Below are positions 1-64,000 of a stretch of 64,000 nucleotides of DNA, piece by piece (within the stretch, counting starts at the first letter, position 1; each line of letters begins with the position of its first letter). The stretch lies in the IMG/VR virus record IMGVR_UViG_3300027833_000011, one strand, 5' to 3'. The position numbers were made by a program, and so were the translations under genes. Source of the stretch: a virus. Lineage: Duplodnaviria > Caudoviricetes. The notes beneath the pieces are model-generated. The model saw only the letters and a program-made list of their open reading frames with translations, was not told where the DNA came from and made no database searches.

Positions 1-3
1 AAT

Positions 4-519
4 ATGGATAGGATGGATTCAATCAGTCCTATTTTAGATTCTATGAATAATGATAATATTGATTATTATATGGATAAGGGGTTGTATGAAGATGAGAATG
101 TGGTGTGGGTTGTGTATTCGTTAAGGACACATAACGAACCACCTGTTATTGATAGAGTTGAGGGTAAGAAACACATTGGATTATTTCACGGACCAGTACA
201 TGGGTTAACGACTGACGTTGGTTATGAATTTTCAGAAGGTTATGACCCGTTTAAATTTAAAGGTTGTGATTTGGTATTGTGTGGTGATATACATAAAAGA
301 CAGATATTTGATATTCCTGAAGGTAAGGCGTATATGGTCGGTTCGACAATACAACAAAACTTTGGAGAGTCAGTTTCAAAACATGGGTATGGTACCTACT
401 ATATAGATAAAGATGAATATTCGTTTACGGACTTAGATAATAAGTCACCTTTCTTACAATTTAAGATTACGGATATTGAGGACATTGAGAATGGGAAAGA
501 AGTTTTGCTTAACGCTTGA
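4..519 (+). CDS. Mre11/SbcD/gp47-like metallophosphoesterase nuclease, C-terminal part (probably starts upstream of the window)
   Basis: Motifs GLFHGPV, LVLCGDIHKRQ and GSTIQQNFGE typical of SbcD/Mre11 nucleases; the Rad50 partner is at 6906. Confidence 0.8.
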   Translation: MDRMDSISPILDSMNNDNIDYYMDKGLYEDENVVWVVYSLRTHNEPPVIDRVEGKKHIGLFHGPVHGLTTDVGYEFSEGYDPFKFKGCDLVLCGDIHKRQIFDIPEGKAYMVGSTIQQNFGESVSKHGYGTYYIDKDEYSFTDLDNKSPFLQFKITDIEDIENGKEVLLNA

Positions 520-1378
520 TAAAAACGTTTTAGATTTTTGTAAATTAAATGACATTGAAGATGTTAGGGAATTTGCTATAAAATGTTTTGAAAAGGGTCT
601 GACTATTGAGAAATATGGTGAGACACCTTTACTTATGCCCAAAGAAATCAAGACGGTGATTAAAGAAATTGAAAAAGAAGTAATCAAAGAAGTTGAAGTA
701 CCTGTTGAGGTCATTAAAGAGGTTAAAGTAGAGGTTCCCGTTGAGAAAATAGTGGAAAAAATTGTTGAAAAACCTATTGAAGTGATAAAGGAAGTCATTA
801 AAGAGGTACCAGTCGACAAAATAGTGGAAGTGGAGAAAGAGGTCGTTGTCTATAAAGAAAGACCCGTAGAAATCATAAAAGAGGTTGAGAAGATAGTTGA
901 AAAAGAAGTCCCAATAGAGAAAATTAAGGAAATCGAAGTAATTAAAGAGGTCTATATAACGGATGACAAGCAGGTTGAGGAACTTGGTGATAAAATAACA
1001 CAGTTAGAGAAACAAAATAAGGATTTGTCCCAAAAAGTGATTAAATTAGAGACAACTCCCCCTAAAATTGTGGAAAAAGAAATACCGATTGAGAAAATTA
1101 AGATAGTTGATAGGGAAGTCCCTGTTGAAATCATCAAAGAGGTTGAGAAAATAGTAGAAAAACCTATTGAAGTGATAAAGGAAGTCATTAAAGAGGTAAA
1201 AGTAGAGGTTCCTGTTGAAAAAATCGTCAAGATTAAGGATAACTCTGAAATAGAAAAATTGACTAAACATAATAAAGAATTAATTGAGTCATTAGCTAAA
1301 TATGACGAAATGTTTAGTAAATTTGAACAGAAAATAAGCGTTAAAAAATCAAAAAGAGATAATTTATATGATGAGTAG
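476..1378 (+). CDS. Val/Glu/Lys/Ile/Pro repeat protein (articulin/alveolin-like EVIKEVPVEKIVEK repeats) with coiled-coil segments; start may be 491
   Basis: Many EVIKEV, EVPVEKIVEK and KEVEKIVEK units over about 200 aa. Confidence 0.75.
   Translation: MRTLRMGKKFCLTLDKNVLDFCKLNDIEDVREFAIKCFEKGLTIEKYGETPLLMPKEIKTVIKEIEKEVIKEVEVPVEVIKEVKVEVPVEKIVEKIVEKPIEVIKEVIKEVPVDKIVEVEKEVVVYKERPVEIIKEVEKIVEKEVPIEKIKEIEVIKEVYITDDKQVEELGDKITQLEKQNKDLSQKVIKLETTPPKIVEKEIPIEKIKIVDREVPVEIIKEVEKIVEKPIEVIKEVIKEVKVEVPVEKIVKIKDNSEIEKLTKHNKELIESLAKYDEMFSKFEQKISVKKSKRDNLYDE
767..1198 (+). repeat. Exact 42-bp direct repeat (767-808 and 1157-1198) inside the repeat protein
   Basis: gaaaaacctattgaagtgataaaggaagtcattaaagaggta occurs twice. 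Confidence 0.9.
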
Positions 1379-1688
1379 TTTAATATTGTTTGCGTTTGTG
1401 GCATATGGTATGACCACAATAATAGTTTACGGTTCTATATTAGAAGGAATTCGTAATTTCATACATAAAAAGGGGGAAAATAATTCGTTTATGAAGTTTT
1501 TCTCAGACTTAGTAGGTTGTGTGTTATGTACATCGACATGGGTAGGATTCTTCTTATCAATAACGATGTTTTCACCAACTAATACTATTTATGGTATATC
1601 CCTACCGATGACAATATTCTTTGACGGAATGTTTTCAGCGGGAATAGTATGGGGAATAAACACACTTATAGAGTGGTTTGAAGATTAA
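1368..1688 (+). CDS. Small membrane protein, DUF1360-like
   Basis: Three hydrophobic segments and a CVLCTSTW (CxxC..W) motif. Confidence 0.55.
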   Translation: MMSSLILFAFVAYGMTTIIVYGSILEGIRNFIHKKGENNSFMKFFSDLVGCVLCTSTWVGFFLSITMFSPTNTIYGISLPMTIFFDGMFSAGIVWGINTLIEWFED

Positions 1689-2304
1689 TATTATGATTAA
1701 ATTTTTAAAGAAATTATTTAGTAAAGATGTTTTATTTGACTTATCAAAGATTGATGGGTTTGTTAAAAACTATGAATTAGACTTAGATAAGTTTGAAAAG
1801 GACTGGATGACAGGTGATGGTGTTTCTGATTACGTTAAAGGTGTTAATCACGAATGGTTATCTCCGGAATCGGTAAGTTTAGAAAATGAAGAAATACACA
1901 TAACGTCTATACATAGACCGATTAATGTTGGGGGTGAAATATTTGACTATAAAACAGGTGTGGTAACAACAACACGTTTTTTTAGTTATGGTTATTATGA
2001 GTTCTCAGTAGATTTACCAAACAAAAGTTCACATACGCCAACTGTTGAGATATTCAACCCTGAAAGTAACATTGAATTAGTTACGGGTAATTATGGGGTT
2101 AAAAAAATTGGTTTATTATATTTAAACAAGAAAATAGAACTTTACCACGACAATATTTTAGTTAAGAAGATTAAGAACGGGAATATAGGTTCTGAGGTGA
2201 AGTTAAGAATTAAGCACGGATTAAATCCTTCGGTTGAAGGTACCCACATTAAAGGTAACGATACTTTAAGGTTGATTAGTTTAGACTATTACAGAAAAAA
2301 ATGA
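1678..2304 (+). CDS. Degenerate GH16/ConA-like jelly-roll protein
   Basis: GVVTTTRFFSYGYYEF resembles the GH16 G..T...F.YG.FE segment; no ExDxxE catalytic motif seen. Confidence 0.45.
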   Translation: MKINIMIKFLKKLFSKDVLFDLSKIDGFVKNYELDLDKFEKDWMTGDGVSDYVKGVNHEWLSPESVSLENEEIHITSIHRPINVGGEIFDYKTGVVTTTRFFSYGYYEFSVDLPNKSSHTPTVEIFNPESNIELVTGNYGVKKIGLLYLNKKIELYHDNILVKKIKNGNIGSEVKLRIKHGLNPSVEGTHIKGNDTLRLISLDYYRKK

Positions 2305-3230
2305 TACTAAAATTAGGTTCTAAAGGTGAGAGTGTTAAAGAAATACAAGAGTTTCTCGGTATTACAATGGATGGTGATTTCGGTCCAAAAACTGAGAGAG
2401 CAGTTAAAGAATGGCAAAAGACAAAAGGACTATTTGTTGATGGTATTGTTGGTCCTTCCACTTGGAACGCTATGGGTATTGCTACTACTGATATATCGGA
2501 AATTGCGTTAACAGATGGAATAGTTATCAATAAGACTTATTTACCCGACGGTGAATATTATAAAGGGCCTGTGGATAAAGAATACTTATTTTTACACCAC
2601 ACGGCAGGTGGAAATAACCCATATAGAACTATATTACATTGGGGTAGAGACAGTAGAGGTAGAATTGCAACTGAGTTTGTTATTGGAGGTAAGTCAATTG
2701 ATGGTGACGACCAATACGATGGTGAGATAGTTCAATCATTTTCTGAAGGGGGTTATTCATGGCATTTGGGTAAGAATGGCTCACAACATATGCACGTACA
2801 CTCAGTAGGTATTGAGGTTTGTAATTATGGTTATCTAACTAAAGGTGGGTACAAAAAGAAAATTAATGGTAGACGTGTTTGGGTGGATAGAGACCCTGAT
2901 TCTTATTACGCATACACAGGTAGTAAAATACGTGAAGAGGATATTGTGTTTACTGAGGAATTTAGAGGTTATACTGCGTGGCACGCATACACAGACAAGC
3001 AAATTGAGTCTTTAAAGGAGTTAATACTTTACATCAAAGAAAGAGATGGTATTGACATACAAAAGGGATTAATTAGTGAATATAAAAAAAATGGTTTGGA
3101 TTCATTTGAATGGAATTCAGATGCATATTATGGTAGAATTAAGGGTATGTGGACACATACAAACACCAAAAAAGGTAAGTCAGATATGTCACCCCAACCC
3201 AAACTGATTGAGATGTTACTCAGTCTATAA
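2301..3230 (+). CDS. Endolysin: PG_binding_1 domain plus N-acetylmuramoyl-L-alanine amidase (Amidase_2)
   Basis: LKLGSKGESVKEIQ..DGDFGPKTERAVKEWQ..DGIVGPSTW; Zn ligands in FLHHTAG, WTHTN and SDMSP; IGIEVCN. Confidence 0.9.
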   Translation: MILKLGSKGESVKEIQEFLGITMDGDFGPKTERAVKEWQKTKGLFVDGIVGPSTWNAMGIATTDISEIALTDGIVINKTYLPDGEYYKGPVDKEYLFLHHTAGGNNPYRTILHWGRDSRGRIATEFVIGGKSIDGDDQYDGEIVQSFSEGGYSWHLGKNGSQHMHVHSVGIEVCNYGYLTKGGYKKKINGRRVWVDRDPDSYYAYTGSKIREEDIVFTEEFRGYTAWHAYTDKQIESLKELILYIKERDGIDIQKGLISEYKKNGLDSFEWNSDAYYGRIKGMWTHTNTKKGKSDMSPQPKLIEMLLSL

Positions 3231-3248
3231 AAAATACAAATTTTAATG

Positions 3249-3272
3249 AATCCTGTCAGAAATGACGGGATT
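3249..3272 (+). terminator. Stem-loop after the endolysin
   Basis: aatcctgtca-gaaa-tgacgggatt. Confidence 0.55.
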
Positions 3273-3286
3273 TCAAGTTTAATATA

Positions 3287-3718
3287 ATGAATATGGAAAG
3301 TTATAAAATTAGAAAGGCGGTCTTCGAAGATTTAGAAGATATTTGTCGATTATTAAGCGAATCGTTTATTGAAACCAAAGAACCGATTAGGTATTGGTGG
3401 AGAATAATGGAGAACACATCGATACATACATATGTGGTTGAGAGTGAAGGATATATTGTAGGTACGGCTACATTACACGTATTAGAAAAACTAATCGGTG
3501 GAGGTTCATATGTTGGGCAAATTGAGGATGTTTGTATATCAAAATCACACAAAGGTGAAGGGTTAGGACAAATGTTAGTCAATCAATTAATCGAATCCTC
3601 AAAAGAATTACGTTGTTATAAGGTTATTTTAAATTGTGATGAAAAATTAGTACCATTTTATGAGAAAAATGGGTTTTACCAGAAAGAAATACAAATGCGT
3701 TTGGATAATAAAAAATAA
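3287..3718 (+). CDS. GNAT acetyltransferase, glucosamine-6-phosphate N-acetyltransferase (GNA1)-like
   Basis: VGTATLHVLEKLI..GQIEDVCI..GEGLGQ..CYKVILNC..FYEKNGF follows the GNA1 consensus. Confidence 0.75.
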   Translation: MNMESYKIRKAVFEDLEDICRLLSESFIETKEPIRYWWRIMENTSIHTYVVESEGYIVGTATLHVLEKLIGGGSYVGQIEDVCISKSHKGEGLGQMLVNQLIESSKELRCYKVILNCDEKLVPFYEKNGFYQKEIQMRLDNKK

Positions 3719-3755
3719 AGTCATACTTTTGTGTTCTAATTAAAAAGATACTTAT

Positions 3756-3992
3756 ATGACGACAGTAACATTTAGCATTTGGGACGGTGGGAAACTAATC
3801 ACCGAATATCCTTTAGAGATTCAAGAAGAAAACATAGAGAAAACACATATTGACGCATCGTCAGTATGGGATGAGTATACTGTATTGGCAGAATGGGGTG
3901 ACGGGAAAACTGCTACAATCATGCCGTTCACATATTCCAACTCACTTAATGGGGAGGTGTCTAATAATCAACCAATTGAATTCCTACTATAA
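3756..3992 (+). CDS. Hypothetical protein
   Basis: 78-aa ORF in a co-directional run. Confidence 0.6.
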   Translation: MTTVTFSIWDGGKLITEYPLEIQEENIEKTHIDASSVWDEYTVLAEWGDGKTATIMPFTYSNSLNGEVSNNQPIEFLL

Positions 3993-3994
3993 TT

Positions 3995-4243
3995 ATGTTT
4001 AGAAAAGATGATTTATATACGTTATTTCTCGTGGTGATTATAATATCAGTGTTGGGAATTTCTCTCGGTTTTATATCGTTATTAGTGTTTTTTGTGTCTA
4101 ATCTATCGTTAATGGGGTCTTTAGTCGTTGCGACATTTACACACGTAATTTTGTTTTATATGTTATACCGTAAAATAGTAGGGGAGTTAAAAGAAATGAA
4201 TGTCGATGGTTTAGATTTCGATGATATCGAAGACTTAGGTTAA
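3995..4243 (+). CDS. Small two-TM membrane protein
   Basis: Two long hydrophobic stretches and an acidic tail. Confidence 0.6.
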   Translation: MFRKDDLYTLFLVVIIISVLGISLGFISLLVFFVSNLSLMGSLVVATFTHVILFYMLYRKIVGELKEMNVDGLDFDDIEDLG

Positions 4244-4249
4244 AAAAAA

Positions 4250-4281
4250 TTTGTGAGGGTCAGATATTTGGCTTATCTTTG
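4250..4281 (+). promoter_or_regulatory. Bacteroidota sigma70-type promoter (-33 TTTG, -7 TAnnTTTG)
   Basis: TTTG 4250-4253, 20-nt spacer, TATCTTTG 4274-4281, ATG at 4303. Confidence 0.75.
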
Positions 4282-4302
4282 TAGTATCAAAATAAAGAAA
4301 CT

Positions 4303-4851
4303 ATGACAAGACAAATAATCGAAAATACAACTGTAAACTATTGGGGTCAAACTCAGGACACTAAGAAAATCAAGGATGAATTATTCTGTGATAGCAACAC
4401 AATTGCTCAGAATGGGAGTTCATTGGCGATGTCAGAGAAAAATGACTGTGTGGTACGTGCGTTTATGGTTGTTTTAGATTTGTCTTACGATAAGACTCAC
4501 AAATGGGTTACAGATAACTTTAATAGAGTTCACCGAAAAGGGACGTATACTGGTCGTTACTTAACTAATGTCTTAGGTAAGAGAAAAAACTACAAAAAGA
4601 TTAGTTTGTTTGGTGTGTCTCCAGGTCGTACATATTCTTTCGGTAAGAAAGAGTTATACAACCCTAAATACAAGGGTAAAAAGACTTGTTATACGGTTAA
4701 GTCTTTCATGGAGAACTATCCGAAGGGACGTTATTTCATCATCGTTAAAGGTCACGCATTAGCTTTGGTTGACGGAGTATTATATGGTAACGGTAGTGAA
4801 CAGTTTAACGGATTTCGTAGAAGAATCCACTATGTGGTAAAGGTAGGGTAA
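4303..4851 (+). CDS. Conserved-looking phage protein with an NDCVVRA...GHALALVDG papain-like Cys/His motif pair
   Basis: NDCVVRAF and VKGHALALVDG motifs. Confidence 0.55.
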   Translation: MTRQIIENTTVNYWGQTQDTKKIKDELFCDSNTIAQNGSSLAMSEKNDCVVRAFMVVLDLSYDKTHKWVTDNFNRVHRKGTYTGRYLTNVLGKRKNYKKISLFGVSPGRTYSFGKKELYNPKYKGKKTCYTVKSFMENYPKGRYFIIVKGHALALVDGVLYGNGSEQFNGFRRRIHYVVKVG

Positions 4852-5105
4852 TGGAAAAAGAACACAGGTACGAAGATAACTTACACATTATAGATGTTAT
4901 CATAGATGAACTTATGTTGGTAAGAACAATTGAAGAGATTACGGAATTCGACAAGGCGGTTAACATTACGTTCTTAAAGATGTTCCCAACGGTTAATCCA
5001 CAGGCGGATATTATTGAGGGGTTGTTTAGGGATTACTGTAAGGATTATACGGTTAAGGTGTGGTATGAAAGTTTATTTAAAATACCGATTGAAAAGATTG
5101 TGTAA
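4851..5105 (+). CDS. Hypothetical protein
   Basis: Stop/start overlap (taatg) with the upstream gene. Confidence 0.6.
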   Translation: MEKEHRYEDNLHIIDVIIDELMLVRTIEEITEFDKAVNITFLKMFPTVNPQADIIEGLFRDYCKDYTVKVWYESLFKIPIEKIV

Positions 5106-5128
5106 TACAAACTTAAATATTATCTTTG
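5098..5128 (+). promoter_or_regulatory. Bacteroidota sigma70-type promoter
   Basis: TTG 5098-5100, 20-nt spacer, TATCTTTG 5121-5128. Confidence 0.75.
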
Positions 5129-5171
5129 TACTATCAATAAGAAAGATATAAACCTAAAAAATCCGATTCAA

Positions 5172-5705
5172 ATGACAAACGCCAAAAACATCATCGTAAA
5201 AAAAGCCGAAGAATTAATCGACTACTTAGTTCAGAAAGAAGAGTCTCGTTTCAACGACATCAAAGAAAGTTACGAACTTTTCTTAAAAGAAAACCCATCA
5301 GTATATCAGTACGGTCCTTACGAAAGAAAGAAATGTTACAGTCTATCTGAGAACGGAGAAACTGACTACACAAACGTAAGATATTTCTTCCACAACAGAG
5401 GAGCGGTTAAATTACTCGAAGAGGTAAGAATGGCGACTGACGAGAAAGGGATGGTTAAGTATCTTGAAAACTACCGAGAACTAAACAAAGTTAAATTGGT
5501 TCGAGCGATTGAGAAGTACATCACTGAAGACATGACCGTGAAAGGTGAGGTATACATCAACGAAGGTGTGAAAGGTGTTGAGGTGTCAGCGGAGGTTAAT
5601 ACAACTGAAGGGTTAAGAAACTTTAGAACCAACGCAATATTCGCAGGGGGATACATCCAAAGATATCACTACCGATACAGAGGAGGTCTTCACTTAGTGA
5701 AGTAA
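5172..5705 (+). CDS. Hypothetical phage protein
   Basis: 177-aa ORF with its own promoter and terminator and strongly biased codon usage. Confidence 0.75.
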   Translation: MTNAKNIIVKKAEELIDYLVQKEESRFNDIKESYELFLKENPSVYQYGPYERKKCYSLSENGETDYTNVRYFFHNRGAVKLLEEVRMATDEKGMVKYLENYRELNKVKLVRAIEKYITEDMTVKGEVYINEGVKGVEVSAEVNTTEGLRNFRTNAIFAGGYIQRYHYRYRGGLHLVK

Positions 5706-5710
5706 GACCA

Positions 5711-5740
5711 AAGGGGGACGAAAGTCCCCCTTATTTTTTG
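5711..5740 (+). terminator. Rho-independent terminator
   Basis: aagggggac-gaaa-gtccccctt followed by attttttg. Confidence 0.85.
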
Positions 5741-5749
5741 AGATAATGG

Positions 5750-5780
5750 TTGTGTAATACAAACATAATGACTATATTTG
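5750..5780 (+). promoter_or_regulatory. Bacteroidota sigma70-type promoter
   Basis: TTG 5750-5752, 20-nt spacer, TATATTTG 5773-5780. Confidence 0.75.
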
Positions 5781-5806
5781 TATAACAATAAAAAAAAACA
5801 AATATT

Positions 5807-6103
5807 ATGTCAGTCAACAAAGTTTTAGTTCACACACAGTACGAAGAAAATTATGGTTTTAATGAGGGTAACTATCATTGGAAGATGAAAGGTGGTCACA
5901 CATTTCAAATCGAGATGGATGTTGATTTATTAATGTATAGTGACGCGGAGAAAGTGTTCGGTGAGATGTTGGAATTACATTGTAATGACCATGAGCGTTT
6001 TACCTACGCAGGATTTGAAATCCAATGGCAAGAGCCAACGGTTTTGGGGACTCAGGAGGATTACATTAAGACGAATCAAGAACTAAATCCTGAGACTGTA
6101 TAG
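5807..6103 (+). CDS. Hypothetical phage protein
   Basis: 98-aa ORF downstream of a promoter. Confidence 0.7.
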   Translation: MSVNKVLVHTQYEENYGFNEGNYHWKMKGGHTFQIEMDVDLLMYSDAEKVFGEMLELHCNDHERFTYAGFEIQWQEPTVLGTQEDYIKTNQELNPETV

Positions 6104-6104
6104 T

Positions 6105-6833
6105 ATGGAAGGATATGTATACATAGCAAGAATCATTGACCACGGAGGTAAATTCGTAAATGGGTACCATAAGATTGGTCTCTCAAAACAGTATAAGGTA
6201 CGTGAGACACAGTTAAACTCAACGCACTTACCTTTTGATGTTATGATGGTAAGAGTCTTTGAAACGGAAGATATGAACAAATTAGAGGGTATTCTTCACG
6301 TTTGTTTCGAGGACTATAGAGTTATTAAAGAGTATGATGACCGTAGGAATATTACAACAGAGTGGTTTGATGTTTCGGATATTGACACCTTTCATTCACG
6401 ATTGGATAAGATGGTAAGTTATCTATCTGTTAAGGAATTGGATTTAGGTCTTAGTGTTGATAACGACGAAACCCTAACTGATGAAGAAAAGGTTGATGTT
6501 AAAAACAAAATTGGTCGGGCAAAGTCTACGAATCTAAAGGTTACCATTGGTGATAGAGTTATTACTAACAAAACCGCAAAAGAAACGTATGTGTCGGTTA
6601 TCAACGAAATCACTAACGGTGTTAACAGGTCAGTCATTGAATACAATTTCTCATCTTTCTTTAAAAACGATAAGGACGAGTTTAGAGACTCACTTAGTGA
6701 CCATAATAAGGTTATGATGGACTGTGGGATGTTTATGTCCACATGGGGTTCTAATGTAACTAAAATCAAACGAATTAAAATGATTTGTGAGAAGTTAGGG
6801 GTGGAAAATGTGGAGTGTGAAATTATCGATTAA
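6105..6833 (+). CDS. GIY-YIG superfamily T5orf172-domain protein with a C-terminal extension
   Basis: GYVYI..YHKIGLS..R..QL..LEGILH..F..YRV..EWF pattern. Confidence 0.8.
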   Translation: MEGYVYIARIIDHGGKFVNGYHKIGLSKQYKVRETQLNSTHLPFDVMMVRVFETEDMNKLEGILHVCFEDYRVIKEYDDRRNITTEWFDVSDIDTFHSRLDKMVSYLSVKELDLGLSVDNDETLTDEEKVDVKNKIGRAKSTNLKVTIGDRVITNKTAKETYVSVINEITNGVNRSVIEYNFSSFFKNDKDEFRDSLSDHNKVMMDCGMFMSTWGSNVTKIKRIKMICEKLGVENVECEIID

Positions 6834-6845
6834 CGGATAAAATAA

Positions 6846-6877
6846 AAGACCCTCACTATTGAAAGTGGGGGTTTTTT
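6846..6877 (+). terminator. Rho-independent terminator
   Basis: aagaccctcact-attgaa-agtgggggtttt with a T tract. Confidence 0.75.
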
Positions 6878-6905
6878 CTGTTATATTTAAAACAAAATAC
6901 GATTT

Positions 6906-9248
6906 ATGTTAGATAAAGATAAATTGGAAAATCCAAAGATAAAGATAGTATGGGAGGACGTTGCTGAGTCATTTACTCAGGAGAGAATTGCTCGTATTAA
7001 GTCTTATTTTTCGAAGAAGTACAAATCAAAGAATGTTACGGTTGTGACCAAAGTAGTGGTATCCAAAAACGAAGCAAAATTGGATTCCATTGATATGGCG
7101 GATAACATCTTAGACACACAATACCAAAAAGAGTTGGTAAAGGATTATATAAAGACTAATGACATTAAAGTTGAATGGGATTTATTATCTAAGTTAGATG
7201 ACCGTGTTAATAATGAAATAGATAAGTCACACCAAAACACAATAAGGTTTAGACAGTGGTATATTAAAAGGTTAGAGTTTTCTAACTTCTTATCTTATGG
7301 TGAGGGTAACACAGTTCCGTTTGACGACTTAGGTGGTATCACCTGTATTGAGTCTGACCCACCAAACTTCGGTGGTAAAACTGTATTAGCAGTGGATTTA
7401 TTAATGTTCTTATTCTTCAATAGAACAACAAAGACTAAAAAGAACGAAGAGATATTCAATCAATTTACAACCAAAGATGAGGTTCATGTAAGAGGTGATG
7501 TTATGATTGATGGTGACGAATACGTTATTGTCAGAAACATTAAGAGAAAACCAAAAAGAGCTGGTGGGTTTACCGTAACGTCTTCATTGGAGTTCATCAA
7601 GAAAATGAGTGACGGTTCACTAGTCAATCTGTCAGGTGAACAAAGAAGAGAAACTGAGGAGTTTATTAAGTCAGCCATTGGAACTGAAGATGATTTCTTA
7701 ACTACTATATTGACAACAGGTACAAATTTGGAGGAGTTAATCGATTCCAAACCTACTGCGTTGGGTCAGGTTTTTACTAAGTTTATTGGTTTAGAATCGT
7801 TAAGAGAAAAAGAAGATGTTGCTAAAAAGATATTTTCAGAATGGAACAAATCGTTAATCTCAAACGTATACAATTCTCAGGATTTAAAACAGACAATATT
7901 AGACTGTAAAGAGACCATCAAAGAAAATAAGGTTTTAATTGTTGATAAGACAAAACTATTGGGGATTAAAGAAGGTGAGTTAAAAAACGCAATTGATAAA
8001 AAAGATTTATTGATTGAGAAGAAACACTCTGATATCGATGAGGAATTAACCAAACTAAACCCTGAGAGATACTTAACAGAGATTAAGGAATTCGAGGATA
8101 AGGTTACGGTAACCAAACACTATTTTGAAGAAATTAAGGTGACCGAACCATCTAAATATTATCACGGTGACGAACATAAGGAAGTCAGAGATTCAATCAA
8201 TGAGGGTAAAGTTAATCAGACAATAAGTGAGAGAGTAATTAAAGAATTGGGAGAGATGATTACCCAACTTAAAGAGGGGGAGATTTGTCCTACATGTAAA
8301 AGAGCGTTGGACGATGTTGACCATACTGACGAAATTAAACAAAAAGAGAAAGAACTTAAGAAAGAAAAAAAATCACTTAAGTCCGTTGAAAAAGAACTTA
8401 TAACATTAACTGATAAAGATGAGAAACAATCCATCCTTAAGAAACAATTTGAGGATTATGACAGAGATAAGTTACGAAAAGAGAAGTATCGTTTAGAGTT
8501 AATGACTAAAGAGTTGGAATTAAAGTCTATGACTGATACAATGGACAAATGGGAGTCTAACAAGTATAAGTTAGAGGAGAATATGGTCATTGAAAAGGAT
8601 TTAATGTTGATTAAGACAAAGATTGACGGTTTAGCCGCTGAGGTTGATACGTTTAAGTACTTAATCCAAGACTATAACAACACTATTAAGACTAATGAGA
8701 CCAAAATCACAGAATCTGAACAATTAATGGATAAAATTGTGAAAGAAGAGGACTATAAGCAGATATTTGAGTCGTTCTTAGCGATATTTGGTAAGAACGG
8801 TATATCAAAGATGATTTTAAGGTCTATGATACCTGTTATCAACTCAGAATTAGCTCGTCTGTTGGAGGATAGTTGTAGATTCACATTAGATGTTAGAATA
8901 TCTGAAAAGAATGAGATAATGTTCGTTATGATTGATGATGAAACAAGAGTAGAGAAACCAATGGGTTCTGGTTCAGGGTATGAACGTACAATTGCGTCTA
9001 TGGCGTTAAGAGCGGTGTTATCTAAAGTGTCAGCATTACCAAAACCAAATGTTATAGTTATGGATGAGGTGTTTGGTAAAGTTGCTGATGAAAATTTAGA
9101 GATGGTTGGTGGATTTTTTAGAAAAATTAAAACATATTTTGAACATATATTTGTGATTACTCACAATCCATTAGTCAAAAATTGGTCTGACCATGTAATT
9201 ACTATAAATAAGAACGACAACGTTTCAAAAATTAAAAATATTATATAA
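6906..9248 (+). CDS. Rad50/SbcC/gp46-like SMC-type ATPase
   Basis: Walker A PNFGGKT, long coiled coil, zinc hook CPTCKR, signature-like GSGSGYE, Walker B VIVMDEVFG, H-loop VITHN. Confidence 0.9.
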   Translation: MLDKDKLENPKIKIVWEDVAESFTQERIARIKSYFSKKYKSKNVTVVTKVVVSKNEAKLDSIDMADNILDTQYQKELVKDYIKTNDIKVEWDLLSKLDDRVNNEIDKSHQNTIRFRQWYIKRLEFSNFLSYGEGNTVPFDDLGGITCIESDPPNFGGKTVLAVDLLMFLFFNRTTKTKKNEEIFNQFTTKDEVHVRGDVMIDGDEYVIVRNIKRKPKRAGGFTVTSSLEFIKKMSDGSLVNLSGEQRRETEEFIKSAIGTEDDFLTTILTTGTNLEELIDSKPTALGQVFTKFIGLESLREKEDVAKKIFSEWNKSLISNVYNSQDLKQTILDCKETIKENKVLIVDKTKLLGIKEGELKNAIDKKDLLIEKKHSDIDEELTKLNPERYLTEIKEFEDKVTVTKHYFEEIKVTEPSKYYHGDEHKEVRDSINEGKVNQTISERVIKELGEMITQLKEGEICPTCKRALDDVDHTDEIKQKEKELKKEKKSLKSVEKELITLTDKDEKQSILKKQFEDYDRDKLRKEKYRLELMTKELELKSMTDTMDKWESNKYKLEENMVIEKDLMLIKTKIDGLAAEVDTFKYLIQDYNNTIKTNETKITESEQLMDKIVKEEDYKQIFESFLAIFGKNGISKMILRSMIPVINSELARLLEDSCRFTLDVRISEKNEIMFVMIDDETRVEKPMGSGSGYERTIASMALRAVLSKVSALPKPNVIVMDEVFGKVADENLEMVGGFFRKIKTYFEHIFVITHNPLVKNWSDHVITINKNDNVSKIKNII

Positions 9249-9249
9249 T

Positions 9250-9990
9250 ATGAAGATTGATAGAGTTTATGTCATCACAATGGATATGAGTGATGAATAC
9301 AAAGATGAGTTATTTGAGAGAGTGTTAAATTTACCACTACCTTCAAATACACCTGTTGAGTTTAAACAAGGGTTTCCAGGTAAGGATTTATTGGAAAGAC
9401 CTGAAGACTTTCCTGAGTATCGTATATACCCACATTGGAACCTTAACAACCCAGAGGGTTGGTGGTGGTGGCAAAGACCAGCGTTATCAGGTGAAGCGGG
9501 TGGTATGATATCACACACAATGTGTTGGGAAGATGCGTATGAGAAGGGGTATGAAAATATTATGATTATTGAAGATGACTTTACGGTCGAAGAACCTATT
9601 GATTGGGGTATCTTTAAAGAACTTGATGGTTATGAATGGGATTTATGTTTAATGGCTCACAATTCATTACACGAACATTTTTCAGATATTATGAAACCTT
9701 TAAATATTGGTAGAGAACATTTTATCAGACCAACGTTCTTTTATAATACTCATACTTATATACTTTCTTCGGGAGGTATTAAGAAATTAGTTGAGGACCA
9801 TTTAGATGTGTTAAAACAAAATATTATAGTATCTGACGAATTTTTATCTGCAGTTACTTCATCACATCCAAGACCTGATTTAAGAGAGATGTACATAACT
9901 AATATGTCAGCGGTTGCTACAAAAGTTAATTATACAGGACAAACAAGAAGTGAAGGTTTGGGTAATTCTTTAACCGAGACTGAAAAGTAA
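9250..9990 (+). CDS. Glycosyltransferase family 25, resembling the C-terminal domain of collagen galactosyltransferase COLGALT
   Basis: VYVITM, RPALSGEAGGMISHTMCW, IMIIEDD, WDLCLM, YNTHTYILS..G.KKL, SDEFLS...HP. Confidence 0.75.
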   Translation: MKIDRVYVITMDMSDEYKDELFERVLNLPLPSNTPVEFKQGFPGKDLLERPEDFPEYRIYPHWNLNNPEGWWWWQRPALSGEAGGMISHTMCWEDAYEKGYENIMIIEDDFTVEEPIDWGIFKELDGYEWDLCLMAHNSLHEHFSDIMKPLNIGREHFIRPTFFYNTHTYILSSGGIKKLVEDHLDVLKQNIIVSDEFLSAVTSSHPRPDLREMYITNMSAVATKVNYTGQTRSEGLGNSLTETEK

Positions 9991-9992
9991 TA

Positions 9993-10000
9993 TATTTATA
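9993..10000 (+). promoter_or_regulatory. Putative phage-specific TATTTATA promoter element
   Basis: Immediately upstream of ATG 10005; motif recurs before many genes. Confidence 0.45.
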
Positions 10001-10004
10001 AGAT

Positions 10005-10559
10005 ATGGGATTAGATATTAGTTATTATAAACTTGGGAATAAAGTTGAGGTTGACGACACTATAGAAGAGTGGTCAGAAGAGTTTTATGACAAGTATGGG
10101 CACGATTTGATATGGTTATATAATAATTATGAAATGGAACAATCAGACGACCTTGACGGTTTTTATAACGCAGAAAGATTAGGTGGTTTTAGAGCGGGTT
10201 CGTATTCAGGATACGGACAGTATAGAAGGACCTTACGTAGATTATCTATTGTTGCGATGGCAGAAAATAAAGAACTGGCTGAAAAATATAAAGATGAAAT
10301 CCCATTTGACTTACAACTCAACTTTAGTGACTGTGAAGGGTTTATTGGTCCATTCTCAAGTGTTACTTTAAGAGACCAATATAGAGAATTTCATGGTCCA
10401 ATCATAAAAGACATTATAAAGATGGCTAAATATGGTGTAAAAACTGACATATACAAAGCTATCTCTAGAGAGGAGTTAGAGTATTTTGCTGGTTTGTATA
10501 TTAATTGGAAAACGGCATTTGAAGAAACTTCTAACGTAGGTGTTGTATATTACACCTAA
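10005..10559 (+). CDS. Hypothetical phage protein (MGLD start; GSYSGY and FSDCEG motifs)
   Basis: 184-aa ORF. Confidence 0.7.
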   Translation: MGLDISYYKLGNKVEVDDTIEEWSEEFYDKYGHDLIWLYNNYEMEQSDDLDGFYNAERLGGFRAGSYSGYGQYRRTLRRLSIVAMAENKELAEKYKDEIPFDLQLNFSDCEGFIGPFSSVTLRDQYREFHGPIIKDIIKMAKYGVKTDIYKAISREELEYFAGLYINWKTAFEETSNVGVVYYT

Positions 10560-10573
10560 TTGTTATATATTTG
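10543..10573 (+). promoter_or_regulatory. Bacteroidota sigma70-type promoter for clpP
   Basis: TTG 10543-10545, 20-nt spacer, TATATTTG 10566-10573. Confidence 0.7.
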
Positions 10574-10595
10574 TATCACACTAAAAAATTAATTT

Positions 10596-11270
10596 ATGGA
10601 TTATAGAGATATTAACGACTTTGGTCGTTTTGCTAAAGATAAGGGGATTTCAGGAATGAATCTTCACTACTTCAACCAAAAAGTAGAAAATTCAATGACA
10701 CCTTACATTTTAGAGGAGAGAAGTCTTAACGTAACACAAATGGATGTGTTTTCAAGATTAATGATGGACAGAATCTTATGGGTTTCGGGACCTGTAAATG
10801 ACCAAATGGCGTCTATTGTACAAGCACAATTACTATTCTTAGATAACCTTGACGATAGAGATATTTCAATGTATATCGATTCACCAGGTGGTTCTGTTAA
10901 AGCGGGACTTTCAATGGTTGATGTTATGGACTATGTGAATAGTGATATTGCTACCGTTAATGCAGGAATGGCGGCATCGATGGGTTCTGTACTGTTAGGT
11001 GCAGGAACCAAAGGTAAAAGGTCTTCATTAAGATTCTCACAAACAATGTTACACCAATCATCAGGTGGTGCGGTAGGTAACATTCAAGATGCTGAGATTT
11101 CTATGATTGAATGGAGAAAAGTAAACCAACAGTTATTTGAATTGTTAGGGGGTTACTGTGAAAAAGACGCAGAACAAGTTAAGAAAGATGCGACTCGTGA
11201 TTTCTGGTTAAGTGCTGACGAAGCGAAAGACTACGGAATTATTGATGAAGTTATTCGTAAACGAAGATAA
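10596..11270 (+). CDS. clpP: ATP-dependent Clp protease proteolytic subunit
   Basis: MTPYILEER..MDVFSRLMMDRI, YIDSPGGSV, catalytic Ser in GMAASMGS, His in MLHQSSGG, Asp in RDFW. Confidence 0.95.
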   Translation: MDYRDINDFGRFAKDKGISGMNLHYFNQKVENSMTPYILEERSLNVTQMDVFSRLMMDRILWVSGPVNDQMASIVQAQLLFLDNLDDRDISMYIDSPGGSVKAGLSMVDVMDYVNSDIATVNAGMAASMGSVLLGAGTKGKRSSLRFSQTMLHQSSGGAVGNIQDAEISMIEWRKVNQQLFELLGGYCEKDAEQVKKDATRDFWLSADEAKDYGIIDEVIRKRR

Positions 11271-11274
11271 AAGT

Positions 11275-11300
11275 AAAAAGGGACCTTAGGGTCCCTTTTT
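11275..11300. terminator. Bidirectional intrinsic terminator between convergent genes
   Basis: AAAAAGGGACC-TTAG-GGTCCCTTTTT. Confidence 0.85.
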
Positions 11301-11324
11301 TAGTATATATGTATGGTTGATTGG

Positions 11325-11822
11325 TTAGTATAGTTTGTCTCTAAAGAATACTGATTCCTCATCGGATAAGTAAGCCTCACCATTAGTTAATCTTTTTCTT
11401 TCGAACTCTAAGATACCCATAGCGACTTTTTTATCATATTCTTTATCGTCTGTCATAGGTATTAATGCGTCGTAATATATAAGACCTGTAAAACGTCTTC
11501 TAGTTCCGTCTTTATATGAAAACAATTCATCTACATCGTTTTCATCTAATTCAATTTGTCCAAATTCGCTTTCTTTGAAATGGTTTACTTGACTTAGTGG
11601 GTTTACTTCATCCTCATCTTCATCATCATCTTGTTCTGATAAGTTAGGGTTATCGTAGTTTTTGACCTTATGGTCTTCACCGTGAGCTAAGTCTTTTTGT
11701 TCTCCATTTGCGTAATCACTAAACGGTTCAGACTCAACATGCGTTTCATCAATTTCAGAGTTAGTCATAGATTCAACTATACGTTTAAATTGTGATTCGT
11801 CTAATTTAATTTTTTTACTCAT
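11325..11822 (-). CDS. Acidic hypothetical protein (MSKKIKLDESQFKRIVE start)
   Basis: 165-aa ORF; TATTTATA motif on the minus strand at 11855-11862. Confidence 0.7.
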   Translation of the reverse strand: MSKKIKLDESQFKRIVESMTNSEIDETHVESEPFSDYANGEQKDLAHGEDHKVKNYDNPNLSEQDDDEDEDEVNPLSQVNHFKESEFGQIELDENDVDELFSYKDGTRRRFTGLIYYDALIPMTDDKEYDKKVAMGILEFERKRLTNGEAYLSDEESVFFRDKLY

Positions 11823-11912
11823 TATAAAATGTTTTTAAGAATATGATTCTACTATATAAATATAAGAAAACCAAAACAAAGTTAATTTTTACCTATATAA
11901 ATGTAAATAATG

Positions 11913-11944
11913 TTTGGATATAAGTGAATTAATTTTTACTTTTG
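11913..11944 (+). promoter_or_regulatory. Bacteroidota sigma70-type promoter for the operon containing the phage sigma factor
   Basis: TTTG ending 11916, 20-nt spacer, TACTTTTG 11937-11944. Confidence 0.7.
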
Positions 11945-11964
11945 TCTACTTATAAAATACATAT

Positions 11965-12546
11965 ATGAATAAAAGAAATAAGTCATACCTACTTTTCCTT
12001 TATGGGATTTGGATAGATGAGAAAGATATTATACGTGCACTACAAGAGACACTAATAGTTGTAATTGACTCAGGGTATATGAAGTTTGTACACGGACCAG
12101 GTTCCGCTATTGTTTGTTTTAAGTCACAAGAAAGTTTTGAGGATTTATCTGAGTTTATACAAGATTCTTTACCAAACTACGTTACTAATCACATATTCAT
12201 TCCAAAACCAAGAAAATTATCACATAGATTTCCTGATGATATGGATAAACACTTATTTGATGTTGATACCAACACCAATGATTTAGTTGATAAGCAAAAT
12301 GAAAAATATGAATCACCACCTGATATCCCTATGAATATGGAGGACTTCGATAACCCAATTTTTGATGGTATTATAGGTAAAATAGATGAGATGTTTGAGG
12401 ACTTTGTAACAGATGTAAAGAAAATTACAAACAAATCAAATAATTTTAATATTGATGATATATTGGATAAGATTACAGAAAATGGCGTATCTTCGCTAAC
12501 CAAAGAAGAAAAAGAATTTTTAGATAAACAAAACAACCAAAAATAA
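11965..12546 (+). CDS. Hypothetical protein with a C-terminal DUF6576-like motif
   Basis: IDDILDKITENGVSSLTKEEKEFL C-terminus. Confidence 0.65.
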   Translation: MNKRNKSYLLFLYGIWIDEKDIIRALQETLIVVIDSGYMKFVHGPGSAIVCFKSQESFEDLSEFIQDSLPNYVTNHIFIPKPRKLSHRFPDDMDKHLFDVDTNTNDLVDKQNEKYESPPDIPMNMEDFDNPIFDGIIGKIDEMFEDFVTDVKKITNKSNNFNIDDILDKITENGVSSLTKEEKEFLDKQNNQK

Positions 12547-12549
12547 TAT

Positions 12550-13341
12550 ATGGCTAAATACACATCACACATCAACCAAGACGAGATATCACATTATCTT
12601 AAAGAGTTAAGAAAGATTCCTGTTATCACACCTGCTAGAGAAAAGGAACTGTCTAAAATTATGTTAAATCCGAATGTAACCCAAAGAGAGACTGATAAGG
12701 TACATAAAGAATTGTTGGAGGGTAACTTAAGATTTGTTATAACAGTGGCTAAAGACTACCAAGGTCAAGGTATTGATTTATCTGACTTGATATCTGAAGG
12801 TAATTTAGGTCTTATGAAGGCGATTAAGTCATTTGATTGGAGTAGAGGTTTAAGATTTATATCATACGCGGTATGGTGGGTTAAACAATCAATCTTCCAA
12901 TGTCTAAATGAAAATTCAAGGACTATTAGGTTACCTGTTAATGTTGTACAAGAAGTACAAAAGGCAAAAAAACAAGATAAACGTGTGGAGGATTTAAATC
13001 CACGTCTTAGTAATTTAGCACACGCAATCACCTTCGATGACCATATTAATGAGGAGGGTGACACTATGTTCGATTTATTAGAAGATGTTGAAGCGGTAAT
13101 GCCAGATTCAGCTTTGGACGGTAAAGATATAGTTAAAAGACAACTCCTTACTATTATGGATGTCTTAGACGAACGTGAAAATGCTATAGTTAAAGATTAC
13201 TTCGGAATCACTGGTACTCCAAGGACTTTAGAAGACATTGGTAATGATTTCGGACTTACAAAAGAAAGGGTCAGACAAATTAAAGAAAAGGCGTTACGTA
13301 AGTTACGTAATGAGTCAGACGCAATATTTGACTACTTATAA
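12550..13341 (+). CDS. RNA polymerase sigma70-family factor (group 1/2-like, no region 1.1)
   Basis: YLKEL, NLRFVITVAKDY, DLISEGNLGLMKA..FDWSRGLRFISYAVWWVKQSI, region 4 TLEDIG..FGLTKERVRQIKEKALRKLR. Confidence 0.93.
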   Translation: MAKYTSHINQDEISHYLKELRKIPVITPAREKELSKIMLNPNVTQRETDKVHKELLEGNLRFVITVAKDYQGQGIDLSDLISEGNLGLMKAIKSFDWSRGLRFISYAVWWVKQSIFQCLNENSRTIRLPVNVVQEVQKAKKQDKRVEDLNPRLSNLAHAITFDDHINEEGDTMFDLLEDVEAVMPDSALDGKDIVKRQLLTIMDVLDERENAIVKDYFGITGTPRTLEDIGNDFGLTKERVRQIKEKALRKLRNESDAIFDYL

Positions 13342-13393
13342 AAGTTTGACTATTTATAGTGATATGTGTATTATTTAAAAATACTATGTCATT

Positions 13394-14917
13394 ATGAGAA
13401 TACTTAGAGAACTACAGAAAAGAATATTCCCAACGTTGATAGCACTTACGGCATTGTCTGTGAGTCTTTCAGCTGCCTTTTATTCGGTAACGGGATTGAG
13501 TAAATTATTTGCGGGAGCGTCATTTCAAGTTATGGTAATGGCGGGTTCATTAGAAGTCGCTAAATTGGTGATAGCTTCGTTGTTATACCAATATTGGGGA
13601 CAGTTAAATAAAATATTAAGAACCTATCTGTCAGTTGCGACTGTGATATTGGTGATAATTACATCGGTAGGTATATACGGATTCTTGTCTGCGGCGTACC
13701 AAGAAACTGCAACGAAAACAGGGATTGTAGACAAAGAAGTTGAGTTATTAGAACTTAGAAAAAATAGGTTTGCTGAGAGTAGAGATTACTACTACCAAGA
13801 AAAAAAGTCTTTAGATGAAGGGATAAATCAATTAAGGAAAGGGTTATCTAATAACGTCATTCAATATAAAGATAAAGAAACAGGTCAGATTATAACCACA
13901 ACATCATCTTCAAACCGAAGAGCGTTACAAGAACAACTTAAGAGTGCTATAGAACAAAGAAGTCAAATTTCTATTAAGTTAGAACAGGCAACAGATTCTA
14001 TAAATTCAATAGAGGTTAAATCATTGACTGTAGAGACAGAGTCAGATTTGGCAGGTGAATTGGGTCCACTGAAATATTTGAGTGAATTGACAGATGTACC
14101 AATGAATAGGATTATCAATTACTTATTATTGATTATTATATTTGTGTTTGACCCTCTAGCAATATCTTTAGTGATTGCTGCTAACTTTGCGTTTGATAAG
14201 ATAAAACCTAAAAAGAAAGAGGTTGACGATAATACGGAGGTTGGACCACAACCAATGATTTTAAACGAAGATGTTTTATCACACATAGAAAAAGTATTAG
14301 ATAAAAAGGTTAGGGATGTCTCAGACCTTAAAGAACCTGATTCTGAACAAGGGGTAATGGTTGATGAAGAAGAAATCGACGAAGACAATATGTACGATGA
14401 AGATTACTACCAATGGGAAAAAGAATCTGTTGAAGAATTACATTTACGAGACATATCTGAAGATTTTGTAGAGGATATCATAATTGATAAATCCAACCAA
14501 GATGAGTTAATCAGGACAATGGCTAGTTTAGATAGTAGTGAAGTTTTACGTGAAATTAAGAAAGAGATTATGCCGGATAAAGATAATTCATGGGATAGTA
14601 CACTACAAGACGGTTTAGAAGATGAAGAATGGGATGAAGACCATGCGTTAGACCAAGTAATGAATGATATGGTTAAAGATTTCACTGAGGAGGATATTCA
14701 AAAAATAATTGACACCAACGAGGAGGAGATTGAACCTAATGAAGATTTAAAATTAGCGGCTGAAAAATTTAAAGATATAGTGGTCAATGACCCTGAAGAA
14801 GTGGTTGTTGAAGACACGTTAAAAGAGGTAGAACCACCTGTTAGTAAAACTAATGTGTCACCATATTTAAGAGTAGGAAATAGGGTAATACCGAGAAACA
14901 AGAGATATGGAAAATAA
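13394..14917 (+). CDS. Membrane protein: N-terminal TMs, coiled coil, TM, acidic tail
   Basis: Three hydrophobic helices, a coiled coil, LLLIIIFVFDPLAISLVIAA, then a D/E-rich region. Confidence 0.7.
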   Translation: MRILRELQKRIFPTLIALTALSVSLSAAFYSVTGLSKLFAGASFQVMVMAGSLEVAKLVIASLLYQYWGQLNKILRTYLSVATVILVIITSVGIYGFLSAAYQETATKTGIVDKEVELLELRKNRFAESRDYYYQEKKSLDEGINQLRKGLSNNVIQYKDKETGQIITTTSSSNRRALQEQLKSAIEQRSQISIKLEQATDSINSIEVKSLTVETESDLAGELGPLKYLSELTDVPMNRIINYLLLIIIFVFDPLAISLVIAANFAFDKIKPKKKEVDDNTEVGPQPMILNEDVLSHIEKVLDKKVRDVSDLKEPDSEQGVMVDEEEIDEDNMYDEDYYQWEKESVEELHLRDISEDFVEDIIIDKSNQDELIRTMASLDSSEVLREIKKEIMPDKDNSWDSTLQDGLEDEEWDEDHALDQVMNDMVKDFTEEDIQKIIDTNEEEIEPNEDLKLAAEKFKDIVVNDPEEVVVEDTLKEVEPPVSKTNVSPYLRVGNRVIPRNKRYGK

Positions 14918-15500
14918 TCAAAAGCCGTTTCATATTAGAAGAAAACAGAATAAGACTCAAATAATGTTAACTCACACATCACGTGACTTAAAATTTTATT
15001 TGATGACTTTGAAGTATAGATATGGTGGTAATTTTGAAAGAATACCGTCTTATCTTATTAGTAAAGAAGGAGTGGTTACCAATATGTTCGAAGCTAAATA
15101 TAGTTCAAATTACTTTGGAACGAGAAGAATTGATAACCGAGCGATTATAATTTCATTAGAAAATAATGGTTGGTTAAAAAAACATCACCTATCGGGTAAG
15201 TTTATGAACTGGGTTGGTGATATTTATTTTAAGAAGCCTTTCGAAAAGAAATGGAGAGGTTTCGGGTTTTGGGATTCTTATACTGATGAACAGTATAAGT
15301 CATTATCGGACCTAATAACAAAATTAAGTGAAGAGTTTGATATACCTTTGGAGTATGTAGGACACAACACTAAGATAACGGGGGTACAAAATTTTAAAGG
15401 TATTACCTCAAGGTCGAACTATTCGGATATACATACTGATGTGTCACCGGCATTTGATTTTAAAAAGTTAAAACAATATATAGATGAAAAACACGATTAA
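14907..15500 (+). CDS. Second Amidase_2-fold protein, probably degenerate
   Basis: LTHTS, YLISKEG, IISLEN, YTDEQYKSL, TDVSPAFDF parallel the 2301 amidase. Confidence 0.65.
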   Translation: MENNQKPFHIRRKQNKTQIMLTHTSRDLKFYLMTLKYRYGGNFERIPSYLISKEGVVTNMFEAKYSSNYFGTRRIDNRAIIISLENNGWLKKHHLSGKFMNWVGDIYFKKPFEKKWRGFGFWDSYTDEQYKSLSDLITKLSEEFDIPLEYVGHNTKITGVQNFKGITSRSNYSDIHTDVSPAFDFKKLKQYIDEKHD

Positions 15501-16005
15501 CGAATACGACCAAATTAAGACGTTACTTAAACGTTCAAGGGCGTTAACAGAACAAATTGATAATAGACAAAGTATTGATGATACGTCATCAGAAGATACT
15601 AAACCTGAAGAAAAGAGAGAAGAGTTCACTGTTTCAGGTGGTAAGATTGTTGTACACGGTTACGAAACAGAAGATATGAAGGTTACTGATGAGGAAAAAC
15701 AAAACTTTCAGGAGACAATGGATGAATTTGTAGAACAGGTTTCTGATTTAGTTGATTATAACGCATTACATCTTTATCCGGATAATATTGAATGGTCAGG
15801 TAAGTTAGTTAAATTTGACTTAGAATTCTTTTACACGTTAGGTGAAAACAACGGAGTATATCTAAACGGTCAAATGATTAAAATTGACGACGACTTTTTA
15901 GAGATGATTAGTAAGTTAAGAAACTACTATAAAGTATTCTCAAGTAAGTGGGCTAAATTAGTAGCAGCAAGAAAGAAAACAGAGATAGATGACGATTCTT
16001 TATAA
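15484..16005 (+). CDS. Hypothetical protein
   Basis: 173-aa ORF overlapping its neighbours. Confidence 0.7.
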   Translation: MKNTINEYDQIKTLLKRSRALTEQIDNRQSIDDTSSEDTKPEEKREEFTVSGGKIVVHGYETEDMKVTDEEKQNFQETMDEFVEQVSDLVDYNALHLYPDNIEWSGKLVKFDLEFFYTLGENNGVYLNGQMIKIDDDFLEMISKLRNYYKVFSSKWAKLVAARKKTEIDDDSL

Positions 16006-16885
16006 TATATTAGGTTATATAACTGATGGTTTGGGGTTGATTAAAAAATACCCTAAATTTTTCTTAGGTGTTGCTATTGCGATTTTTGTAATGTTATTTT
16101 TCAAACAATGCGAAGATAATAGACAACTTAAAAATAGTATTGAACAATTAGAGGTTAATATAGACAACGAGTCTAATAGAACCTTAAATAACATAAAGGC
16201 ATTAAGGGACAGTGTAATAACTATCAATGAGACTAATACCTATCTAAAAGGTGTTGTTAGAGTTAAGGATGGAGAGAACGAGATTTTATCAGAAAGGATA
16301 GGGAAACAAGTGGTTAAGATTAACACTCTAAAAGAAAAGTTAGACGATAAAATTAAAATTAAGAATGTTTATGTTACTGATATCACTTCAGAAATTGAAA
16401 CTAACGACGTATTAACTCAGGTTGATAGAGACACTTTAGGGAATATTGGTATTGGAATAAAGGATAGTAACCAAGTGTATTCTATTGAAACACAAACGTG
16501 GTTTAAGTTGATTCCTGATTCTACGAGTATGAAATTAAAATTGGTGGATAAGTACGGTTTCGGAAAAAGTTCACTATTAAAACAAAACTTTAATTTCTCA
16601 TTAACATTATCCCAATTAGAGTTACCAGACGGCAATACAAGGGTTCTTATAACCCCGTATGATACTTTTGGTAATGAGATACCAAAAAGTCTATTATCGA
16701 TACCATACGTTGACGGTGTTGATTTTATAGACATTGAGCCACAGTTAATACCTTCACCAATTAAGAAAAGAAAAAGGACAGGATTCGGTGTAATGATTGG
16801 ACCTAGTTTTGGGTTAAATCAATTCGATGGAGCCTTCAGACCGACATGGGGAATAGGAATAACTGTAGGTTATAAGATTTTCTAA
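15989..16885 (+). CDS. Membrane-anchored coiled-coil protein with a C-terminal Gly-rich beta-hairpin ending in Phe (lysis/spanin candidate)
   Basis: N-terminal TM FFLGVAIAIFVMLFF; C-terminus TGFGVMIGPSFG..TWGIGITVGYKIF. Confidence 0.55.
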   Translation: MTILYNILGYITDGLGLIKKYPKFFLGVAIAIFVMLFFKQCEDNRQLKNSIEQLEVNIDNESNRTLNNIKALRDSVITINETNTYLKGVVRVKDGENEILSERIGKQVVKINTLKEKLDDKIKIKNVYVTDITSEIETNDVLTQVDRDTLGNIGIGIKDSNQVYSIETQTWFKLIPDSTSMKLKLVDKYGFGKSSLLKQNFNFSLTLSQLELPDGNTRVLITPYDTFGNEIPKSLLSIPYVDGVDFIDIEPQLIPSPIKKRKRTGFGVMIGPSFGLNQFDGAFRPTWGIGITVGYKIF

Positions 16886-16897
16886 TATTTATTAGTA

Positions 16898-17146
16898 ATG
16901 GCACTAACAAAAACAGATACATTAAAGATAGAGAGAATGGTTCGTAAAGAGATGAAAGACTTTATGAGTAGCAGTCGAATAAAAAACCTTGTTATCAAAT
17001 CCGTAGAGGAGGAGTTATCGAAAAAAGGGGTTGTAGATAAAAAGCAAGTGGTTGATATTTCCACTAAAGCATTGGTTGAGTTGTTTAGACAATTATGGAT
17101 GAGAAGAAGTTTTTGGGAACAACCAGTAAAAAACATTAGACCGTAA
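16898..17146 (+). CDS. Hypothetical protein
   Basis: 82-aa ORF after TATTTAT at 16886. Confidence 0.65.
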   Translation: MALTKTDTLKIERMVRKEMKDFMSSSRIKNLVIKSVEEELSKKGVVDKKQVVDISTKALVELFRQLWMRRSFWEQPVKNIRP

Positions 17147-18207
17147 TGGATATTAAAAAAGACATAAAAAGTGCGTTGACTACTCACATGAGTAAAGTAG
17201 GTCACATTAACCAATCAAAAGACTTAAGTAATTTAAGTAATATGATTTCTGAGAAAACCGTAAAATTCGGAAAGAAAGAGGTCTATGAGATATTAGATGA
17301 GGTTATGACCGTAGAAGGTGATATTGACGAATTAAGGTTAAACCCTTTTGGTTCTAACATTAAAGACATTGAGAAAGCATCTGCTAGTTTTATCAAAGAA
17401 TTATCTAAGAAACTACCTAAGTTAAAAGTTCAGGATTTACAAAGACTTAAAGTATTATTTGGTCAGGTAGAATCGGAATTGAGAAACGTTAAGAACCAAA
17501 TCAATCTTGACGGTGTTGATGAACCAGAACCGTCTACAAAAGAAAAAATTATTAATAAGGTTAAAGGGATGATGTCAGAAATCACAGGAGCCGCTTCGGC
17601 AGGAGGATTTTTAGGTCCACTCTTTTCACCGATAGTAAAACAAAAAGGACCATCAAAACCAAATAAGAACAAAAAGTCTTATGAGGTTAAAGAAGATAAA
17701 GGTTTCTCAAAGTACTTAGAAACTGATGAAAACCCTAATGGTGAAACTGACGGGTTAACTCCTGATGTTTTAAATAACATTATCTCTAAGATTGTAAAAT
17801 CACATAATGGTGAAGAAGAGACCCCTAAAATGGACACAAAAGAGGCCACATTAGCGTCAAGTTCAGGGTCTTATGAGACACCATTCTTTTTGGCTAAGAA
17901 TAATAAGAATTGGAGAGGAGCTGCTAAGACATTATATAAAGGTGGTAAATTTGTGAAGGTAAAGGATAAATGTAAGACATTCCCATATTGCAACCAAGGG
18001 GATATAAAGGCGTTAGAATTATTTGAAAACGGGAAGTATTCAACGTTAGCTGAAAAGGTTGCCGACAAAATGGGTGAAGACCCATTAAAAGTTAAATCGT
18101 TAGTATTGAACAACATTGAAGAATCATTATTTCAGACAAGGATGAAAGAAAAGAATGAAAAGAATATTGAAAATTCAGAAAAAAACAATAAGATTAAGGA
18201 TAAATAA
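17146..18207 (+). CDS. Hypothetical protein (repeated E.T.A.S.G motif; KCKTFPYC)
   Basis: 353-aa ORF translationally coupled to the upstream gene. Confidence 0.7.
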   Translation: MDIKKDIKSALTTHMSKVGHINQSKDLSNLSNMISEKTVKFGKKEVYEILDEVMTVEGDIDELRLNPFGSNIKDIEKASASFIKELSKKLPKLKVQDLQRLKVLFGQVESELRNVKNQINLDGVDEPEPSTKEKIINKVKGMMSEITGAASAGGFLGPLFSPIVKQKGPSKPNKNKKSYEVKEDKGFSKYLETDENPNGETDGLTPDVLNNIISKIVKSHNGEEETPKMDTKEATLASSSGSYETPFFLAKNNKNWRGAAKTLYKGGKFVKVKDKCKTFPYCNQGDIKALELFENGKYSTLAEKVADKMGEDPLKVKSLVLNNIEESLFQTRMKEKNEKNIENSEKNNKIKDK

Positions 18208-18242
18208 TACTATAAAGATATTTATATTAAAAGACCATTAAG

Positions 18243-19130
18243 ATGAAACTAAATAAATTCAATAAAGAACTAGGTAATATTATCGAAAACGTCGTAAAAG
18301 ACGAAGTTCTTAAAACATTAAATATAACTGAAGAGGCTACGGTTTGTGAAAATTGTGGGTTAAATGAGACGGAATGTAAATGTCCCGTTAATGAAGAATC
18401 TGACGTAGATGAAGGAAATGCTTTTACAGATGCTAGGAGTAAGGCAATTGAAGCGGGTGAAGACTCGTTTACTGTTGACGGAAAAGAGTATCCGATTAAA
18501 GGAGACAAGGAAAAAGTTAAGGAATCTACTAAGAAAGTACTAACATTAACAGAATCAGAACTTATATCTCTTATTGAGAAGTTAGTTTCAGAACAATCAG
18601 TACCTGGAATTGATGAATACAAAAAGGCTCATAAAGAATCAGGTAAATTTAATAAAGATAATGACGAGATTGTCTCTAAAAAAATGTCTGAATATACAGA
18701 TGTTGAAGGAGGAGAGAAAAACGAATTTCCAAATCAAAATGGTGGTGAAGTAAAAGCCGATAGAGTTGAAGATGACGAAGAAATTGAGTTCATTGAAGAT
18801 ATGAAAGGTGGTATGACCGCTTTAGAGTATGACAGAACAAACGATGAATTTGAAGAAAAAGTAGAGAAACAACTTAAGGGAGATTCAACTCAAGGGAACG
18901 CTCAGGTTGATGAGGACAACGAACCATTAGGTAACGTAGTTCCAACAGAGACAGGTGAGAAGTTCGACAAGGCTCGTAAAAGACAAGGTCTTAACAAAGA
19001 AAAGAAAAAGGGTTATAATACATTTCCACAGAAAGTTGAGCAGGTTAAAGAGTCGTTGATAAACGATAAAGTATTATCAGATATGGATAAGATGAGACAT
19101 CTTGTTCTATATACGAAAAAGACTCAATAA
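18243..19130 (+). CDS. Acidic hypothetical protein with a CxxC..CxC cluster (possible head/scaffold-associated)
   Basis: TVCENCGLNETECKC; EGNAFTDAR..FTVDGKEYPIK; TATTTATA at 18219. Confidence 0.65.
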   Translation: MKLNKFNKELGNIIENVVKDEVLKTLNITEEATVCENCGLNETECKCPVNEESDVDEGNAFTDARSKAIEAGEDSFTVDGKEYPIKGDKEKVKESTKKVLTLTESELISLIEKLVSEQSVPGIDEYKKAHKESGKFNKDNDEIVSKKMSEYTDVEGGEKNEFPNQNGGEVKADRVEDDEEIEFIEDMKGGMTALEYDRTNDEFEEKVEKQLKGDSTQGNAQVDEDNEPLGNVVPTETGEKFDKARKRQGLNKEKKKGYNTFPQKVEQVKESLINDKVLSDMDKMRHLVLYTKKTQ

Positions 19131-19167
19131 GACTTGATATAACTTAAGTTTTTGGTATTCTTATTGT

Positions 19168-19638
19168 ATGAGTGATAATCAAAACTTTATAGTTACAGAG
19201 TTTTATCAATACCTAACCCAAGAGATGAACGAAAATCAAATAGAGGTATGGTTAAAGGCTAATAACATAATCCCCGAATATTCTGAACTATTCTACGATT
19301 TTGTAATGTCTTTGTATACTCTCGTAGAAATCACATACTTAGGAGACGATGTGGTGTCTGATGTCGATGACAAACAGGGACACTTCAATTGGTGCTTTAA
19401 CAAAGTCATTGATGACTTTGAGAAAGAAGGTATTGTGTTTTCACCTAAAGGTCAGCACTATGATTATTTTTGGTCTTTCTTTAAAGACGCATTTTACTAT
19501 GAAGAGACTAGAGAGACTGTAGAGAATATTGAGATATTCTTTAAAAATTTATTCAACCTAAAAGGTAAAAAGACTAAGAGTGAGTTAGATATGTATACTG
19601 ATTTATACAAAATATTAGAAAACGCATTAAAGTCTTGA
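19168..19638 (+). CDS. Hypothetical protein
   Basis: 156-aa ORF. Confidence 0.7.
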   Translation: MSDNQNFIVTEFYQYLTQEMNENQIEVWLKANNIIPEYSELFYDFVMSLYTLVEITYLGDDVVSDVDDKQGHFNWCFNKVIDDFEKEGIVFSPKGQHYDYFWSFFKDAFYYEETRETVENIEIFFKNLFNLKGKKTKSELDMYTDLYKILENALKS

Positions 19639-19686
19639 CATAACATAAAAAAGTGATTAACTTTTACATAAATAAAAACAATTGTA

Positions 19687-19860
19687 ATGGATACATTAAC
19701 AAAGATTAAAGAATTAACTGAGGTATTATCTTACGATTCTCAGAAAGCGATTGAGAAAGGTAATAAAAGTGCTGCTACAAGAGCTAGAAAAACGGCACAA
19801 GAGATAAAAAATCTTTTACAGGATTTGAGAAAAGAGGTTTTAGACGCAACAAAAAAATAA
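19687..19860 (+). CDS. Histone H1-like Hc1-family protein, 57 aa (below the ORF-track cut-off)
   Basis: Hand translation MDTLTKIKELTEVLSYDSQKAIEKGNKSAATRARKTAQEIKNLLQDLRKEVLDATKK; GNK.A.TRARK is the Hc1 hallmark. Confidence 0.8.
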   Translation: MDTLTKIKELTEVLSYDSQKAIEKGNKSAATRARKTAQEIKNLLQDLRKEVLDATKK

Positions 19861-19861
19861 G

Positions 19862-20041
19862 ATGATACATAAAATTGAATTATTCCTTTTTATCCTTTCA
19901 GTGTTCTATAATACTACATTAGTATTTAAGATGGTTAGAAATGTTCTTAGAACACCTCCACAACCGTTAAACTTAGAATGGAAAGATATGTTACTTTGGG
20001 GTATTTCATTATCATATATTATAACCTATATTTTAACATAA
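19862..20041 (+). CDS. Small two-TM membrane protein, 59 aa (not in the ORF track)
   Basis: Hand translation MIHKIELFLFILSVFYNTTLVFKMVRNVLRTPPQPLNLEWKDMLLWGISLSYIITYILT; fills the gap exactly between flanking genes. Confidence 0.6.
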   Translation: MIHKIELFLFILSVFYNTTLVFKMVRNVLRTPPQPLNLEWKDMLLWGISLSYIITYILT

Positions 20042-20042
20042 C

Positions 20043-20492
20043 ATGAGTTTATACAATCACATAGAAAAAATGGAACCTTACTTCCATTCAATAAGAAAAC
20101 ATAAAGGGTTTTTTATCATTGATATTAAACTACCGGATGATTGGAGATATAAGGATATTACATTTGAAAAGAAAGACGTTGTAGGTTTTAAAGACAATGG
20201 ACTAAAAGACGGTAAGAGATTCTTATCTTTCTTCTCAAAACAAGAAGAGATAGATATCGAAAATTCGGTTAACACAGTATTAGAGGTTATAGAATCAAAC
20301 AAAGAAAGAGAAGCCAAAGAATCGTTATTAAGAGAGAAAATGGTTGAACTTAAAAAACAGTTTGAACAAACGGACTTAGATACCCTTAAAAGTTTAGAAT
20401 TTGTATTTGACGCTACTGAAGAAATAGAAACAGAAATAGAAAGTCACGATGAAGGAAGTGAATTGGTTGAGCAGGGAACTGAAGAAGGATAG
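20043..20492 (+). CDS. Hypothetical protein
   Basis: 149-aa ORF. Confidence 0.7.
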   Translation: MSLYNHIEKMEPYFHSIRKHKGFFIIDIKLPDDWRYKDITFEKKDVVGFKDNGLKDGKRFLSFFSKQEEIDIENSVNTVLEVIESNKEREAKESLLREKMVELKKQFEQTDLDTLKSLEFVFDATEEIETEIESHDEGSELVEQGTEEG

Positions 20493-20637
20493 TCTTGAGG
20501 TTGAAACCCACAAACAAAATTTGATTAAACAAATAACTTTGTTAAATAAAGAAGTTGTTTCAAACACCGTAGTAGTTAATACGGAGAAAAAACGTTTAGG
20601 ATTGATATGGAGACTAAAAAAGGTGTTGGGGATATAA
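20449..20637 (+). CDS. Hypothetical protein
   Basis: 62-aa ORF overlapping both neighbours in an operon-like arrangement. Confidence 0.5.
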   Translation: MKEVNWLSRELKKDSLEVETHKQNLIKQITLLNKEVVSNTVVVNTEKKRLGLIWRLKKVLGI

Positions 20638-20840
20638 TGAATCAATTAGGTATAATCTCAGACCTATTAGAGAAAATAAATTTAGAGACAGAGAACGTAA
20701 AAGTTGACATAGATTTAAAATCTGAAGAGTTTGATGAAATGCACGATAAAGTAGTTCAAAAACGAGGATTGTTTGTTATTCCTAAAAAACATTTTAACGT
20801 AACAATTTCAGGTATTACATTCACATTTAGAAAAGTCTAA
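20607..20840 (+). CDS. Hypothetical protein
   Basis: 77-aa ORF. Confidence 0.55.
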   Translation: METKKGVGDIMNQLGIISDLLEKINLETENVKVDIDLKSEEFDEMHDKVVQKRGLFVIPKKHFNVTISGITFTFRKV

Positions 20841-21472
20841 TAAGAATAATGACGATATAAGGATTCCTTTGGGAATCCATTTTTTTGCAGTAAAATGTAT
20901 AAATCTTTACGTTGAGCGGTTGAAAAATCAATTACATACATAACATTTCCCATTCCATCGTCTAAAGACAGTTTACGAAGAATACCAAACAATCTCTGAC
21001 AATCATCTATGTTTTTAAGACCATAACCAATAATATTATCGTCTTTTTGTATGAATATCTTAGAATTAAGTGTAAAAACTTGTTTAAATTCACCACCACG
21101 TTTTATTCGTCTATATAATTCTTCAACATAGATAAATTCGTTGTTTTGGTAATCCCATATTTTTTCTTCAATGTCGTAATTATCTAAATTTAAGAATGTG
21201 TGTAATCCTGAAGTGAATTCTGCTTTCTGATTTCTACCTAAATCATCTTTAAAGAATAAGTCAGGAGATGGTACATCTAAAGTGGTAACTAACGCGATAT
21301 TATATTTGACTTTCTCTTTATTACGAAAGACTTGCGGAAAAATGGGTTTATCTTTATTTAGATATTCCTTATATTTCTTTTTAGTATTGTTTAAGTTATT
21401 GGACCTAAACAACACTCTTCTTTTTTTCTTATTAGAAAAAAGAACAATACAATATTTTTTATCAGTACCCAT
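20837..21472 (-). CDS. Hypothetical protein
   Basis: 211-aa ORF, back-to-back with the dnaJ-like gene. Confidence 0.7.
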   Translation of the reverse strand: MGTDKKYCIVLFSNKKKRRVLFRSNNLNNTKKKYKEYLNKDKPIFPQVFRNKEKVKYNIALVTTLDVPSPDLFFKDDLGRNQKAEFTSGLHTFLNLDNYDIEEKIWDYQNNEFIYVEELYRRIKRGGEFKQVFTLNSKIFIQKDDNIIGYGLKNIDDCQRLFGILRKLSLDDGMGNVMYVIDFSTAQRKDLYILLQKNGFPKESLYRHYSY

Positions 21473-22282
21473 ATGAATAATTATTACAAAATTTTAGGAT
21501 TAAGTAAAGACGCAAGTCAAGAGGACATTAAAAAGACTTATCGTAAACTTTCTAAAAAACACCATCCAGACATGGGAGGTGATGATGAAATGTTTAAAAA
21601 AATTAATGAAGCTTATAGTGTGTTGGGTGATGAGAAAAAAAGAAAAGAACATGACAATCCAAGACGTGGTTTTGATGATATATTCTCGTCAGGTGGTTTC
21701 GGTTCTGATTTTATGGAAAGTATGTTCAATCAAAGTAGGTCTCGTAGATACAGAGGTTCCGACATAAAAATTGACTTAACTATCACGGTAAAAGATTCTA
21801 TGATGGGAGGTGAGAAGGAAGTGTCATATTATCGTATGACTAAAGATTTCAGAGAAGAAAGACGTAGTATAAAGATTAATATACCACAGGGTGCAGACGA
21901 TGGTAATCTTTTCAGGGTTTCAGGTGGTGGTAATCAAGGGGAGTCCTCACCGGGTGATTTAATTATAATTATTAATATAGGTTCAGATGGAGTGTATTCA
22001 AAATCAGGTTTCAATCTTTTTTATAACTTAGAGTTGAACCCTTTAGAGATATTAACAGGTAAAGAGGTTACGATTGATTTATACTACAGTAAGATTAAAG
22101 TAAATATCCCATCGTGTGTTGATATGAATAAACAAATGAGAGTTAAGGGTAAAGGATTTAAAACACGAAGAGGTTTTGGTGATTTGTTTATTACATTTAA
22201 AGTAAAAACACCAAAAGAATTATCTGAATATGAATGGAGATTAGTTGAACAACTAAAAAAAGGAGACAATTTTAGAGATTAA
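21473..22282 (+). CDS. dnaJ: DnaJ/CbpA-type co-chaperone (J domain plus C-terminal domain, no zinc finger)
   Basis: NYYKILG..EDIKKTYRKLSKKHHPD, G/F region, GSDIKI..G..GDL, KGKG..GDLF. Confidence 0.9.
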   Translation: MNNYYKILGLSKDASQEDIKKTYRKLSKKHHPDMGGDDEMFKKINEAYSVLGDEKKRKEHDNPRRGFDDIFSSGGFGSDFMESMFNQSRSRRYRGSDIKIDLTITVKDSMMGGEKEVSYYRMTKDFREERRSIKINIPQGADDGNLFRVSGGGNQGESSPGDLIIIINIGSDGVYSKSGFNLFYNLELNPLEILTGKEVTIDLYYSKIKVNIPSCVDMNKQMRVKGKGFKTRRGFGDLFITFKVKTPKELSEYEWRLVEQLKKGDNFRD

Positions 22283-22411
22283 CTCGACCATGCCATAAAC
22301 AAACAGACTTCCTACGATTATCATTCCTATAATAACAGGTCTTTCAGTTTTTCTCAACTCTCTTTCGAGTTGTTCTCTCTGTTCTTTCTTTTTACATTTA
22401 TTACACGCCAT
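22253..22411 (-). CDS. Small membrane protein with an N-terminal CxxC (MACNKCKKK); start probably 22411
   Basis: Cys/Lys N-terminus and one TM helix. Confidence 0.5.
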   Translation of the reverse strand: MACNKCKKKEQREQLERELRKTERPVIIGMIIVGSLFVYGMVELISKIVSFF

Positions 22412-22463
22412 ATTAATCTTTTTTATAAAGTTATTAAAACGGGGTATTAAAGTAAAGTATTGG

Positions 22464-22721
22464 TTAGTAGTCCAAAAGTACGTCAGAACAATTTTCAACA
22501 CAAACAGTTTTGGTATTGTAACCTACATAGTCGAAAGTGATACTATCGCCTTCTACAAAGTTGATGGTATACCTTCCGTTAATATCTGTATATGTTTCAT
22601 CAATTGATGTTGATACGTGGACTAACATTAACTCATCACACATTTGTGAATCTTTAACTGTACCGCTTACGGTCTGTGTGATGTTTAAATTAAGTAATGT
22701 TAATAATAAAAAAATTCCCAT
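22464..22721 (-). CDS. Stand-alone carboxypeptidase-regulatory-like domain (SusC/TonB-dependent receptor N-terminal extension type) with signal peptide
   Basis: QTVSGTVKDS..TYTDINGRYTI..GDSITFDYVGY.TKTV. Confidence 0.7.
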   Translation of the reverse strand: MGIFLLLTLLNLNITQTVSGTVKDSQMCDELMLVHVSTSIDETYTDINGRYTINFVEGDSITFDYVGYNTKTVCVENCSDVLLDY

Positions 22722-22779
22722 ATATTTGTTTTAATACATATATATGAGAATAGTTAATAGTTATAAGTTTGTAGGTTAA

Positions 22780-23118
22780 TTAACCGTTATTAAAATCTAT
22801 ATAACTTACGGCAGATATCCTCATATTATCTTTATATTTAACCTCACCAATTAAAACACCTTCGAGGTTGTAAAATTTCCATTTACCTGAACGTTTACCT
22901 TTATAAAATTGTGCGGATGCTTGTAATTTACCATTTGTGTGGTAAGAATACCAATATCCGTCTTTTTTACCGTCCCAGTAGGTACCTTTCTCTAATAATT
23001 TACCATCGGTACTTGTGATTGTGACTTCTGAGTAACCATTTTTTGGAATGTTTTGACCGTATGATACAGTCATAATAAGTAAACCTAATAAAATTGTCAT
23101 TAATTTTTTCATCTTCAT
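22780..23118 (-). CDS. Secreted MORN-variant repeat protein (YwqK-like)
   Basis: Signal peptide; G.Y..GKKDG.W..Y...G.L...G.Y..GKR.G.W repeats. Confidence 0.75.
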   Translation of the reverse strand: MKMKKLMTILLGLLIMTVSYGQNIPKNGYSEVTITSTDGKLLEKGTYWDGKKDGYWYSYHTNGKLQASAQFYKGKRSGKWKFYNLEGVLIGEVKYKDNMRISAVSYIDFNNG

Positions 23119-23220
23119 AGTTTTTAGTGTTACGTTATAGTTAACCTAATATTAACTTAATATAAATATAATAAAAAGAGAACATAATATGAAGGTTTTT
23201 TAAAATTTAACTAAATAACA

Positions 23221-23252
23221 TTTGCCTTTTACCTTTTTTTATCTTACATTTG
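23221..23252 (+). promoter_or_regulatory. Bacteroidota sigma70-type promoter for dam
   Basis: TTTG 23221-23224, 20-nt spacer, TACATTTG 23245-23252. Confidence 0.75.
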
Positions 23253-23283
23253 TATACGATAAAAATTTAAATAGAGATAGAAT

Positions 23284-24162
23284 ATGTTTAGTTATATAGG
23301 AGGAAAAAGTAAAATAGGTAAATGGATTAAAGAGTTTATACCTACAGATATGGAAACTTATGTGGAACCATTCAGTGGTGCTTTTTGGGTTTACTATAAT
23401 TTAGATTTGGCGTTATACCCAAACTTAAAGACAGTGGTATATAATGATTTTAATAAGGTAAATGCTAACTTATTTGCTTGTGTAAAGAAATATGGTGAGT
23501 TTTACGAGTTTATTAAAGACATTCCCGCTCAAGAGAAAGATAGGTTTGAAAGATACCAAAAAGGAGCGTTTGAGGACTTTGATTTTGACCCAGACACCCC
23601 TAATTTTCAAAAAGGTTTGGAGTATATCTACGTTGTGACTCAAGTGTTTAGTGGGATTAGACCTGAAACGTCTAACTTCATAGATTTAAAGGGTAAATAC
23701 AATTCTAAATTCAACTCATTTAGAAATAAACTAAATAATCCCAAGTACTATAAGCATTTTCAAATGATAACGCATGTTAAGAATGAGGATTTTGAGGATA
23801 TCATTAATGAGTTTGATTCACCAACCACATATTTTTATTTAGACCCACCATATTGGAAAACTGAGGATTATTATTCTAACCAAGACTTTGACGTGACAGA
23901 CCACAAAAGACTTTCAGAGGTATTAGGTCGTATTGATGGTAAATATAGTCTATCTTACTACGATTTTGAGTTATTGAAAGAATACTACCCAAAAGACACC
24001 CATAGATGGACGAGTAAAGATTACGCAAAGGCTGCAGGTGCGGTATCAGGTAAAAAACAGACAAAGGCTAGTGAGTTATTGATTATGAATTATAATGATA
24101 CAACGTGGCAAGATGTTATTTTAGAAAAAGAAAATATTACAGACGATACATTTGGAAAATAA
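23284..24162 (+). CDS. dam: DNA adenine methyltransferase (Dam/D12 class)
   Basis: FSYIGGKS, YVEPFSG, YNDFN, FYLDPPY, ELLIMNY. Confidence 0.9.
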   Translation: MFSYIGGKSKIGKWIKEFIPTDMETYVEPFSGAFWVYYNLDLALYPNLKTVVYNDFNKVNANLFACVKKYGEFYEFIKDIPAQEKDRFERYQKGAFEDFDFDPDTPNFQKGLEYIYVVTQVFSGIRPETSNFIDLKGKYNSKFNSFRNKLNNPKYYKHFQMITHVKNEDFEDIINEFDSPTTYFYLDPPYWKTEDYYSNQDFDVTDHKRLSEVLGRIDGKYSLSYYDFELLKEYYPKDTHRWTSKDYAKAAGAVSGKKQTKASELLIMNYNDTTWQDVILEKENITDDTFGK

Positions 24163-24181
24163 CGATTTTTATGTATCTTTG
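24151..24181 (+). promoter_or_regulatory. Bacteroidota sigma70-type promoter
   Basis: TTTG 24151-24154, 19-nt spacer, TATCTTTG 24174-24181. Confidence 0.7.
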
Positions 24182-24218
24182 TACTTCATTAGAACATTTA
24201 ATAATAATAATTTAAGTC

Positions 24219-24347
24219 ATGGCAGCAAACACCAACACATTTAAAAAGGCTAAGAAAAAAAGACCGGGAGTTCACTCTAAGAATAACAATTCTGCGAGTA
24301 AAAACTCACCAAATTATCAGAAAAAATACAGAGGTCAAGGAAGATAG
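24219..24347 (+). CDS. Very basic 42-aa microprotein (not in the ORF track)
   Basis: Hand translation MAANTNTFKKAKKKRPGVHSKNNNSASKNSPNYQKKYRGQGR; has its own promoter and terminator. Confidence 0.65.
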   Translation: MAANTNTFKKAKKKRPGVHSKNNNSASKNSPNYQKKYRGQGR

Positions 24348-24352
24348 TCTAA

Positions 24353-24389
24353 AAAAATATCCCTCTAATTAATTTAGGGGGATATTTTT
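24353..24389. terminator. Intrinsic terminator
   Basis: aaaaatatccctctaa-ttaat-ttagggggatattttt. Confidence 0.75.
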
Positions 24390-24424
24390 GTTAAAAATAG
24401 ATATTTATTAATAAACGTATTAGT

Positions 24425-25873
24425 ATGAATTTTGAAAAATTAATCAGAGAAATGATTTTGGAAGATGCTCGTTTAGAGCACCTACTAAAAACACATGCTC
24501 ACAAGGATATAGTGAAAGTTAATAAGGAGACAGGAAAGAGAAAAGTCAAAAAGGCTCCTCTTACTTCAGACCAAATGATGATTATGGTTGGTAACGACCC
24601 AACATCAAGAATTGATGGTTTAGACTTAACACAACTACACGATGATGAAACATTAAAGAATATTTCTCCTGATTCTGTTAAAAAAACGGGTGAATACACT
24701 CAATGGATGGTTAAACAGTATAAGATGTTACCACAGATGACTGAGATTCCTTATGGTGAATCGGGGTATGATTCAGAATTATCAGAAAAACAAAGATTAT
24801 TTTTTGAGGATTTATATAAAACTAAAGAAGACTTAATAAAGTTTCACAGGTTTAAAACTACGGATAAGATTGAAGAGGCTGATATTAACAAATATACGAT
24901 TCGAGAGTTAGAGACACTTGTCGCTCCATTATCTTTGGAGTTAGCTACGAGTACTAAGGCTGAGAGAAAATCGTCTATGTTACATCCAGGTGCTGAATTT
25001 ATGGTGGAAACAGATAAATGGTATGTGGTTAAAATACATCGTAATGATGAGTTAGGAAAAGAAGCTGCCGTGTTCTACGGAGGGTCACAAAAACGTCCAT
25101 CAGAAGGGGAAACTAGTTGGTGTACATCGGCTCCTGGTATGAATTACTACTTTAACTACTTAAAAACAGGTCCTTACTACGTTTTTTTAGATAAAACAGA
25201 CACTAAAACGGGTAATGTTTCAGGATTACCAACACATAGATACCAATTCCATTTTGAGTCTAATCAGTTTATGGATGTTAATGATAGACAGATTGACTTA
25301 GTTAAATTCTTTAATGATAATCCTTCTTTAAAAGATGAGTTTAAAACGGTTATTACGTCACACTTCAGTAAAGCAAAAGGTAAGAGTTCTTCAAAAACTG
25401 TTGAGGTAAGTTACCCTTCAGATGGAATATCTAAGTTAATTGGATTGTATGGGTTTGATGATTTCTTCGAGGGTTTACCGTCTGATTTAGAAAGTTTTGA
25501 ATTTGAGTATTCAAACTCAGGGTATGGAAGTAATAAAGATGTTCAACCACCTAAATTAGCAATACCTGATAGTATTGGTAGGTTTACAAGTCTAAAAGTA
25601 TTGTTCTTCGATAACTGTATTGTGTCAATACCTGAAAGTATTTCTAAAATACCTTTAACTATCCTTTCAATACCAAACAACAAAGGTGTTAAATTACCTG
25701 ATTCGTTGGCTGACATGATTAACAACGGTACTTTAAATATTTTAGGTTTATCAGGTTCTGGATATACAATGGAGACATTACCACCAAAAATTGTTGAAGC
25801 GATTAAGAAAAGAGAAAGTGAAAGCGATACTAACCCAAGCGAAGAGACTGCGTTCTTAGTGATATTAGATTAG
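24425..25873 (+). CDS. Phage protein with a YGG..T.WCT..GPYYV domain and C-terminal leucine-rich repeats
   Basis: AAVFYGG..GETSWCTS..YLKTGPYYVF; IPDSIGRFTSLKVLFFDN, IPESISKIPLTILSI, LPDSLADM. Confidence 0.7.
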   Translation: MNFEKLIREMILEDARLEHLLKTHAHKDIVKVNKETGKRKVKKAPLTSDQMMIMVGNDPTSRIDGLDLTQLHDDETLKNISPDSVKKTGEYTQWMVKQYKMLPQMTEIPYGESGYDSELSEKQRLFFEDLYKTKEDLIKFHRFKTTDKIEEADINKYTIRELETLVAPLSLELATSTKAERKSSMLHPGAEFMVETDKWYVVKIHRNDELGKEAAVFYGGSQKRPSEGETSWCTSAPGMNYYFNYLKTGPYYVFLDKTDTKTGNVSGLPTHRYQFHFESNQFMDVNDRQIDLVKFFNDNPSLKDEFKTVITSHFSKAKGKSSSKTVEVSYPSDGISKLIGLYGFDDFFEGLPSDLESFEFEYSNSGYGSNKDVQPPKLAIPDSIGRFTSLKVLFFDNCIVSIPESISKIPLTILSIPNNKGVKLPDSLADMINNGTLNILGLSGSGYTMETLPPKIVEAIKKRESESDTNPSEETAFLVILD

Positions 25874-25877
25874 TAGT

Positions 25878-26150
25878 TTGATGGATAATGAGGTTATTAT
25901 TTACGTTAAAAACTTAAAAAAGTATTTAGTTAATTCCGCTAAGGCGAGAGAATTATTTCTCAGTAACGCCATTGACATTGATGACTTTATAAATGAGGTT
26001 GTTAAAGTGGCGAGAAACAATGTTAAGAAAGGTAAAGACCCACAACTCACACAAAAACAGTACGAAGAAGTACGTTTCAAACTCACAGACAAAGAATCCG
26101 ACATTCCTATGATAGAGATAAAAGGGTTCCCTCCATTTTTTTTAAATTAG
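25878..26150 (+). CDS. Hypothetical protein
   Basis: 90-aa ORF. Confidence 0.6.
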   Translation: MMDNEVIIYVKNLKKYLVNSAKARELFLSNAIDIDDFINEVVKVARNNVKKGKDPQLTQKQYEEVRFKLTDKESDIPMIEIKGFPPFFLN

Positions 26151-26195
26151 TGTTGTTTATTAATCAGTTTTTCTTATATTTCTAAAAAAGATTTA

Positions 26196-27602
26196 ATGAA
26201 AAACAGGTTAACTTTAGTGACGGTTGCGACTCATAAGACGCATGAGTTAGATAGGTTTATCGAATCCGCTAAATATCACGGATATGACTATGTTATATTA
26301 GGATTAGGGATGGAATGGACTGGTGGTGTTGCCGACAATGGTCGATTAGTATTTCCCGGTGGAGGAATGAAAGTGAATCTTCTAAAGAATTATCTATCCA
26401 CATATAAGGGGTCGAATAGCGATGTAATACTTTTTACAGACTCCTACGATGTTGTATTCAACGAAAAACCCGATGAGTTATTAAGTAGATGGGACGGCAA
26501 TGTATTATTTACCGCAGAAAAAACTTGTTGGCCTGACAGGGATTTGGAAGAAGAATATCCAAATTCACCTTACGGTTATAAATATTTAAATAGTGGTGGT
26601 TTTATTGCGACAGTTGGTGACCTAATTAATCTAACGGAAACTAAGTGTATGGACCACGACGATGACCAATTATATTATACACTAAAGTTTTTAAATGGTG
26701 ACAAGATTAATTTGGACTATAATTTAGACATATTTCAAACTCTTAATCAGTCTATTGATGATGTTGAAATACATGACGGTAGAGTTTATAATAAAGTGAC
26801 TAAAACGTATCCTATAGTTATTCATGCTAATGGAGGTGTTGGCCCAAGGACTTATTTAAACAAATTTTATAACGATATGAGACAACCAGAGCCTACATTA
26901 AAAAGATTAAACGGTAATGAAAGAGTGTGTTTACAAATGATATTTGATAAGAAACATACAAATCCGTCAATTATGGTTGAAAGTCTTTCCTACTTAACCT
27001 ATGATAAAAGATTAATTGATTTATCGTTTTATAATAATAACAAAGAAAATCAATGGGCTATTGAGAACTACATTAAAAATAATGAAGACAAATATAACTC
27101 AATCACACAGGTTTATGACGATAGTAAAGGGGTTTATGAGTTAAGAGAAATCTTATTTAAAAACGCCACACAATATGATGGGGATTATGTGTTACATAAT
27201 GACTCGTCGTTTATTATGAAAAATAAAGATATCATTCAATTATTAATGTCAGAAGGTAAGGATATTATCTCACCAATGATTAATACTGAACAAACGTTTA
27301 ACTCTAACTTTTGGGGTGGTGTTTCAGATGATGGGTATTATTTAGAGAGTTACGATTACCACGATATTAGAACGTACAATAAAAAAGGAACTTTTGTTGT
27401 TCCATTTATTAGTGGGGTGATGATGTTTAGTAGTGAAATATTAAAAACTGATTTATTTGTTACGATGTTTAATAATTTAGAAAAAGAAATTCTTAATTAT
27501 TATGGTGAAGACTACATGGTTGTATTGGCAAATACTATCAGAGACAAGAATTTGTTTATGTATGTAACCAATAAAAGATATTATGGAAAATTTTTTAATT
27601 AA
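26196..27602 (+). CDS. PLOD/LH3 (procollagen lysyl hydroxylase/glycosyltransferase)-like protein: GT plus accessory domains, no oxygenase domain
   Basis: LVTVAT, LGLGMEWTGG, GGGMKVNLLK, LFTDSYDVV, AEKTCWPD, YLNSGGFI, DDDQLYYT, HANG; accessory domain IISPMI..SNFWGGVSDDGYY..S.DY..GTFVVPFIS. Confidence 0.85.
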   Translation: MKNRLTLVTVATHKTHELDRFIESAKYHGYDYVILGLGMEWTGGVADNGRLVFPGGGMKVNLLKNYLSTYKGSNSDVILFTDSYDVVFNEKPDELLSRWDGNVLFTAEKTCWPDRDLEEEYPNSPYGYKYLNSGGFIATVGDLINLTETKCMDHDDDQLYYTLKFLNGDKINLDYNLDIFQTLNQSIDDVEIHDGRVYNKVTKTYPIVIHANGGVGPRTYLNKFYNDMRQPEPTLKRLNGNERVCLQMIFDKKHTNPSIMVESLSYLTYDKRLIDLSFYNNNKENQWAIENYIKNNEDKYNSITQVYDDSKGVYELREILFKNATQYDGDYVLHNDSSFIMKNKDIIQLLMSEGKDIISPMINTEQTFNSNFWGGVSDDGYYLESYDYHDIRTYNKKGTFVVPFISGVMMFSSEILKTDLFVTMFNNLEKEILNYYGEDYMVVLANTIRDKNLFMYVTNKRYYGKFFN

Positions 27603-27603
27603 A

Positions 27604-27636
27604 TTTGGACTACAAAGAAAAAAAGGCTTATCTTTG
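27604..27636 (+). promoter_or_regulatory. Bacteroidota sigma70-type promoter
   Basis: TTTG 27604-27607, 21-nt spacer, TATCTTTG 27629-27636. Confidence 0.75.
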
Positions 27637-27663
27637 TAGTGAACAAAAAGAGAAATAGAAATT

Positions 27664-28473
27664 ATGGCAGACTTATTAAAATATCACAAATCTTTACCTT
27701 TAACAGAACAAGAAATATTAGACAGAGCACCATCTGTTTTTGCAACAGAGGCTTCAGGTCACGTTTCAGAGAAGTACACTTTTATTCCAACAACTCAAGT
27801 TATTGAGGATATGGAGGAGTTAGGTTGGAAAGTATATTCGGCGGAACAAAGAACTGCTAGAACTAAGGTTAGAAACACACACACGAAACACTTATTACGT
27901 TTTCGTAACGACACTCTAACTGAAGTGTTAGGTTGTATTCCTGAGATTACACTAACCAACTCACACGACGGTCGAAACGCATTTCAATTCTATGTTGGAC
28001 TATACAGACCTGATATTCAAAGTTCTTTTGTAATTCGTCACGAAACGTTGAATGGTTTACGTATCAAACACCAATGGTACACGTTAAATGAGGTAAGAGA
28101 AGTAACACAAAAAGTTATTAATCACCTACCAGTTTTAATCGAACAGGTACAATTATTAAACAACACGACAATCGGTAAAACAGAACAAAGAGAATACGCG
28201 ATGAGAGCTATGATGACACGTTGGGGTAAAGACTACCCTTCAATTTTACATAGAGTCGTTATGAATCCGATTAAAGGTGAAACAGTGACATTGTGGGACG
28301 CATTTAACAACGTACAAAACCATATTCTAAACGGTGGTATCACTTACACATTAGCGTCTAAACGACAACAAACTGTAAGAGCGATTACAAACGTCGACTT
28401 AAAAATTAAAATCAACGAAGAGTTGTGGGAAGTGACCCAAGGGTATGTCAAACTAAAACAAAAAGTATATTAA
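27664..28473 (+). CDS. DUF932/DUF945-family protein
   Basis: RAPSVFA..VSEKYTFIPT..GW..HTKHLLRFR..PEITLTNSHDG..F..GLYR. Confidence 0.85.
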   Translation: MADLLKYHKSLPLTEQEILDRAPSVFATEASGHVSEKYTFIPTTQVIEDMEELGWKVYSAEQRTARTKVRNTHTKHLLRFRNDTLTEVLGCIPEITLTNSHDGRNAFQFYVGLYRPDIQSSFVIRHETLNGLRIKHQWYTLNEVREVTQKVINHLPVLIEQVQLLNNTTIGKTEQREYAMRAMMTRWGKDYPSILHRVVMNPIKGETVTLWDAFNNVQNHILNGGITYTLASKRQQTVRAITNVDLKIKINEELWEVTQGYVKLKQKVY

Positions 28474-28474
28474 C

Positions 28475-28500
28475 AAAAAGGGACCTCGAGTCCCTTTTTT
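28475..28500. terminator. Intrinsic terminator
   Basis: AAAAAGGGAC-CTCGA-GTCCCTTTTTT. Confidence 0.85.
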
Positions 28501-28529
28501 TATTCGGTAAAAACTCTTATCTTTACTCC

Positions 28530-30188
28530 ATGGTTGAAAATCTGTATAAGAATATTTTTGATGAACATAGGATTACGTATCACGAAGTGTCTAATGATGC
28601 GACTTTAATGCGTAACATAGAGGACCATAAAACCAATGCGTCTAGAATGGATGGGTATAGTAAACATAAGTTATATTATTTTACCGTATCTAAATATTCA
28701 GAAAATAAAGAAGACTTTATTGATGAATACGGTAATATGTTATGTGACTTGGAGAATACTCGAAGAACTGTTGTCGTTGAAAAAGAGGGGGATAAGGTTA
28801 GGTTATCTTTTTACTATTATAAGAAATTTAGGAAGGTGGGTAAGTTGTATTTTGCTAAGATGTACGACCGACATTATCTGACCTATAATTTAAAGACTAA
28901 TAATTTTTATATGACAAACGTTATGAAGTCGATAGGTTATAGAAGAAGTAAACGAATACGTTGTAACCCAACACATAATATTAGTCGAGTGGTTGAACAC
29001 ATTCATGACTTTAAGTTTACTAATGATGATTCAGAATATCTTAAAGTGTTTATGAGGGCTTTAGACCCTGAAACTAACTATGGTAAAGACAAGTACTTAA
29101 CATTTGAAGAGGCATTCATAAGATTCTTTGTTGGTAGAAATGGTATTAAAGGTCCAAATCATATGACATCGTTAATATTGAGAAATTATCCAGGTAAGAA
29201 GTCCTTAAAGAAGAATGGGTATAATCTAATACATTCAATATTAGATAATGTTGGGTTGAAAAGTAAGTACTTCGTTAGTTTAATGAACAACTATAAACCT
29301 GATTTAAGTTATTTGATTCAATATGCTAACCTATTAGGGTTAAAATATGTTAAGAGTATTAATAAGGAGTTTTTTAAGAAAGAGAGGGCTCCGTATGAAA
29401 CCTTTGTTGATTTAAAGAAAAAGTATTACGAAGATACGGAAAATTATCCTATTTACCAAAACATTACTGATTATGATAGAAAAAACATAGTTAAGGTTAT
29501 CAACGATTTTACGGTTACGAGTCCTGACACACCAATTAATAGTACACGTTCTATGAATATCACAGGGCTGATAAATGACCATATTAGGATTATGGATAAC
29601 TTAAGAACGTTTGAGGAGGATATTAAATTTAAGTCTAAGACTTATTCAGAATTTGAGCAAGAACACGTTAACTATAGTGAGAAGTATTCGTTATATAGAA
29701 ATTCTGAGGAGATTTACTACCAATATGATGAACAAATAATTAATGGTTTAAAGAATTCACAAAAAGGGTATGAGTACGTATTATTATCGAATGATATGGA
29801 CTACATAAATGAGTCTACACATCAAAACAATTGTGTTAGAACTTATATTGATAAGTTTGATTCTATAATCATTTCTGTTAGACTTGGGGGTAAAAGAATA
29901 ACGACTGAATTCACATACAAAGGTGATTGTATTCAAAAGAGAGGGTCTTATAATAGTGAAGTTGACGAATCTTTTAATGAGGGTATTATGGAGTTGGAAC
30001 GTATTATGAAAACTATTTATTTGAGTGGGGGGTTAAAACAACCAACTATCAAAATAAAGAATAAACTTAACGGAGACGAAAAACACTATACTATTAAAGA
30101 GTTAAAAACGAATGGGTATAGACGTTCTAAAGGTAATGAAGGTTTTTTGGATTTTGTCGACGATGAATTAGATTTTATGTTAATATGA
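28530..30188 (+). CDS. PcfJ-like domain protein (start at 28530 rather than 28425)
   Basis: DHIRIM..H..; C-terminal ESTHQNNCVRTY..IISVR..TTEF..Q.RG..N. Confidence 0.7.
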   Translation: MVENLYKNIFDEHRITYHEVSNDATLMRNIEDHKTNASRMDGYSKHKLYYFTVSKYSENKEDFIDEYGNMLCDLENTRRTVVVEKEGDKVRLSFYYYKKFRKVGKLYFAKMYDRHYLTYNLKTNNFYMTNVMKSIGYRRSKRIRCNPTHNISRVVEHIHDFKFTNDDSEYLKVFMRALDPETNYGKDKYLTFEEAFIRFFVGRNGIKGPNHMTSLILRNYPGKKSLKKNGYNLIHSILDNVGLKSKYFVSLMNNYKPDLSYLIQYANLLGLKYVKSINKEFFKKERAPYETFVDLKKKYYEDTENYPIYQNITDYDRKNIVKVINDFTVTSPDTPINSTRSMNITGLINDHIRIMDNLRTFEEDIKFKSKTYSEFEQEHVNYSEKYSLYRNSEEIYYQYDEQIINGLKNSQKGYEYVLLSNDMDYINESTHQNNCVRTYIDKFDSIIISVRLGGKRITTEFTYKGDCIQKRGSYNSEVDESFNEGIMELERIMKTIYLSGGLKQPTIKIKNKLNGDEKHYTIKELKTNGYRRSKGNEGFLDFVDDELDFMLI

Positions 30189-30778
30189 AAAAAACAATAA
30201 CAATGATTTTATGTATGTGTATTGTTACGGCATTTACATTAAGAGAACAACAACAATATGAGGACGTAACGATAACTACAGACATATACACAGTATTATA
30301 CTCTCAAGAATATGAACAACCACTTAAGTTAGATTATATAGTACAATGTCCTGGTGGTGGTGTTAGTAGAAAAGGGTTGGACTTCTATGGGGTTGACAGT
30401 GTGAAGACTTCAAACAATAATGATTATCGTAACAATGTTTGGGATAAAGGTCATTTAGCGCCAGCGGCTGATTTTAATTGTAGTCGAGAGATGTTAAAGA
30501 AAACATTCTCGTATTTGAATTGTGCTCTACAACACGAAGGTCTTAATAGAGGACCGTGGAGATTCTTGGAAGAATACGAAAGAGAGTTGGCGTTAGAAAA
30601 TGATACGGTTAAGGTTTCTGTGATAGTACATTTCGATAACGACACTGTATTACCAACAGGTGCTAAGATACCATCAGATTTCACTAAGATAATTATAGTG
30701 AATAATGACACCTTAACCTACAAATTCCCAAACAAAAATGTTAGAGGTAAAAAATGGGAAGAATTTGAGGTTAAGTAA
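30185..30778 (+). CDS. DNA/RNA non-specific endonuclease (NucA/EndoG type) with signal peptide
   Basis: WDKGHLAPAADF, TFSYLNCALQHEGLNRGPW..LE, IPSDFTKII. Confidence 0.9.
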   Translation: MKKTITMILCMCIVTAFTLREQQQYEDVTITTDIYTVLYSQEYEQPLKLDYIVQCPGGGVSRKGLDFYGVDSVKTSNNNDYRNNVWDKGHLAPAADFNCSREMLKKTFSYLNCALQHEGLNRGPWRFLEEYERELALENDTVKVSVIVHFDNDTVLPTGAKIPSDFTKIIIVNNDTLTYKFPNKNVRGKKWEEFEVK

Positions 30779-30823
30779 TTTACAACCTTAATATTATAAG
30801 GTATTATTATAAAAACAAAAATT

Positions 30824-31144
30824 ATGAAAAAAGTATCATACAGTGAATTTAAAGAGTTACAATCTGGTAACAATAGAATATTCGTAGATTTCTACGCCGA
30901 TTGGTGTGGACCATGTAAAATGATGTTACCTGTATTAGAAAAGGTGTCTGATGAAATGTCTGAGACTGGTGTGACCTTTGTTAAGGTTAACGCTGATGAA
31001 GAAAGAGAATTATCTGCAGAGTTTGGTGTTAGAGGGATTCCAACATTCGTTATGATTGACGAAGGTGAGGTTAAAAACAGATTCTCAGGTGTTAAGGGTA
31101 AAGCGGAATTAACCGAAAGTATTAAAGAAACATTCAATGTCTAA
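30824..31144 (+). CDS. trxA: Thioredoxin
   Basis: DFYADWCGPCKM, KVNADE, GIPT. Confidence 0.92.
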   Translation: MKKVSYSEFKELQSGNNRIFVDFYADWCGPCKMMLPVLEKVSDEMSETGVTFVKVNADEERELSAEFGVRGIPTFVMIDEGEVKNRFSGVKGKAELTESIKETFNV

Positions 31145-31412
31145 AGACGTATTCCTATACACAATGGACGGTTGTCCTTACTGTCAAGAGGTTAAAACAT
31201 TATTGGATAATGATAATGTTAAATACACTGAGAGAGATTGTGATGAATATGAAATGCAATATGAGATATTAAAATCTAATACTGAAAATAACGAATTTGT
31301 TCCTGCTTTTGAAATTAGGGATAATGAAAAAATGACTAAACGTTTCTTAGCTCCTGATAGAGATTTTGAAGAATTAGAACACGCGGTTTATTTAGTTAAA
31401 AAATACATTTAA
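31137..31412 (+). CDS. Glutaredoxin-like protein
   Basis: LYTMDGCPYCQEVK, FVPAF. Confidence 0.85.
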   Translation: MSKDVFLYTMDGCPYCQEVKTLLDNDNVKYTERDCDEYEMQYEILKSNTENNEFVPAFEIRDNEKMTKRFLAPDRDFEELEHAVYLVKKYI

Positions 31413-31945
31413 TGATAGTAGAGACAAACGTAGGGTTAGAGTATAAGGTACCTAAAGGACCGAGATTAAAATCAAGAAGAGAATTTCAGTTAGATAATGG
31501 GTTGGTAATTGCCACCTTTGATGGTGACTTAAGTGAGTTAGATTTTATGGTAAAATACTTAGACCCTAATGTTTCTAAAAGTTTAAGAACACCGTCTTAT
31601 TGTATGATTGGTGTTGATTTATTGTTAAAGGCACAACAGAATAAAGGTTTGACTAAAGATTTTGTTATTGAGTTTATTCAATTTTGGGATAACTTAGTTC
31701 CACCTTTAGATATAGAAAGTAGAGATAGTTACGTTTTTAACTTCGACAATGTTTTAGGAGATTATTCTGAATTAAACTTCTATGGTGAAATGTCGGTTGA
31801 GATGTTATCAACAGTCATTAATTTGTATGTGTTAAATGAGAAGTCTAAGTTAAAAGGTAAGAAGTTTAGGACCCTTTTAGAGAGTATAGTTAAATATTGT
31901 GATAACAATATGGACTACTTCACACTAATTTCTAAGATAAAGTAG
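31412..31945 (+). CDS. Hypothetical protein
   Basis: 177-aa ORF. Confidence 0.65.
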   Translation: MIVETNVGLEYKVPKGPRLKSRREFQLDNGLVIATFDGDLSELDFMVKYLDPNVSKSLRTPSYCMIGVDLLLKAQQNKGLTKDFVIEFIQFWDNLVPPLDIESRDSYVFNFDNVLGDYSELNFYGEMSVEMLSTVINLYVLNEKSKLKGKKFRTLLESIVKYCDNNMDYFTLISKIK

Positions 31946-31969
31946 TATTTATAGTTAATACTATCTACT

Positions 31970-32782
31970 ATGGAAAAAAAATACGAGATTAAAGTTAGAG
32001 ACAAAGGTTTTAGCGTGTTACGTACTGATGACGTAATAGGGTTTAAAACATATACGGTTGTTAATGAGAATGACAGTAACTACTATACCGTATCAGTTGC
32101 TAATAACGCAACCTTAAAAGAATCTAATAATGATGAGGTTTTTTATGTTATCAAAGAGAAAGGTAGAAGTATTATTAGAGAAAATATAAACACAATCTTT
32201 CCAACCACAATTGTAAATTACTTTCTATCGAATTTAAATGAAAATGAAGAGTATGTGGGGGAAGGTAATTCAGAAGAGGTTTTAGATTACCTTTACGACA
32301 CTTTCAATGGATTAAGTTACCGAGTAAGACATGTGATATATTACGACAACATAAAAGACTCTTTAGATTATGAATTCTTATTGATTATTGGAGGTGATTT
32401 GGATACTGTATATCTTTCAGTTAAGGAAAACGGTGATATTTTTGTTGTTGACAATGACGAAGTTCATTTGTTAGGTGATACAGGTTCTCCTGAGTATTTT
32501 GAAAAATCTTTATCTACTTACTTAAGTGGTATGGAACATTTTACTGCGATGGTTAATGAGGATACGGATGATGAGGTCATCATTGAGTCATTTAATCAAA
32601 CACACGGTATTGTAATAGAAAATAGAATCGCTCAAATATACAATAAGGATACTTCAAAATCTTGTGGTTATATTGATAGACGTAATGGCGTTTATAATTT
32701 AACAGAAGAAGTTAAATTATATGGGGTTGATAGATTAAAATCTATTGTTGAAAACTACGAAGTAAAACAATTACTTAAATAG
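31970..32782 (+). CDS. Hypothetical protein
   Basis: 270-aa ORF after TATTTATA at 31946. Confidence 0.7.
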   Translation: MEKKYEIKVRDKGFSVLRTDDVIGFKTYTVVNENDSNYYTVSVANNATLKESNNDEVFYVIKEKGRSIIRENINTIFPTTIVNYFLSNLNENEEYVGEGNSEEVLDYLYDTFNGLSYRVRHVIYYDNIKDSLDYEFLLIIGGDLDTVYLSVKENGDIFVVDNDEVHLLGDTGSPEYFEKSLSTYLSGMEHFTAMVNEDTDDEVIIESFNQTHGIVIENRIAQIYNKDTSKSCGYIDRRNGVYNLTEEVKLYGVDRLKSIVENYEVKQLLK

Positions 32783-32784
32783 TA

Positions 32785-33336
32785 CTATTGTCTTATTAGT
32801 AGGTCTATAAAGTGTTCTTTAAGGTCCATTCTTTCTTCTTCGGGGTAACTACACCACTGCCAAGTAATACTTGATTTAATCGTGTCTATTTCGGTCTGAA
32901 CTTTCTTACAGTTTTTCTCTAAGGTATCTAAATCTTTCTTATCAAATTCTTTTTCGATATCAATATCTAATTCGTCTGATAACATAACCAACTCCATTAG
33001 ATTTAAATTTTCATATGCTTTAGCTGCTTTTGAAAATATCTTATTCATCTTTTCGTCCTTAATAACATCAGGATGTGTTTTACGTGAGATATTACGGTAC
33101 AGTTCTTTTGCGATTTTAGAGTTGTTCTTAGGTTTAACTTCTTCGTTAAGTTCATCGATTAGTTTTTGACCCTCAGCGGATGCCTTATCAATACCATCAT
33201 GATTAGACTCGTCCATTAAGGTGTCTTTAAAGTCCTCCATAAATATTGAGGTATATTCCTCCTGTTGTGAAGTTACTTCGTCTAACTCTAATTGGAGGTA
33301 TTTGTATTTAAACACCCATTTTTTCGTTATGTTCAT
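32785..33336 (-). CDS. Protein with a central J domain (HPD motif)
   Basis: AKELYRNISRKTHPD..KMNKIFSKAAKAYE. Confidence 0.75.
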   Translation of the reverse strand: MNITKKWVFKYKYLQLELDEVTSQQEEYTSIFMEDFKDTLMDESNHDGIDKASAEGQKLIDELNEEVKPKNNSKIAKELYRNISRKTHPDVIKDEKMNKIFSKAAKAYENLNLMELVMLSDELDIDIEKEFDKKDLDTLEKNCKKVQTEIDTIKSSITWQWCSYPEEERMDLKEHFIDLLIRQ

Positions 33337-33337
33337 A

Positions 33338-34315
33338 TTAAAATATAATAAGTTCTTTGGTTTTGTCTAACTTTTCCCATTGAAATTTATCAGGATTATC
33401 AAAACCGTTAATATAGTAATCTTTATAATTTGGTGTGAAAAAATCTAACTTATCTTTCATTTGTTTAATTGATAGAGGAAAGACATCCATTACACAACTA
33501 TAAATATTTTTCATATCGTATTTCTCAGTACCAAATGAATTAATATTAAAACTTAATGGTGTAATTGAACTTTGATTAAAGTTAACACTTATTAAACATT
33601 CGTCCATTAATGAACTATTAACAATGTTTTTAGACATATACCTCAAATAAAGAGGTAGTATTCTATTTGGTGATAATGGGTCAGAACCAATGAATTGATT
33701 ATTGGTTGTTGGTAATTCGTGATAACTATGTAGAGTATTATTATTGGTATAGAACTCACTATGGGTTGTATATGTATTTAAGATACTTACAGATGGTTTC
33801 TCTAAGTTTGGGTCGTCGAGTCTAACAATATTTAAAACGTCTTTCTTAGACACACTCCTGTCGTTAGTCATAACAGTAATTGATATGACATTACATTCTT
33901 TAGTATCGTATGTTAATTGACAAATATGTGAGTGACTTTTACTCAACCCGTCTACAATTTTTTGAGAGATGTGTTTACCAATGGGGTATGAATTGACTAC
34001 GTTTTTTGTTGAGTACCCATAATAGTTACCATAATGTAGTGTGTCAGAATAAATTGGCGATTTTTGTTGAAAAAAATTAATCTCGGAGAACGTATTAAAT
34101 AACTCAAAATTATCTTGGAAAAGGTATGATTTCAAATCAATTAAGTTTGTAGTAGGAAGATAGATATTACAGTATTTACCAAATATTGAAGTATTTATAT
34201 TGTAAGGAAACAGATTGTTACACTCAATGAAGTAGTCCACAATAGATTCGCTAATAATATTAGGAATAGATTGTTTAGTTTTAACCGAATAAGACTTGTA
34301 ATTTCTGTATCTCAC
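33338..34315 (-). CDS. Highly diverged S-adenosylmethionine synthetase (MetK)-fold protein lacking catalytic motifs
   Basis: Co-linear with MetK: IISESIVD, QKSPI, YGYST, GSDP..R..YLRYMSKNIV..L.D.C, SFGT, F.WEK.DK; GHPDK, GAGDQG and GGGAFSGK are substituted. Confidence 0.7.
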   Translation of the reverse strand: MRYRNYKSYSVKTKQSIPNIISESIVDYFIECNNLFPYNINTSIFGKYCNIYLPTTNLIDLKSYLFQDNFELFNTFSEINFFQQKSPIYSDTLHYGNYYGYSTKNVVNSYPIGKHISQKIVDGLSKSHSHICQLTYDTKECNVISITVMTNDRSVSKKDVLNIVRLDDPNLEKPSVSILNTYTTHSEFYTNNNTLHSYHELPTTNNQFIGSDPLSPNRILPLYLRYMSKNIVNSSLMDECLISVNFNQSSITPLSFNINSFGTEKYDMKNIYSCVMDVFPLSIKQMKDKLDFFTPNYKDYYINGFDNPDKFQWEKLDKTKELIIF

Positions 34316-34403
34316 TTTTTTTTTTAATAAATGTATATAAATTATACTACATTATAAAGGAAGTGATATTTATAAAAGTATTAAAAAAGTAAAAAGATAA
34401 TAA

Positions 34404-36959
34404 ATGGCTAGGTATAGAAGGCTCACCACAACTACTACTTCAATCATTCAGGGCGTCCCGTCCACTATCGACACAATACAAGAATTAGCATCATTCGTAA
34501 ATGAAAATGCTATTATTAATGTTGATATAAACGGGTTAGACTTAGTAATTGATAGAAATAACGGAACACAAGACGTTATTGATTTAACTCCAATTGCGAC
34601 AGGAGAGGTAAGTGCGGTATCTATAATAAGTACTAATTTAAATAACGGTACTTTAACCTTAACCAAGTCAGACAACACAGAGTTTAGTGTTGATTTAAAA
34701 CAACTACAATTCATCGTTACACCTTCATTGGTTGGTAACGATTTAATTTTTACAGATTCTTTAGGTTCTACAATTAGTATTGACCTAACATCCTTCGACC
34801 AAACAGTTTCAGTTAATTCACTTTCGACACGTATTTCTTCAGAAGAAATCGGTAGAATCGAGGGGGATAACTCATTGTCTGGTTCGATAAATTCACTTTC
34901 AACTAGAATAGACAATAGTGGTTCTACGTATGACGATACTGCCGTGTATGGTGAGATATCTACGGTAAAAACGTCATTAGACGGTAGAATAGATGGTATT
35001 TCGATACCATCAGAATTTGATTCAAGTTCTTTAAATACTAGGGTTTCATCTGTAGAGAGTACGGTTAGCGGAATTTCAATTCCTTCGGATTTTGATTCAA
35101 GTTCGTTAACAACAAGAATATCATCTGTAGAGAGTACGGTTGATGGGATTTCAATTCCTTCGGAGTTTGATTCTTCTTCACTAACCAGTAGAATTTCTAT
35201 TGAGGAGAGTGTTCGTACGGATGGTGATACATCGATTTCACAGTCGATTAATCAAAGATTCAGTAATATAAGTGGTTCTATTTACGATGATACGTCATTA
35301 ACGACAAGAGTGTTGTCAATAGAAAGTAGTGTTGACGGAATATCAGTACCTACTGATGTGTCTGACTTAACTGATAATGGGGGTGTTTTAAATGGAACAA
35401 CGTATGATGATGCATCGATAGAGACGAGAATTTCTTCGTCAGTATCATCTTTAGATACGAGGTTTGAGAATAACAGTTCAACTTACGATGACACTGACAT
35501 ATATGGTCAGGTTTCCTCAGTTAAGGTATCATTAGACACTAGAATTGACGGGTTAGTAATACCTAACGAATATAATGATAGTTCTTTACAGACTAGAGTT
35601 TCTTCAGTAGAGAGTACGGTTAATGGTATTTCAATACCATCAGAATTTGACCCATCATCTTTAGAAGATAGGGTTTCTGTGGAGAAAGTTGGAAGAATTG
35701 CTGGTGATAATTCATTAACAATTCGTGTTAGTCAATTAGAAGTTGCTGACCCATCTATAGATAGTAGAATTTCAACGGAAGAGTCATCTCGTATATCGGG
35801 TGACACTTCGATAGACCAAAGATTTAGTAATCTTAGTGGTTCTATATATAATGACACATCATTAGTAAGTAGGGTATCGACATTAGAGGATACCGTTGGT
35901 GGTATATCTATTCCTTCAGAATTTGATTCTACATCACTTACAACAAGGTTATCGTCAGTAGAGAGTACGGTTAATGGTATTTCGATACCATCAGAATTTG
36001 ATTCAAGTTCAATTGAGACACGTATTACAACAAATGATACACATATCGTTTCTATTAATACTAGAGTATCAAACAAAGAAACATTAATTAGTGACGTATC
36101 AACAGAGTTGGCGTCATTATCTATACCATCAGAATTTAATTCTTCGTCTTTAACAACGAGAATATCTGCGATGGAGATTGTTCATGATTTAGACGAACAA
36201 TCAATCAATACAAAAATATCGAGTAATAGTTCAACAATAGCTTCATTAGATAATAAGTTATCGTTAACTGAAACTAATTTTAGTTCGGATATATCATCAT
36301 TAACAAGTTTAATTGGTGGGTTACAAACGGTTGTTAATAGTCAACAATCTACAATAGTCTCATTAGGGGATAAAATTGAAGAATGTTGTGATGGTCCTGA
36401 ACCAACTACAACAACTACAACAACTGAGTCACCTACAACGACTACTACAACAACTGAGTCACCTACAACTACAACAACAACGACTCAGAGTGGTACGACT
36501 ACAACGACAACGACATTAAATAGTAGTAACTCTTATCTATTATATGCTGACGCTGGGCCTGGTGCAGGACAAGTATTATACAATTCGAGTAACCAACAAT
36601 TCTATCCGTTCTTAGTACAAAATAGTCCAACAAATTTTAATGATTTTGTTACGGACAGACTTAACAATTCAAATAATATTACTATATTTAGTCATGACGT
36701 ATGTGCAGATAAAGACACCGTTACTTTTAGTTTGAATTTCCCAGGAAGTACAAACGGAGTACAGGCGTTCTACTTACATCCGTCGTCTCAAGGCACTATA
36801 GTTAATATACTTGATACGAATAATAACACTACCTATTCTGTGACACCAAGTAGTGGTCAATCAGTAACGATAGGTGGTGCTAACTATACTTTATATAGAT
36901 GGTTACAACCACAACCGAATGGTTCGACTTTCTCAATAAAGGTAAATAATTGTTTATAA
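34404..36959 (+). CDS. Putative virion fibre/structural protein with SSL.TR.SSVES repeats, a Thr-rich linker and a C-terminal beta domain
   Basis: PSTIDTIQELA fibre motif; repeated GISIPSEFDSSSL.TRISSVES; poly-Thr runs. Confidence 0.7.
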   Translation: MARYRRLTTTTTSIIQGVPSTIDTIQELASFVNENAIINVDINGLDLVIDRNNGTQDVIDLTPIATGEVSAVSIISTNLNNGTLTLTKSDNTEFSVDLKQLQFIVTPSLVGNDLIFTDSLGSTISIDLTSFDQTVSVNSLSTRISSEEIGRIEGDNSLSGSINSLSTRIDNSGSTYDDTAVYGEISTVKTSLDGRIDGISIPSEFDSSSLNTRVSSVESTVSGISIPSDFDSSSLTTRISSVESTVDGISIPSEFDSSSLTSRISIEESVRTDGDTSISQSINQRFSNISGSIYDDTSLTTRVLSIESSVDGISVPTDVSDLTDNGGVLNGTTYDDASIETRISSSVSSLDTRFENNSSTYDDTDIYGQVSSVKVSLDTRIDGLVIPNEYNDSSLQTRVSSVESTVNGISIPSEFDPSSLEDRVSVEKVGRIAGDNSLTIRVSQLEVADPSIDSRISTEESSRISGDTSIDQRFSNLSGSIYNDTSLVSRVSTLEDTVGGISIPSEFDSTSLTTRLSSVESTVNGISIPSEFDSSSIETRITTNDTHIVSINTRVSNKETLISDVSTELASLSIPSEFNSSSLTTRISAMEIVHDLDEQSINTKISSNSSTIASLDNKLSLTETNFSSDISSLTSLIGGLQTVVNSQQSTIVSLGDKIEECCDGPEPTTTTTTTESPTTTTTTTESPTTTTTTTQSGTTTTTTTLNSSNSYLLYADAGPGAGQVLYNSSNQQFYPFLVQNSPTNFNDFVTDRLNNSNNITIFSHDVCADKDTVTFSLNFPGSTNGVQAFYLHPSSQGTIVNILDTNNNTTYSVTPSSGQSVTIGGANYTLYRWLQPQPNGSTFSIKVNNCL

Positions 36960-36960
36960 T

Positions 36961-37842
36961 ATGGCTGACGAAATATTTCCAATTCAAGAAGGTGGTTTAA
37001 CAGTAGGAGGACCTATCGTACCAGCATCTGAAGATGCTACGTACGGAACGCACTTCTCATATTTAGGTGTTGGTGGGTATGTTGAAGTACCAACTGATGA
37101 TTATAGAAATGGAATCCCTGTGGGTTCAAACATAAATGCTGACGGATATTCTTCAGGTAGAAGAAGATTCGGTATGATGGTTTATGTTATTGAAGATAAT
37201 AAACTTTATAGACTATCACCTACAAAGGCTGATGGTAATAAGGTATCGTTATCTGATTGGGACACCGCAAGTGAAGCACAAAAGATTGTTTGGTTAGACC
37301 CTATGGCGTCTGCTTTTGACTTCTCGACGTTTTCACAAATAACGGGAACACAAGACGATGATGATGCTTGGGAGGAGTTAGATTTCACGTCAGGTGGAAG
37401 TAATACAGATACTAAAGTATCAGGCGCGACTCTAACGGGTTCGGTACTTTCAATAAAACAAAACAACGGAGAACCTAATATTAATTTAGATTTATCAGGT
37501 TTAGATGACCGTTTTGTATACGCTGGTAGTTATAACGCAGGGCAACTAACGTTAAATATATCAGGTGCTGATGATGTGGTAGTTCCATTACAGGGATTAG
37601 TAAACACCATAGCAGATACGGCATCATTTGATGCTACAACAAATAAAATAGTATTCTCAAGTGATGGAGGAGGTAGTCTATTTAGTGTGGACCTTTCAGC
37701 TCTTAAGGATAATGAAGATAATTTAGTCGCTTCAGAAGCAGTCGACGGTGAGGTTGATGTTGTTACTGAAGAAGAACTAACGCAGAGAATTAATGAAGAT
37801 TTTTCAGATTATTTAGATGATAATTTAAGTTCATTAATTTAA
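36961..37842 (+). CDS. Putative virion structural protein
   Basis: RRRFGMMVYV..LY.L motif and G..LTL..G...V.L beta modules shared with neighbouring genes. Confidence 0.6.
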   Translation: MADEIFPIQEGGLTVGGPIVPASEDATYGTHFSYLGVGGYVEVPTDDYRNGIPVGSNINADGYSSGRRRFGMMVYVIEDNKLYRLSPTKADGNKVSLSDWDTASEAQKIVWLDPMASAFDFSTFSQITGTQDDDDAWEELDFTSGGSNTDTKVSGATLTGSVLSIKQNNGEPNINLDLSGLDDRFVYAGSYNAGQLTLNISGADDVVVPLQGLVNTIADTASFDATTNKIVFSSDGGGSLFSVDLSALKDNEDNLVASEAVDGEVDVVTEEELTQRINEDFSDYLDDNLSSLI

Positions 37843-37912
37843 TGTAAAACGAGATACTTACAACCGGTGGGTTGTATTTATTAATAATAAACCATATATA
37901 AAAAAAAACAAA

Positions 37913-40429
37913 ATGGCAAACACACAATTTCAAGATTTAGCATCACTTATTGCGGGTAAGTTGAATTTAATCATTGGTAAAGTAAACACCAACACATCAG
38001 GAAGGACTTCATTAGGAGTTGCAATTTCTGACGAGGCGGCTACACGTTTATCAAATGACAATTCAATCGTAGCATTAATCGACGCTAACGATGCGAAAGA
38101 CGTATCATTAGAAACAAGAGTTTCAGGTGAAGAGGTCTTAAGAGTAAATGCTGACGGTTCTTTAACAACAAGAATCGGAGCGGAAGAGGTAGCAAGAGCG
38201 AGTGCTGATTTAGCGGCGTCTCAATCTGTTACTGCAAAATTAACATCAGTAGATTCGAGAGTAACTGCTGAGGAGTCTTCAAGAGTTGCGGGTGATTCAT
38301 CTGTAACAACTGCAATGACTAATAAAATTAATCAAGTTGAAGCGGATTCAATTTCTGCTGACGGTTCATTAGCAACTGCAATCGGTAACGAGGCGACTGC
38401 TAGAGTAAACGCTGACGGTTCTTTAACAACAAGAGTATCGAACGAAGAAGTAGCAAGAGAAAACGGAGACGTTTCAATCGCGGCTTTACTTTCGACTGAG
38501 GTTGTTGATAGAACAAACGCAGTATCTGCTGAAGCAACGGCTAGAGTTAATGGAGATAATTCATTAAACTCTAAAATTTCTTCTGAGACATCTGCAAGAG
38601 TATCGGCTATATCATCAGTAGATGTAGAATTAGCTGGTGGAGTTGGTTCAATTGAAACAAGATTATCAAACGAAGAATCGACATCAGCATCGGCTGACGC
38701 TTCTATCGTTGTTGCTTACCAAGCGGCTGACGTATCTTTAACTTCAAGATTATCGACTGAAGAAGAAGCAAGAGCTAACGGAGATTCTGCATTAGAGACT
38801 TCATTAAACTCTGAGATATCTTCAAGAGCATCAGGTGATGTGGTATTAGATGGTAAAATCTCAACAGAAGTTGTAAGAGCAACGGCTGCTGAAGGTTCAT
38901 TAAATACTAAAGTATCTGTTGAAACGGCAAGAGCGATTGGTGTTGAAGGTTCATTAGAAACAAGAATTTCTTCTGAAGAGGAAGCTACAGTATCTTTAGC
39001 TAACTCATTACAGGTTTACATGTCTGACGAAGTTGAGTCAATTGATGTAAGAGTATCAAACGAAGAATCGACATCAGCATCAGCTGACGCATCTATCGTT
39101 GTTGCTTACCAAGCTGCTGACGGTGTATTAGAAACAAGAATTTCTAATGAGGAAGTTGCAAGAGCAAACGGAGACACTGCATTAAATACTTCATTAACAT
39201 CTGAAATCTCTTCTAGAGTATCAGGTGACTTATCGTTAAACAACAAAATTGATTCAGAAATTTCAACTGAGGTTATCGCAAGAGACTCAGCAATTACTGG
39301 AGCGATTAACGACTTAGTGGATGGTGCAGGTGATGCATACAACACTTTAAGTGAATTACAAGCAGAATTACAAGATAACGATAGTGATATCGCTACTATC
39401 TTAACTGCACAAGGTTCTTTAAATACAAGAATTGGGGCTGAAGAGTCTGTATCTGCATCGGCTGACACATCTATCGAACTTAGAGTTTCAACTTTAGAGA
39501 ACGGTAATACATCAGCAGTAGATTCATTAGATGTAAGAGTAACGGCTGAAGAGTCAATCTCAATTTCATCTGACGCATCTTTAGAGACAAGAATCTCAAA
39601 TGATGAAGACGCATTAGCATCGGCGAAACTTTCATTAGGAAACGCTGACGGTTCATTAGAAACAAGAATTTCTGAAGAAGAATCAGTACAGGCATCTGTA
39701 GGTTCATCTTTAACAACAAGAGTTTCAAACGAAGAATCGACAAGATTGGCTAAAGATACTTCAATCGAGGTGGCTTACCAATTAGCTGACACTTCATTAA
39801 CAACAAGAATTTCTACTGAAGAAGTTCTTAGACAAGCTGGTTTAAGTATTTTAGCTTCTGATATCGAAGATGAAGAAGATAGAGCAATTGCAGTTGAAGG
39901 TTCGTTAAATACGAAACTTAACGCTGAAATCGCAACAAGTTCTACGGCTGACGCATCGTTAAACACGAAGGCTAACAGTTTAGAAACTAAATTTGACGGA
40001 GAAGTTGAGACTGAATCAATCGCAAGAGTTTCAGCTGATACTTCATTAACATCAAGATTATCAACTGAGGAAGTTGCAAGAGTTAACGGTGACGCATCTG
40101 TATTATCAGCGGCAACATCATCAGCAACGGCAGTATCAGTAGCACTATCAAGTGAGATTTCTTCAACTAATGCAGATTTCGTATCATCAGACGCAAGAGT
40201 ACTTGCTGAAGAAGGAGCGAGAGGAGCGGCAGACACGTCATTAACGACAAGATTATCGTCTGAAGAAGTTGCAAGAGCTAACGGAGACAATGCGATTAAC
40301 GTAGACCTTACATCATTAGAAACAAGAGTTTCAACGGATGAGGTTGAGTTATCAAGTCACATTGCTTTCCAAGGGACAGTTGCTGAATTCTCAACTGTAT
40401 TAGATGCTAACATTATAGCATTAAGTTAA
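37913..40429 (+). CDS. Long alpha-helical coiled-coil fibre protein
   Basis: D.SL.TR.S.EE.AR..GD repeats with ~18-aa spacing; GAGDAYNTLSEL motif. Confidence 0.75.
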   Translation: MANTQFQDLASLIAGKLNLIIGKVNTNTSGRTSLGVAISDEAATRLSNDNSIVALIDANDAKDVSLETRVSGEEVLRVNADGSLTTRIGAEEVARASADLAASQSVTAKLTSVDSRVTAEESSRVAGDSSVTTAMTNKINQVEADSISADGSLATAIGNEATARVNADGSLTTRVSNEEVARENGDVSIAALLSTEVVDRTNAVSAEATARVNGDNSLNSKISSETSARVSAISSVDVELAGGVGSIETRLSNEESTSASADASIVVAYQAADVSLTSRLSTEEEARANGDSALETSLNSEISSRASGDVVLDGKISTEVVRATAAEGSLNTKVSVETARAIGVEGSLETRISSEEEATVSLANSLQVYMSDEVESIDVRVSNEESTSASADASIVVAYQAADGVLETRISNEEVARANGDTALNTSLTSEISSRVSGDLSLNNKIDSEISTEVIARDSAITGAINDLVDGAGDAYNTLSELQAELQDNDSDIATILTAQGSLNTRIGAEESVSASADTSIELRVSTLENGNTSAVDSLDVRVTAEESISISSDASLETRISNDEDALASAKLSLGNADGSLETRISEEESVQASVGSSLTTRVSNEESTRLAKDTSIEVAYQLADTSLTTRISTEEVLRQAGLSILASDIEDEEDRAIAVEGSLNTKLNAEIATSSTADASLNTKANSLETKFDGEVETESIARVSADTSLTSRLSTEEVARVNGDASVLSAATSSATAVSVALSSEISSTNADFVSSDARVLAEEGARGAADTSLTTRLSSEEVARANGDNAINVDLTSLETRVSTDEVELSSHIAFQGTVAEFSTVLDANIIALS
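38666..39122 (+). repeat. Near-identical ~66-bp direct repeat encoding SNEESTSASADASIVVAYQAAD twice
   Basis: tcaaacgaagaatcgacatcagcatc.gctgacgc.tctatcgttgttgcttaccaagc.gctgacg near 38666 and 39056. Confidence 0.8.
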
Positions 40430-40446
40430 TAATATTAAGGTATGTT

Positions 40447-40474
40447 TATAAGGAGGGGGAAACCCCTCCTTATA
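40447..40474. other. Perfect 12-bp GAAA-tetraloop hairpin between fibre genes (no U tract)
   Basis: tataaggagggg-gaaa-cccctccttata. Confidence 0.75.
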
Positions 40475-40531
40475 TTAACTTATAAAAAATAAAACCTCGG
40501 AAACGAGGAGTGTATAAAAAAATAAAGAATA

Positions 40532-41962
40532 ATGACACAATACCAACAATTAGCAGGTCTAATCGCAGGAAAGTTAAATTCGATAATTACGAAAGTTAAC
40601 GTTAACACTGGTGATGTAGACGCTATCCAAGGAGGTTCATTAGATTCTAGATACTATACAGAGACAGAAGTTGATACATTCATCAGTAACTCCACTGCGA
40701 CTACATTAAATTTTAATGCGGACAATGGAGTTTTTACGTTAACAAAAGGAGACGGTTCTACAATCACAGTTGATTTAGACGGTAGGTTTACAGATAACGC
40801 TCATGCTGATGCAATGAACCAAGGAGTCGCTACTACAGATACACCAAATTTTGTTGGTGTGCAGGTAGGGACATTAAACGTATCTGAATTGACAACGGAC
40901 TTAGTTCCAGACACTGATTCAGCATTAGATTTAGGGGAAACTGACAAACAATATAACGATTTATATTTATCAGGTCAGATTTACCAATCAGGTGTACCGA
41001 TTCAATCGGCAGAATCAAAGCCTTTAGTTTATCACGAAAACTTTACGGGTGACGGTTCAACAACTGAATTTACAGTGTCTAAAACATTAACTTCGTTAAT
41101 TATGACGGACATTAATGGTTTAGTTCAGGAAAAGGGTGAGGATTTCACACACACAGATTATTCGAAAACTATAACATTTGCAAACGCACCACAATCGGGT
41201 GAGGTTGTACAGATAACATATTTCTATGGTGGGTCAAAACCTATCATGAAGTACGAGACATTTACTGCTAACGGTACTAGTGATAGTATTACAGTAAGTG
41301 ATTCGTTATCACAGGTTGTTTATGTTGAGATTAATGGTTTAGTACAACTTAAAGGAGATAACTACAACACAACGGGTAGTTTAATCGAATTTGAGGGTAC
41401 TCCAACATCAGGTTCTGAAATTGCAGTACTTTACTATAATACAGGTGACTCATCAGTATCGGGAACATCTAATAAACTTGCTAAATTTGGGGTTGACGGA
41501 CTTTCAGTTGTCGACTCATTAATTAGTGAAACAGGGAATACCGTTTCAATCACAGGAAATCTATTCGTAGGTGGTGATACCACAACAGTAAATTCAACAG
41601 AAGTTGAAATTGCTGATAAGGCAATCGTATTAGGAGCAGGAGCACAGTCTTCTGAACTTGCTGCGGCACCATCAGGAATAAAAATCGGTGATGAAGATTC
41701 TCCATTAGCGTCCATTTTATATAATGGAAGTGTATGGAATTTTGACGGAGGTATCGGTTCTTCTACTGTAATTAATAAATCACAATCAATAACTTTCTCA
41801 GGAGATGTTAGTGGTTCTGGTACGATTACAAATTTAGGGGATATTGAAATAACAAATATGGACTTTAATACATCGGCGTTAAGAACAGAAATGGACGACT
41901 ACATCGGTACGTATATACAATTCCGTAATGATTTAAATACGGGATTAAACTCGTTAGTATAA
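40532..41962 (+). CDS. Putative tail/fibre protein with two tandem GDGSTT.F-type beta modules
   Basis: ENFTGDGSTTEF..INGLVQ..D and ETFTANG..INGLVQ..N modules; N-terminus shared with 37913. Confidence 0.7.
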   Translation: MTQYQQLAGLIAGKLNSIITKVNVNTGDVDAIQGGSLDSRYYTETEVDTFISNSTATTLNFNADNGVFTLTKGDGSTITVDLDGRFTDNAHADAMNQGVATTDTPNFVGVQVGTLNVSELTTDLVPDTDSALDLGETDKQYNDLYLSGQIYQSGVPIQSAESKPLVYHENFTGDGSTTEFTVSKTLTSLIMTDINGLVQEKGEDFTHTDYSKTITFANAPQSGEVVQITYFYGGSKPIMKYETFTANGTSDSITVSDSLSQVVYVEINGLVQLKGDNYNTTGSLIEFEGTPTSGSEIAVLYYNTGDSSVSGTSNKLAKFGVDGLSVVDSLISETGNTVSITGNLFVGGDTTTVNSTEVEIADKAIVLGAGAQSSELAAAPSGIKIGDEDSPLASILYNGSVWNFDGGIGSSTVINKSQSITFSGDVSGSGTITNLGDIEITNMDFNTSALRTEMDDYIGTYIQFRNDLNTGLNSLV

Positions 41963-42027
41963 AATGGTTGAGTTATCAACTACGTTTGGAAACAAACAAA
42001 TAAATAAAATTAATAAACATTAAAAAA

Positions 42028-45000
42028 ATGGCATTAAGACAATTAGGATTATTCCAACTTAATACGAACCCAGGAACACAAGAAATTGATTTAGGTACTA
42101 CCGCTAATTTTCTTGATGAAATATTCGTTGATTCCATATCCGCAAACACTTATTTAGGTGACGGGTCTGGACTTACAATCGACGGTATTGATTCATTAGT
42201 CGATAGTCTTTCAATTGAAACTTCTGCAAGAACAGGAGCTGACACATCGTTAGCTACAAAAATTTCTACAGACGTTCAATCGGCAATCGACAACTTAGTA
42301 GATGGTGCACCAAGTGCGTTAGATACTTTAGTTGAGTTAGCATCCAAAATCGGTGAAGGTTCCATTAGTGAAGCAAACATCGTAGCTGAGATTAACTCAG
42401 TAGGTGTACGTGTAACTAATGAAGCGGCAACAAGATTGTCAGCGGATGGTTCGTTGGCGACTTTGATTGGACAAGTTTCAACGGGTGCGTCTTCAAACTT
42501 AGCGTCTGAGATTCTACAAACTGGTAATGAAGTAAATTCATTAACGACTAGAATTTCAACAGAAGAATCTGTTAGAGACACACAGGTAACATCATTAGCC
42601 AATGAGATTACAGGTGAGGTTACTGCTGATATTACTTCGGTTGATACAAGAATCACAGGAGTTGAGGGAGATTTAACTTCAGTAGAGACAAGATTGTCAA
42701 CTGAAGAGTCTACTATGGTGGTAACTGTAAATAGTTTAGGTACCGTAGTCGACGGAGACATATCGTCTGTAGTAACTAAGATAGGGGATGAAGAATCTTC
42801 TAGAATAGGGGCTGATAATTCATTAGCAACGTTAATATCTACGGAAGTAGTTAATAGAGAGAGTGAAGATAACGTATTAGACGGTAAAATAACCACAGAG
42901 GCATCATCAAGAGGTGTTGCTGATAATTCTTTAGGAGATAGAATTGACACCTTAGAAGATAATCCATATGACGATTCATCAATCAACACAAGAGTTGGTG
43001 GTGTTGAATCAAGTGCGAGTTCTTTAGGAGCAAGAATTTCATCTGAAGAGGTAGTTAGATTATCTAAGGATAATTCTATTGCGACAATTGCGGGACAAAA
43101 TACTTCAAGTATTAATACGGCATCGACATCATTAACGTCTAGAATTTCTACTGAAGAAATTGCAAGAACTACGGGTGTAAATTCTGTAAATGATAAAGTA
43201 GGTGTTGAGGCTTCAAGTAGAGTTGTAAAGGATGATTCATTAGACGCTAAAATAGATTCGGAAATATCAACACTTAAATTAGATGTTGTACAGAATGAAT
43301 CAGACATTAGTGGTGAAGAGACAATAAGAATTCAGAAAGATAACTCATTAGATAGTAAAATATCTACTGAAGTTGTTACTTTAGAGGCTAAAGACACATC
43401 TTTAGCAACTAGAATAGGTGTTGAAGAAGGTGCAAGAGCATCGTCTGACTCAGCATTAAGTAATGAGATTTCGGTTCAAGCATCGATGAGACAATCAGCG
43501 GATACGGCAATTTCAAGTCAATTAATATCAGATATTTCTGTATTAGTTGATGCTGATGATAATTTATCATCTGACATTGTTGCTGAAGAGTCTTTAAGAT
43601 ATGCGGCGGATGATTCATTAACAACTAGAGTTAGTAGTGTTGAATCGGAAGTTTCATCAAATAAAGCGTCTACAGACACTAGAGTGTTAACAGTTGAAGG
43701 TCAAATAGGTGGTATCGATGTTGATATTACAGGTTTAACTTCAGGAGTTAATAGTTTAGATAGTAAAATTGATTCAGAAATATCTTCTGAGGTAGTTGCA
43801 AGAAATTCAGCAATCGTTGTCGCTAAAGACGAAATCATTAACGGTGCTGGTGACGCTTACAATACGTTAAGTGAGTTACAAACTGCGTTAGAAGATAACG
43901 ACGGTGATATAACAACTATATTAACGGCACAAGGTTCTATTAATACTAGAATAACAACTGAAGAGTCTACTAGACTTTTAAAAGATAGTATTTTAGAGTC
44001 TGAAATTGATAATAAAACTAATTCGTTAGAAACTAGAATCAGTACATTAACATCTAAAGATGTTGTAATTGATTCAGATATAACGTCTGAAGTATCTTCA
44101 AGAGTGTCAGGAGATTTATCACTTAACAATAGAATATCAAGTGAAGAATCGGCTAGAGAATCTGCAGTTACTGCGATTAATGAAGCTGCTTACGATGATT
44201 CATCAATCAACACAAGAGTTGGTGGTGTTGAATCAGACTTATCTTCTGAAATTAGTTCAGAGGCGTCATCAAGAGTATTAGGTGACAATTCATTAAATAC
44301 TAAGATTGGTTCAGTATCTACGGCATTGGCGTCAGAGATAGGAACAACAAACGGTGAAATCACATCATTAAACACAAGAGTTTCTAACGAAGAAGATAAT
44401 TCTACGACATTAGAGAATTCTTTAGTGGGTGTTGATACATCATTACATAGTAGAATTTCTTCTGAAGAGGTTACTAGGAGTTTAGCAGTAAGTTCATTAC
44501 ATGTTAAATCGGGTAACATCACGGGAGATGTGACTTCTATAGCAAATAGAATACAATCTGAAGAGTCTACAAGACTATCAAGTGATAACATATTAACAGG
44601 TTCAGTTGGTTCAATCAATACGAGAGTTGCAACTGAAGAAGGTAAGTCGACATCATTAACAACGAGAGTTAGTAATGTAGAAAGTGATTTAACTTCAGAA
44701 GTTAATTCGGTTGACACAAGAATTGATAATATTGAGGCGGCTGCTTACGATGATTCATCTATCAATACAAGAATTGGTGGTGTTGAATCAGACTTAACAA
44801 CGGCTGAAGGTTCTTTAGAAACAAAAATAACTGCAGAGGAGAGTTCAAGAGTATTAGGTGATTCATCACTTACTACTGTAATTAGTACTCTACAATCGGA
44901 CTTAAATACTGAAATTGCATCTACAAATACGGAGATGACATCTTTAGATACGAGATTATCTACGATTGAATTGGATGACGAAACTGTTGAGTCTTCATTA

Positions 45001-48000
45001 GAAACTAAAATTGGTGGAGTATCTGCTGATTTAGCGACTGAGGTTGGAGTAAGAGGTACGGCTGACACTTCATTAACGAATAGAATTGCTAGTGAAGAAA
45101 CAAACAGAGTTTCTGCGGATTCATCTTTAGCTCTTTTAATCGGGGGTAACGCATCTGACATTAGTTCACTTAACGAATTATCGGGAGTGTCAATAACAGG
45201 TGACGTATTAAAAGTATCAGGTTCAAATCAAGCGTTTACTGTTGATTTATCACAGTTTAACGATAATACAGACAATTACATAACAGGAGCGGCACTTTCA
45301 GGTGATGTATTAACATTATCAAGAGTATCAGGTTCTGTAACGGTAGATTTAGGTCAATATCAAACCTCATCAGAGGTGGCATCACAAATAACAACGGCAA
45401 TCACAGGTTACGCTACTGAGAATTATGTTGATAGTGCAATAGCACCATTAGCAGTAAAAACGGTAGTATCTGCGGCTGACGCTTCATTAAACACTAAGAT
45501 AGATTCTTTAGACTCAAGTTTAGATTCAGAGATTTCATCTAGAATTGAAAGTGAGGATTATGTTATCGGTGCTGCGATGTCTAATGACACATTAAAATTA
45601 ACAAGAGCGAAAGGTGGTGTAGTATCAGTAGACCTGTCACAATTTATAGATGACACTGACACAGATAACTATATTACAGGAGCTGCGATATCAGGTGATA
45701 TACTAACATTAAGTAGACAAAACGGAGACGTTACGGTTAACTTAGGTCAGTATCAAACTTCTTCAGAAGTTGCATCACAGATAGCAACAGGTCTTGTAGG
45801 TTACGCTACTGAATCATATGTTGGTTCGGCAGTTTCACCTAAAGCTAATAAAACATATGTTGATTCACAAGACGCGTCATTAGCGACTAGAATAGATTCA
45901 ATTGATACGACAATCGCATCACACAATGAATTAGACGGAACAAGTTTCGTAGCTAACATACTTACAGTTTCAGGTTCTGAGGCTGACTACTCAGTAGATT
46001 TAAGTTCATTAGCAACAGACGTAAATGTTTCTTCAGGTTCATACAATTCAACAACAGGTACGTTAACATTAACGAAATCTGACGGTGGAACTGTTGCGGT
46101 AAGTAACTTCTATGTAGATGTAAACGGAGATAACTTTATCACGGGAGCAAGTGTAGTAGGTCAAAACTTAATCTTATCAAGACAAGGGTTAACGGATATT
46201 ACGGTATCTTTAGCTGGTTTTGTAACATCAGGTGAATTAACAACGGCAATTTCAGACTTCAAGTCAAGTTCAGCAATCGCAACTGATATATCATCAGCGG
46301 TGGCTACTGAATCAGGAATCAGAAGTTCGGCTGACAACTCATTAGCAGTTGCCATATCAGCGGTACAATCAGATTTCGATTCAATACCTGAAGATGAAAA
46401 TGATTATATTTCATCAGCGGCAATTGTAAGTAACAATTTAGTTATTACAAGAACTGACGGTGGGACAGTAACAGTTAGTTTAGCACAATTTATGGATGAC
46501 ACTAATACGGATAACTTCGTAACAGGTGCGTCTTTATCGGGTGATACATTAACATTAACGAGAGACTCAGGTAACTCTATTACAGTTAACTTAGGTCAAT
46601 ATCAAACTTCTTCGGAAGTAGGTGGACAAATAACATCAGCATTGGCGGGTTACGCTACTGAGAGTTATGTTGGTAGTGCAATTGCACCATTAGCGGTAGC
46701 ATCGGCAGTATCTACGGCTGATTCATCATTGAACACTAAGATAGACTCTTTAGAATCAAGTTTAAATTCTGAGGTCTCGTCAAGAATAGCAACCGAAGAT
46801 TATTTAGTCGGAGCTACAATGTCTAACGACACATTAAAATTAACAAGAAACTTAGGTGGTATTGTAACAGTTGACTTAGGTCAATTTAAAGACAATACTG
46901 ACAACTTCCTAACAGGAGCTTCTTTATCGGGTGATTTACTTACTCTAACAAGAAACTCAGGTGGTTCATTATCTGTTAACTTAGGACAATATCAAACATC
47001 GTCTGAAGTGGCATCACAGATAACCTCAGCAATTGCTAATTACGCTACTACATCATATGTTAATACTGCTGATACTTCATTGGCAAGTAAAATAACATCT
47101 GTAGACACAAGATTCGGTGGCTTACCATCTGAAGATTATGTAACAGGAGCGGTTATGTCTAACGACACATTAAAATTAACAAGAGCACAAGGTGGTGTTG
47201 TATCAGTAGACTTAAGTAGATATACTACGGCTTCTGAATTAACATCGGCTTTATCTCCATACGCAACCTCAGCGGTTACTTCTACACAGATTTCATCAGG
47301 AATCCAAACAGAAACAAACAGAGCGGTTGGTAAAGAGAACTCATTACATACAAGGATTGGTCAAGTATCAACGGCTTTAGGAACTGAGATTGGAACAACA
47401 AATAGTGAAGTTACTTCATTACATACGAGAGTTGGTTCAGTATCAACGGTAGCGTCGACAAATACTACGAACATTGGTTCAGTATCAGCACTAACAGGTT
47501 CATTAAGTTCAGATATCTCTACATTAGAGGCGTCTGGTTACGATGACTCATCTTTAGCAACAAGAATCTCAACAGAAGAGTCGACAAGGTTAGTTAAAGA
47601 TAATTCATTAAACACTAAAGTTGGTTCAGTATCTACGGCAATAGCTAACGAGATAAATTCAACTAATGGTGATATCACATCATTAAACACGAGAGTGGGT
47701 AATGAAGAAAGTACGAGAAGTACTAAAGACAGTTCATTAACAACTGCCTTATCTGCGGAAACCGCAGCAAGGATAGCTGGTGATGGTAGTTTAGGTACAC
47801 GTATTGATGGTATAAATGAATTAGACGGGTTAGTATTCTCATCTAACGTTTTAACGGTAGGTGGTTCTGAAAGTGACTTCTCTGTAGATTTAGGAGTATT
47901 AGCTTCTGATGTAACAGTTACAGGTGGTACATATAATTCAGGAACACAAACATTAAACTTAACGAAGAGTAATAATGATACTATCGCAATCTCAGGATTT

Positions 48001-48849
48001 GCTATTGACACTGACACTGATAACTTTGCTGATTCAGTATCATTCAATTCGACTAATGGTGTATTAACCATTGGTAGAACAGGGACGTTATCTGACATAT
48101 CAGTTGATTTAGATGGTAGATACTTAGTAGATACTGTAGACAACAACAACTATGTAGATGGTGCGAGTTTCAATACGACTAACGGTGTCTTAACAATAGG
48201 AAGGTCAGGTTCTTTATCTGATATTAATATTGATTTAGACGGAAGATTTACAGATAATGGTTACGCAGACGCAATGAACCAACATGTAAAAACTAACTCA
48301 GCGGTAACGTTCAGTACGGTTAATACAGGTCAGGGAGCGACTGAAGTACATTTAATGAATCAAAATGTTAGAACATCTGACACGGTAACATTCAATCAAG
48401 TTAACGCTAGTATTGGTGATATCGATGAAATCAGAATTGATACTACAACGTTAACAAGTTCATTAGGTGTCTTATCTATAAACACTGATGTGGAAATCAC
48501 GGGAGAGTTAAGAGCAACAAGTAAGTCGTTCTTAATCGACCATCCTACTCAACCTAACATGAAGTTACAATATGGTAACTTAGAGGGACCTGAGCATGGA
48601 GTCTACATTAGAGGTAAAGTAGGTGCTGACGGTATGATTGAATTACCAGAATATTGGACTGAGTTAGTACATGAAGATTCTATAACAGTACAGTTAACTG
48701 CTATTGGAGCACCAACAACACACTATGTTAAGTCTATTGAAGACAACAAAGTAGAAGTTGGTTCTGAAAGTGGTATAGTAAATGCTTTCTACACGATAAA
48801 CGCTGAGAGAAAGGATGTTTATAAATTAAGAGTTGAATTTCCAGCTTAA
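42028..48849 (+). CDS. Giant (2273 aa) tail fibre-like protein: coiled-coil shaft, repeated beta modules, C-terminal KSF.IDHP..EGPE domain
   Basis: LVDGAPSALDTLVELA; E..R..D.SL repeats; DNY.TGA.LSGD.LTL modules; KSFLIDHPT..LQYGNLEGPEHGVYIRG. Confidence 0.8.
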   Translation: MALRQLGLFQLNTNPGTQEIDLGTTANFLDEIFVDSISANTYLGDGSGLTIDGIDSLVDSLSIETSARTGADTSLATKISTDVQSAIDNLVDGAPSALDTLVELASKIGEGSISEANIVAEINSVGVRVTNEAATRLSADGSLATLIGQVSTGASSNLASEILQTGNEVNSLTTRISTEESVRDTQVTSLANEITGEVTADITSVDTRITGVEGDLTSVETRLSTEESTMVVTVNSLGTVVDGDISSVVTKIGDEESSRIGADNSLATLISTEVVNRESEDNVLDGKITTEASSRGVADNSLGDRIDTLEDNPYDDSSINTRVGGVESSASSLGARISSEEVVRLSKDNSIATIAGQNTSSINTASTSLTSRISTEEIARTTGVNSVNDKVGVEASSRVVKDDSLDAKIDSEISTLKLDVVQNESDISGEETIRIQKDNSLDSKISTEVVTLEAKDTSLATRIGVEEGARASSDSALSNEISVQASMRQSADTAISSQLISDISVLVDADDNLSSDIVAEESLRYAADDSLTTRVSSVESEVSSNKASTDTRVLTVEGQIGGIDVDITGLTSGVNSLDSKIDSEISSEVVARNSAIVVAKDEIINGAGDAYNTLSELQTALEDNDGDITTILTAQGSINTRITTEESTRLLKDSILESEIDNKTNSLETRISTLTSKDVVIDSDITSEVSSRVSGDLSLNNRISSEESARESAVTAINEAAYDDSSINTRVGGVESDLSSEISSEASSRVLGDNSLNTKIGSVSTALASEIGTTNGEITSLNTRVSNEEDNSTTLENSLVGVDTSLHSRISSEEVTRSLAVSSLHVKSGNITGDVTSIANRIQSEESTRLSSDNILTGSVGSINTRVATEEGKSTSLTTRVSNVESDLTSEVNSVDTRIDNIEAAAYDDSSINTRIGGVESDLTTAEGSLETKITAEESSRVLGDSSLTTVISTLQSDLNTEIASTNTEMTSLDTRLSTIELDDETVESSLETKIGGVSADLATEVGVRGTADTSLTNRIASEETNRVSADSSLALLIGGNASDISSLNELSGVSITGDVLKVSGSNQAFTVDLSQFNDNTDNYITGAALSGDVLTLSRVSGSVTVDLGQYQTSSEVASQITTAITGYATENYVDSAIAPLAVKTVVSAADASLNTKIDSLDSSLDSEISSRIESEDYVIGAAMSNDTLKLTRAKGGVVSVDLSQFIDDTDTDNYITGAAISGDILTLSRQNGDVTVNLGQYQTSSEVASQIATGLVGYATESYVGSAVSPKANKTYVDSQDASLATRIDSIDTTIASHNELDGTSFVANILTVSGSEADYSVDLSSLATDVNVSSGSYNSTTGTLTLTKSDGGTVAVSNFYVDVNGDNFITGASVVGQNLILSRQGLTDITVSLAGFVTSGELTTAISDFKSSSAIATDISSAVATESGIRSSADNSLAVAISAVQSDFDSIPEDENDYISSAAIVSNNLVITRTDGGTVTVSLAQFMDDTNTDNFVTGASLSGDTLTLTRDSGNSITVNLGQYQTSSEVGGQITSALAGYATESYVGSAIAPLAVASAVSTADSSLNTKIDSLESSLNSEVSSRIATEDYLVGATMSNDTLKLTRNLGGIVTVDLGQFKDNTDNFLTGASLSGDLLTLTRNSGGSLSVNLGQYQTSSEVASQITSAIANYATTSYVNTADTSLASKITSVDTRFGGLPSEDYVTGAVMSNDTLKLTRAQGGVVSVDLSRYTTASELTSALSPYATSAVTSTQISSGIQTETNRAVGKENSLHTRIGQVSTALGTEIGTTNSEVTSLHTRVGSVSTVASTNTTNIGSVSALTGSLSSDISTLEASGYDDSSLATRISTEESTRLVKDNSLNTKVGSVSTAIANEINSTNGDITSLNTRVGNEESTRSTKDSSLTTALSAETAARIAGDGSLGTRIDGINELDGLVFSSNVLTVGGSESDFSVDLGVLASDVTVTGGTYNSGTQTLNLTKSNNDTIAISGFAIDTDTDNFADSVSFNSTNGVLTIGRTGTLSDISVDLDGRYLVDTVDNNNYVDGASFNTTNGVLTIGRSGSLSDINIDLDGRFTDNGYADAMNQHVKTNSAVTFSTVNTGQGATEVHLMNQNVRTSDTVTFNQVNASIGDIDEIRIDTTTLTSSLGVLSINTDVEITGELRATSKSFLIDHPTQPNMKLQYGNLEGPEHGVYIRGKVGADGMIELPEYWTELVHEDSITVQLTAIGAPTTHYVKSIEDNKVEVGSESGIVNAFYTINAERKDVYKLRVEFPA

Positions 48850-48897
48850 GATGACTAAACATAATAACATAATAAATTTTAAAATTGATTCTTTGTA

Positions 48898-51714
48898 ATG
48901 GCTAAGAACATAATTATCACACCGAATTTAACAGGGACAGATAATCCAAACATAGCTATCACCAATGGAAATGAAGAGATTGTCATCGGCTTAAACGCCG
49001 GTGGCTCTCTTATCTTCCAAGATGGTGGTGGAGCTACGTTATTGGAACTGGACTCTAATGGTAACGCCACAGTAAAGAACCAAAACCTTAAAACTAATCA
49101 GTTTACAGTAAACTCACAAGACGCTTTCGACGAGTCCCTTTATGTAGGTCCATCAGGACACTTAAAAGGACAGAAAGGTATCAAAGGAAACATAGGACCC
49201 ACCGGAGCTCAAGGAGCGAAAGGAGTAATTGGGGCAAAAGGTTTGAAAGGATACATTGGTTCCGTAGGGGTGGTAGGTGCCCAAGGTGCTCAGGGTACTC
49301 AAGGACAAGTAGGTGCAACTGCACCACAAGGTCCAAAAGGCCCAATAGGAAATGCAGGTCCAATAGGACCCGTAGGACCAAAAGGAGGACAAGGTACTCA
49401 AGGACCTAAAGGTTACGTAGGTAATCAAGGGAGTAAAGGAGTAACAGGACCTAAAGGTCTAAAAGGAGGAGTAGGTCTACAAGGACCAAAAGGTGCTTCA
49501 CCTCAAGGACCACAAGGACCGCAAGGACCTCAAGGACCACAAGGACCGCAAGGACCTAAAGGTTATAAAGGGATAAAAGGTGCGACAGGGAATGTCGGAC
49601 CAACAGGTTATAAAGGTATCGCGGGTACTAAAGGTAACGAAGGACCCATAGGGGACAGAGGAGCCACAGGACTTAAAGGATACAAAGGTATTACAGGACC
49701 TAAGGGTCAGACGGGTAATAAAGGACCCAAAGGTAATGCCGGTGACCAAGGACCTACTGCATCGAAAGGTGTGTTAGGTAATAAAGGTACTAAAGGTAAT
49801 AAAGGTGTCATTGGCTCGAAAGGGTATAAGGGCAACAGAGGAACTCAAGGACCAAAAGGATATGAACCGAAAGGACCGAAAGGATACCAAGGACCGAAAG
49901 GATACAAAGGTATCAAAGGAAATAAAGGTATTAAAGGTATTACAGGACCAGGTGGACCGAGAGGTATACAAGGTGGTGGTGGTGACTTAGGACCTACGGG
50001 AACTGCAGGTATCAACGGACCAAAAGGACCAAGAGGTGTTCAAGGACCTGTCGGTACTCAAGGACCAAAAGGTTATAAGGGTGTCAAAGGTATCAAAGGA
50101 CCTCAGGGTACAAAAGGACCTCAGGGAGACCAAGGAGGACCAGGTGCTAAAGGTGTTATTGGAGGCCAAGGTAATAAAGGTATAAAAGGTAACGCAGGAC
50201 CAAAAGGTTATATTGGTTCTTCTATTAAAGGTAATAGAGGAGGACAAGGACCAACAGGTTATAAAGGTATCAAAGGTAATAAAGGTGTTAAGGGTATCAA
50301 AGGAAACTTTGGACCACAAGGACCTACAGGACTAAAAGGAAACCAAGGAGGACAAGGTGCTAAAGGATATGCTGGAGCTACAGGAACTAAAGGTAACCGA
50401 GGTGGTACTGGAGGTTCTGGAGACAAAGGTGTTACAGGACCAGGTGGACCAACAGGTGGAAAAGGTATTAAAGGTAACATAGGTGGCCAAGGAGCAAGAG
50501 GTAATACAGGAGCCCAAGGTTATCAAGGAGCAAGAGGTACTACAGGACTTAAAGGAAATAAAGGTATTAAAGGTTATCAAGGACCAGGTGGACCAACAGG
50601 TGGTAAAGGTATTAAAGGTAATATCGGACCAGGTGGACCAACAGGGCCAGGAGGTGATAGAGGACCAGGAGGTGATACAGGTGGTAAAGGTTACAGAGGT
50701 GACCAAGGACCTGTAGGACAGAAAGGTTATAAAGGAGCACCAGGTGGTAAAGGTATCAAAGGTAACATAGGTGGTCAAGGAGCGAGAGGTCCACAAGGAG
50801 GACAAGGGTCTCAAGGACCACGAGGTGGAACAGGACCAAAAGGACCTAAAGGTTACAAAGGTAATGCTGGTAACAAAGGTTATCAAGGTGCTAAAGGTAT
50901 CAAAGGTAATAAAGGAACTAAGGGTTATACAGGTACTCAAGGGTTGAGTGGTGACAAAGGTTATATAGGTGGACCAGGAGGACAAGGACCAGCTGGAGGT
51001 AATAATACGACTAAAGGTGGTAGAGGAGCTACAGGTTCTTCTCCAAAAGGTTATATTGGAGCACAAGGTAACAAAGGTGTTAAAGGTTTTATAGGTAATC
51101 AAGGACCGGGAGGTGACATATATTTGGTATCAAATTTCCCTGATGCACCAAGTGGACCAACAGGTGATAGAGGACCTACAGGTTCTAATGGTACATCTAA
51201 AGGACCAAAAGGATATGCAGGACCTTTAGGTGCTAAAGGTAATCAAGGACCAAAAGGACCAACGACTTTCGGAAGCAAAGGTAAGAGAGGTGCAAAAGGT
51301 ACTGGAGGACCAAAAGGACCTACAGGTTATAAAGGTATTAGAGGGCCGAATGGTTATAAAGGACCAAAAGGACCTACAGGAAATACATCTGATGCAAGAT
51401 TGAAAGAAAACATTAAAGAGTTAACAGGTGGTATTGAAAAAATATCAAAACTTAGAGGTGTTAAATTTGATTGGGTAGAAGGTTCTATACATAATGTACA
51501 CGAAGTTAAAGGTAGAGATGCTGGTTTTATCGCTCAAGAAGTTAATGAGGTTTTACCTGAGTTGACTAATATAATGAATGAAGAGAATGGTACGATGCAA
51601 GTTAACTACGCTAAGATGACTTCAGTATTAATTTCAGCGCTGAGAGAACAGAGGGAAATCGTTAAAGAATATACTGATAAACTTGAAATAATTAAATTAA
51701 ATCGTTCGAAATAA
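48898..51714 (+). CDS. Collagen-like fibre protein 1 with a C-terminal peptidase S74 intramolecular chaperone
   Basis: Gly-X-Y from ~49147 to ~51384; SDARLKENI..LRGVKFDW..GFIAQEV..VNY. Confidence 0.92.
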   Translation: MAKNIIITPNLTGTDNPNIAITNGNEEIVIGLNAGGSLIFQDGGGATLLELDSNGNATVKNQNLKTNQFTVNSQDAFDESLYVGPSGHLKGQKGIKGNIGPTGAQGAKGVIGAKGLKGYIGSVGVVGAQGAQGTQGQVGATAPQGPKGPIGNAGPIGPVGPKGGQGTQGPKGYVGNQGSKGVTGPKGLKGGVGLQGPKGASPQGPQGPQGPQGPQGPQGPKGYKGIKGATGNVGPTGYKGIAGTKGNEGPIGDRGATGLKGYKGITGPKGQTGNKGPKGNAGDQGPTASKGVLGNKGTKGNKGVIGSKGYKGNRGTQGPKGYEPKGPKGYQGPKGYKGIKGNKGIKGITGPGGPRGIQGGGGDLGPTGTAGINGPKGPRGVQGPVGTQGPKGYKGVKGIKGPQGTKGPQGDQGGPGAKGVIGGQGNKGIKGNAGPKGYIGSSIKGNRGGQGPTGYKGIKGNKGVKGIKGNFGPQGPTGLKGNQGGQGAKGYAGATGTKGNRGGTGGSGDKGVTGPGGPTGGKGIKGNIGGQGARGNTGAQGYQGARGTTGLKGNKGIKGYQGPGGPTGGKGIKGNIGPGGPTGPGGDRGPGGDTGGKGYRGDQGPVGQKGYKGAPGGKGIKGNIGGQGARGPQGGQGSQGPRGGTGPKGPKGYKGNAGNKGYQGAKGIKGNKGTKGYTGTQGLSGDKGYIGGPGGQGPAGGNNTTKGGRGATGSSPKGYIGAQGNKGVKGFIGNQGPGGDIYLVSNFPDAPSGPTGDRGPTGSNGTSKGPKGYAGPLGAKGNQGPKGPTTFGSKGKRGAKGTGGPKGPTGYKGIRGPNGYKGPKGPTGNTSDARLKENIKELTGGIEKISKLRGVKFDWVEGSIHNVHEVKGRDAGFIAQEVNEVLPELTNIMNEENGTMQVNYAKMTSVLISALREQREIVKEYTDKLEIIKLNRSK

Positions 51715-54662
51715 TGGCACTACAAAAAGGAAACAAAGGGATACATATATTCCCAAATAGAGTAGGTACGAATGAACCTAAAATAGAACTTTATCAAGGT
51801 TCTACTACGTATACACTAGAGGTAGAAGACAATACTAATGATGTTGTTATATTCTTAAATGGTACAGAGGTTGCTCGTATGAAATCATCAGGTGATGAAA
51901 GATTTCAAATTGTTGGAGACCTAATAATTGACGGAGATTTAAGAGACTCAAGTGGTAACGTAATCGTAACTCAATCAGGTATATACAACGGAACATTTCA
52001 AGGTACTACAGGTGACAGAGGACCTCAGGGACCTCAAGGTAACCAAGGACCTAAGGGAATAAAAGGACCAAAAGGTAACTTTGGACCTACAGGTCAGAAA
52101 GGACTTAAAGGTATTGCTGGTAATAAAGGTAATAAAGGTACTAAAGGTAATAATTCACCTAAAGGTGTTATTGGAGATAACGGACCAAGAGGAAATGACG
52201 GACCGCAAGGACCGCAAGGACCTCAAGGTGACAAGGGTATTAAAGGTAACTTAGGTGATAAGGGTGTAAAAGGTAACCGTGGATACCAAGGTGGAAACGG
52301 AGACAAAGGACCTATCGGAGCTAAAGGTTATAAAGGAACCAAAGGTATTAAAGGTAACGTTGGTAACAAAGGTATCAAAGGAGTTAAAGGTAATATCGGA
52401 GGTAACGGAGATTTAGGACCAACAGGTTCTAAAGGACTTAAAGGTGTTTTAGGTGTTAAGGGTTATACCGGACAACAAGGACCACAAGGACCTCAAGGAC
52501 CTAAAGGTTATCAACCAACAGGACCAATTGGACCAAAAGGTAATAGAGGATATCAAGGTGCTATTGGTGACAAAGGTTACCAAGGAGGACAAGGTGTCTC
52601 ACCTAAAGGACCAAAAGGTGGGAATGGTGATACAGGACCACAAGGACCTCAGGGTAATAAAGGACCGACAGGACCTAAAGGATATAAAGGTGTCGAAGGT
52701 GGACAATCATCTTCGGGTGTAGGTGTTATTACAGGACCTACAGGGCAGAAAGGTATCACAGGACCGCAAGGACCTACAGGACTGCAAGGACCAATTGGAA
52801 CACAAGGACCTCAAGGACCTAAGGGTTATAGAGGTGCTACGGGTCAGAAAGGATATGCTATCAATGATGACCCTACAACTTCGGGGCTAACGGCTCCTAA
52901 AGGACCAAAAGGACCACAAGGTTACATTGGTGTTACAGGACCAAAAGGTGGTACCGGTGATGGTGGAGATAGAGGACCTCAGGGAACTACAGGTAATGCT
53001 GGTTCAAAAGGTCAGATAGGGACACAAGGTGCTAAAGGTTATAAAGGTAATATTGGTGGACCTGGAGATAAAGGTTATACAGGTGGAAAAGGACCTAACG
53101 CAGCTGCGGGACCAAAAGGACCTAAAGGTAATGTTGGAAACAAAGGTGTAACAGGACCAGTTGGACCACAAGGACCTACAGGACCAATTGGGACTAAAGG
53201 TAATATTGGTAATAAAGGTGTTGTAGGAACCAAAGGTAACAAAGGTATCAAAGGACAAAAAGGAGCATCTCCTCAGGGACCTAAGGGTTACAGAGGACCA
53301 CAAGGTGGTCTAGGAAGTCAAGGACTACGAGGTGGAACAGGACCAAAAGGACCAAAAGGTTACAAAGGTAACAAAGGTGTTAAGGGTTATTTAGGTACCA
53401 AAGGAAACAAAGGTGTCAAAGGATATCAACCAGGTGGACCGCAAGGACCTACAGGGACTAAAGGAAATAGAGGTACTACGGGACCACAAGGACCTACAGG
53501 ACCTCAAGGAAATCAAGGTGGACAAGGTGGTCAGGGACCAAAAGGATATATAGGACCTTCATATAAAGGACCTACAGGTTATAAAGGTGTGGTATCAACT
53601 ATAGGAGACAGAGGTGCTACGGGACCAAAAGGGCCAAAAGGTTATAAAGGTAACGCAGGACCAAAAGGTTATAAAGGTATCAAAGGAAACAAAGGTGTCA
53701 AAGGATATCAACCACAAGGACCTACAGGAGATAAAGGGTACACAGGTGCTAAAGGACAAAAAGGTAATGTTGGACCTACAGGTCCTACAGGACCAACAGG
53801 TTCTAATGGTGCTAAAGGTAACAGAGGTGGTTTAGGACCTCAGGGACCAAAAGGTGTTAAAGGTAATAGAGGTAATACAGGACCAAAAGGACCGAAAGGA
53901 AACAAAGGTACCAAAGGAAACAAAGGTTACAAAGGTAATATCGGACCAGGTGGACCAACAGGACCAAAAGGCGTTAAAGGTAATAGAGGTAACTTTGGAC
54001 CAAACGTAGGACCAAGAGGACCTCAAGGTGGACAAGGACCAAGAGGATACCAAGGTAATTTTGGACCTCAGGGACCAACAGGTGGACAAGGTGGTTCAGG
54101 AGCCGGTGGAGGAACAGGACAAAAAGGTGGTACTGCCGCGGGTCTTAAAGGACCAAAAGGTTACGCAGCGTCTATTTCTTCTTTTGGTGGTTCAGGTGGA
54201 CCAACAGGTGCACAAGGTTTAAGAGGACCTCAAGGTTACCAAGGTTTAAGAGGACCTACAGGAGCTGCCGGTGGAGGTGGAGGAAGTGGACCAACAGGTG
54301 GTGGTTCATCATCCGAAGGACCATCCCTTGGTCGCTCTGATAAGAGACTTAAGTTAGACGTTAACTTAATATCTAATCCATTACAAAAAATCCAAGAACT
54401 AATACCTGTCGAATATGATTGGACAGATAAAGGTTTAGAGGATGGTCTTGTAAGTGGAGCCTACGGTAAACACGATATTGGTTTTGTTGCTCAAAACGCT
54501 AAAAAAGTGATACCAACTTTAGTACATACTAAAGACACGGGTTACTTAACATTGTCATACTCTAGAGTTGTTCCATTAATCATTGAAGCGATTAAGGAAG
54601 AACAGAAAAACATTGATATGTTAGAGGAAGAAATAAATAAACTTAGACTAAACAACAATTAA
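51714..54662 (+). CDS. Collagen-like fibre protein 2 with an S74 chaperone
   Basis: Gly-X-Y ~52002-54330; SDKRLK..PVEYDW..GFVAQ..LSY. Confidence 0.92.
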   Translation: MALQKGNKGIHIFPNRVGTNEPKIELYQGSTTYTLEVEDNTNDVVIFLNGTEVARMKSSGDERFQIVGDLIIDGDLRDSSGNVIVTQSGIYNGTFQGTTGDRGPQGPQGNQGPKGIKGPKGNFGPTGQKGLKGIAGNKGNKGTKGNNSPKGVIGDNGPRGNDGPQGPQGPQGDKGIKGNLGDKGVKGNRGYQGGNGDKGPIGAKGYKGTKGIKGNVGNKGIKGVKGNIGGNGDLGPTGSKGLKGVLGVKGYTGQQGPQGPQGPKGYQPTGPIGPKGNRGYQGAIGDKGYQGGQGVSPKGPKGGNGDTGPQGPQGNKGPTGPKGYKGVEGGQSSSGVGVITGPTGQKGITGPQGPTGLQGPIGTQGPQGPKGYRGATGQKGYAINDDPTTSGLTAPKGPKGPQGYIGVTGPKGGTGDGGDRGPQGTTGNAGSKGQIGTQGAKGYKGNIGGPGDKGYTGGKGPNAAAGPKGPKGNVGNKGVTGPVGPQGPTGPIGTKGNIGNKGVVGTKGNKGIKGQKGASPQGPKGYRGPQGGLGSQGLRGGTGPKGPKGYKGNKGVKGYLGTKGNKGVKGYQPGGPQGPTGTKGNRGTTGPQGPTGPQGNQGGQGGQGPKGYIGPSYKGPTGYKGVVSTIGDRGATGPKGPKGYKGNAGPKGYKGIKGNKGVKGYQPQGPTGDKGYTGAKGQKGNVGPTGPTGPTGSNGAKGNRGGLGPQGPKGVKGNRGNTGPKGPKGNKGTKGNKGYKGNIGPGGPTGPKGVKGNRGNFGPNVGPRGPQGGQGPRGYQGNFGPQGPTGGQGGSGAGGGTGQKGGTAAGLKGPKGYAASISSFGGSGGPTGAQGLRGPQGYQGLRGPTGAAGGGGGSGPTGGGSSSEGPSLGRSDKRLKLDVNLISNPLQKIQELIPVEYDWTDKGLEDGLVSGAYGKHDIGFVAQNAKKVIPTLVHTKDTGYLTLSYSRVVPLIIEAIKEEQKNIDMLEEEINKLRLNNN

Positions 54663-54664
54663 TC

Positions 54665-57505
54665 ATGGCTAAGAATATATTAATCACACCAAATAGAACA
54701 GGAACAGAGTCTCCTGAGATATTGTTAGTAAATAACGGTACTGTAGACTCAATCTTTACAATCGGTGAGAATCTTCCATTACTTATCGGTGAAGACGGAA
54801 CTCCGGCTGCTAGTTTTAGTTCAAACGGGTTTTTAACCCCTAACGGATTTAAAATTACGGGGTCGTTAAAAGTAAGAAATGGGAGTGGAACATCCGTTAC
54901 TGTATTAGATAATACGGGAACATGGACAGGTTCATTCACAGGAATAAAAGGATACCAAGGACCGCAAGGATATAAAGGTCAAAAAGGACCACAGGGTAAT
55001 ACGGGTGACTTTGGACCACAAGGTGACAGAGGTAACCAAGGTGGTTTTGGAGACAAAGGTTATCAAGGTGGACCTGGTGATAAAGGATATCAAGGTAACA
55101 TAGGACCAAAAGGACCAAAAGGTGTTATTGGAGATAAAGGTTTCAAAGGACTTAAAGGTAATTTAGGAACTCAGGGACCCGGTGGACCAATAGGTTCTCA
55201 GGGAGCACAAGGACCTACAGGGCCGAAAGGATACATTGGTAACCAAGGTGGTATAGGACCTCAGGGTAATACAGGACCAACGGGTGACGTAGGATATACG
55301 GGACCAAAAGGTGTTGTAGGACCAGGTGGACCTACAGGGCCAAGAGGTAACCAAGGAACACAAGGTATTTCACCTAAAGGACCAAGAGGTCCTCAAGGTG
55401 AAAAAGGTGTAACAGGAACTAAAGGTTTCAAGGGTACTAAAGGTATTACCGGTGGAAGAGGACCTCAGGGTCAGACTAACACAACCAAAGGACCGATAGG
55501 TTATAAAGGTGTTATAGGTACCAAAGGACAGAAAGGTATTATTGGTTCAACTTCACAACAAGGAGACCAAGGAAACCAAGGACCTCAAGGACCGGGTGGT
55601 AGTAAAGGAGTCATAGGTGCACAAGGTGCTACAGGTGATATCGGTGTTACAGGACCAAAGGGACTTAAAGGTAATGTTGGTGCTAGAGGATACCAAGGAG
55701 GTCAAGGAGGCCAAGGAGCTCAAGGTGGTACCACTAAAGGTAATAAGGGTATTACAGGACCTAAGGGTTATAAAGGTGGAAAAGGACCTGCAGTTGCTAA
55801 TGGACCAAAAGGACCAATAGGAGGAAAAGGTATTAAAGGTGTTTCTAATGTTAGAGGAGCACAAGGAAACCAAGGACCAAAGGGTTATATCGGTATTAAA
55901 GGTGTCAAAGGTGGTGTTGGAGATAAAGGTATTACAGGACCGGGTGGACCAACAGGACCTCAAGGTGTTCAAGGTGTTCAAGGTGATAGAGGTGGAACGG
56001 GTACTTCTTATACGGGTAATATTGGAGACAAAGGTTACCGAGGAGCACAAGGATACCAAGGACCTCAAGGTGGACAAGGACCTCAAGGTGGTAATACTAA
56101 AGGTTACGTAGGTAATCAAGGACCTACAGGACCAGGTGGACCGCAAGGACCTACAGGTCAAAAAGGAGCTACAGGTAATACCGGTGGTGGTGGTGATAAA
56201 GGTTACATTGGAGTTAAAGGAAACAAAGGTGTTAAAGGTTATCAACCACAAGGACCGGGTGGACCAACAGGACCACAAGGACCTACAGGACAAAAAGGTG
56301 TTACAGGACCTACAGGACAAAAAGGTGGACAAGGAAACCAAGGTGTTAAAGGTAATGTTGGTGGGAAAGGACCAAAAGGTTATCAACCACAAGGACCTCA
56401 AGGTAATAAAGGTATCAAAGGAAATAAAGGGGTAAAAGGTAATAAAGGGTACAAAGGTACCGCTACCGTTTCGTCTTTACCTAAAGGAGACAAAGGTCTT
56501 AAAGGATACAGACATTCTACAGGACCAAAAGGTTATCAACCACAAGGACCCGTTGGAGACAAAGGTTATACAGGTGGACCTGGTGATGGCGGACCTACAG
56601 GACCGGGAGGACCAACAGGTGGAAAAGGTGTTAAAGGTAACATAGGTGGTCAAGGTGCCAAAGGTAATGCTGGTGACACAGGTTATCAAGGAGCACAAGG
56701 ACCAAAAGGTGTTAAAGGTAATGACGTTTCTACTAAAGGACCTAAAGGTAATGTTGGAGCTAAAGGAGCTACAGGACCTACAGGACCAAAAGGTTATAAT
56801 GGACCAGGTGGAGACTTGGGTGACACACATCGAGGACCAAACGGACCTACAGGACCACAAGGTCCCCGAGGACCACAAGGTGGAGGTGGAGATAAAGGTT
56901 ATGCTGGATATACTCATTGGGTTAATTCAGGTAGTCCAAAACCGGTAGGACCTAAAGGTTTTAAAGGTACCAAAGGTGTCAAAGGATATACAGGACCTAA
57001 AGGTAATAGAGGTAATACAGGACCTAAAGGTTCTCAAGCACCACAAGGACCAAAGGGACTTAAAGGACCTTATACATTGGCGGCAACTCAAGGACCGATT
57101 GGTGACGCTGGAGCTTCAGGAAACACTAAAGGTTATAGAGGACTTCAGGGACCTAAAGGTTTTCGAGGAAACAAAGGTATTAAAGGATATGCCGGACCAG
57201 CTTCTGATAGAAGAGCTAAGACTAATGTTGAGTTAATTACTGATTCGTTAGACAAAGTATCTAAAATTAGAGGGGTTGAATTCCTATGGAAATCTGATTA
57301 TAAACCTAAAACTTTAGAAACACCAACGGATATTGGGGTTATTGCACAAGAGTTAAAAGAAGTCTTACCTGAATTAGTTATTGAAGGTAATGACGGATTC
57401 TTAAGAGTAAATTATCCACAAATCACATCTTTATTAGTCAATGCGTTTAACGAACAAAACAGTAAGTTAAATATGATTAAGAAAGATATCGATTCGATGT
57501 TATAA
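54665..57505 (+). CDS. Collagen-like fibre protein 3 with an S74 chaperone
   Basis: Gly-X-Y ~54941-57200; SDRRAKTNV..IRGVEF.W..GVIAQEL..VNY. Confidence 0.92.
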   Translation: MAKNILITPNRTGTESPEILLVNNGTVDSIFTIGENLPLLIGEDGTPAASFSSNGFLTPNGFKITGSLKVRNGSGTSVTVLDNTGTWTGSFTGIKGYQGPQGYKGQKGPQGNTGDFGPQGDRGNQGGFGDKGYQGGPGDKGYQGNIGPKGPKGVIGDKGFKGLKGNLGTQGPGGPIGSQGAQGPTGPKGYIGNQGGIGPQGNTGPTGDVGYTGPKGVVGPGGPTGPRGNQGTQGISPKGPRGPQGEKGVTGTKGFKGTKGITGGRGPQGQTNTTKGPIGYKGVIGTKGQKGIIGSTSQQGDQGNQGPQGPGGSKGVIGAQGATGDIGVTGPKGLKGNVGARGYQGGQGGQGAQGGTTKGNKGITGPKGYKGGKGPAVANGPKGPIGGKGIKGVSNVRGAQGNQGPKGYIGIKGVKGGVGDKGITGPGGPTGPQGVQGVQGDRGGTGTSYTGNIGDKGYRGAQGYQGPQGGQGPQGGNTKGYVGNQGPTGPGGPQGPTGQKGATGNTGGGGDKGYIGVKGNKGVKGYQPQGPGGPTGPQGPTGQKGVTGPTGQKGGQGNQGVKGNVGGKGPKGYQPQGPQGNKGIKGNKGVKGNKGYKGTATVSSLPKGDKGLKGYRHSTGPKGYQPQGPVGDKGYTGGPGDGGPTGPGGPTGGKGVKGNIGGQGAKGNAGDTGYQGAQGPKGVKGNDVSTKGPKGNVGAKGATGPTGPKGYNGPGGDLGDTHRGPNGPTGPQGPRGPQGGGGDKGYAGYTHWVNSGSPKPVGPKGFKGTKGVKGYTGPKGNRGNTGPKGSQAPQGPKGLKGPYTLAATQGPIGDAGASGNTKGYRGLQGPKGFRGNKGIKGYAGPASDRRAKTNVELITDSLDKVSKIRGVEFLWKSDYKPKTLETPTDIGVIAQELKEVLPELVIEGNDGFLRVNYPQITSLLVNAFNEQNSKLNMIKKDIDSML

Positions 57506-57528
57506 TTCTTTTAATAGTTTATTAATTT

Positions 57529-57558
57529 AAAACCCTCATCATAAAGATGGGGGTTTTT
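57529..57558 (+). terminator. Terminator closing the fibre operon
   Basis: aaaaccctcatc-ataaa-gatgggggtttttt. Confidence 0.8.
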
Positions 57559-57623
57559 TATTTACTGATACTACAGGTTTGTTATATTTATTAATATAAT
57601 AAAAACTTAAAATATATAGTATT

Positions 57624-57746
57624 ATGGGATGTGGATGTAAAAAGAAAAAAACTGAACAACCAGTTCAGACACCAAGACAAACAAACGAGGAGATTAAAAA
57701 TCAAATTAAAGTTGTTGTTAACAAATATAATAAATTAAAGAAATAA
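57624..57746 (+). CDS. 40-aa MGCGCKKKK microprotein (not in the ORF track)
   Basis: Hand translation MGCGCKKKKTEQPVQTPRQTNEEIKNQIKVVVNKYNKLKK; TATTTAT at 57585. Confidence 0.6.
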   Translation: MGCGCKKKKTEQPVQTPRQTNEEIKNQIKVVVNKYNKLKK

Positions 57747-57768
57747 GATAACGACTATATTTATTAGT

Positions 57769-58863
57769 ATGATGTTATTAAAAATGGTTAAGGAGATAAT
57801 AATGGACAACCTAAATGAAGGTACATCGTCCGATTATGAAACGCTTAGAAAAGTCTTTAAATATGATACCGAAAAGTTATACGGTTACTTACTTAAGAGA
57901 GGTGACTTAGACTCTTTTATTAATGACATTATCAAAGACGATAGTGACGAATCTAATGAGTTAATGAAAAATATTCTACACGGAATAATATCGGAGAAAG
58001 ATGTTGATTCGTTGTATAAATATACTTTACCGATTTTCTCTGACTTAATATTGAATCGTAATGAAATTATTATGGAATTAAACGGTAGAGAAGATTTGGC
58101 TAAATTCTTTTATCATGACAGTAGTATGTCTGAAGACACTACATCATCAATATTATCGGGGGAGTATGATGAACTTTTTTATAATGGATATAATTCAGGT
58201 AAAAGTGAAATGTTTTATTACCTTAGTGATTTAACTGACAAAAACATGAAATATTTAAAAGATTACATGGTCGATGAGGGGTTAAATAAAGAAGTCAATT
58301 ATAATGGAGATAACGAAGTATTAGAAGAATTGATTGGTAAGGATGATAATATCTTAACCAAAGACTGTTTTGATGAGATTTTTAGGAGTGAGGATAATAT
58401 AATTGATGCGTTATATAGTATTGATTTATTTGAAAGTATAGAAAACAATGTCTCTAACTCCTATGATAGAGCACAGATTGCTGCTATGGAAACTGAATTA
58501 TATAACAATCTAATGGGTTCTATTGAAGATTTTTTTGGTGGTCAGGGGGAATTTAAATACACAGAAAAGAGTGAATCATACAAACAGAAATATCCTGACA
58601 AAAATCACTCACCAACGACAACGTATGTGATAAAGATTTCGGAACAGTTATATTCTGATGTGATACATTGGTGGATTGAAGAAATCAGTGATTCCGGAAA
58701 TTCTATTGGATACTGGGGAGATTTTGAAGATGTATTAGAAGAATATTGTAATGACCATCTATCGTGGAGGGATTCAATGAGGTATAGTTTTCCTGAATAT
58801 GCTGACAGTAAACTATCTTCTGATTATATGAATGAATCTTTTATGGATGATTTATATTATTAG
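57769..58863 (+). CDS. Acidic hypothetical protein
   Basis: 364 aa, D/E/Y-rich; TATTTAT at 57758. Confidence 0.75.
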   Translation: MMLLKMVKEIIMDNLNEGTSSDYETLRKVFKYDTEKLYGYLLKRGDLDSFINDIIKDDSDESNELMKNILHGIISEKDVDSLYKYTLPIFSDLILNRNEIIMELNGREDLAKFFYHDSSMSEDTTSSILSGEYDELFYNGYNSGKSEMFYYLSDLTDKNMKYLKDYMVDEGLNKEVNYNGDNEVLEELIGKDDNILTKDCFDEIFRSEDNIIDALYSIDLFESIENNVSNSYDRAQIAAMETELYNNLMGSIEDFFGGQGEFKYTEKSESYKQKYPDKNHSPTTTYVIKISEQLYSDVIHWWIEEISDSGNSIGYWGDFEDVLEEYCNDHLSWRDSMRYSFPEYADSKLSSDYMNESFMDDLYY

Positions 58864-59426
58864 TCAAATAAAGATACTAACTTTTCCTTTATTACCATAC
58901 TTTTTACTGAATTGACATAGTTTTCTGATTCTGCGTATGAACGACTTAAATAGTTGTAGTACTGTTCTTCAGTTTTTAAATCTTTAAGGTATGTGCTTTG
59001 ATAAAATGCATAATCTAATACTGATGAGACCCAATCAGAATAATATGCGTGGTTTCTATTAGTTCCCAATGCGGTATTCACTCTAACACGAGCTTCTTTC
59101 ATACCAAATAGGTTATGGTTCTCAATGAATATATCACTTTCCCAGTATCCTGTTTCAACCATTGATTGTGCCATTACGATATGTGGAAACTTAATATTAA
59201 GACTCTTAAGTTCTGTTACTAAATTTTCTTTTGAAAAGTCATACGATTCATCATTAACACTCATTAGTATAATTTCTTTTTCATACCTATCAACTATTGG
59301 AGACTTAGAGTATCTACCATAGAAAAATGATATAATGTTTGTGAGTAGTAATAGATATAAGACATGTAATAGTCTCTTTTTGACGCTAACAAACATCAAT
59401 TTTTTCTTATCGTAACGATATAACAT
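58860..59426 (-). CDS. GH73 glucosaminidase (peptidoglycan hydrolase) with an N-terminal TM
   Basis: IVMAQSMVETG..NHNLFGMK..AYY..W..SV.DY..SYAESENY. Confidence 0.85.
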   Translation of the reverse strand: MLYRYDKKKLMFVSVKKRLLHVLYLLLLTNIISFFYGRYSKSPIVDRYEKEIILMSVNDESYDFSKENLVTELKSLNIKFPHIVMAQSMVETGYWESDIFIENHNLFGMKEARVRVNTALGTNRNHAYYSDWVSSVLDYAFYQSTYLKDLKTEEQYYNYLSRSYAESENYVNSVKSMVIKEKLVSLFD

Positions 59427-59531
59427 ATAAGGTCTTTATTTTTTGTTAATGTGATTGTAATTTAAAAGTGTTAAAATAATTGTATAAAGTCAAATTAATA
59501 CATATTTATAGTATATAAACGACTGACTAAC

Positions 59532-60632
59532 ATGTGGAAAAACAAAACAGTAGATAAGATATTTAAGTACTTTGGGTTCGACACTTCGGGTAGTTTTACT
59601 AATGACGAAGAAAAATCGGATAAACGTACTTCTGCCATTAAAAAAATGGAGATGTATGGTAAAATACCCAACGAAGTATTCCAAAAAGTAATAACATACG
59701 ACGACAACGAAATACAAAGAGAAAAACGTGCTGCTGAAGCTAAAAGAAGGGAAAGAGAGAGACTTTTAAATATTAGGGCAACAAAAAATTCAAATAGAGT
59801 GAATGACTCTTTTTCTGACGATTTACCAGCAAAGGCGGTATACCAATTCTTAATGGATGAACAAGTATTATCTTACGATGAGAATGATATCGATTCGTTT
59901 AAAAGTGAAAGAGAAGAATTACAACTCAAATTAAAAAAGATTAATACGAAATTAGAAAAATTAAACGGCTCAAATAACACATCGACTAAAGTTACCGATA
60001 TGATTGATGAGTTAGAAATTAAAGTAGACGAACTTGAATCTAAAATTGATGAGTTAACAGATGATATTGAAAGTGAAGACATTTATGAGACTTTATATGA
60101 AGATGACTGGACCCATTATGGGTTAAGACATTTTGAGACCGACCACGGAGATTATGCGGTTGGAATTGAATCCGAAGTTGAATCGGCGGCTAAGGAAAAT
60201 ATGGAGAGTTATCTGGATGAATTAGGTCTTGAGGGTATTAGTAGTTGGGTTGTTACTAACAACTTGGATGAAGATTCATTAGAAAAGGACTTAAAACAAC
60301 ATTATTATGAGTATTATAATGATGACGTTCGATATGATTTAGAATCATGGTTTAGTGATTATGATGAAGACGACGAAGAAACACACCCGAGTGAAGATGA
60401 TATTGAAGAGAAAGTTGATGAACTTGTAGATGATAGAGTTAGTGAGCTTTTAGATAATTTGGATGAAGTGTGGGAAAATGGGTATAGTATTTCAGATTAT
60501 GTTGATATGGATGGTGTTGCCGATGACATAATACAGGCAGACGGATATGGTCACGTACTATCAAGTTATGATGGAAATGAGAACATAGTAGAAATAGATG
60601 GGGTAGATTATTATATTTTTAGAACTAATTAA
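59532..60632 (+). CDS. Coiled-coil protein with an extremely acidic C-terminal domain
   Basis: Heptad segment followed by a D/E-rich domain ending DGYGHVLSSYDGNE..YYIFRTN. Confidence 0.75.
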   Translation: MWKNKTVDKIFKYFGFDTSGSFTNDEEKSDKRTSAIKKMEMYGKIPNEVFQKVITYDDNEIQREKRAAEAKRRERERLLNIRATKNSNRVNDSFSDDLPAKAVYQFLMDEQVLSYDENDIDSFKSEREELQLKLKKINTKLEKLNGSNNTSTKVTDMIDELEIKVDELESKIDELTDDIESEDIYETLYEDDWTHYGLRHFETDHGDYAVGIESEVESAAKENMESYLDELGLEGISSWVVTNNLDEDSLEKDLKQHYYEYYNDDVRYDLESWFSDYDEDDEETHPSEDDIEEKVDELVDDRVSELLDNLDEVWENGYSISDYVDMDGVADDIIQADGYGHVLSSYDGNENIVEIDGVDYYIFRTN

Positions 60633-60633
60633 T

Positions 60634-62139
60634 ATGTTAAACGAAGGAAGAAAAGAAAGATTAATAGCTAAATATCCAACATCTGAAGAGTTATTGACAG
60701 ACTACTTAAGTAATTCGGATATACATAAAAAAACTAACTACAAATACGCTGATTGGTATTTAACACAATACTTCGAAATTGGTAGTATGGAAGATATTCC
60801 TGAAATCGAAGATGGTGATGAGATATTAGAAAAATTCGATAGGTACCGTAAACATTTAGAAAAAAAAGATATTAACCAATATGAAACAATTGGGGAGTTA
60901 GCCGACGCTATTAGTGACTATGAACGTAAAAAACCTGTTAAGGTTTCAGATGACGAGTCCGTTAAGTTGGTTGACAATGAAGATATTATAGTTGTTAGAC
61001 CACTAACACATAATTCGTCTTGTAAATATGGTTCAGGTACTAAGTGGTGTACTACACACAAAGATACTAAGTATTTTACGCAATACGACGATAAGGGTAA
61101 TTTATATTACATACACAACAAACAGGTTGAGTCCGACAATCCTTTTTACAAAATAGCCGCTTTTATTAGATATACGGGAGATGAAGAATGGTACGATGCG
61201 TTAGATAAAAGAATGTCTGACGGTGAAGTTAAACTTGCTAAGTTGTTAATCAAAAAATACACATTAGATTTAATTAAAAATGATATACAACAAACAATAA
61301 CATCTATGAAATCGGAAACTTCTAATTTCCGTACAGAAGAATCAATGGTTAATCACGCCATAGAAACTTTAGAGGATAGGTTAGACTTTAGTTATACGGT
61401 GGAAGAGACTAACAATAGTAAGTATGGGTATGGTGAATTACCTGTTTGGTTTGAAGTTAATGGTGAGTTAGGTGAAGTTTTTGGGGGTACTATTTTGGAA
61501 ACGTTTATGATTGGAACCAGTGACCCTACAAAATATACGGGAGTGGTTTTAGGTCAAATGAGGATTGATGTTAATACGGAAAGAAATGAGTATAAGGTTA
61601 GTTATCAGATAGATTCTACATCAGGTATTTTTGGAGACCAAGATGAGGAAGAAAAATACCCAATCTTAAGATATGTTAAAGATATACACACTTACGGAAT
61701 GAGAGGGGATGACTTTAATTTTAACAATTGGTATGAGACGTTAATTCGTTTTAGTAATAAATTAGTTAATAACCCAGTAACGTTGAAGGCGATTACCGAT
61801 AACGTTTTTTGGTCTTCAAATAATGTTATGTCTACCTATAAATTTAATCGTAGAGGACCATTAACCAATAGTATGATAAAATACTTAGATGGTTTAGGTG
61901 ATAAGTTAGGTAGTAAACAAGATTTTCTTATTAAGAGTGGTAAAGTTAAGAAAGGTGATAATGGTGAGTTCACATCACCTAGTGGTGAATACCTAAATAT
62001 CGGAGGATACTTCTCAACATTCTTTGCATCACTTAAAGATGCTGGTATTATTAAATATGTTAGAGAAGGTAGAAGATTTATGATTACTAAGGGAGATAAT
62101 TATAAAGCATTTAAAGAGGGTAATTTAAGAAGAGTATGA
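60634..62139 (+). CDS. Phage protein with an SCKYG.GTKWCT..GNLYY domain (same motif family as 24425)
   Basis: KDINQY..L; VRPLTHNSSCKYGSGTKWCTT..YDDKGNLYYI. Confidence 0.7.
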   Translation: MLNEGRKERLIAKYPTSEELLTDYLSNSDIHKKTNYKYADWYLTQYFEIGSMEDIPEIEDGDEILEKFDRYRKHLEKKDINQYETIGELADAISDYERKKPVKVSDDESVKLVDNEDIIVVRPLTHNSSCKYGSGTKWCTTHKDTKYFTQYDDKGNLYYIHNKQVESDNPFYKIAAFIRYTGDEEWYDALDKRMSDGEVKLAKLLIKKYTLDLIKNDIQQTITSMKSETSNFRTEESMVNHAIETLEDRLDFSYTVEETNNSKYGYGELPVWFEVNGELGEVFGGTILETFMIGTSDPTKYTGVVLGQMRIDVNTERNEYKVSYQIDSTSGIFGDQDEEEKYPILRYVKDIHTYGMRGDDFNFNNWYETLIRFSNKLVNNPVTLKAITDNVFWSSNNVMSTYKFNRRGPLTNSMIKYLDGLGDKLGSKQDFLIKSGKVKKGDNGEFTSPSGEYLNIGGYFSTFFASLKDAGIIKYVREGRRFMITKGDNYKAFKEGNLRRV

Positions 62140-62831
62140 TAATAGATTGGTTAGAGAAGGGTCCTTTAGATTTAGAGTACAAACAATATAAATTATTGGC
62201 GTATCTAAAAGAGGTGGACCAAGATTGGAATCAATACTTATTATACCCACACTTAACAAACGTTGTTGAGTACAATAGATTATTAAATCTTATCTCAAAA
62301 AACAAATCAGAAATTGAAGAGTTATTTCCAAAAGAAATGGTTGGGATTGACTTAGAAACTAAAAAGATTATTTACGAAGTTAAACAACAACCCAATGAAA
62401 AGATGGGTGAAGACATTCAAGAGATTATTGAATGGGGAATTAGCAGGTTAGACGAATATAGTCAGATTGGTATTATCATATATGAAGACATAGCTGAGGA
62501 TATAATAGTTGAAAGAGTTGGGTTAGAAAGTAACGTAAAGGATGAAGGTTATATAATATTCAATGGGGATACGGTTAAGGTGTATTACTTTAATATCGGC
62601 AGAATTATAATGGATGTTGATGGAGGTAGATTTCTATTTACTAAGAAAGTTAAGGAGTTTAAAAGAAAAAAATTTCAAACAACTAACGACATAAAGTTAG
62701 AAATTTTAAAAGAGAGTACTCACTTGTCAATACCTGAATTTTATAGTGTTGAGGGACATAGACCATATCCGTTAGAGGAGACTGTATTACCTATGGTTAA
62801 AAGAAAAATAATGGTATACTCTAAGAATTAG
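62136..62831 (+). CDS. Hypothetical protein, Bacteroidota-like (W...PLDLEYKQYKLLAYL..LYP)
   Basis: 231-aa ORF; motif recognition only. Confidence 0.6.
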   Translation: MIIDWLEKGPLDLEYKQYKLLAYLKEVDQDWNQYLLYPHLTNVVEYNRLLNLISKNKSEIEELFPKEMVGIDLETKKIIYEVKQQPNEKMGEDIQEIIEWGISRLDEYSQIGIIIYEDIAEDIIVERVGLESNVKDEGYIIFNGDTVKVYYFNIGRIIMDVDGGRFLFTKKVKEFKRKKFQTTNDIKLEILKESTHLSIPEFYSVEGHRPYPLEETVLPMVKRKIMVYSKN

Positions 62832-62853
62832 TAATTACTATGTATTTATTAGT

Positions 62854-63132
62854 ATGAAAAAGATGTTTACAGGTATTAAAAATTGGATGAGAGACCTTTT
62901 AAGAGATGGTGATGGAGCACCGTCATCTAAAAGAATTATGGGTCTATTGTCGGGTATTAGTTTATGTGTGGCATTGTTCTTAAATGTTATCTTAGGAAAA
63001 CCTGTTGATTCTACTTTAGTAAATGCGGTCGCTGCTTTAGCTTTCGGAACATTAGGATTAACATCGGTTGAAAAAGTATGGTCATCTAAAAAAAGTGATG
63101 ACAAAAAAGAAGATACTCCACCTCAGGAGTAA
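62854..63132 (+). CDS. Two-TM holin-like membrane protein
   Basis: PSSKRIMG followed by two TM helices and a charged C-terminus. Confidence 0.55.
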   Translation: MKKMFTGIKNWMRDLLRDGDGAPSSKRIMGLLSGISLCVALFLNVILGKPVDSTLVNAVAALAFGTLGLTSVEKVWSSKKSDDKKEDTPPQE

Positions 63133-63145
63133 GACTACAACAAAT

Positions 63146-63176
63146 TTTGTTTTTTAAAATAAAAACCGTATCTTTG
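63146..63176 (+). promoter_or_regulatory. Bacteroidota sigma70-type promoter
   Basis: TTTG ending 63149, 19-nt spacer, TATCTTTG 63169-63176. Confidence 0.7.
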
Positions 63177-63198
63177 TATTCTAAAGAATAGATAAGAT

Positions 63199-63516
63199 AT
63201 GGATAGTATATATGCGAGTTTACCACACCCAGATGACTTCGAAGAGTATTTGAATGAGAATAAAGAATGGTATTTTAATTTGATTTACACAAAAATAAAA
63301 GACAATTTTGAGGGGGAGAAACTTGAAATTATTGAATTAATGACATTCACTTTCGAGGATGATGATAGTACCGTATTTGATATAACAGTCAGTCAGGAAG
63401 ATTTCATTCTAAATTTAGGGAATTGTTTGAATCATTATGAAGATGTGGAGGATTATGTTACCTGCTCAAAAATTAATAAATTAATTAAAGAAATTGAAAT
63501 GTATTATGGACTTTAA
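63199..63516 (+). CDS. Hypothetical protein with a C-terminal UVR-like motif
   Basis: YEDVEDYVTCSKINKL resembles E.E.YE.CA.I..L. Confidence 0.6.
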   Translation: MDSIYASLPHPDDFEEYLNENKEWYFNLIYTKIKDNFEGEKLEIIELMTFTFEDDDSTVFDITVSQEDFILNLGNCLNHYEDVEDYVTCSKINKLIKEIEMYYGL

Positions 63517-63793
63517 CGAATCGTTTACTTTTTATAGACTGATGATTTCAACTCCTATTGCTGAGGAAATTAAAGTGTGGAGGGTTGACGAGGAGAATTC
63601 TTTTCGTAAGGTACATGAAAGGTTTCAAAAAAAATACGTTAATAAATCTCAATGGTTCGTTAATACTGCGTTGTCTGGAATGAGTGATTCGTTTCCGTCA
63701 CCACATGGTAAACAAATGGATGGTGCGATGATATGTGAATTAGCGATGAATCGATTAGGTGAGAAAGAATCTGTAGATGATTGGAATAACTAA
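63494..63793 (+). CDS. Hypothetical protein
   Basis: 99-aa ORF overlapping the upstream gene. Confidence 0.55.
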   Translation: MKCIMDFNESFTFYRLMISTPIAEEIKVWRVDEENSFRKVHERFQKKYVNKSQWFVNTALSGMSDSFPSPHGKQMDGAMICELAMNRLGEKESVDDWNN

Positions 63794-64000
63794 AAGAAAT
63801 GAAGGTAATTAAGTTAATATTATTTATCATAACTGAAAGGTACAAAGAGTATAAAAAAAATAAGAGAAAATCGATTTGGGATTTATAGAAGTTTATATAA
63901 AAAGAAGTGGGTATGAAACAATTGGTTAAGTGGGCGATTGTTGAAAAAAGTAAATTTAAAAAATTCTTATAAAATATGGAGCATAAATTAAGTTATAGAG

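Follow-up and report, generated by a model that had tools for sequence, protein, structure and literature searches.

Lysine hydroxylation and glycosylation of collagen is a pathway already known from animals and from Acanthamoeba polyphaga mimivirus. The mimivirus set comprises L230 (a lysyl hydroxylase [LH] with a glycosyltransferase [GT]), R699 (a GT with an accessory domain [GT-AC], which is a galactosylhydroxylysine glucosyltransferase), the GLT25D-like R655, the prolyl hydroxylase L593, and eight collagens (PMC9546862, PMC12279948). The animal enzymes are LH3/PLOD3 and GLT25D1/COLGALT1 (PDB 6fxk, 8zgc, and 9evj; PMC11897130, PMC12987934), and mutagenesis has proven residues in R699, LH3, and GLT25D1 (PMC9546862, PMC12279948, PMC12987934). 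In phages, G-X-Y collagen-like fibers serve as tail fibers, including the collagens of Escherichia coli prophages (PMC3368898), and Iyer et al. (2010) named collagen-like and tail-collar proteins as predicted hydroxylation targets of bacterial dioxygenases (PMC2938197).

Here we analyzed a window (the whole stretch of DNA under study, 64,000 nucleotides) of a large marine bacteriophage that, judging from sequence, encodes separate homologs of all three collagen-lysine hydroxylation and glycosylation enzymes of animals and mimivirus, together with three lysine-rich collagen tail fibers. Our preferred reading, to which we give a probability of roughly three in four, is that the collagen-like fibers of this jumbo marine phage are modified in the host cytoplasm by the phage's own enzymes, through the three-step chemistry that acts on animal collagen. 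The five open reading frames (ORFs) on which the original prediction was built are all present on the + strand with checked translations and have family matches well beyond chance, and comparisons of sequences and genomes support its interpretation. It had also stated that no such system was known in phages; a search of the open-access literature and of bioRxiv preprints yielded no description of a collagen-lysine hydroxylation and glycosylation system in a bacteriophage, but the same set (L230, R655, R699, and L593) has been characterized in mimivirus (PMC9546862), and the phage occurrence is a variant of that pathway.

The GT-AC enzyme (P0001, 468 amino acids [aa]; positions 26196 to 27602, + strand) joins a PLOD/LH3-type glycosyltransferase to an accessory domain in an R699-like architecture and is a candidate galactosylhydroxylysine glucosyltransferase. 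It matches the Pfam GT_PLOD family at 1.5e-64 (218 bits; cutoff, 27), and phmmer searches against solved structures recovered human LH3 at 9.7e-56 (residues 4 to 466 of P0001 against residues 38 to 515 of LH3) and mimivirus R699 at 4e-51. The motifs originally read in this frame (GGGMKV, FTDSYDV, AEKTCWPD, LNSGGFI, DDDQLYY, HANG, and NFWGG..DGYY..SYDY) were each found in the translation. Residues W41, K59, D82, Y84, D85, E108, W112, D155 to D157, and H210 align with those responsible for catalysis in LH3 and R699 and do not vary among 12 relatives, the most distant of which is 43% identical. W48, K62, D83, Y85, D86, E114, and H216 of R699 are kept in P0001, as is every mutationally validated catalytic residue of that enzyme, and the R699/LH3 donor-glucose and acceptor residues are likewise retained. 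P0001 has neither a signal peptide nor a hydroxylase domain.

A search of the rest of the genome for a 2OG-Fe(II) lysyl hydroxylase recovered a candidate 250 bases upstream of the window (P0006, 229 aa; positions -939 to -250, corresponding to L001:6761-7450, where L001 and the window have 0 mismatches over 13,230 shared bases). Its gene shares 11 nucleotides (nt) with the beginning of an SbcD-like Metallophos gene, the 3' part of which (positions 1 to 519, + strand) marks the position of the hydroxylase gene upstream. The full length of P0006 aligns with the peptidyl-lysine hydroxylase domain: among solved structures, it matches that of LH3 at 3.7e-34 (LH3 residues 526 to 737) and that of mimivirus L230 at 2e-27. 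The HxD...H...R site is intact, with all iron and 2OG ligands in place; three phage lineages share H137, D139, H184, and H186 without exception, and the jumbo lineages retain R196.

The GT25 enzyme (P0002, 246 aa; positions 9250 to 9990, + strand), a candidate hydroxylysine galactosyltransferase, corresponds to no part of COLGALT1 other than the C-terminal catalytic domain; between them, P0001, P0006, and P0002 span human LH3 plus that domain. P0002 matches Pfam PF01755 (GT25) at 3.8e-9 (37 bits; cutoff, 24), and its best solved relative by sequence is the COLGALT1 C-terminal domain (7e-7; COLGALT1 residues 402 to 549). An AF2 model (pLDDT, 89.8) found COLGALT1 as its best Foldseek match (9evj_A, 1.4e-15; TM, 0.79), compared with 5.6e-8 and a TM of 0.40 for a solved bacterial GT25 galactosyltransferase and a TM of 0.57 for mimivirus R655, which places the modeled fold nearer to COLGALT1 than to either. 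The predicted motifs GEAGGMISH..CW, IIEDD, WDL, and DEFL/HP are present, but the spacing from DEFL to HP is six residues rather than four. Both E108-D109-D110, in which EDD is Mn binding, and D196-E197-F198, in which the DE pair is the catalytic base and the anchor for the hydroxylysine (Hyl) epsilon-amine, are invariant in 40 homologs. A point against our preferred reading is that in metatranscriptome contigs the GT25 region was covered and the GT-AC gene was not, with DNA carry-over being possible.

It is at P0002 that a different chemistry on the same fibers, such as Hyl carrying only one glucose, sugars of another kind, or lysines that are hydroxylated but incompletely glycosylated, has its best footing; we consider this unlikely but worth serious attention. 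Two important acceptor-site residues of GLT25D1, W495 and K470 (PMC12987934), each align with Asn in P0002, and therefore the acceptor or the sugar may differ; identity to COLGALT1 is also only 16 to 18%, compared with about 30 to 35% between the phage GT-AC and LH and their animal counterparts. In mimivirus, L230 makes Glc-Hyl, which R699 did not extend (PMC9546862), and R699 also makes kojibiose, showing that side activities exist (PMC12279948). The GT25 donor or acceptor may thus be another, although the invariance of the EDD motif and the DE pair, the retention in P0001 of donor-glucose and acceptor residues, and the recurrence of GT25 and GT_PLOD domain fusions in other viruses all speak for the complete Glc-Gal-Hyl pathway.

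The putative substrates are encoded consecutively on the + strand by fibers A (938 aa; positions 48898 to 51714), B (982 aa; 51714 to 54662), and C (946 aa; 54665 to 57505), which match the Pfam Collagen family at 5.8e-73, 4.7e-75, and 1.8e-61, respectively, and Peptidase_S74 (1e-15 in fiber A). Fiber A has an N-terminal domain of ∼90 aa followed by 233 G-X-Y triplets in 10 runs, whereas fibers B and C have 232 triplets in 13 runs and 222 in 17. Each ends in what is by sequence a self-cleaving S74 chaperone domain, with the motif SDARLK at residue 831 in A, SDKRLK at 875 in B, and SDRRAK at 847 in C, and the fibers match tail-fiber phrogs (e.g., fiber A to phrog_6320 at 3.5e-135). LH and GLT25D1 require the acceptor Lys or Hyl at the Y position. 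Lysine occupies Y in 237 of 687 triplets (85/233 in A, 83/232 in B, and 69/222 in C) and X in a single triplet, in fiber A, and the 12 lysines counted earlier in the first 36 triplets of fiber A were exactly reproduced. Proline shows the opposite placement, with 62, 73, and 63 at X in A, B, and C and only 3, 1, and 2 at Y (6 of 687 triplets). A search for collagen-positive, enzyme-negative phages as a control for the specificity of lysine at Y found none. Directly upstream lies a block of large co-oriented ORFs (851, 293, 838, 476, and 2,273 aa; positions 34404 to 48849, + strand) that is probably a tail or host recognition module: the 838-aa ORF has weak similarity to tail-tip J, adhesin, and tail fiber proteins of known phages (3e-8 to 2e-4), the 2,273-aa ORF has a weak minor-tail phrog match, and the gene order is conserved in a relative.

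From the homology, catalytic residues, genomic linkage, and domain fusions observed, we infer the enzyme activities, sugar identities, substrate, and biological role of the phage system as follows. The stand-alone Fe(II)/2-oxoglutarate hydroxylase P0006 would hydroxylate the lysine of X-Lys-Gly triplets, at 237 candidate sites across the three fibers, while the chains are still unfolded. The GT25 enzyme would then put a sugar on the 5-hydroxyl, most likely galactose from UDP-Gal, with D196 as the catalytic base, and the GT-AC enzyme would add a second sugar, most likely glucose from UDP-Glc, giving Glc-Gal-Hyl. The C-terminal S74 domains would then bring the chains together as trimers, start the triple helix, and release themselves by cleavage at the SD.R.K site, a role functionally like that of the procollagen C-propeptide, and the glycosylated fibers would be mounted on the tail or baseplate.

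The co-occurrence of these glycosyltransferases with G-X-K collagens extends to a diverged relative, a second jumbo-phage lineage, cultured cyanophages, and a roseophage. The relative lineage (GT-AC, 55% identical) keeps LH, GT25, GT-AC, and collagens in synteny, which inside a single phage family does not count as independent support, and its orthologous collagen has 63 lysines in Y and 0 in X. The second jumbo-phage lineage has LH, GT-AC, and G-X-K collagens as separate genes. Across five large GT-AC contigs, a G-X-K collagen ORF is present at every GT-AC locus, a phage tail sheath on two contigs, and a close stand-alone LH (45 to 48% identical to P0006) in four, with a weak and partial LH match (E, 5e-10) in the fifth. 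In the cultured marine phages S-CAM9 (N161109_031), S-PRM1, and S-8S53/55/56 of Synechococcus and CRP-6 (gp58) of Roseobacter, GT25, GT_PLOD, and LH are fused in one protein of ∼590 to 620 aa, annotated as "hypothetical" or "2OG-Fe(II) oxygenase." These fusions fall under a single PHROG profile, phrog_61, on which P0002, P0001, and P0006 match collinearly (positions 65 to 181, 213 to 417, and 433 to 636), and the fusion is present in only 11 of 50,697 phage records. A G-X-K collagen fiber gene directly adjoins the fusion gene in S-CAM9 and S-8S53 and lies two genes away in CRP-6. Among 22 fusion-type metagenomic contigs, a collagen gene is present in all 16 with >2.3 kb before the GT-domain match, and the 6 without one each end <1.3 kb before it; collagen, LH, or GT25 was found at 0 of 9 loci with only weak GT matches. 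The predicted glycosylation of the phage's own fibers by both animal enzyme types is supported by homology and this co-occurrence, but it is not unique to this phage.

The gene arrangement in this phage counts against modification of the fibers, as the enzyme genes are dispersed 21 to 50 kb from the collagens, no shared promoter motif was found, and LH and GT25 adjoin SbcD- and SbcC-like DNA metabolism genes. Such dispersal would suit enzymes, GT25 and perhaps the other two, whose targets are glycans of the host envelope, host proteins, or phage proteins other than the collagens, the collagen link being coincidental. This would also agree with the usual database readings ("LPS biosynthesis" and "auxiliary metabolic 2OG-Fe(II) oxygenase"; close P0002 homologs are named [quoted passage not shown]) and with reports ascribing LPS modification to GTs near pelagiphage tail fibers and metabolism or DNA repair to cyanophage 2OG oxygenases (PMC7029224, PMC9146016). 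Nevertheless, we think it quite improbable: neither glycosyltransferase falls with generic LPS or capsule GTs, the placement set beforehand as decisive against a collagen role, and both group with collagen-modifying enzymes. The modeled P0002 fold sides with COLGALT1, collagen enzymes are the best solved relatives of P0001 (E, 1e-55) and P0006 (4e-34), and the three-domain fusions lie beside or near G-X-K fiber genes. Hypermodification of phage DNA against restriction, by base hydroxylation and then glycosylation as in some phages (PMC13326640), might be read into the overlap of LH with the SbcD-like gene start and into the GT25 start 2 nt past the stop codon of the SbcC-like nuclease subunit (positions 6906 to 9248, + strand; phrog_77, 2.4e-44), an arrangement kept in the relative lineage (L069, L071), but it is very hard to credit, as known pathways use thymidylate-synthase-like hydroxylases and other GT types (PMC13326640), P0006 matches no DNA-modifying enzyme among its solved-structure matches, and the enzymes adjoin fiber genes in other phages. 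That the contig is a giant virus or relative, and so one more mimivirus-like case, is equally far-fetched: giant-virus MAG contigs do carry full-length GT-AC homologs and ∼900-aa GT25+GT-AC+LH fusions, and collagen-S74 fibers also occur in polinton-like viruses (PMC12220804), but genes in the window specify an endolysin (Amidase_2 with a peptidoglycan-binding domain), ClpP, a sigma-70 factor (phrog_351, 2.6e-55), a tail-tip J-like protein, and an SbcC whose nearest counterpart is from a Microcystis phage, and the GT-AC tree joins its lineage (98% support) to the second jumbo lineage's clade, two of whose contigs have a tail sheath, with the giant-virus clade apart.

Taken as a fiber modification system, the phage set resembles that of mimivirus in combining virus-encoded LH, LH3-type GT-AC, and GT25 homologs with viral collagens, and P0001, like R699, is a GT-AC without LH. 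Unlike mimivirus, the phage has a bacterial host, and therefore its enzymes must work in the bacterial cytoplasm; its LH stands alone, whereas that of L230 is fused to a GT; no prolyl hydroxylase was seen in the phage, where proline is almost absent from Y; and its substrates are tail-fiber-type proteins with S74 domains predicted to be self-cleaving. The window phage shares G-X-Y tail fibers with the E. coli prophage collagens and the proteins considered by Iyer et al., whose prediction did not include a PLOD-type lysyl hydroxylase with GT25 and LH3-type glycosyltransferases. The cultured-phage fusions contain the same three catalytic modules and accompany a collagen fiber with lysine at Y and none at X, ending in S74 in S-CAM9 and S-8S53; their modules are fused near the fiber gene (S-CAM9, S-8S53, and CRP-6) and lack the accessory domain, whereas those of the window phage are three separate, dispersed genes with the accessory domain on the GT, and the cyanophages have one or two additional 2OG-FeII_Oxy_3 genes. 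Compared to animals, the phage has no signal peptides and no endoplasmic reticulum, splits the PLOD polypeptide into two genes 27 kb apart, and has a GT25 without the N-terminal, LH3-binding lobe of COLGALT1. The match to LH3 and COLGALT1 is nonetheless collinear domain by domain, with metal, UDP, and catalytic residues kept, and the acceptor context of the animal system, Lys or Hyl at Y followed by Gly, dominates the phage collagens.

The LH3-like enzyme of the window, a 468-amino-acid protein combining a glycosyltransferase and an accessory domain (GT-AC, here P0001; 26196-27602), scores 218 bits against the Pfam family GT_PLOD (PF25342; cutoff 27, E value 1.5e-64). A search of solved structures aligned its residues 4-466 with human LH3 (PLOD3; 9.7e-56) and residues 8-464 with the mimivirus enzyme R699 (4e-51). 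The alignment to LH3 reaches residue 466 of 468, equivalent to LH3 residue 515, so both the glycosyltransferase and the accessory Rossmann-like domain are present (residues 312-464 additionally match the N-terminal lobe of COLGALT1, 5e-15), and the protein ends at the point where the hydroxylase domain of LH3 would start. No C-terminal lysyl hydroxylase domain is found in this open reading frame (ORF); the next gene encodes a DUF932 protein, and the lysyl hydroxylase is encoded on its own, 27 kb upstream. Because the hydroxylase domain is not in the same polypeptide, P0001 is R699-like and not a true PLOD. Its start corresponds to LH3 residue 38, and it therefore lacks a signal peptide; it is expected to be cytoplasmic.

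The active site of P0001 can be followed residue by residue. D82, D85, H210, W41, Y84, K59, E108, W112, and D155-157 align with D112, D115, H253, W75, Y114, K89, E141, W145, and D189-191 of LH3, and the first seven align with D83, D86, H216, W48, Y85, K62, and E114 of R699. By the residue roles described for R699 (PMC9546862, PMC12279948) and by structural work on LH3, P0001 retains the Mn ligands (D82/D85/H210), the UDP-stacking pair (W41/Y84), the donor-sugar lysine (K59), the acceptor glutamate (E108), and the poly-Asp loop. The gating tryptophan (W112) sits in an identical CWPD motif, and the aligned catalytic residues are invariant in 12 relatives with identities as low as 43%. Mutation of W48, D83, D86, K62, H216, or E114 affects the activity of R699 (PMC9546862, PMC12279948), and all of these residues are kept in P0001 according to the alignment.

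A lysyl hydroxylase, for which the original prediction proposed searching the rest of the genome, was found on a 106-kb metagenome contig (L001) that shares 13,230 bases with the window without a single mismatch; the gene (P0006, 229 amino acids) ends 250 bases ahead of the window start. Residues 2-204 of P0006 match the hydroxylase domain of LH3 along its whole length (3.7e-34) and that of mimivirus L230 (2e-27), and a P0006 orthologue matches the Pfam families OGFOD2-like and 2OG-FeII_Oxy. The HxD...H Fe(II) triad is present (H137, D139, and H186) and shows no variation among six phage sequences spanning three lineages. P0006 also has the 2-oxoglutarate-binding arginine (R196), a residue kept in the jumbo lineages and replaced by lysine in a cyanophage fusion protein described below. 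Since P0001 covers LH3 residues 38-515 and P0006 covers 526-737, the two together represent a PLOD split at the boundary between the accessory and hydroxylase domains.

The remaining enzyme, a GT25 protein of 246 amino acids (P0002; 9250-9990), scores 37.1 bits against Pfam Glyco_transf_25 (cutoff 24). A Foldseek search with an AlphaFold model of P0002 built with 40 homologues (pLDDT 89.8) placed human COLGALT1 first (1.4e-15, TM score 0.79, rmsd 3.5), well above mimivirus R655 (1.2e-8, TM score 0.57) and the bacterial GT25 beta-1,4-galactosyltransferase 8xlz (5.6e-8, TM score 0.40), which bears out the predicted placement with COLGALT; among solved structures, only COLGALT1 chains were significant by sequence (7e-7, against 0.4 for bacterial GT25). 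The IIEDDF, EWD, and SDEFL motifs of P0002 align with EDD 435-437, DxD 461-463, and DE 522-523 of COLGALT1, and E108, D109, D110, D196, and E197 are invariant in the 40 homologues, with the WD motif likewise conserved as (E/D)WD. Within the DE pair of COLGALT1 (GLT25D1), D522 is the catalytic base and E523 holds the amine of hydroxylysine (PMC12987934). Y494 of the human enzyme is kept as Y165; the acceptor-cleft residues W495 and K470 are not, both aligning with asparagine in phmmer, at an identity where a one-residue shift to Phe-Tyr is possible. P0002 consists of the catalytic lobe only and lacks the N-terminal lobe of COLGALT1, a noncatalytic glycosyltransferase lobe that binds UDP-Gal and LH3. 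By sequence and predicted structure P0002 is a COLGALT-type GT25 enzyme with an altered acceptor cleft; no other part of the pathway is as uncertain as the donor and precise acceptor of this enzyme.

The candidate substrates are three consecutive collagen fibres, A (48898-51714), B (51714-54662), and C (54665-57505), each with an N-terminal domain of ~90 residues and 222 to 233 G-X-Y triplets in runs of up to 86. All three match Pfam Collagen (1.8e-61 to 4.7e-75) and carry a C-terminal Peptidase_S74 domain (PF13884; 5.3e-16 to 2.6e-10), with predicted cleavage motifs (SDARLK, SDKRLK, and SDRRAK) 100 to 108 residues from the C termini. Lysine fills a total of 237 Y positions (31 to 36%) and only 1 of 687 X positions, and X-Lys-Gly is the acceptor context for lysyl hydroxylases and GLT25D1 (PMC12987934, PMC13382579). 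Proline occurs 198 times at X and 6 times at Y; its near absence from Y fits with no prolyl hydroxylase having been seen. We infer that the fibres are part of the virion from their matches to many tail-fibre PHROGs and their place after a tail-tip J-like gene. Between orthologous collagens, 42 of 85 lysines at Y are retained, compared with 25 to 44% for the remaining common residues at Y; glutamine takes the place of lysine 18 times and arginine only 3 times, a pattern that is no more than suggestive. Immediately 5' of the collagens lies an ORF of 2,273 amino acids (42028-48849; 2,015 amino acids in a relative). Only its last ~140 residues are similar to PHROGs that lack a functional assignment, and one short segment weakly resembles a minor tail protein.

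The two glycosyltransferase genes and three collagen genes on which the original prediction was built are present where it placed them, all on the plus strand, and every motif it quoted was found in their sequences. The window has a G+C content of ~32%, with genes nearly all in one orientation, and encodes an endolysin with an Amidase_2 and a peptidoglycan-binding (PG_binding_1) domain (2301-3230), ClpP (10596-11270), a sigma-70 factor (12550-13341; phrog_351, 2.6e-55), a Dam-type methyltransferase, the DUF932 protein, and, just upstream of the collagens, an 838-amino-acid protein with weak likeness to tail-tip J and tail fibre proteins. The nearest relative of its SbcC-like protein is a protein of Microcystis phage Mel-JY01. 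A megablast search of sequenced phages with a 20-kb query recovered no close DNA relative, and a single-protein scan of IMG/VR recovered no relative; a profile scan, which did return contigs of a second lineage, likewise found no close relative of the window lineage in IMG/VR.

Several further genes merit mention. N-acetylmuramoyl-L-alanine amidase genes occur at two separate places (2301-3230 and 14907-15500), both kept in relatives. A MetK-like ORF on the minus strand (33338-34315), whose similarity to S-adenosylmethionine synthetase is confined to the C-terminal domain (PF02773, 3.8e-18), lies beside a DnaJ-like gene and is kept in relatives (L006 and L068), as are adjoining thioredoxin and glutaredoxin genes (30824-31400; L006:14665-15250) 3 kb downstream of the GT-AC gene; relatives also have a small Hc1 histone-like gene (PF07432). 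A 300-amino-acid ORF at 476-1378 is made of repeats of the type (E/K)V(I/P)(K/V)E (for example, EVIKEVEKIVEKPIEV), with only a weak bZIP-like match.

The enzyme genes sit among DNA metabolism genes, the hydroxylase by SbcD and GT25 by SbcC, away from the fibres, a placement that would fit enzymes made ahead of their substrate. The P0006 gene overlaps the start of the SbcD-like Metallophos gene by 11 nucleotides (window -939 to 519; L001:6761-8219), and the GT25 gene begins 2 nucleotides past the SbcC-like gene (6906-9990). Both couplings are kept in the lineage of L071, tying collagen-modifying genes to the two halves of a nuclease. A shared late promoter for the enzyme and collagen genes was rejected, as TATTTATA is absent upstream of either group, is not enriched in the window (13 found against 10.7 expected), and the leaders have no common motif by eye. 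Six of the seven plus-strand copies of TATTTATA lie 12 to 43 nucleotides upstream of an ORF start (9993, 13351, 18219, 31946, 34367, and 59503), as would suit a late promoter of other genes. Two raw RNA-seq runs from studies holding the DNA gave no reads, and seawater metatranscriptome contigs from a strain ~96% identical, which may be DNA, cover the GT25 gene and not the GT-AC gene.

Proteins 41 to 94% identical to P0001 were found in marine metagenomes only. The L071 lineage, with a GT-AC 55% identical to P0001, has the same gene order when followed stepwise along contigs, with the hydroxylase, GT25, GT-AC, and two collagens, one of which has lysine at 63 of 213 Y positions and at no X position; a Tara contig of a lineage with 47% identity encodes both GT-AC and GT25. 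As whole genomes are syntenic, conservation in these two lineages is not independent evidence. A second jumbo lineage is represented by IMG/VR contigs of 42 to 199 kb (CheckV completeness of 34 to 66% for five of them) and encodes a 477-amino-acid GT-AC with 34 to 36% identity to P0001. At loci with the fibre gene fully in view, this gene lies 6 to 8 kb downstream of GT-AC, carries S74, and has lysine in ~40% of Y positions. A stand-alone hydroxylase 45 to 48% identical to P0006 is present in 4 of the 5 contigs searched, the fifth giving a weak partial match (E value 5e-10), and GT25 is present in 2 of 5. A giant-virus origin of this lineage was dismissed, as no NCLDV capsid or VLTF3 was found (with weak controls) and 2 of the 5 contigs encode a phage tail sheath; a search for Terminase_6C was also negative. 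The hydroxylase gene is duplicated in tandem in this lineage (L074-L077; G001, G002, G003, and G005), with copies 45 to 48% and 30 to 34% identical to P0006, which suggests two hydroxylases of putatively different specificities.

The same three modules recur in unrelated phages. A "tail fiber protein" of Synechococcus phages S-CAM9 and S-8S53 ends with 55 to 59 G-X-Y triplets (lysine at 22 to 24 Y positions and no X position) and S74; 3' of this gene are two small 2OG oxygenase genes and then a gene for a 613-amino-acid protein in which GT25 (6e-29) and GT_PLOD (7.5e-47) domains are joined to a C terminus matching P0006 (1e-14). In Roseobacter phage CRP-6, the same three-domain fusion lies two genes away from a fibre gene with 99 collagen triplets (lysine at 26 Y positions and no X position). 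Across 50,697 phage records, just 11 contain this fusion, and P0001, P0002, and P0006 map collinearly onto phrog_61, labelled "2OG-Fe(II) oxygenase, auxiliary metabolic gene." Among metagenomic contigs of the fusion type, a collagen gene is present at all 16 loci with >2.3 kb ahead of the GT-domain match, and the six loci without one are on contigs that end <1.3 kb ahead of it; at loci with only weak GT matches, collagen, hydroxylase, or GT25 genes are found in none of nine. GT25, GT-AC, and hydroxylase fusions of ~900 amino acids also occur on contigs of giant-virus MAGs. The predicted co-occurrence of these glycosyltransferases with G-X-K collagens held in one direction, in several phage lineages; in the reverse direction, four S74 fibres from phages without these enzymes proved to have no collagen repeats and so supply no collagen-positive, enzyme-negative set. 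That the three modules are repeatedly fused, and that they lie beside G-X-K fibre genes in phages unrelated to each other, is the strongest argument for one pathway acting on the fibres.

Other arrangements were also recovered. Metagenomic proteins of ~692 amino acids (P0030, P0063, P0080, and P0106) join a PLOD-type glycosyltransferase and accessory-like region to a methyltransferase domain (PF13489/PF08242), with G-X-K collagens within 10 kb at the two loci seen (L026 and L028), and may serve a different fibre modification. Three IMG/VR contigs of 60 to 66 kb (L030, L031, and L058) encode a 923-amino-acid GT25 and GT-AC fusion followed by two collagen-S74 paralogues of ~255 triplets each, one with 3 lysines at Y and the other with 27, a natural contrast for substrate choice.

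A rapid maximum-likelihood analysis of 62 GT-AC sequences recovered the window lineage as monophyletic (support of 100), with a clade containing the second jumbo lineage as its sister (98). A separate clade unites the animal PLODs (100), and a third group holds most of the giant-virus fusions. As an unrooted tree it does not speak to the direction of transfer; the window GT-AC gene was not acquired recently from an animal.

We propose that P0006 would hydroxylate lysine at Y of unfolded collagen chains, after which P0002 would add a sugar, probably galactose, and P0001 a further sugar, probably glucose. The S74 domains would then drive the chains to trimerise, the triple helix would fold, the S74 domains would cleave themselves off, and the glycosylated fibres would end up mounted on the tail. 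The observed homology, catalytic residues, lysine motif at Y, linkage, and fusions support the original prediction that this phage glycosylates its own collagen fibres with both animal-type glycosyltransferases, and we place the probability that the enzymes hydroxylate and glycosylate these fibres at roughly 75%. That the product is exactly Glc-Gal-Hyl we regard as an even bet. A broader and more tentative proposal, which we consider somewhat improbable as a whole, is that hydroxylysine-linked glycosylation of collagen-like tail fibres is a widespread and so far unrecognised modification of virions in marine phages (jumbo phages, T4-like cyanophages, and roseophages), that the enzymes form an old clade of their own beside animal PLODs, that phages are a reservoir or even source of the metazoan toolkit, and that the enzymes, because they work in bacterial cytoplasm, could open a route to glycosylated collagen from Escherichia coli.

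These findings have several implications. Lysine hydroxylation followed by addition of Gal-Glc is treated as an animal invention with mimivirus as the one viral outlier, and a full enzyme set with matching substrates in phages would place the pathway in prokaryotic viruses, on host recognition fibres. It would also provide a concrete function for cyanophage and roseophage proteins labelled "hypothetical," "2OG-Fe(II) oxygenase AMG," or "LPS GT25." As S-CAM9, S-PRM1, and CRP-6 are culturable, virion mass spectrometry makes the idea directly testable. Bacterial production of glycosylated collagen is not yet feasible, partly since active human collagen glycosyltransferases express poorly there (PMC9546862), and enzymes evolved for bacterial cytoplasm are natural candidates for this purpose. 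The findings further bear on the origin of PLOD and COLGALT domain fusions, as viruses have these domains split, as GT plus LH, as GT25 plus GT plus LH, and as GT25 plus GT-AC plus LH.

The collagen lysine enzyme set and its collagens are well characterised in animals and mimivirus (PMC9546862, PMC12279948, PMC11897130), and no description of such a system in a bacteriophage was found in full-text searches of open-access papers and bioRxiv preprints. Cyanophage papers have read these genes as 2OG-Fe(II) oxygenases of metabolism or DNA repair (PMC9146016), glycosyltransferases by pelagiphage tail fibres have been ascribed to LPS modification (PMC7029224), and an older prediction of collagen hydroxylation in bacteria involved other enzyme families and sulfation (PMC2938197). 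What we rate as new is the collagen lysine pathway of animals and mimivirus on bacteriophage tail fibres, here in fully split form and with the accessory domain.

Follow-up and report, generated by a model that had tools for sequence, protein, structure and literature searches.

A tailed phage encodes a predicted PLOD-type collagen glucosyltransferase and a lysyl hydroxylase as separate genes

The plus-strand ORF at positions 26196..27602 of a 64,000-nucleotide stretch of tailed-phage DNA (IMG/VR record IMGVR_UViG_3300027833_000011, Caudoviricetes; the whole stretch is hereafter referred to as the window) encodes a 468-residue protein related to PLOD/LH3-type enzymes. Our analyses confirm that this is a two-domain protein, comprising a PLOD-type GT domain (residues ~1–230) and an accessory (AC) domain (residues ~240–468) but no C-terminal Fe2+/2OG lysyl hydroxylase (LH) domain, with the stop located at the AC/LH boundary. 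Based on sequence comparisons and structure modeling, the protein is probably a collagen galactosyl-hydroxylysine (Gal-Hyl) glucosyltransferase that would act last in a phage pathway of LH, GT25 and GT, with the phage's own collagen-like tail fibres as target.

The ORF encodes PLOD-type GT and AC domains

The ORF opens with an ATG and its product ends in ...LFMYVTNKRYYGKFFN. The Pfam model GT_PLOD (PF25342) covered residues 2–226 (E 1.5e-64; 218 bits versus a cut-off of 27), and in a phmmer search of PDB sequences residues 4–466 aligned with residues 15–492 of the human LH3 chain (E 2e-55), i.e. with the GT and AC domains, the alignment ending short of the LH domain. The same search matched the 458-residue R699 protein of mimivirus (E 4e-51). 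Human LH3/PLOD3 (PDB 6FXR and others), which acts both as a lysyl hydroxylase and as a Gal-Hyl glucosyltransferase, thus aligns with the phage protein end to end over GT and AC at ~29% identity, while insertions in the LH3 GT domain are missing from the phage protein. The AC domain additionally matched the GT1 domain of COLGALT1 (E 5e-15); the likeness of the LH3 AC domain to this GT1 domain has already been published (PMC12003778).

An AlphaFold model of the protein (pLDDT 90.1, pTM 0.87; C-terminal half mostly at pLDDT 83–98) superposed on full-length LH3 over ~487 columns with a TM score of 0.88 (query-normalised) and on R699 with TM scores of 0.80 by query and 0.85 by target. In Foldseek, the model also matched the isolated LH3 GT domain (6WFV; E 2e-21, 40% identity). 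Sequence and model agree on AC as a second Rossmann-like domain whose packing follows that in LH3 and R699. An earlier note, made from the letters of the window, had described a PLOD-like protein with GT and accessory domains lacking an LH domain and a C-terminal half with the PLOD accessory fold; the PF25342 match and the LH3 alignment bear out the former and the superpositions the latter, and the downstream gene is, as it had stated, a DUF932 gene (Pfam, E 2e-19). As there is no LH domain in the same chain, we do not class the protein as a PLOD proper. NCBIfam offered no model for the GT+AC, GT25 or LH enzymes, and no signal peptide or membrane segment was detected in any of the three proteins.

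The hydroxylase is a separate gene upstream of the window

Neither Pfam, tblastn nor an LH profile revealed an HxD..H 2OG-oxygenase domain in the ORF, as the earlier note had observed. Throughout the window, no 2OG oxygenase was found by Pfam in ORFs of at least 120 amino acids, and the LH profile matched none of 701 stop-to-stop segments. A tblastn search of all six frames, using the phage LH described below and ten animal PLOD C-termini as queries, likewise uncovered no LH/2OG-oxygenase similarity, the only weak matches, at 27546–27599, pairing the end of the AC domain with the first residues of the PLOD C-terminal cuts. On these searches, we reject a frameshifted or remnant LH downstream of the GT+AC gene, a possibility that the earlier note had raised.

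A separate hydroxylase outside the window had been offered as one way to account for the missing domain, and such a gene was indeed found. While an exact-protein look-up with the first ORF of the window gave no match, that with its amidase gene retrieved a contig (L067), positions 7701–20930 of which equal positions 1–13230 of the window with 0 mismatches over 13,230 nt, and which adds 7.7 kb upstream. This added sequence carries a stand-alone LH gene encoding 229 amino acids at L067:6761–7450, corresponding to -939..-250 relative to the window start. Its product matched PF25238 (E 4e-9) and PF03171 (E 1e-5) in Pfam and aligned with residues 503–714 of the LH3 chain (E 3.7e-34) and with the LH domain of mimivirus L230 (E 2e-27). 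The iron triad (HxD...H) and the Arg that binds 2OG are intact, H137, D139, H186 and R196 being invariant among 26 homologues; judging from its sequence, the protein would also possess the core features of a double-stranded β-helix and the PLOD-specific region ahead of this core.

The phage thus has PLOD as two genes, split where AC meets LH and separated by 27 kb, which together cover the whole length of LH3 (GT+AC, 15–492; LH, 503–714). This accounts for the missing LH domain of the GT+AC protein: the hydroxylase has its own gene, 27 kb upstream and just beyond the window. Whereas LH3 is a single polypeptide of the ER, the two phage enzymes carry no signal peptide, indicating a cytoplasmic rather than an ER setting. 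A complex prediction for the AC domain (residues 232–468) and the 229-residue LH scored 0.00, below the mark, which is uninformative on binding either way.

Residues for metal, donor and acceptor binding are conserved

In alignments with R699 and LH3, the phage protein keeps each of 13 catalytic and ligand-binding positions, which mutagenesis or crystal structures of R699/LH3 have tied to Mn2+, to UDP, to the glucose of the donor or to the acceptor sugar (PMC12279948, PMC9546862). W41, K59, D82/Y84/D85, E108 and W112 correspond to R699 W48, K62, D83/Y85/D86, E114 and W118, and N132, D156/D157/Q158, H210 and N212 to R699 N138, D162/D163/Q164, H216 and N218. The Mn2+-binding DxxD motif is D82-S-Y-D85, with H210 as the third ligand (LH3 D112, D115 and H253); motif and His are invariant in 41 sequences. 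LH3 residues W75, K89, Y114, N165, D190-D191 and Q192, which bind UDP and sugar, are represented by W41, K59, Y84, N132, D156, D157 and Q158, the gating W145 by W112, and the acceptor-side E141 and N255 by E108 and N212. All 13 residues are invariant in 12 homologues from the phage clade, with identities down to 42%, and 12 of the 13 are still invariant over the 41 sequences.

R699 forms an antiparallel homodimer, which, including F102, is required for its activity. Two of its dimer residues (F102, F204, T243, I244, V395 and R396) were mapped: F102, in the dimer loop, falls within a five-residue insertion that is missing from the phage protein, and F204 aligns with Y198. With the F102 insertion missing, the phage protein may deviate from R699 in its regulation and oligomeric state.

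A stand-alone GT25 protein may provide the acceptor

A 246-residue stand-alone GT25 protein is encoded on the plus strand at 9250..9990 (PF01755, E 3.8e-9) and is a candidate hydroxylysine galactosyltransferase resembling the GT2 domain of COLGALT. Among solved structures, it was matched best by the GT2 domain of human COLGALT1 (E 7e-7), with bacterial GT25 scoring E 0.4. The COLGALT1 match is modest, and we count this against the pathway. The EDD metal motif is kept in the phage GT25 (cf. PMC12003778); this motif may be common to GT25 proteins generally. In addition, the phage protein aligned (E 1e-11) with the GT25 domain of ~720-residue relatives, in which GT25 is fused N-terminal to GT+AC; one such protein falls within the sister clade. 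Judged from sequence, this GT25 would generate the acceptor on which the GT+AC enzyme acts.

Alternatively, the GT+AC enzyme could glycosylate hydroxylysine directly, either yielding Glc-Hyl, as L230 does, or as a dual Gal/Glc transferase, in which case GT25 would serve another glycan, e.g. of the host envelope or the virion. We consider this unlikely. A precedent exists in the Glc-Hyl of mimivirus collagen, a product of L230 according to work cited in PMC9546862; moreover, the phage GT25 gene, at a distance from the rest of the pathway, directly follows an SbcC-like gene, and GT25 was not detected in two of four sister-clade records that contain GT+AC, LH and collagens. However, these two records are incomplete fragments (41–66% estimated completeness), GT25 synteny is kept in the phage clade and other viruses carry GT25 fused to GT+AC. 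Furthermore, the residues of R699 that contact the second sugar (E114, W118 and N218), as well as their LH3 equivalents, are conserved in the phage protein, and R699 uses Gal-Hyl while being inactive on Glc-Hyl collagen (PMC9546862).

Lys-rich collagen-like tail fibres are the predicted substrates

Three collagen-like tail fibres, each with a C-terminal S74 intramolecular chaperone, are encoded on the plus strand: fibre 1 (938 residues) at 48898..51714 (Pfam: Collagen, E 6e-73; Peptidase_S74, E 1e-15), fibre 2 (982 residues) at 51714..54662 and fibre 3 (946 residues) at 54665..57505, the latter two likewise assigned by Pfam. Lys is the dominant Y residue of their G-X-Y triplets, occupying 31–37% of Y positions (85/233, 83/232 and 69/222 triplets in fibres 1, 2 and 3, respectively), and is found at X in 1/233, 0/232 and 0/222 triplets. 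Pro is nearly confined to X; the fibres therefore offer no prolyl 4-hydroxylation site.

The earlier note had called GPT very common in these collagens and had raised Y-position Thr, Tyr or unmodified Lys as possible acceptors. GPT is present, at 13–17 triplets per fibre, with Thr taking 13–17% of Y positions, but Gly-X-Lys is far commoner (69–85 of 222–233). Thr O-glycosylation is known for bacterial collagen-like proteins such as BclA of Bacillus, a point that, together with the GPT content, speaks for Thr. Against this, the premise that no hydroxylase exists proved false once the upstream LH gene was found, Lys predominates at Y, the pocket residues fit those of Gal-Hyl glucosyltransferases and use of Thr is known for no member of the family. 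As the phage encodes Lys-rich collagens along with an LH and a COLGALT-like GT25, and as all donor and acceptor pocket residues of R699/LH3 are kept, another acceptor is not needed, and we regard action on Thr, Tyr or unmodified Lys of the fibres as highly improbable.

We favor the Gal-Hyl pathway, whose donor sugar, acceptor, sequence of steps and fibre target are inferred. First, the 229-residue, Fe2+/2-oxoglutarate-dependent LH would convert Y-position Lys of Gly-X-Lys-Gly to hydroxylysine; second, the stand-alone GT25 (9250–9990) would add galactose; third, the GT+AC enzyme would add glucose to Gal-Hyl. The latter is predicted to be a soluble, cytoplasmic, retaining enzyme that depends on Mn2+ and UDP-glucose and combines a catalytic GT-A domain with a non-catalytic AC domain. 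The three Lys-rich fibres would receive these modifications in the infected bacterium while still unfolded, ahead of S74-driven trimerisation.

The pathway genes are scattered but co-occur in relatives

The GT+AC gene sits among non-structural genes (Dam methylase, DUF932, PcfJ-like, nuclease and thioredoxin). The LH, GT25 and GT+AC genes are not adjacent, ~10 kb and 17 kb lying between them, and the fibre genes are at least 21 kb away; the link between these scattered genes is drawn from homology and from their joint presence rather than from operon structure. No shared promoter motif was evident upstream of the pathway genes, TATTTAT occurred 18 times on the plus strand of the window versus 17.1 expected from base composition, and sigma-70 and terminator scans gave no excess over shuffled sequences.

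The neighbourhood of the GT gene is syntenic in relatives at 94, 55 and 47% identity, and the LH...GT25 layout is kept in a relative with an 80% identical LH. In viral records of the sister clade, collagen/S74 fibres were present in five of five, stand-alone LH-type ORFs in four of eight fragments and GT25 in two of four. A search of the sister-clade records for an NCLDV capsid gave no match; as the control was also without a match, this result is uninformative.

The GT+AC protein could, in principle, have a target other than the fibres, such as a different protein of the virion, a surface glycan of the host or, in a kojibiose-type reaction, free sugars, or serve mainly as a structural or scaffold protein. 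Synthesis of kojibiose out of UDP-Glc and glucose is described for R699 (PMC12279948), and the location of the phage gene among non-structural genes would fit such a role. Collagen/S74 fibres, however, accompanied GT+AC in every related viral record searched, LH-type genes were found as well, and the invariant catalytic residues argue against a purely structural role; we therefore deem these options very unlikely.

The two-domain GT+AC arrangement is a common form among environmental viruses. Window positions 24000–30000 had no megablast match in cultured phages, and tblastn matched only GT-domain-only proteins of cyanophages and roseophages. In IMG/VR, a scan with the GT+AC protein as a single query returned nothing and an alignment-based scan returned only relatives of at most 36% identity, indicating that the window's own clade is missing from the scanned IMG/VR collection.

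Comparison with known systems

The two-domain form was already known from R699 of Acanthamoeba polyphaga mimivirus (PDB 9DYT, 9DZS and 9E92), a collagen galactosylhydroxylysyl glucosyltransferase that likewise consists of GT and AC without LH (458 versus 468 residues; PMC9546862, PMC12279948). Overall identity to the phage protein is ~28%, with a gapless alignment of the GT domain over query residues 105–215. Mimivirus, like the phage, encodes its own collagens, an LH and a GT25-like protein. Its LH is, however, fused to another GT (L230), whereas that of the phage stands alone, and the phage enzyme is predicted to act on tail fibres that carry S74 chaperones. Moreover, mimivirus infects an amoeba and the phage a bacterium, so that no host enzyme would be available to supply Gal-Hyl. 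On co-expression in E. coli, L230 hydroxylated the mimivirus collagen L71, and R699 made in E. coli was active (PMC9546862).

A further comparison is with human COLGALT1/GLT25D1 (PDB 9EVJ, 8ZGC) and mimivirus R655. The GT1 domain of COLGALT1 resembles the phage AC domain and its catalytic GT2 domain the phage GT25. COLGALT1 thus fuses an AC-like domain to GT25; the phage instead joins this domain to the glucosyltransferase and has GT25 as a separate protein. Fusions of all three domains, in the order GT25-GT-AC, occur in some giant-virus proteins. Cyanophage GT_PLOD proteins (PHROG phrog_61, annotated '2OG-Fe(II) oxygenase'; e.g. of S-CAM9, S-PRM1 and S-8S53) are 35–37% identical over query residues 4–229, a match spanning 38–50% of the query. 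The phrog_61 profile couples a PLOD-type GT to a 2OG oxygenase, with the oxygenase first, unlike the order in PLOD; these proteins lack the AC domain, and none has been characterised.

Relation to animal PLODs

In an unrooted tree, animal PLODs form a separate clade (support 99) and the phage clade falls outside it, the direction of descent not being readable from such a tree; in this tree, which lacks R699, the phage clade is also apart from giant-virus MAG forms. The suggestion of the earlier note that a two-domain phage form bears on the origin of animal PLODs is weakly supported: the form was already known from R699, and the tree is unrooted. All that the data show on the origin of PLOD is that viral forms with two domains do not nest within the animal clade.

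Tentatively, an animal-type pathway for collagen lysine, self-contained and divided among three single-function genes (minimal LH, GT25 and GT+AC), might be spread through a broad set of large marine tailed phages and serve to decorate three very long collagen-like fibres with Glc-Gal-Hyl in the bacterial cell. The unfused genes might then be close to the parts that were joined into animal PLOD (GT-AC-LH) and COLGALT (AC-GT25), instead of reflecting later fission of captured animal genes.

Significance

Prokaryotic collagens are, according to a review, mostly neither hydroxylated nor glycosylated (PMC8968730), and in the literature searched we found no description of hydroxylysine glycosylation of collagen in a bacteriophage. 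The phage setting, rather than the two-domain form itself, therefore appears to be new. One large marine tailed phage encodes three predicted enzyme types together with their likely substrates, in a bacterial host unable to supply the intermediates; as everything is encoded by the phage, the system is genetically closed and small (229, 246 and 468 amino acids, all predicted soluble). If active, these proteins would be convenient enzymes for producing hydroxylated and glycosylated recombinant collagen in the bacterial cytoplasm, would provide a clean system in which to study how specific the steps of hydroxylysine glycosylation are and in what order they occur and would represent a case of glycosylated phage receptor-binding fibres.

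Domain structure, fold and catalytic residues of the GT+AC protein

The ORF at 26196–27602 (+ strand) encodes a 468-residue protein with an ATG start and the C-terminal end ...MYVTNKRYYGKFFN. Pfam assigns residues 2–226 to the GT_PLOD glycosyltransferase (GT) domain (PF25342; E 1.5e-64). In a phmmer search of all PDB chains, residues 4–466 align with chain residues 15–492 of human LH3 (E 2e-55), a PLOD collagen enzyme with GT, accessory (AC) and lysyl hydroxylase (LH) domains in one chain; the aligned span comprises GT and AC and ends short of the LH domain. The search also matched R699, a mimivirus two-domain GT+AC glucosyltransferase of 458 residues (E 4e-51), and, with residues 312–464, the GT1 domain of the human collagen galactosyltransferase COLGALT1 (E 5e-15). 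An AlphaFold2 model built on an input alignment of 41 sequences is confident (mean pLDDT 90.1, pTM 0.87). Because Foldseek superposes it on full-length LH3 (~487 columns, query-normalised TM 0.88, rmsd 3.2–3.3 Å) and on R699 (TM 0.80 by query, 0.85 by target), the C-terminal half models as the PLOD accessory fold. The two-domain architecture read from the sequence in the earlier note is thus upheld by Pfam, phmmer, the AlphaFold2 model and Foldseek, including the LH3 superposition that it proposed.

Experiments have established R699 as a UDP-Glc:Gal-Hyl glucosyltransferase (Hyl, hydroxylysine): it modifies Gal-Hyl both free and within collagen, accepts no other UDP-sugar and leaves Glc-Hyl collagen unmodified (PMC9546862). 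Its key residues, known from crystal structures and mutagenesis, are W48, K62, D83/Y85/D86, E114, W118, N138, D162/D163/Q164, H216 and N218 (PMC12279948). In direct alignments to R699 and LH3 (LH3 UniProt number = chain number + 23), all 13 are retained in the phage protein, as W41, K59, D82/Y84/D85, E108, W112, N132, D156/D157/Q158, H210 and N212. They are invariant in a 12-member phage clade, with identity down to 42%, and likewise across the 41 sequences, and the GT domain aligns with that of R699 without gaps from residue 105 to 215. In contrast, the R699 dimer-loop residue F102 sits in a 5-residue insertion that the phage protein lacks, and the R699 dimer mode may therefore not apply. By all sequence and fold criteria, the protein is a predicted R699-type two-domain collagen glucosyltransferase. 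It is not a PLOD proper, since a search for the fused LH domain that defines one was negative.

A separate lysyl hydroxylase gene upstream of the window

Neither tblastn, queried with the C-termini of ten animal PLODs as well as with the separate phage LH described below, nor an LH profile run against 701 stop-to-stop segments detected a hydroxylase remnant in any of the six frames of the window, and Pfam detected no 2OG oxygenase among window ORFs of at least 120 residues. The ORF was correctly described before as having no hydroxylase domain, and a frameshifted hydroxylase downstream, which would have spoken against that description, was looked for in all six frames and not found.

An exact match to the window's amidase protein (2301–3230) led to L067, a 106-kb ENA contig whose positions 7701–20930 match window 1–13230 at every one of the 13,230 nt; window coordinates therefore equal L067 coordinates minus 7700. 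At L067:6761–7450 (window -939..-250, + strand), L067 carries a gene for a stand-alone PLOD-type LH of 229 residues, matching PF25238 (an OGFOD2-like region that occurs in PLODs; E 4e-9) and PF03171 (E 1e-5). A separate hydroxylase outside the window, the first alternative offered in the earlier note, is thus present. The protein aligns with LH3 chain residues 503–714 (E 3.7e-34) and with the LH domain of mimivirus L230 (E 2e-27), which has been crystallised. Its iron triad and 2OG-binding arginine (H137, D139, H186, R196) do not vary among 26 homologues. As the GT+AC ORF ends at LH3 chain residue ~492–494 and the LH gene starts at 503, the two genes, 27 kb apart, by alignment jointly span the entire LH3 and divide it at the boundary between the AC and LH domains. 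The 3' end of the LH gene is overlapped by a Metallophos phosphoesterase gene (L067:7440–8219). LH homologues of 204–229 residues occur often in marine metagenomes, where the contigs that carry them reach 430 kb.

A GT25 protein and lysine-rich collagen fibres

The window further encodes a GT25 protein of 246 residues (9250–9990; PF01755, E 3.8e-9). Among solved structures it is closest to the GT2 domain, the catalytic one, of human COLGALT1 (E 7e-7); a bacterial GT25 scores E 0.4. The unusual EDD metal motif (PMC12003778) is kept in the phage protein (IIEDD vs VFEDD). The gene starts 1 nt past the stop of an SbcC/Rad50-like gene (780 residues, 6906–9248), an odd site for a glycosylation gene, yet one kept in relatives.

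Three tandem genes (48898–51714, 51714–54662 and 54665–57505) encode collagen-repeat proteins of 938–982 residues, whose C-terminal Peptidase_S74 chaperone domains mark them as tail fibres. The target of PLOD lysyl hydroxylases is Y-position Lys preceding Gly in G-X-Y triplets. Each fibre contains 222–233 triplets, with Lys at Y in 85, 83 and 69 and at X in 1, 0 and 0. Pro is nearly confined to X, so the fibres lack a prolyl 4-hydroxylation site. Thr or another fibre residue could be the acceptor instead, and GPT is indeed present (counts of 13–17); set beside the abundance of Y-position Lys and the PLOD-type LH, we regard this as most improbable.

Proposed glycosylation pathway

From the observed genes, domains, fold, residues, substrate composition and co-occurrence, we infer donor, acceptor, order of steps and target. 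The 229-residue LH would hydroxylate Y-position Lys of nascent fibre chains in the infected cell, GT25 would add Gal, the GT+AC protein would add Glc from UDP-Glc, and the S74 domains would drive fibre trimerisation after modification. Collagen-modifying enzymes are inactive on the folded helix (PMC8968730), and modification must therefore precede trimerisation. Because L230 hydroxylates mimivirus collagen L71 on co-expression in E. coli and R699 made in E. coli is active (PMC9546862), such a pathway is plausible in the bacterial cytoplasm. All three enzymes lack both a signal peptide and any hydrophobic segment. A promoter signal common to the pathway genes was looked for and not found. We consider successive action of LH, GT25 and the GT+AC protein on the phage's Lys-rich fibres the probable reading. 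A non-fibre target or a scaffold role, with which the invariant catalytic residues and the collagen/S74 fibres of related viral records fit poorly, appears very improbable.

Phage context and conserved gene order

Judging from its S74 fibres, a tail-tip J/tail-fibre-related protein, peptidoglycan amidases and a sigma-70 type factor, the window derives from a tailed phage. The order LRR-like ~482–483-residue protein, 89–90-residue ORF, GT+AC, DUF932 (the next gene, as the earlier note stated), PcfJ-like protein, nuclease, thioredoxin and glutaredoxin is shared with marine metagenome contigs whose GTs are 94, 55 and 47% identical, one of them a 158-kb TARA scaffold. The LH-Metallophos-amidase-GNAT-SbcC-like-GT25 layout is kept where the LH is 80% identical. 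This synteny argues that the GT+AC/LH split is old and stable rather than a recent disruption.

The two genes preceding GT+AC in every relative (24425–26150; 47–94% identity), the ~482-residue protein having relatives with weak LRR matches, may form one transcription unit with it; TATTTAT lies at 24402, 23 nt upstream of the gene for the ~482-residue protein. Between GT+AC and DUF932, an inverted repeat CTACAAAGA...TCTTTGTAG (27610–27650), which lacks a T-run, may be a hairpin or regulatory site. DUF932 and a 587-residue protein with a PcfJ-like domain (27664–30188), a pair typical of conjugative elements, directly follow the GT in all relatives. The adjacent thioredoxin and glutaredoxin genes (30824–31412), kept in relatives, probably serve nucleotide reduction, but could conceivably keep the hydroxylase iron reduced. 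The window also encodes ClpP (10596–11270), a sigma-70 family factor (12550–13341), a full DnaJ (21473–22282), a second J-domain protein (32785–33336, minus strand) and an S-adenosylmethionine synthetase C-terminal domain protein (33338–34315, minus strand). Following a J-like tail protein (37913–40429), a 2273-residue ORF without Pfam assignment (42028–48849), immediately upstream of the fibres, probably encodes a giant component of the tail or baseplate.

Relatives and phylogeny

Outside the phage clade, two-domain proteins of ~460–480 residues number in the hundreds in metagenomes and also occur in IMG/VR contigs of 42–199 kb. Among the IMG/VR records searched, which are fragments of 14–66% estimated completeness, collagen was found in 4/4, S74 fibres in 5/5 (usually three per record, ORFs up to 1773 residues), stand-alone LH-type ORFs (~205–220 residues, tandem pairs) in 4/8 and GT25 in 2/4. 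The LH-type pairs (~207 + 220 residues, ~0.5 kb apart) lie in the records behind L007, L010, L011 and L015 (G001, G002, G007 and G004); these sister-clade viruses have two copies vs one seen beside the window, and the pair may reflect duplication of a hydroxylase whose specificity has been divided.

In some relatives, including giant-virus MAGs, GT25 is fused N-terminally to GT+AC (~720 residues), and the phage GT25 aligns with the fused domain (E 6e-10 and 1e-11). This fusion supports placing phage GT25 and GT+AC in one pathway. Direct glycosylation of Hyl by the GT+AC protein would suit records in which GT25 was not seen but not the Gal-Hyl specificity of R699 or the fusion, and is unlikely; galactosylation by GT25 before glucosylation is preferred.

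Other arrangements exist. Proteins P0024, P0030, P0057, P0058 and others (~685–697 residues) fuse a PLOD-type GT to SAM-methyltransferase domains (PF13489, PF08242, PF13649), covering ~35% of the query at 39–44% identity. In cyanophages S-8S53 and S-8S55, a PLOD-type GT domain lies inside genes annotated 2OG-Fe(II) oxygenase (positions 213–417 of the 689-position PHROG profile phrog_61), which suggests an oxygenase-GT fusion in reverse order to PLOD and without AC.

The GT+AC region was used for a maximum-likelihood tree of 62 rows, in which animal PLODs were represented by residues 1–530 and GT25 fusions by the part from residue 236 onward; methyltransferase fusions and short fragments were left out. 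In this tree the phage clade holds together (SH-aLRT 99) and is sister (97) to a large environmental clade that includes the IMG/VR records. Animal PLODs group apart (99), and giant-virus MAG forms, like most GT25 fusions, fall in other parts of the tree. Regarding the suggested bearing on animal PLOD origin, the tree says no more than that the phage genes fall outside the group of sampled animals; being unrooted, it gives no direction between fusion first and fission first.

A two-domain form is nothing special in a virus: R699 has already been published, with crystal structures, and environmental viruses commonly carry proteins of this form. In the literature searched, we found no description of such a collagen-modifying system in a bacteriophage. 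What appears new is the phage setting; by sequence and fold, the protein itself is an additional, putative R699-type two-domain glucosyltransferase.

Follow-up and report, generated by a model that had tools for sequence, protein, structure and literature searches.

Phage interference with SAM and known MetK homologues

Restriction-modification, BREX and other defenses use SAM as their cofactor, and phages are known to attack it with SAM lyases and, in phage T3, through MetK inhibition. The T3 SAMase (PDB 8bb1, 7ock), itself enzymatically active, binds to the outside of MetK, and its direct inhibition of MetK contributes to its anti-BREX activity (10.1101/2023.02.27.530186). Other phages encode a functional MetK of their own. 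That of NatCom_35866 (PV036449.1; 389 aa) lies directly upstream of a DNA methyltransferase gene, and further examples occur in Helicobacter, Staphylococcus and Faecalibacterium phages; these proteins match all three MetK Pfam domains (E 1e-31 to 1e-58) and are encoded next to a methyltransferase, so that a role in SAM supply fits. Inhibition of MetK by a defective subunit is also established in principle, since the heterodimer of R265H and wild-type MAT yields no SAM, as cited in PMC7271947. Finally, the short J-protein Rki of phage RB43, which targets DnaK and sigma-32, shows that phages use such J-proteins to steer DnaK (PMC3486835).

The window analyzed here, a stretch of 64,000 nt from a Caudoviricetes virus (IMGVR_UViG_3300027833_000011), encodes a MetK homologue, termed pseudo-MetK, in the following setting.

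33338..34315, minus strand: pseudo-MetK, 325 aa plus stop; GTG start at 34315, TAA stop at 33338-33340
32785..33336, minus strand: J-domain protein, 183 aa, HPD at residues 88-90; start separated by 1 nt from the end of pseudo-MetK
34316..34403, no strand assigned: divergent intergenic region of 88 bp between pseudo-MetK (minus) and the first fiber-like gene (plus)
21473..22282, plus strand: class-B DnaJ/CbpA-type co-chaperone; Pfam DnaJ_C E 6e-32, DnaJ E 2e-22
23284..24162, plus strand: D12-class N6-adenine DNA methyltransferase, a SAM consumer; Pfam MethyltransfD12 E 4.1e-21

Like the functional phage MetKs, pseudo-MetK is a phage-borne metK homologue with a DNA methyltransferase in the same genome, but it differs from them in its predicted loss of catalysis, in its distance of 9 kb to the methyltransferase and in its coupling to a J-protein. 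Its fold is unrelated to that of the T3 SAMase, and the likeness between the two would be one of outcome only, should pseudo-MetK prove to poison host MetK. The arginine affected in the dominant MAT1A Arg264His variant (rat R265H; PMC7271947) is also lost from pseudo-MetK (Asn192); however, the variant differs from the wild-type subunit by that one substitution only, whereas pseudo-MetK is changed at 43 of 67 conserved positions and has lost the partner glutamate as well (Asn41).

Pseudo-MetK is a full-length MetK homologue

Pseudo-MetK is collinear with MetK over its full length, as the sequence-only reading had proposed from motif pairings, and the 325-aa open reading frame assigned to it there is indeed intact. 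The Pfam model S-AdoMet_synt_C matches residues 208-315 (E 3.8e-18, 66.2 bits against a cut-off of 25), and phmmer aligns residues 207-320 with residues 261-374 of E. coli MetK (1fug; E 2e-12). The Pfam models of the N-terminal (PF00438) and central (PF02772) domains gave no match to the protein at E values up to 10, and these two domains are visible by profile-profile comparison and by fold only. With hhalign, the 14-member family to which pseudo-MetK belongs aligns with 20 canonical MetKs at a probability of 99.85% (E 1e-30) over 304 columns, pairing residues 16-320 of the query with 21-377 of MetK. Every motif pairing listed earlier recurs in the phmmer and hhalign alignments: NIISESIVD with DQISDAILD, QKSP with QSxD, YGYS with FGYA, GSDPLSPNR...RYMSKNIV with GKDPSKVDR...RYIAKNIV, SFGT with TFGT and QWEKLDK with PWEKTDK. 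The relatives have ATG where pseudo-MetK has GTG, and the residues that follow are conserved, from which we conclude that the GTG at 34315 is the true start.

The fold comparison agrees with the profiles. An AF2 model of pseudo-MetK (pLDDT 86.6, from an alignment that included MetKs, so that the fold match is not fully independent) has only MetKs as its best Foldseek matches, about 50 chains with TM scores of 0.79-0.86. Modeled from the 14 family sequences alone, without MetK rows, the protein reaches a pLDDT of 56 with a disordered C-terminal half, which is not usable for global comparison; Foldseek with this model nevertheless returned MetK chains exclusively (E 1e-7). The BFVD viral fold library held no meaningful match to pseudo-MetK.

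The fold of three tandem beta-alpha-beta-beta-alpha-beta domains is thus common to pseudo-MetK and canonical MetK/MAT (PF00438, PF02772, PF02773; E. coli MetK PDB 1fug, 1rg9, 7ll3), at about 19% identity to any MetK. In the C-terminal domain the identity is about 35% at the best tblastn matches (range 25-35%), and the motifs GxDP, R..RY..KN.V, FGT, P.Y and PWE are common to both. Pseudo-MetK is about 60 residues shorter than canonical MetK, and the deletions take in the gating loop.

Loss of catalytic and ligand-binding residues

The catalytic motifs GHPDK, GAGDQG and GGGAFSGK, which the sequence-only reading had called replaced, are all gone. The E. coli residue numbers used here are anchored on the motifs. 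The position of GHPDK (catalytic His14, Mg-binding Asp16) reads KTKQS and is variable across the family; GAGDQG (Asp118) and the preceding gating loop have given way to HYG after a deletion of eight residues, and the position of the Asp is again variable; and GGGAFSGK is replaced by TTNNQFIGS. The glycine-rich phosphate loop reads TTNNQFIGSDPLSPN, in which Lys265 and Lys269 have become Ser and Asp271 has become Asn, the first Lys of the loop being retained only in P0014, the most divergent member of the family. PDxK (Lys165) is lost to a deletion followed by Ile/Cys, and DTGLTGRK (Asp238, Arg244, Lys245) reads SEFYTNNN. In pseudo-MetK numbering, the replacements include Glu42 to Asn41, Glu55 to Pro54, Arg244/Lys245 to Asn192/Asn193, Lys269 to Ser215 and Asp271 to Asn217; the Glu residues of the ET and GE motifs are among those lost. 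The inter-subunit salt bridge Arg264-Glu57 is represented by two asparagines (Asn192 and Asn41). Loss of the catalytic motifs extends to 14 of 14 family members. With each catalytic or ligand motif either replaced or deleted, we do not expect the protein to have MAT activity.

Within the family, the replaced catalytic positions have an entropy of 1.11 bits against a background of 1.14 (p 0.71), and of the 24 residues still common to MetK, most are Gly or Pro or belong to the core of the C-domain helix and strands. This pattern suggests that the fold and the surface are under selection, with no new pocket seen, since conservation at the replaced positions does not exceed background.

These observations bear on two explanations in which pseudo-MetK would still handle small molecules. 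It could be a divergent MAT or perform new chemistry through invariant residues of its own, and the family has about 69 invariant positions, several with polar residues close to the former cleft (for example Asn19, Glu23, Asp27, Asn41, Lys47, Asp91, Tyr95, Lys114, Asn191, Glu200 and Asp212). However, the metal- or phosphate-binding constellation and the glycine-rich loop are gone and the former catalytic positions are not enriched for conservation, and we consider retained enzymatic function very unlikely. Alternatively, the protein could sequester or sense SAM, ATP, methionine or (poly)phosphate by binding the ligand but not converting it. The retained MetK fold is compatible with this, as is a PPK2 polyphosphate kinase gene in an adjacent variable slot, although that gene is found in one relative only. 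The suggestion of a SAM/ATP-binding decoy in the sequence-only reading nevertheless fares poorly: the known contacts to ATP, methionine and metal are all deleted or now Asn, Ser, Thr, Tyr or hydrophobic, and across the family these positions are as variable as the background, which leaves a ligand decoy or sensor highly improbable.

Relatives and selection

Pseudo-MetK has 13 metagenomic relatives at 41-99% identity, all with the frame kept, giving a family of 14 whose length is constant (318-327 aa) and free of frame breaks. For the unsaturated pairs, both halves of the gene give dN/dS values of 0.08-0.14, which point to strong purifying selection and not to decay, in agreement with the earlier view of an intact pseudoenzyme derived from MetK. 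The gene is kept in one lineage of large marine phages. A scan of IMG/VR with the family patterns returned no relatives, and tblastn within the 64-kb window detected no canonical MetK.

The loss of every catalytic motif would also be compatible with a relic, that is, a former metK auxiliary gene drifting to loss. Such a relic would have to have kept its length and an unbroken frame across 41-99% identity, together with its start and its operon junction, and neutral decay is excluded by the dN/dS values, so we give the idea practically no weight.

Contigs from four marine RNA libraries match parts of the pseudo-MetK and J-protein genes at 90-99% identity; being assemblies in which carried-over DNA may be present, they do not allow transcription, strand or timing to be read, and the gaps in their coverage in mid-gene carry no meaning.

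The J-domain partner gene and its neighborhood

The strongest contextual clue, which was absent from the sequence-only reading, is the J-domain gene. It lies 0-2 nt downstream of pseudo-MetK in 8 of 8 loci, across which pseudo-MetK identity is 41-83%, and its family, with 13 clusters, has the same narrow distribution as the pseudo-MetK family. Between about 23.1 kb and 58.9 kb, these two genes alone lie on the minus strand of the window, and they are presumably co-transcribed and translationally coupled. The Pfam DnaJ model (PF00226) matches the 183-aa protein at E 1.4e-5, its 25.5 bits falling under the cut-off of 27.8, over profile positions 8-54 of 63, and helix I of the J-domain is not recognizable. 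A profile of the J-protein family compared with the PDB gave significant matches to J-domains only, the best being CbpA (E 2.9e-5, residues 67-111), where the stretch aligns with helix II, HPD and helix III of the CbpA J-domain, and KELYRNISRKTHPD, HPD included, is invariant in seven J-protein sequences. Prediction of a complex between pseudo-MetK and the J-protein scored 0.02, which is below the mark and gives no verdict either way.

Specialized J-domain proteins can deliver a single client to Hsp70, as in the HscB-IscU pair. The 183-aa protein resembles specialized J-proteins such as HscB and Rki in having HPD together with a non-canonical C-terminal part, and like Rki it is a short phage J-protein; sequence similarity to both is confined to the J-domain.

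The 88-bp region upstream of pseudo-MetK holds a conserved element, TAAATATC-N5-CTTTATAAT, at 34351-34372 on the minus strand, which was recognized in an alignment of eight upstream regions and occurs once in the window. The leader is A-rich and has no Shine-Dalgarno motif, and a scan for consensus promoters and terminators gave site numbers no higher than those of shuffled sequence. The D12 methyltransferase gene is conserved in relatives L001-L004.

The pair adjoins an eight-gene fiber cluster on the plus strand (34404-57505), and the 88-bp control region is common to the pair and the first gene of that cluster. Tail-fiber chaperones are usually encoded beside fiber genes. The two proteins might therefore form a chaperone module that folds or oligomerizes the long repetitive fiber proteins, with the J-protein implying a folding task, or pseudo-MetK might be a minor virion component. 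However, the pair is on the opposite strand, its synteny is conserved with the fiber genes but equally with the whole block, and we know of no fiber chaperone with a MetK fold; we regard a role in fiber assembly as improbable.

Proposed mechanism

Based on the loss of catalytic residues, the conserved fold and the fixed partner gene, we put forward, with about an even chance of its being right, a hypothetical mechanism in which pseudo-MetK is a non-catalytic, protein-binding protein with a MetK fold that acts with the J-protein/Hsp70 system. SAM synthesis would be impossible for this protein because it has lost the acid-base His, every Asp, Lys and Arg that binds metal or phosphate in MetK, and the glycine-rich loop, together with the greater part of the gating loop, and we propose that it acts by binding and not by catalysis. 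It is probably an oligomer of the flat-sheet type seen in MetK, and it probably forms one putative functional module with the J-protein, the HPD motif of which would switch on an Hsp70, while pseudo-MetK would serve either as the specific binding surface or as the dedicated client of the module. The class-B DnaJ encoded in the window fits such a link to the Hsp70 system. The candidate targets would be host MetK, which is the most concrete, or the assembly of the adjacent giant fiber proteins. Operon coupling is by itself weak evidence for a common function. MetK is a classic chaperonin-dependent folder, and the J-protein could therefore merely help pseudo-MetK to fold, in which case it would be uninformative about the role of the folded protein.

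If host MetK were the target, as the sequence-only reading had suggested, the dead subunit could enter mixed dimers and tetramers with it, lowering SAM synthesis and blunting type I restriction-modification and BREX. The active site of MetK is built by both subunits of the dimer, so that every mixed dimer would be inactive, and in an extended form the J-protein and Hsp70 would loosen pre-formed host MetK oligomers for subunit exchange. The MetK fold is kept over the full length, and conservation shared with MetK is highest in the C-domain helix and strands (LYLRY.xKNIV, FGT, PWE), segments that line the dimer interface in MAT2A structures. The R265H heterodimer (cited in PMC7271947) and the MetK inhibition by the T3 SAMase (10.1101/2023.02.27.530186) both provide precedents. 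A poison subunit would, however, be expected to stay close to host MetK, and pseudo-MetK has diverged to about 19% identity with 43 of 67 conserved positions altered and about 60 residues deleted, gating loop included. Moreover, with both salt-bridge partners now Asn (Asn192 and Asn41) its interface looks self-complementary, favoring homodimers, and the same phage encodes a SAM-dependent D12 methyltransferase. On balance we consider poisoning of host MetK by mixed oligomers doubtful.

A further version is a two-part weapon, in which the dead MetK would recognize host MetK through the ancestral subunit interface and the J-protein would recruit Hsp70 to pry the very stable oligomer apart, the outcome being either inactive mixed oligomers or the unfolding or degradation of host MetK. 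We think this a long shot; if true, a central metabolic enzyme would be poisoned at the subunit level with the help of chaperones, and pseudo-MetK would be the first functional MetK pseudoenzyme from nature.

The literature searched contained no account of a conserved MetK that is catalytically dead, and pseudo-MetK would represent a new class of pseudoenzymes with a universal enzyme as their ancestor. Under the binding mechanism that we favor, host MetK as the target would mean a new anti-defense or metabolic-takeover mechanism, and any other target would mean that the MetK fold has been recruited to an unrelated binding role. The fixed coupling of pseudo-MetK and J-protein offers a tractable case for how viruses combine specialized J-proteins with pseudoenzymes, and at 1.5 kb the module is small and easy to express and test.

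Other degenerate MetK homologues

Among the divergent MetK-like proteins, P0066 and P0097 turned out to be ordinary cellular genes, and the neighbors of P0085 are uninformative. P0026 (338 aa, metagenome contig L010) is a degenerate MetK-like protein similar in length to pseudo-MetK that has lost most catalytic motifs; it aligns with the pseudo-MetK family over residues 16-321 at about 21% identity and is an independent lineage. Unlike pseudo-MetK, it retains His-Pro from GHPDK and Gly-Lys in the loop, and the gene 3 nt downstream encodes not a J-protein but a protease, a ClpP homologue. Together the two cases hint that degenerate MetK copies are tied more widely to proteostasis genes.

Homology to MetK and loss of the catalytic motifs

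Pseudo-MetK is a homologue of the SAM synthetase MetK (MAT) along its entire chain.

33338-34315, minus strand: pseudo-MetK ORF, intact, 325 codons, GTG start

In Pfam the C-terminal domain of MetK alone is matched (E 3.8e-18, residues 208-315), phmmer against the PDB returns MetK/MAT chains only (E. coli 1fug, E 2e-12), and a profile of the 14-member family, comprising pseudo-MetK and 13 metagenomic relatives, aligns with one of 20 canonical MetKs at a probability of 99.85% (E 1e-30, 304 columns), pairing residues 16-320 with MetK 21-377. All six motif pairings from which the sequence-only reading had argued collinearity are recovered in the phmmer and profile alignments. The structural match expected from that reading was also obtained, in that the AF2 model (pLDDT 86.6, pTM 0.87), computed from an alignment of the family with canonical MetKs, gives TM 0.79-0.86 (E ~1e-23) with about 50 MetK chains, a result partly built in because MetKs were in the alignment; a family-only AF2 model of poor quality still matches MetK chains only (E 1e-7).

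By all sequence criteria pseudo-MetK is predicted to be catalytically dead, and the motif alignment bears out the earlier observation that GHPDK, GAGDQG and the glycine-rich loop are replaced. In the table below, E. coli MetK residue numbers follow the literature and are anchored on the motifs.

Catalytic motifs of MetK and what stands in their place in pseudo-MetK
GHPDK: KTKQS
Glu of ET: Asn41
Glu of GE: Pro54
GAGDQG and gating loop: 8-residue deletion, then HYG
PDxK (Lys165): deleted, Ile/Cys instead
DTGLTGRK: SEFYTNNN
Loop with Lys265, Lys269 and Asp271: TTNNQFIGSDPLSPNR (Lys265 to Ser, Lys269 to Ser, Asp271 to Asn)

The protein is ~60 residues shorter than MetK, and the catalytic motifs are present in none of the 14 family members. 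The first loop Lys is retained only by P0014, the most divergent member, which suggests that the motifs were lost stepwise from a functional ancestor. Pseudo-MetK is thus homologous to canonical MetK yet displays none of its enzymatic features, and on these grounds it should be filed as a putative MetK-like pseudoenzyme rather than as a SAM synthetase. It also differs in kind from the functional phage MetKs, in which all three Pfam domains are matched and one of which lies directly upstream of a DNA methyltransferase. We found no description of a natural catalytically dead MetK, or of a MetK-J-protein module, in the open-access literature.

The GTG start is real, since the residues right after it (RYRNYKSYS) are kept in all relatives, whose ATG start is at the same position. 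Its leader is rich in A and has no Shine-Dalgarno motif; over the whole window leaders are A-rich and such a motif is found in only 1 of 49 plus-strand genes, a pattern that would be compatible with, but is no proof of, Bacteroidota-type translation initiation and a host of that group. The A10 run just 5' of the start (window 34316) is one A shorter in contigs of two marine RNA libraries, which is homopolymer strain variation at the translation start.

Selection and the fate of the active site

The 13 relatives (41-99% identity) are 318-327 residues long with no frame breaks. By the Nei-Gojobori method, restricted to unsaturated pairs (the window and the related phage contigs L007 and L008), dN/dS is 0.08-0.11 overall, 0.08-0.14 in the N-terminal two thirds and 0.07-0.11 in the C-terminal third, showing that pseudo-MetK is under purifying selection. 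Neutral decay across relatives, which the sequence-only reading had named as evidence against a function, is not seen, the frames being intact and dN/dS 0.07-0.14; these values rule out a decaying relic, an explanation we find barely credible.

We compared the 67 positions aligned to canonical MetK columns that are at least 80% conserved. Twenty-four are retained, mostly Gly, Pro and core residues, among them Gly96, Gly100, Tyr101, Pro111, Gly210, Asp212, Arg218, Arg225, Lys229, Asn230, Val232, Pro253, Gly262, Thr263, Tyr297, Trp313 and Glu314. The 43 replaced positions have a family entropy of 1.11 bits versus 1.14 bits for the other 258 (Mann-Whitney p 0.71), and nothing here points to the former active site serving as a new specific pocket. 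That the replaced sites are no more conserved than the remainder argues for selection on the fold and protein surfaces, and against both a residual or new enzyme, which we regard as very unlikely, and the SAM/ATP-binding decoy of the earlier reading, whose likelihood we consider remote. That reading therefore stands as to a MetK-like pseudoenzyme, with all motifs lost and a low dN/dS, and not as to a ligand decoy.

In human MATα1 the dimer interface has a salt bridge between the subunits, Arg264-Glu57, at its centre (PMC7271947). Both partners are Asn in the family, Asn41 without exception and Asn192 in 85% of the sequences; such a double change may be tolerable in a self-complementary homodimer and would be compatible with a mixed dimer as well.

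A fixed operon with a J-protein gene

32785-33336, minus strand: J-protein, 183 aa, ATG one nt after the pseudo-MetK stop
21473-22282, plus strand: class-B DnaJ/CbpA-type co-chaperone (J domain E 2e-22, DnaJ_C E 6e-32)
23284-24162, plus strand: D12 N6-adenine DNA methyltransferase

The Pfam DnaJ match of the 183-aa protein (E 1.4e-5) is slightly under the gathering score; a profile of seven orthologues finds J-domains only in the PDB (best, the CbpA J-domain, E 2.9e-5), and the HPD motif with its flanks, KELYRNISRKTHPD, is invariant among them. The window thus encodes two J-proteins, this one and the class-B DnaJ. In each of the eight loci (window, L001, L004, L005, L006, L007, L008 and L009), which cover the whole divergence range of the family, 0-2 nt separate the pseudo-MetK and J-protein genes, showing that the two form a fixed operon. 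The J-protein family is equally narrow in distribution (13 clusters, 64-98% identity) and evolves more slowly than pseudo-MetK. The pair is the sole minus-strand unit from ~23.1 to ~58.9 kb and is flanked by a thioredoxin/glutaredoxin block and fibre genes; that it serves the adjoining giant fibres as a chaperone or in their assembly seems to us improbable.

Next to the J-protein gene, at its 3' end, is a gene slot whose content differs among related phages, while the genes flanking the slot are conserved.

31970-32782, plus strand, window: 270-aa unknown protein
L004, 11526-13367: 613-aa PPK2 polyphosphate kinase
L005, 11035-12255, and L009, 1975-3219: unknown proteins of 406-414 aa

In L009 a 339-aa glutamine-synthetase-like gene (4462-5481; Gln-synt_N and Gln-synt_C) lies beside the thioredoxin gene, its window counterpart being a non-specific endonuclease.

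Proposed function

We propose, giving it an even chance, that pseudo-MetK acts by binding and that the J-protein ties it to an Hsp70 cycle. Pseudo-MetK might be a dedicated client of the J-protein, as IscU is of HscB; alternatively, it might recognise a target that Hsp70 then remodels. The two genes make a small, conserved module that can be tested directly. For phage J-proteins there is one studied precedent, Rki of phage RB43 (PMC3486835).

The sequence-only reading had raised poisoning of host MetK as a possibility. Its principle is proven for MAT, where the R265H-wild-type dimer yields no SAM (PMC7271947), and phage T3 inhibits MetK as part of its action against BREX (10.1101/2023.02.27.530186); however, the interface of pseudo-MetK is heavily remodelled, its identity to MetKs is ~19%, and SAM is needed by the phage's own D12 methyltransferase, and we judge poisoning unlikely. 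A combination with the J-protein, in which Hsp70 would help the very stable host MetK oligomer to exchange subunits or to unfold, appears improbable.

Degenerate MetK-like proteins and genomic setting

When 1.84 billion representatives were searched exhaustively with HMMER, the family comprised only two 50%-identity clusters, after which the matches jumped to ordinary MetKs at E 2e-21. Among the best matches in that range are the partly degenerate metagenomic proteins P0018, P0085 and P0026, which place the family at the extreme end of a spectrum and suggest that partly degenerate MetK homologues may form a wider, undescribed one. Several metagenomic proteins (P0018, P0085 and P0059) keep His-Pro-Asp and Lys165 and have lost the glycine-rich loop or GRK; clusters of short MetK-like proteins in the ESM Atlas, commonest in Uroviricota, agree with such a spectrum. 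P0026 (338 aa, from another metagenome), with most catalytic motifs lost, is a second degenerate MetK-like protein independent of the family, and a full ClpP homologue (Pfam E 3e-57) starts 3 nt after it; the pair is at L010:3297-4982, on a 5.4-kb contig.

The window is phage DNA; its genes include those for an SbcC-like nuclease, DUF932, a PcfJ-like protein, the non-specific endonuclease, thioredoxin, glutaredoxin and a 23-kb fibre-like gene block. The same DNA turns up in metagenomes of marine, seawater and coral-reef origin that come from several studies. Three further genes were observed.

22780-23118, minus strand: isolated gene, MORN-repeat protein (E 2e-9)
58860-59426, minus strand: isolated gene, glucosaminidase-domain protein (E 2e-13), possible lysin
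28425-30188, plus strand: 587-aa protein with a PcfJ-like domain and a weak NAPRTase N-terminal match

The last of these lies downstream of the DUF932 gene, a pairing usual on conjugative elements.
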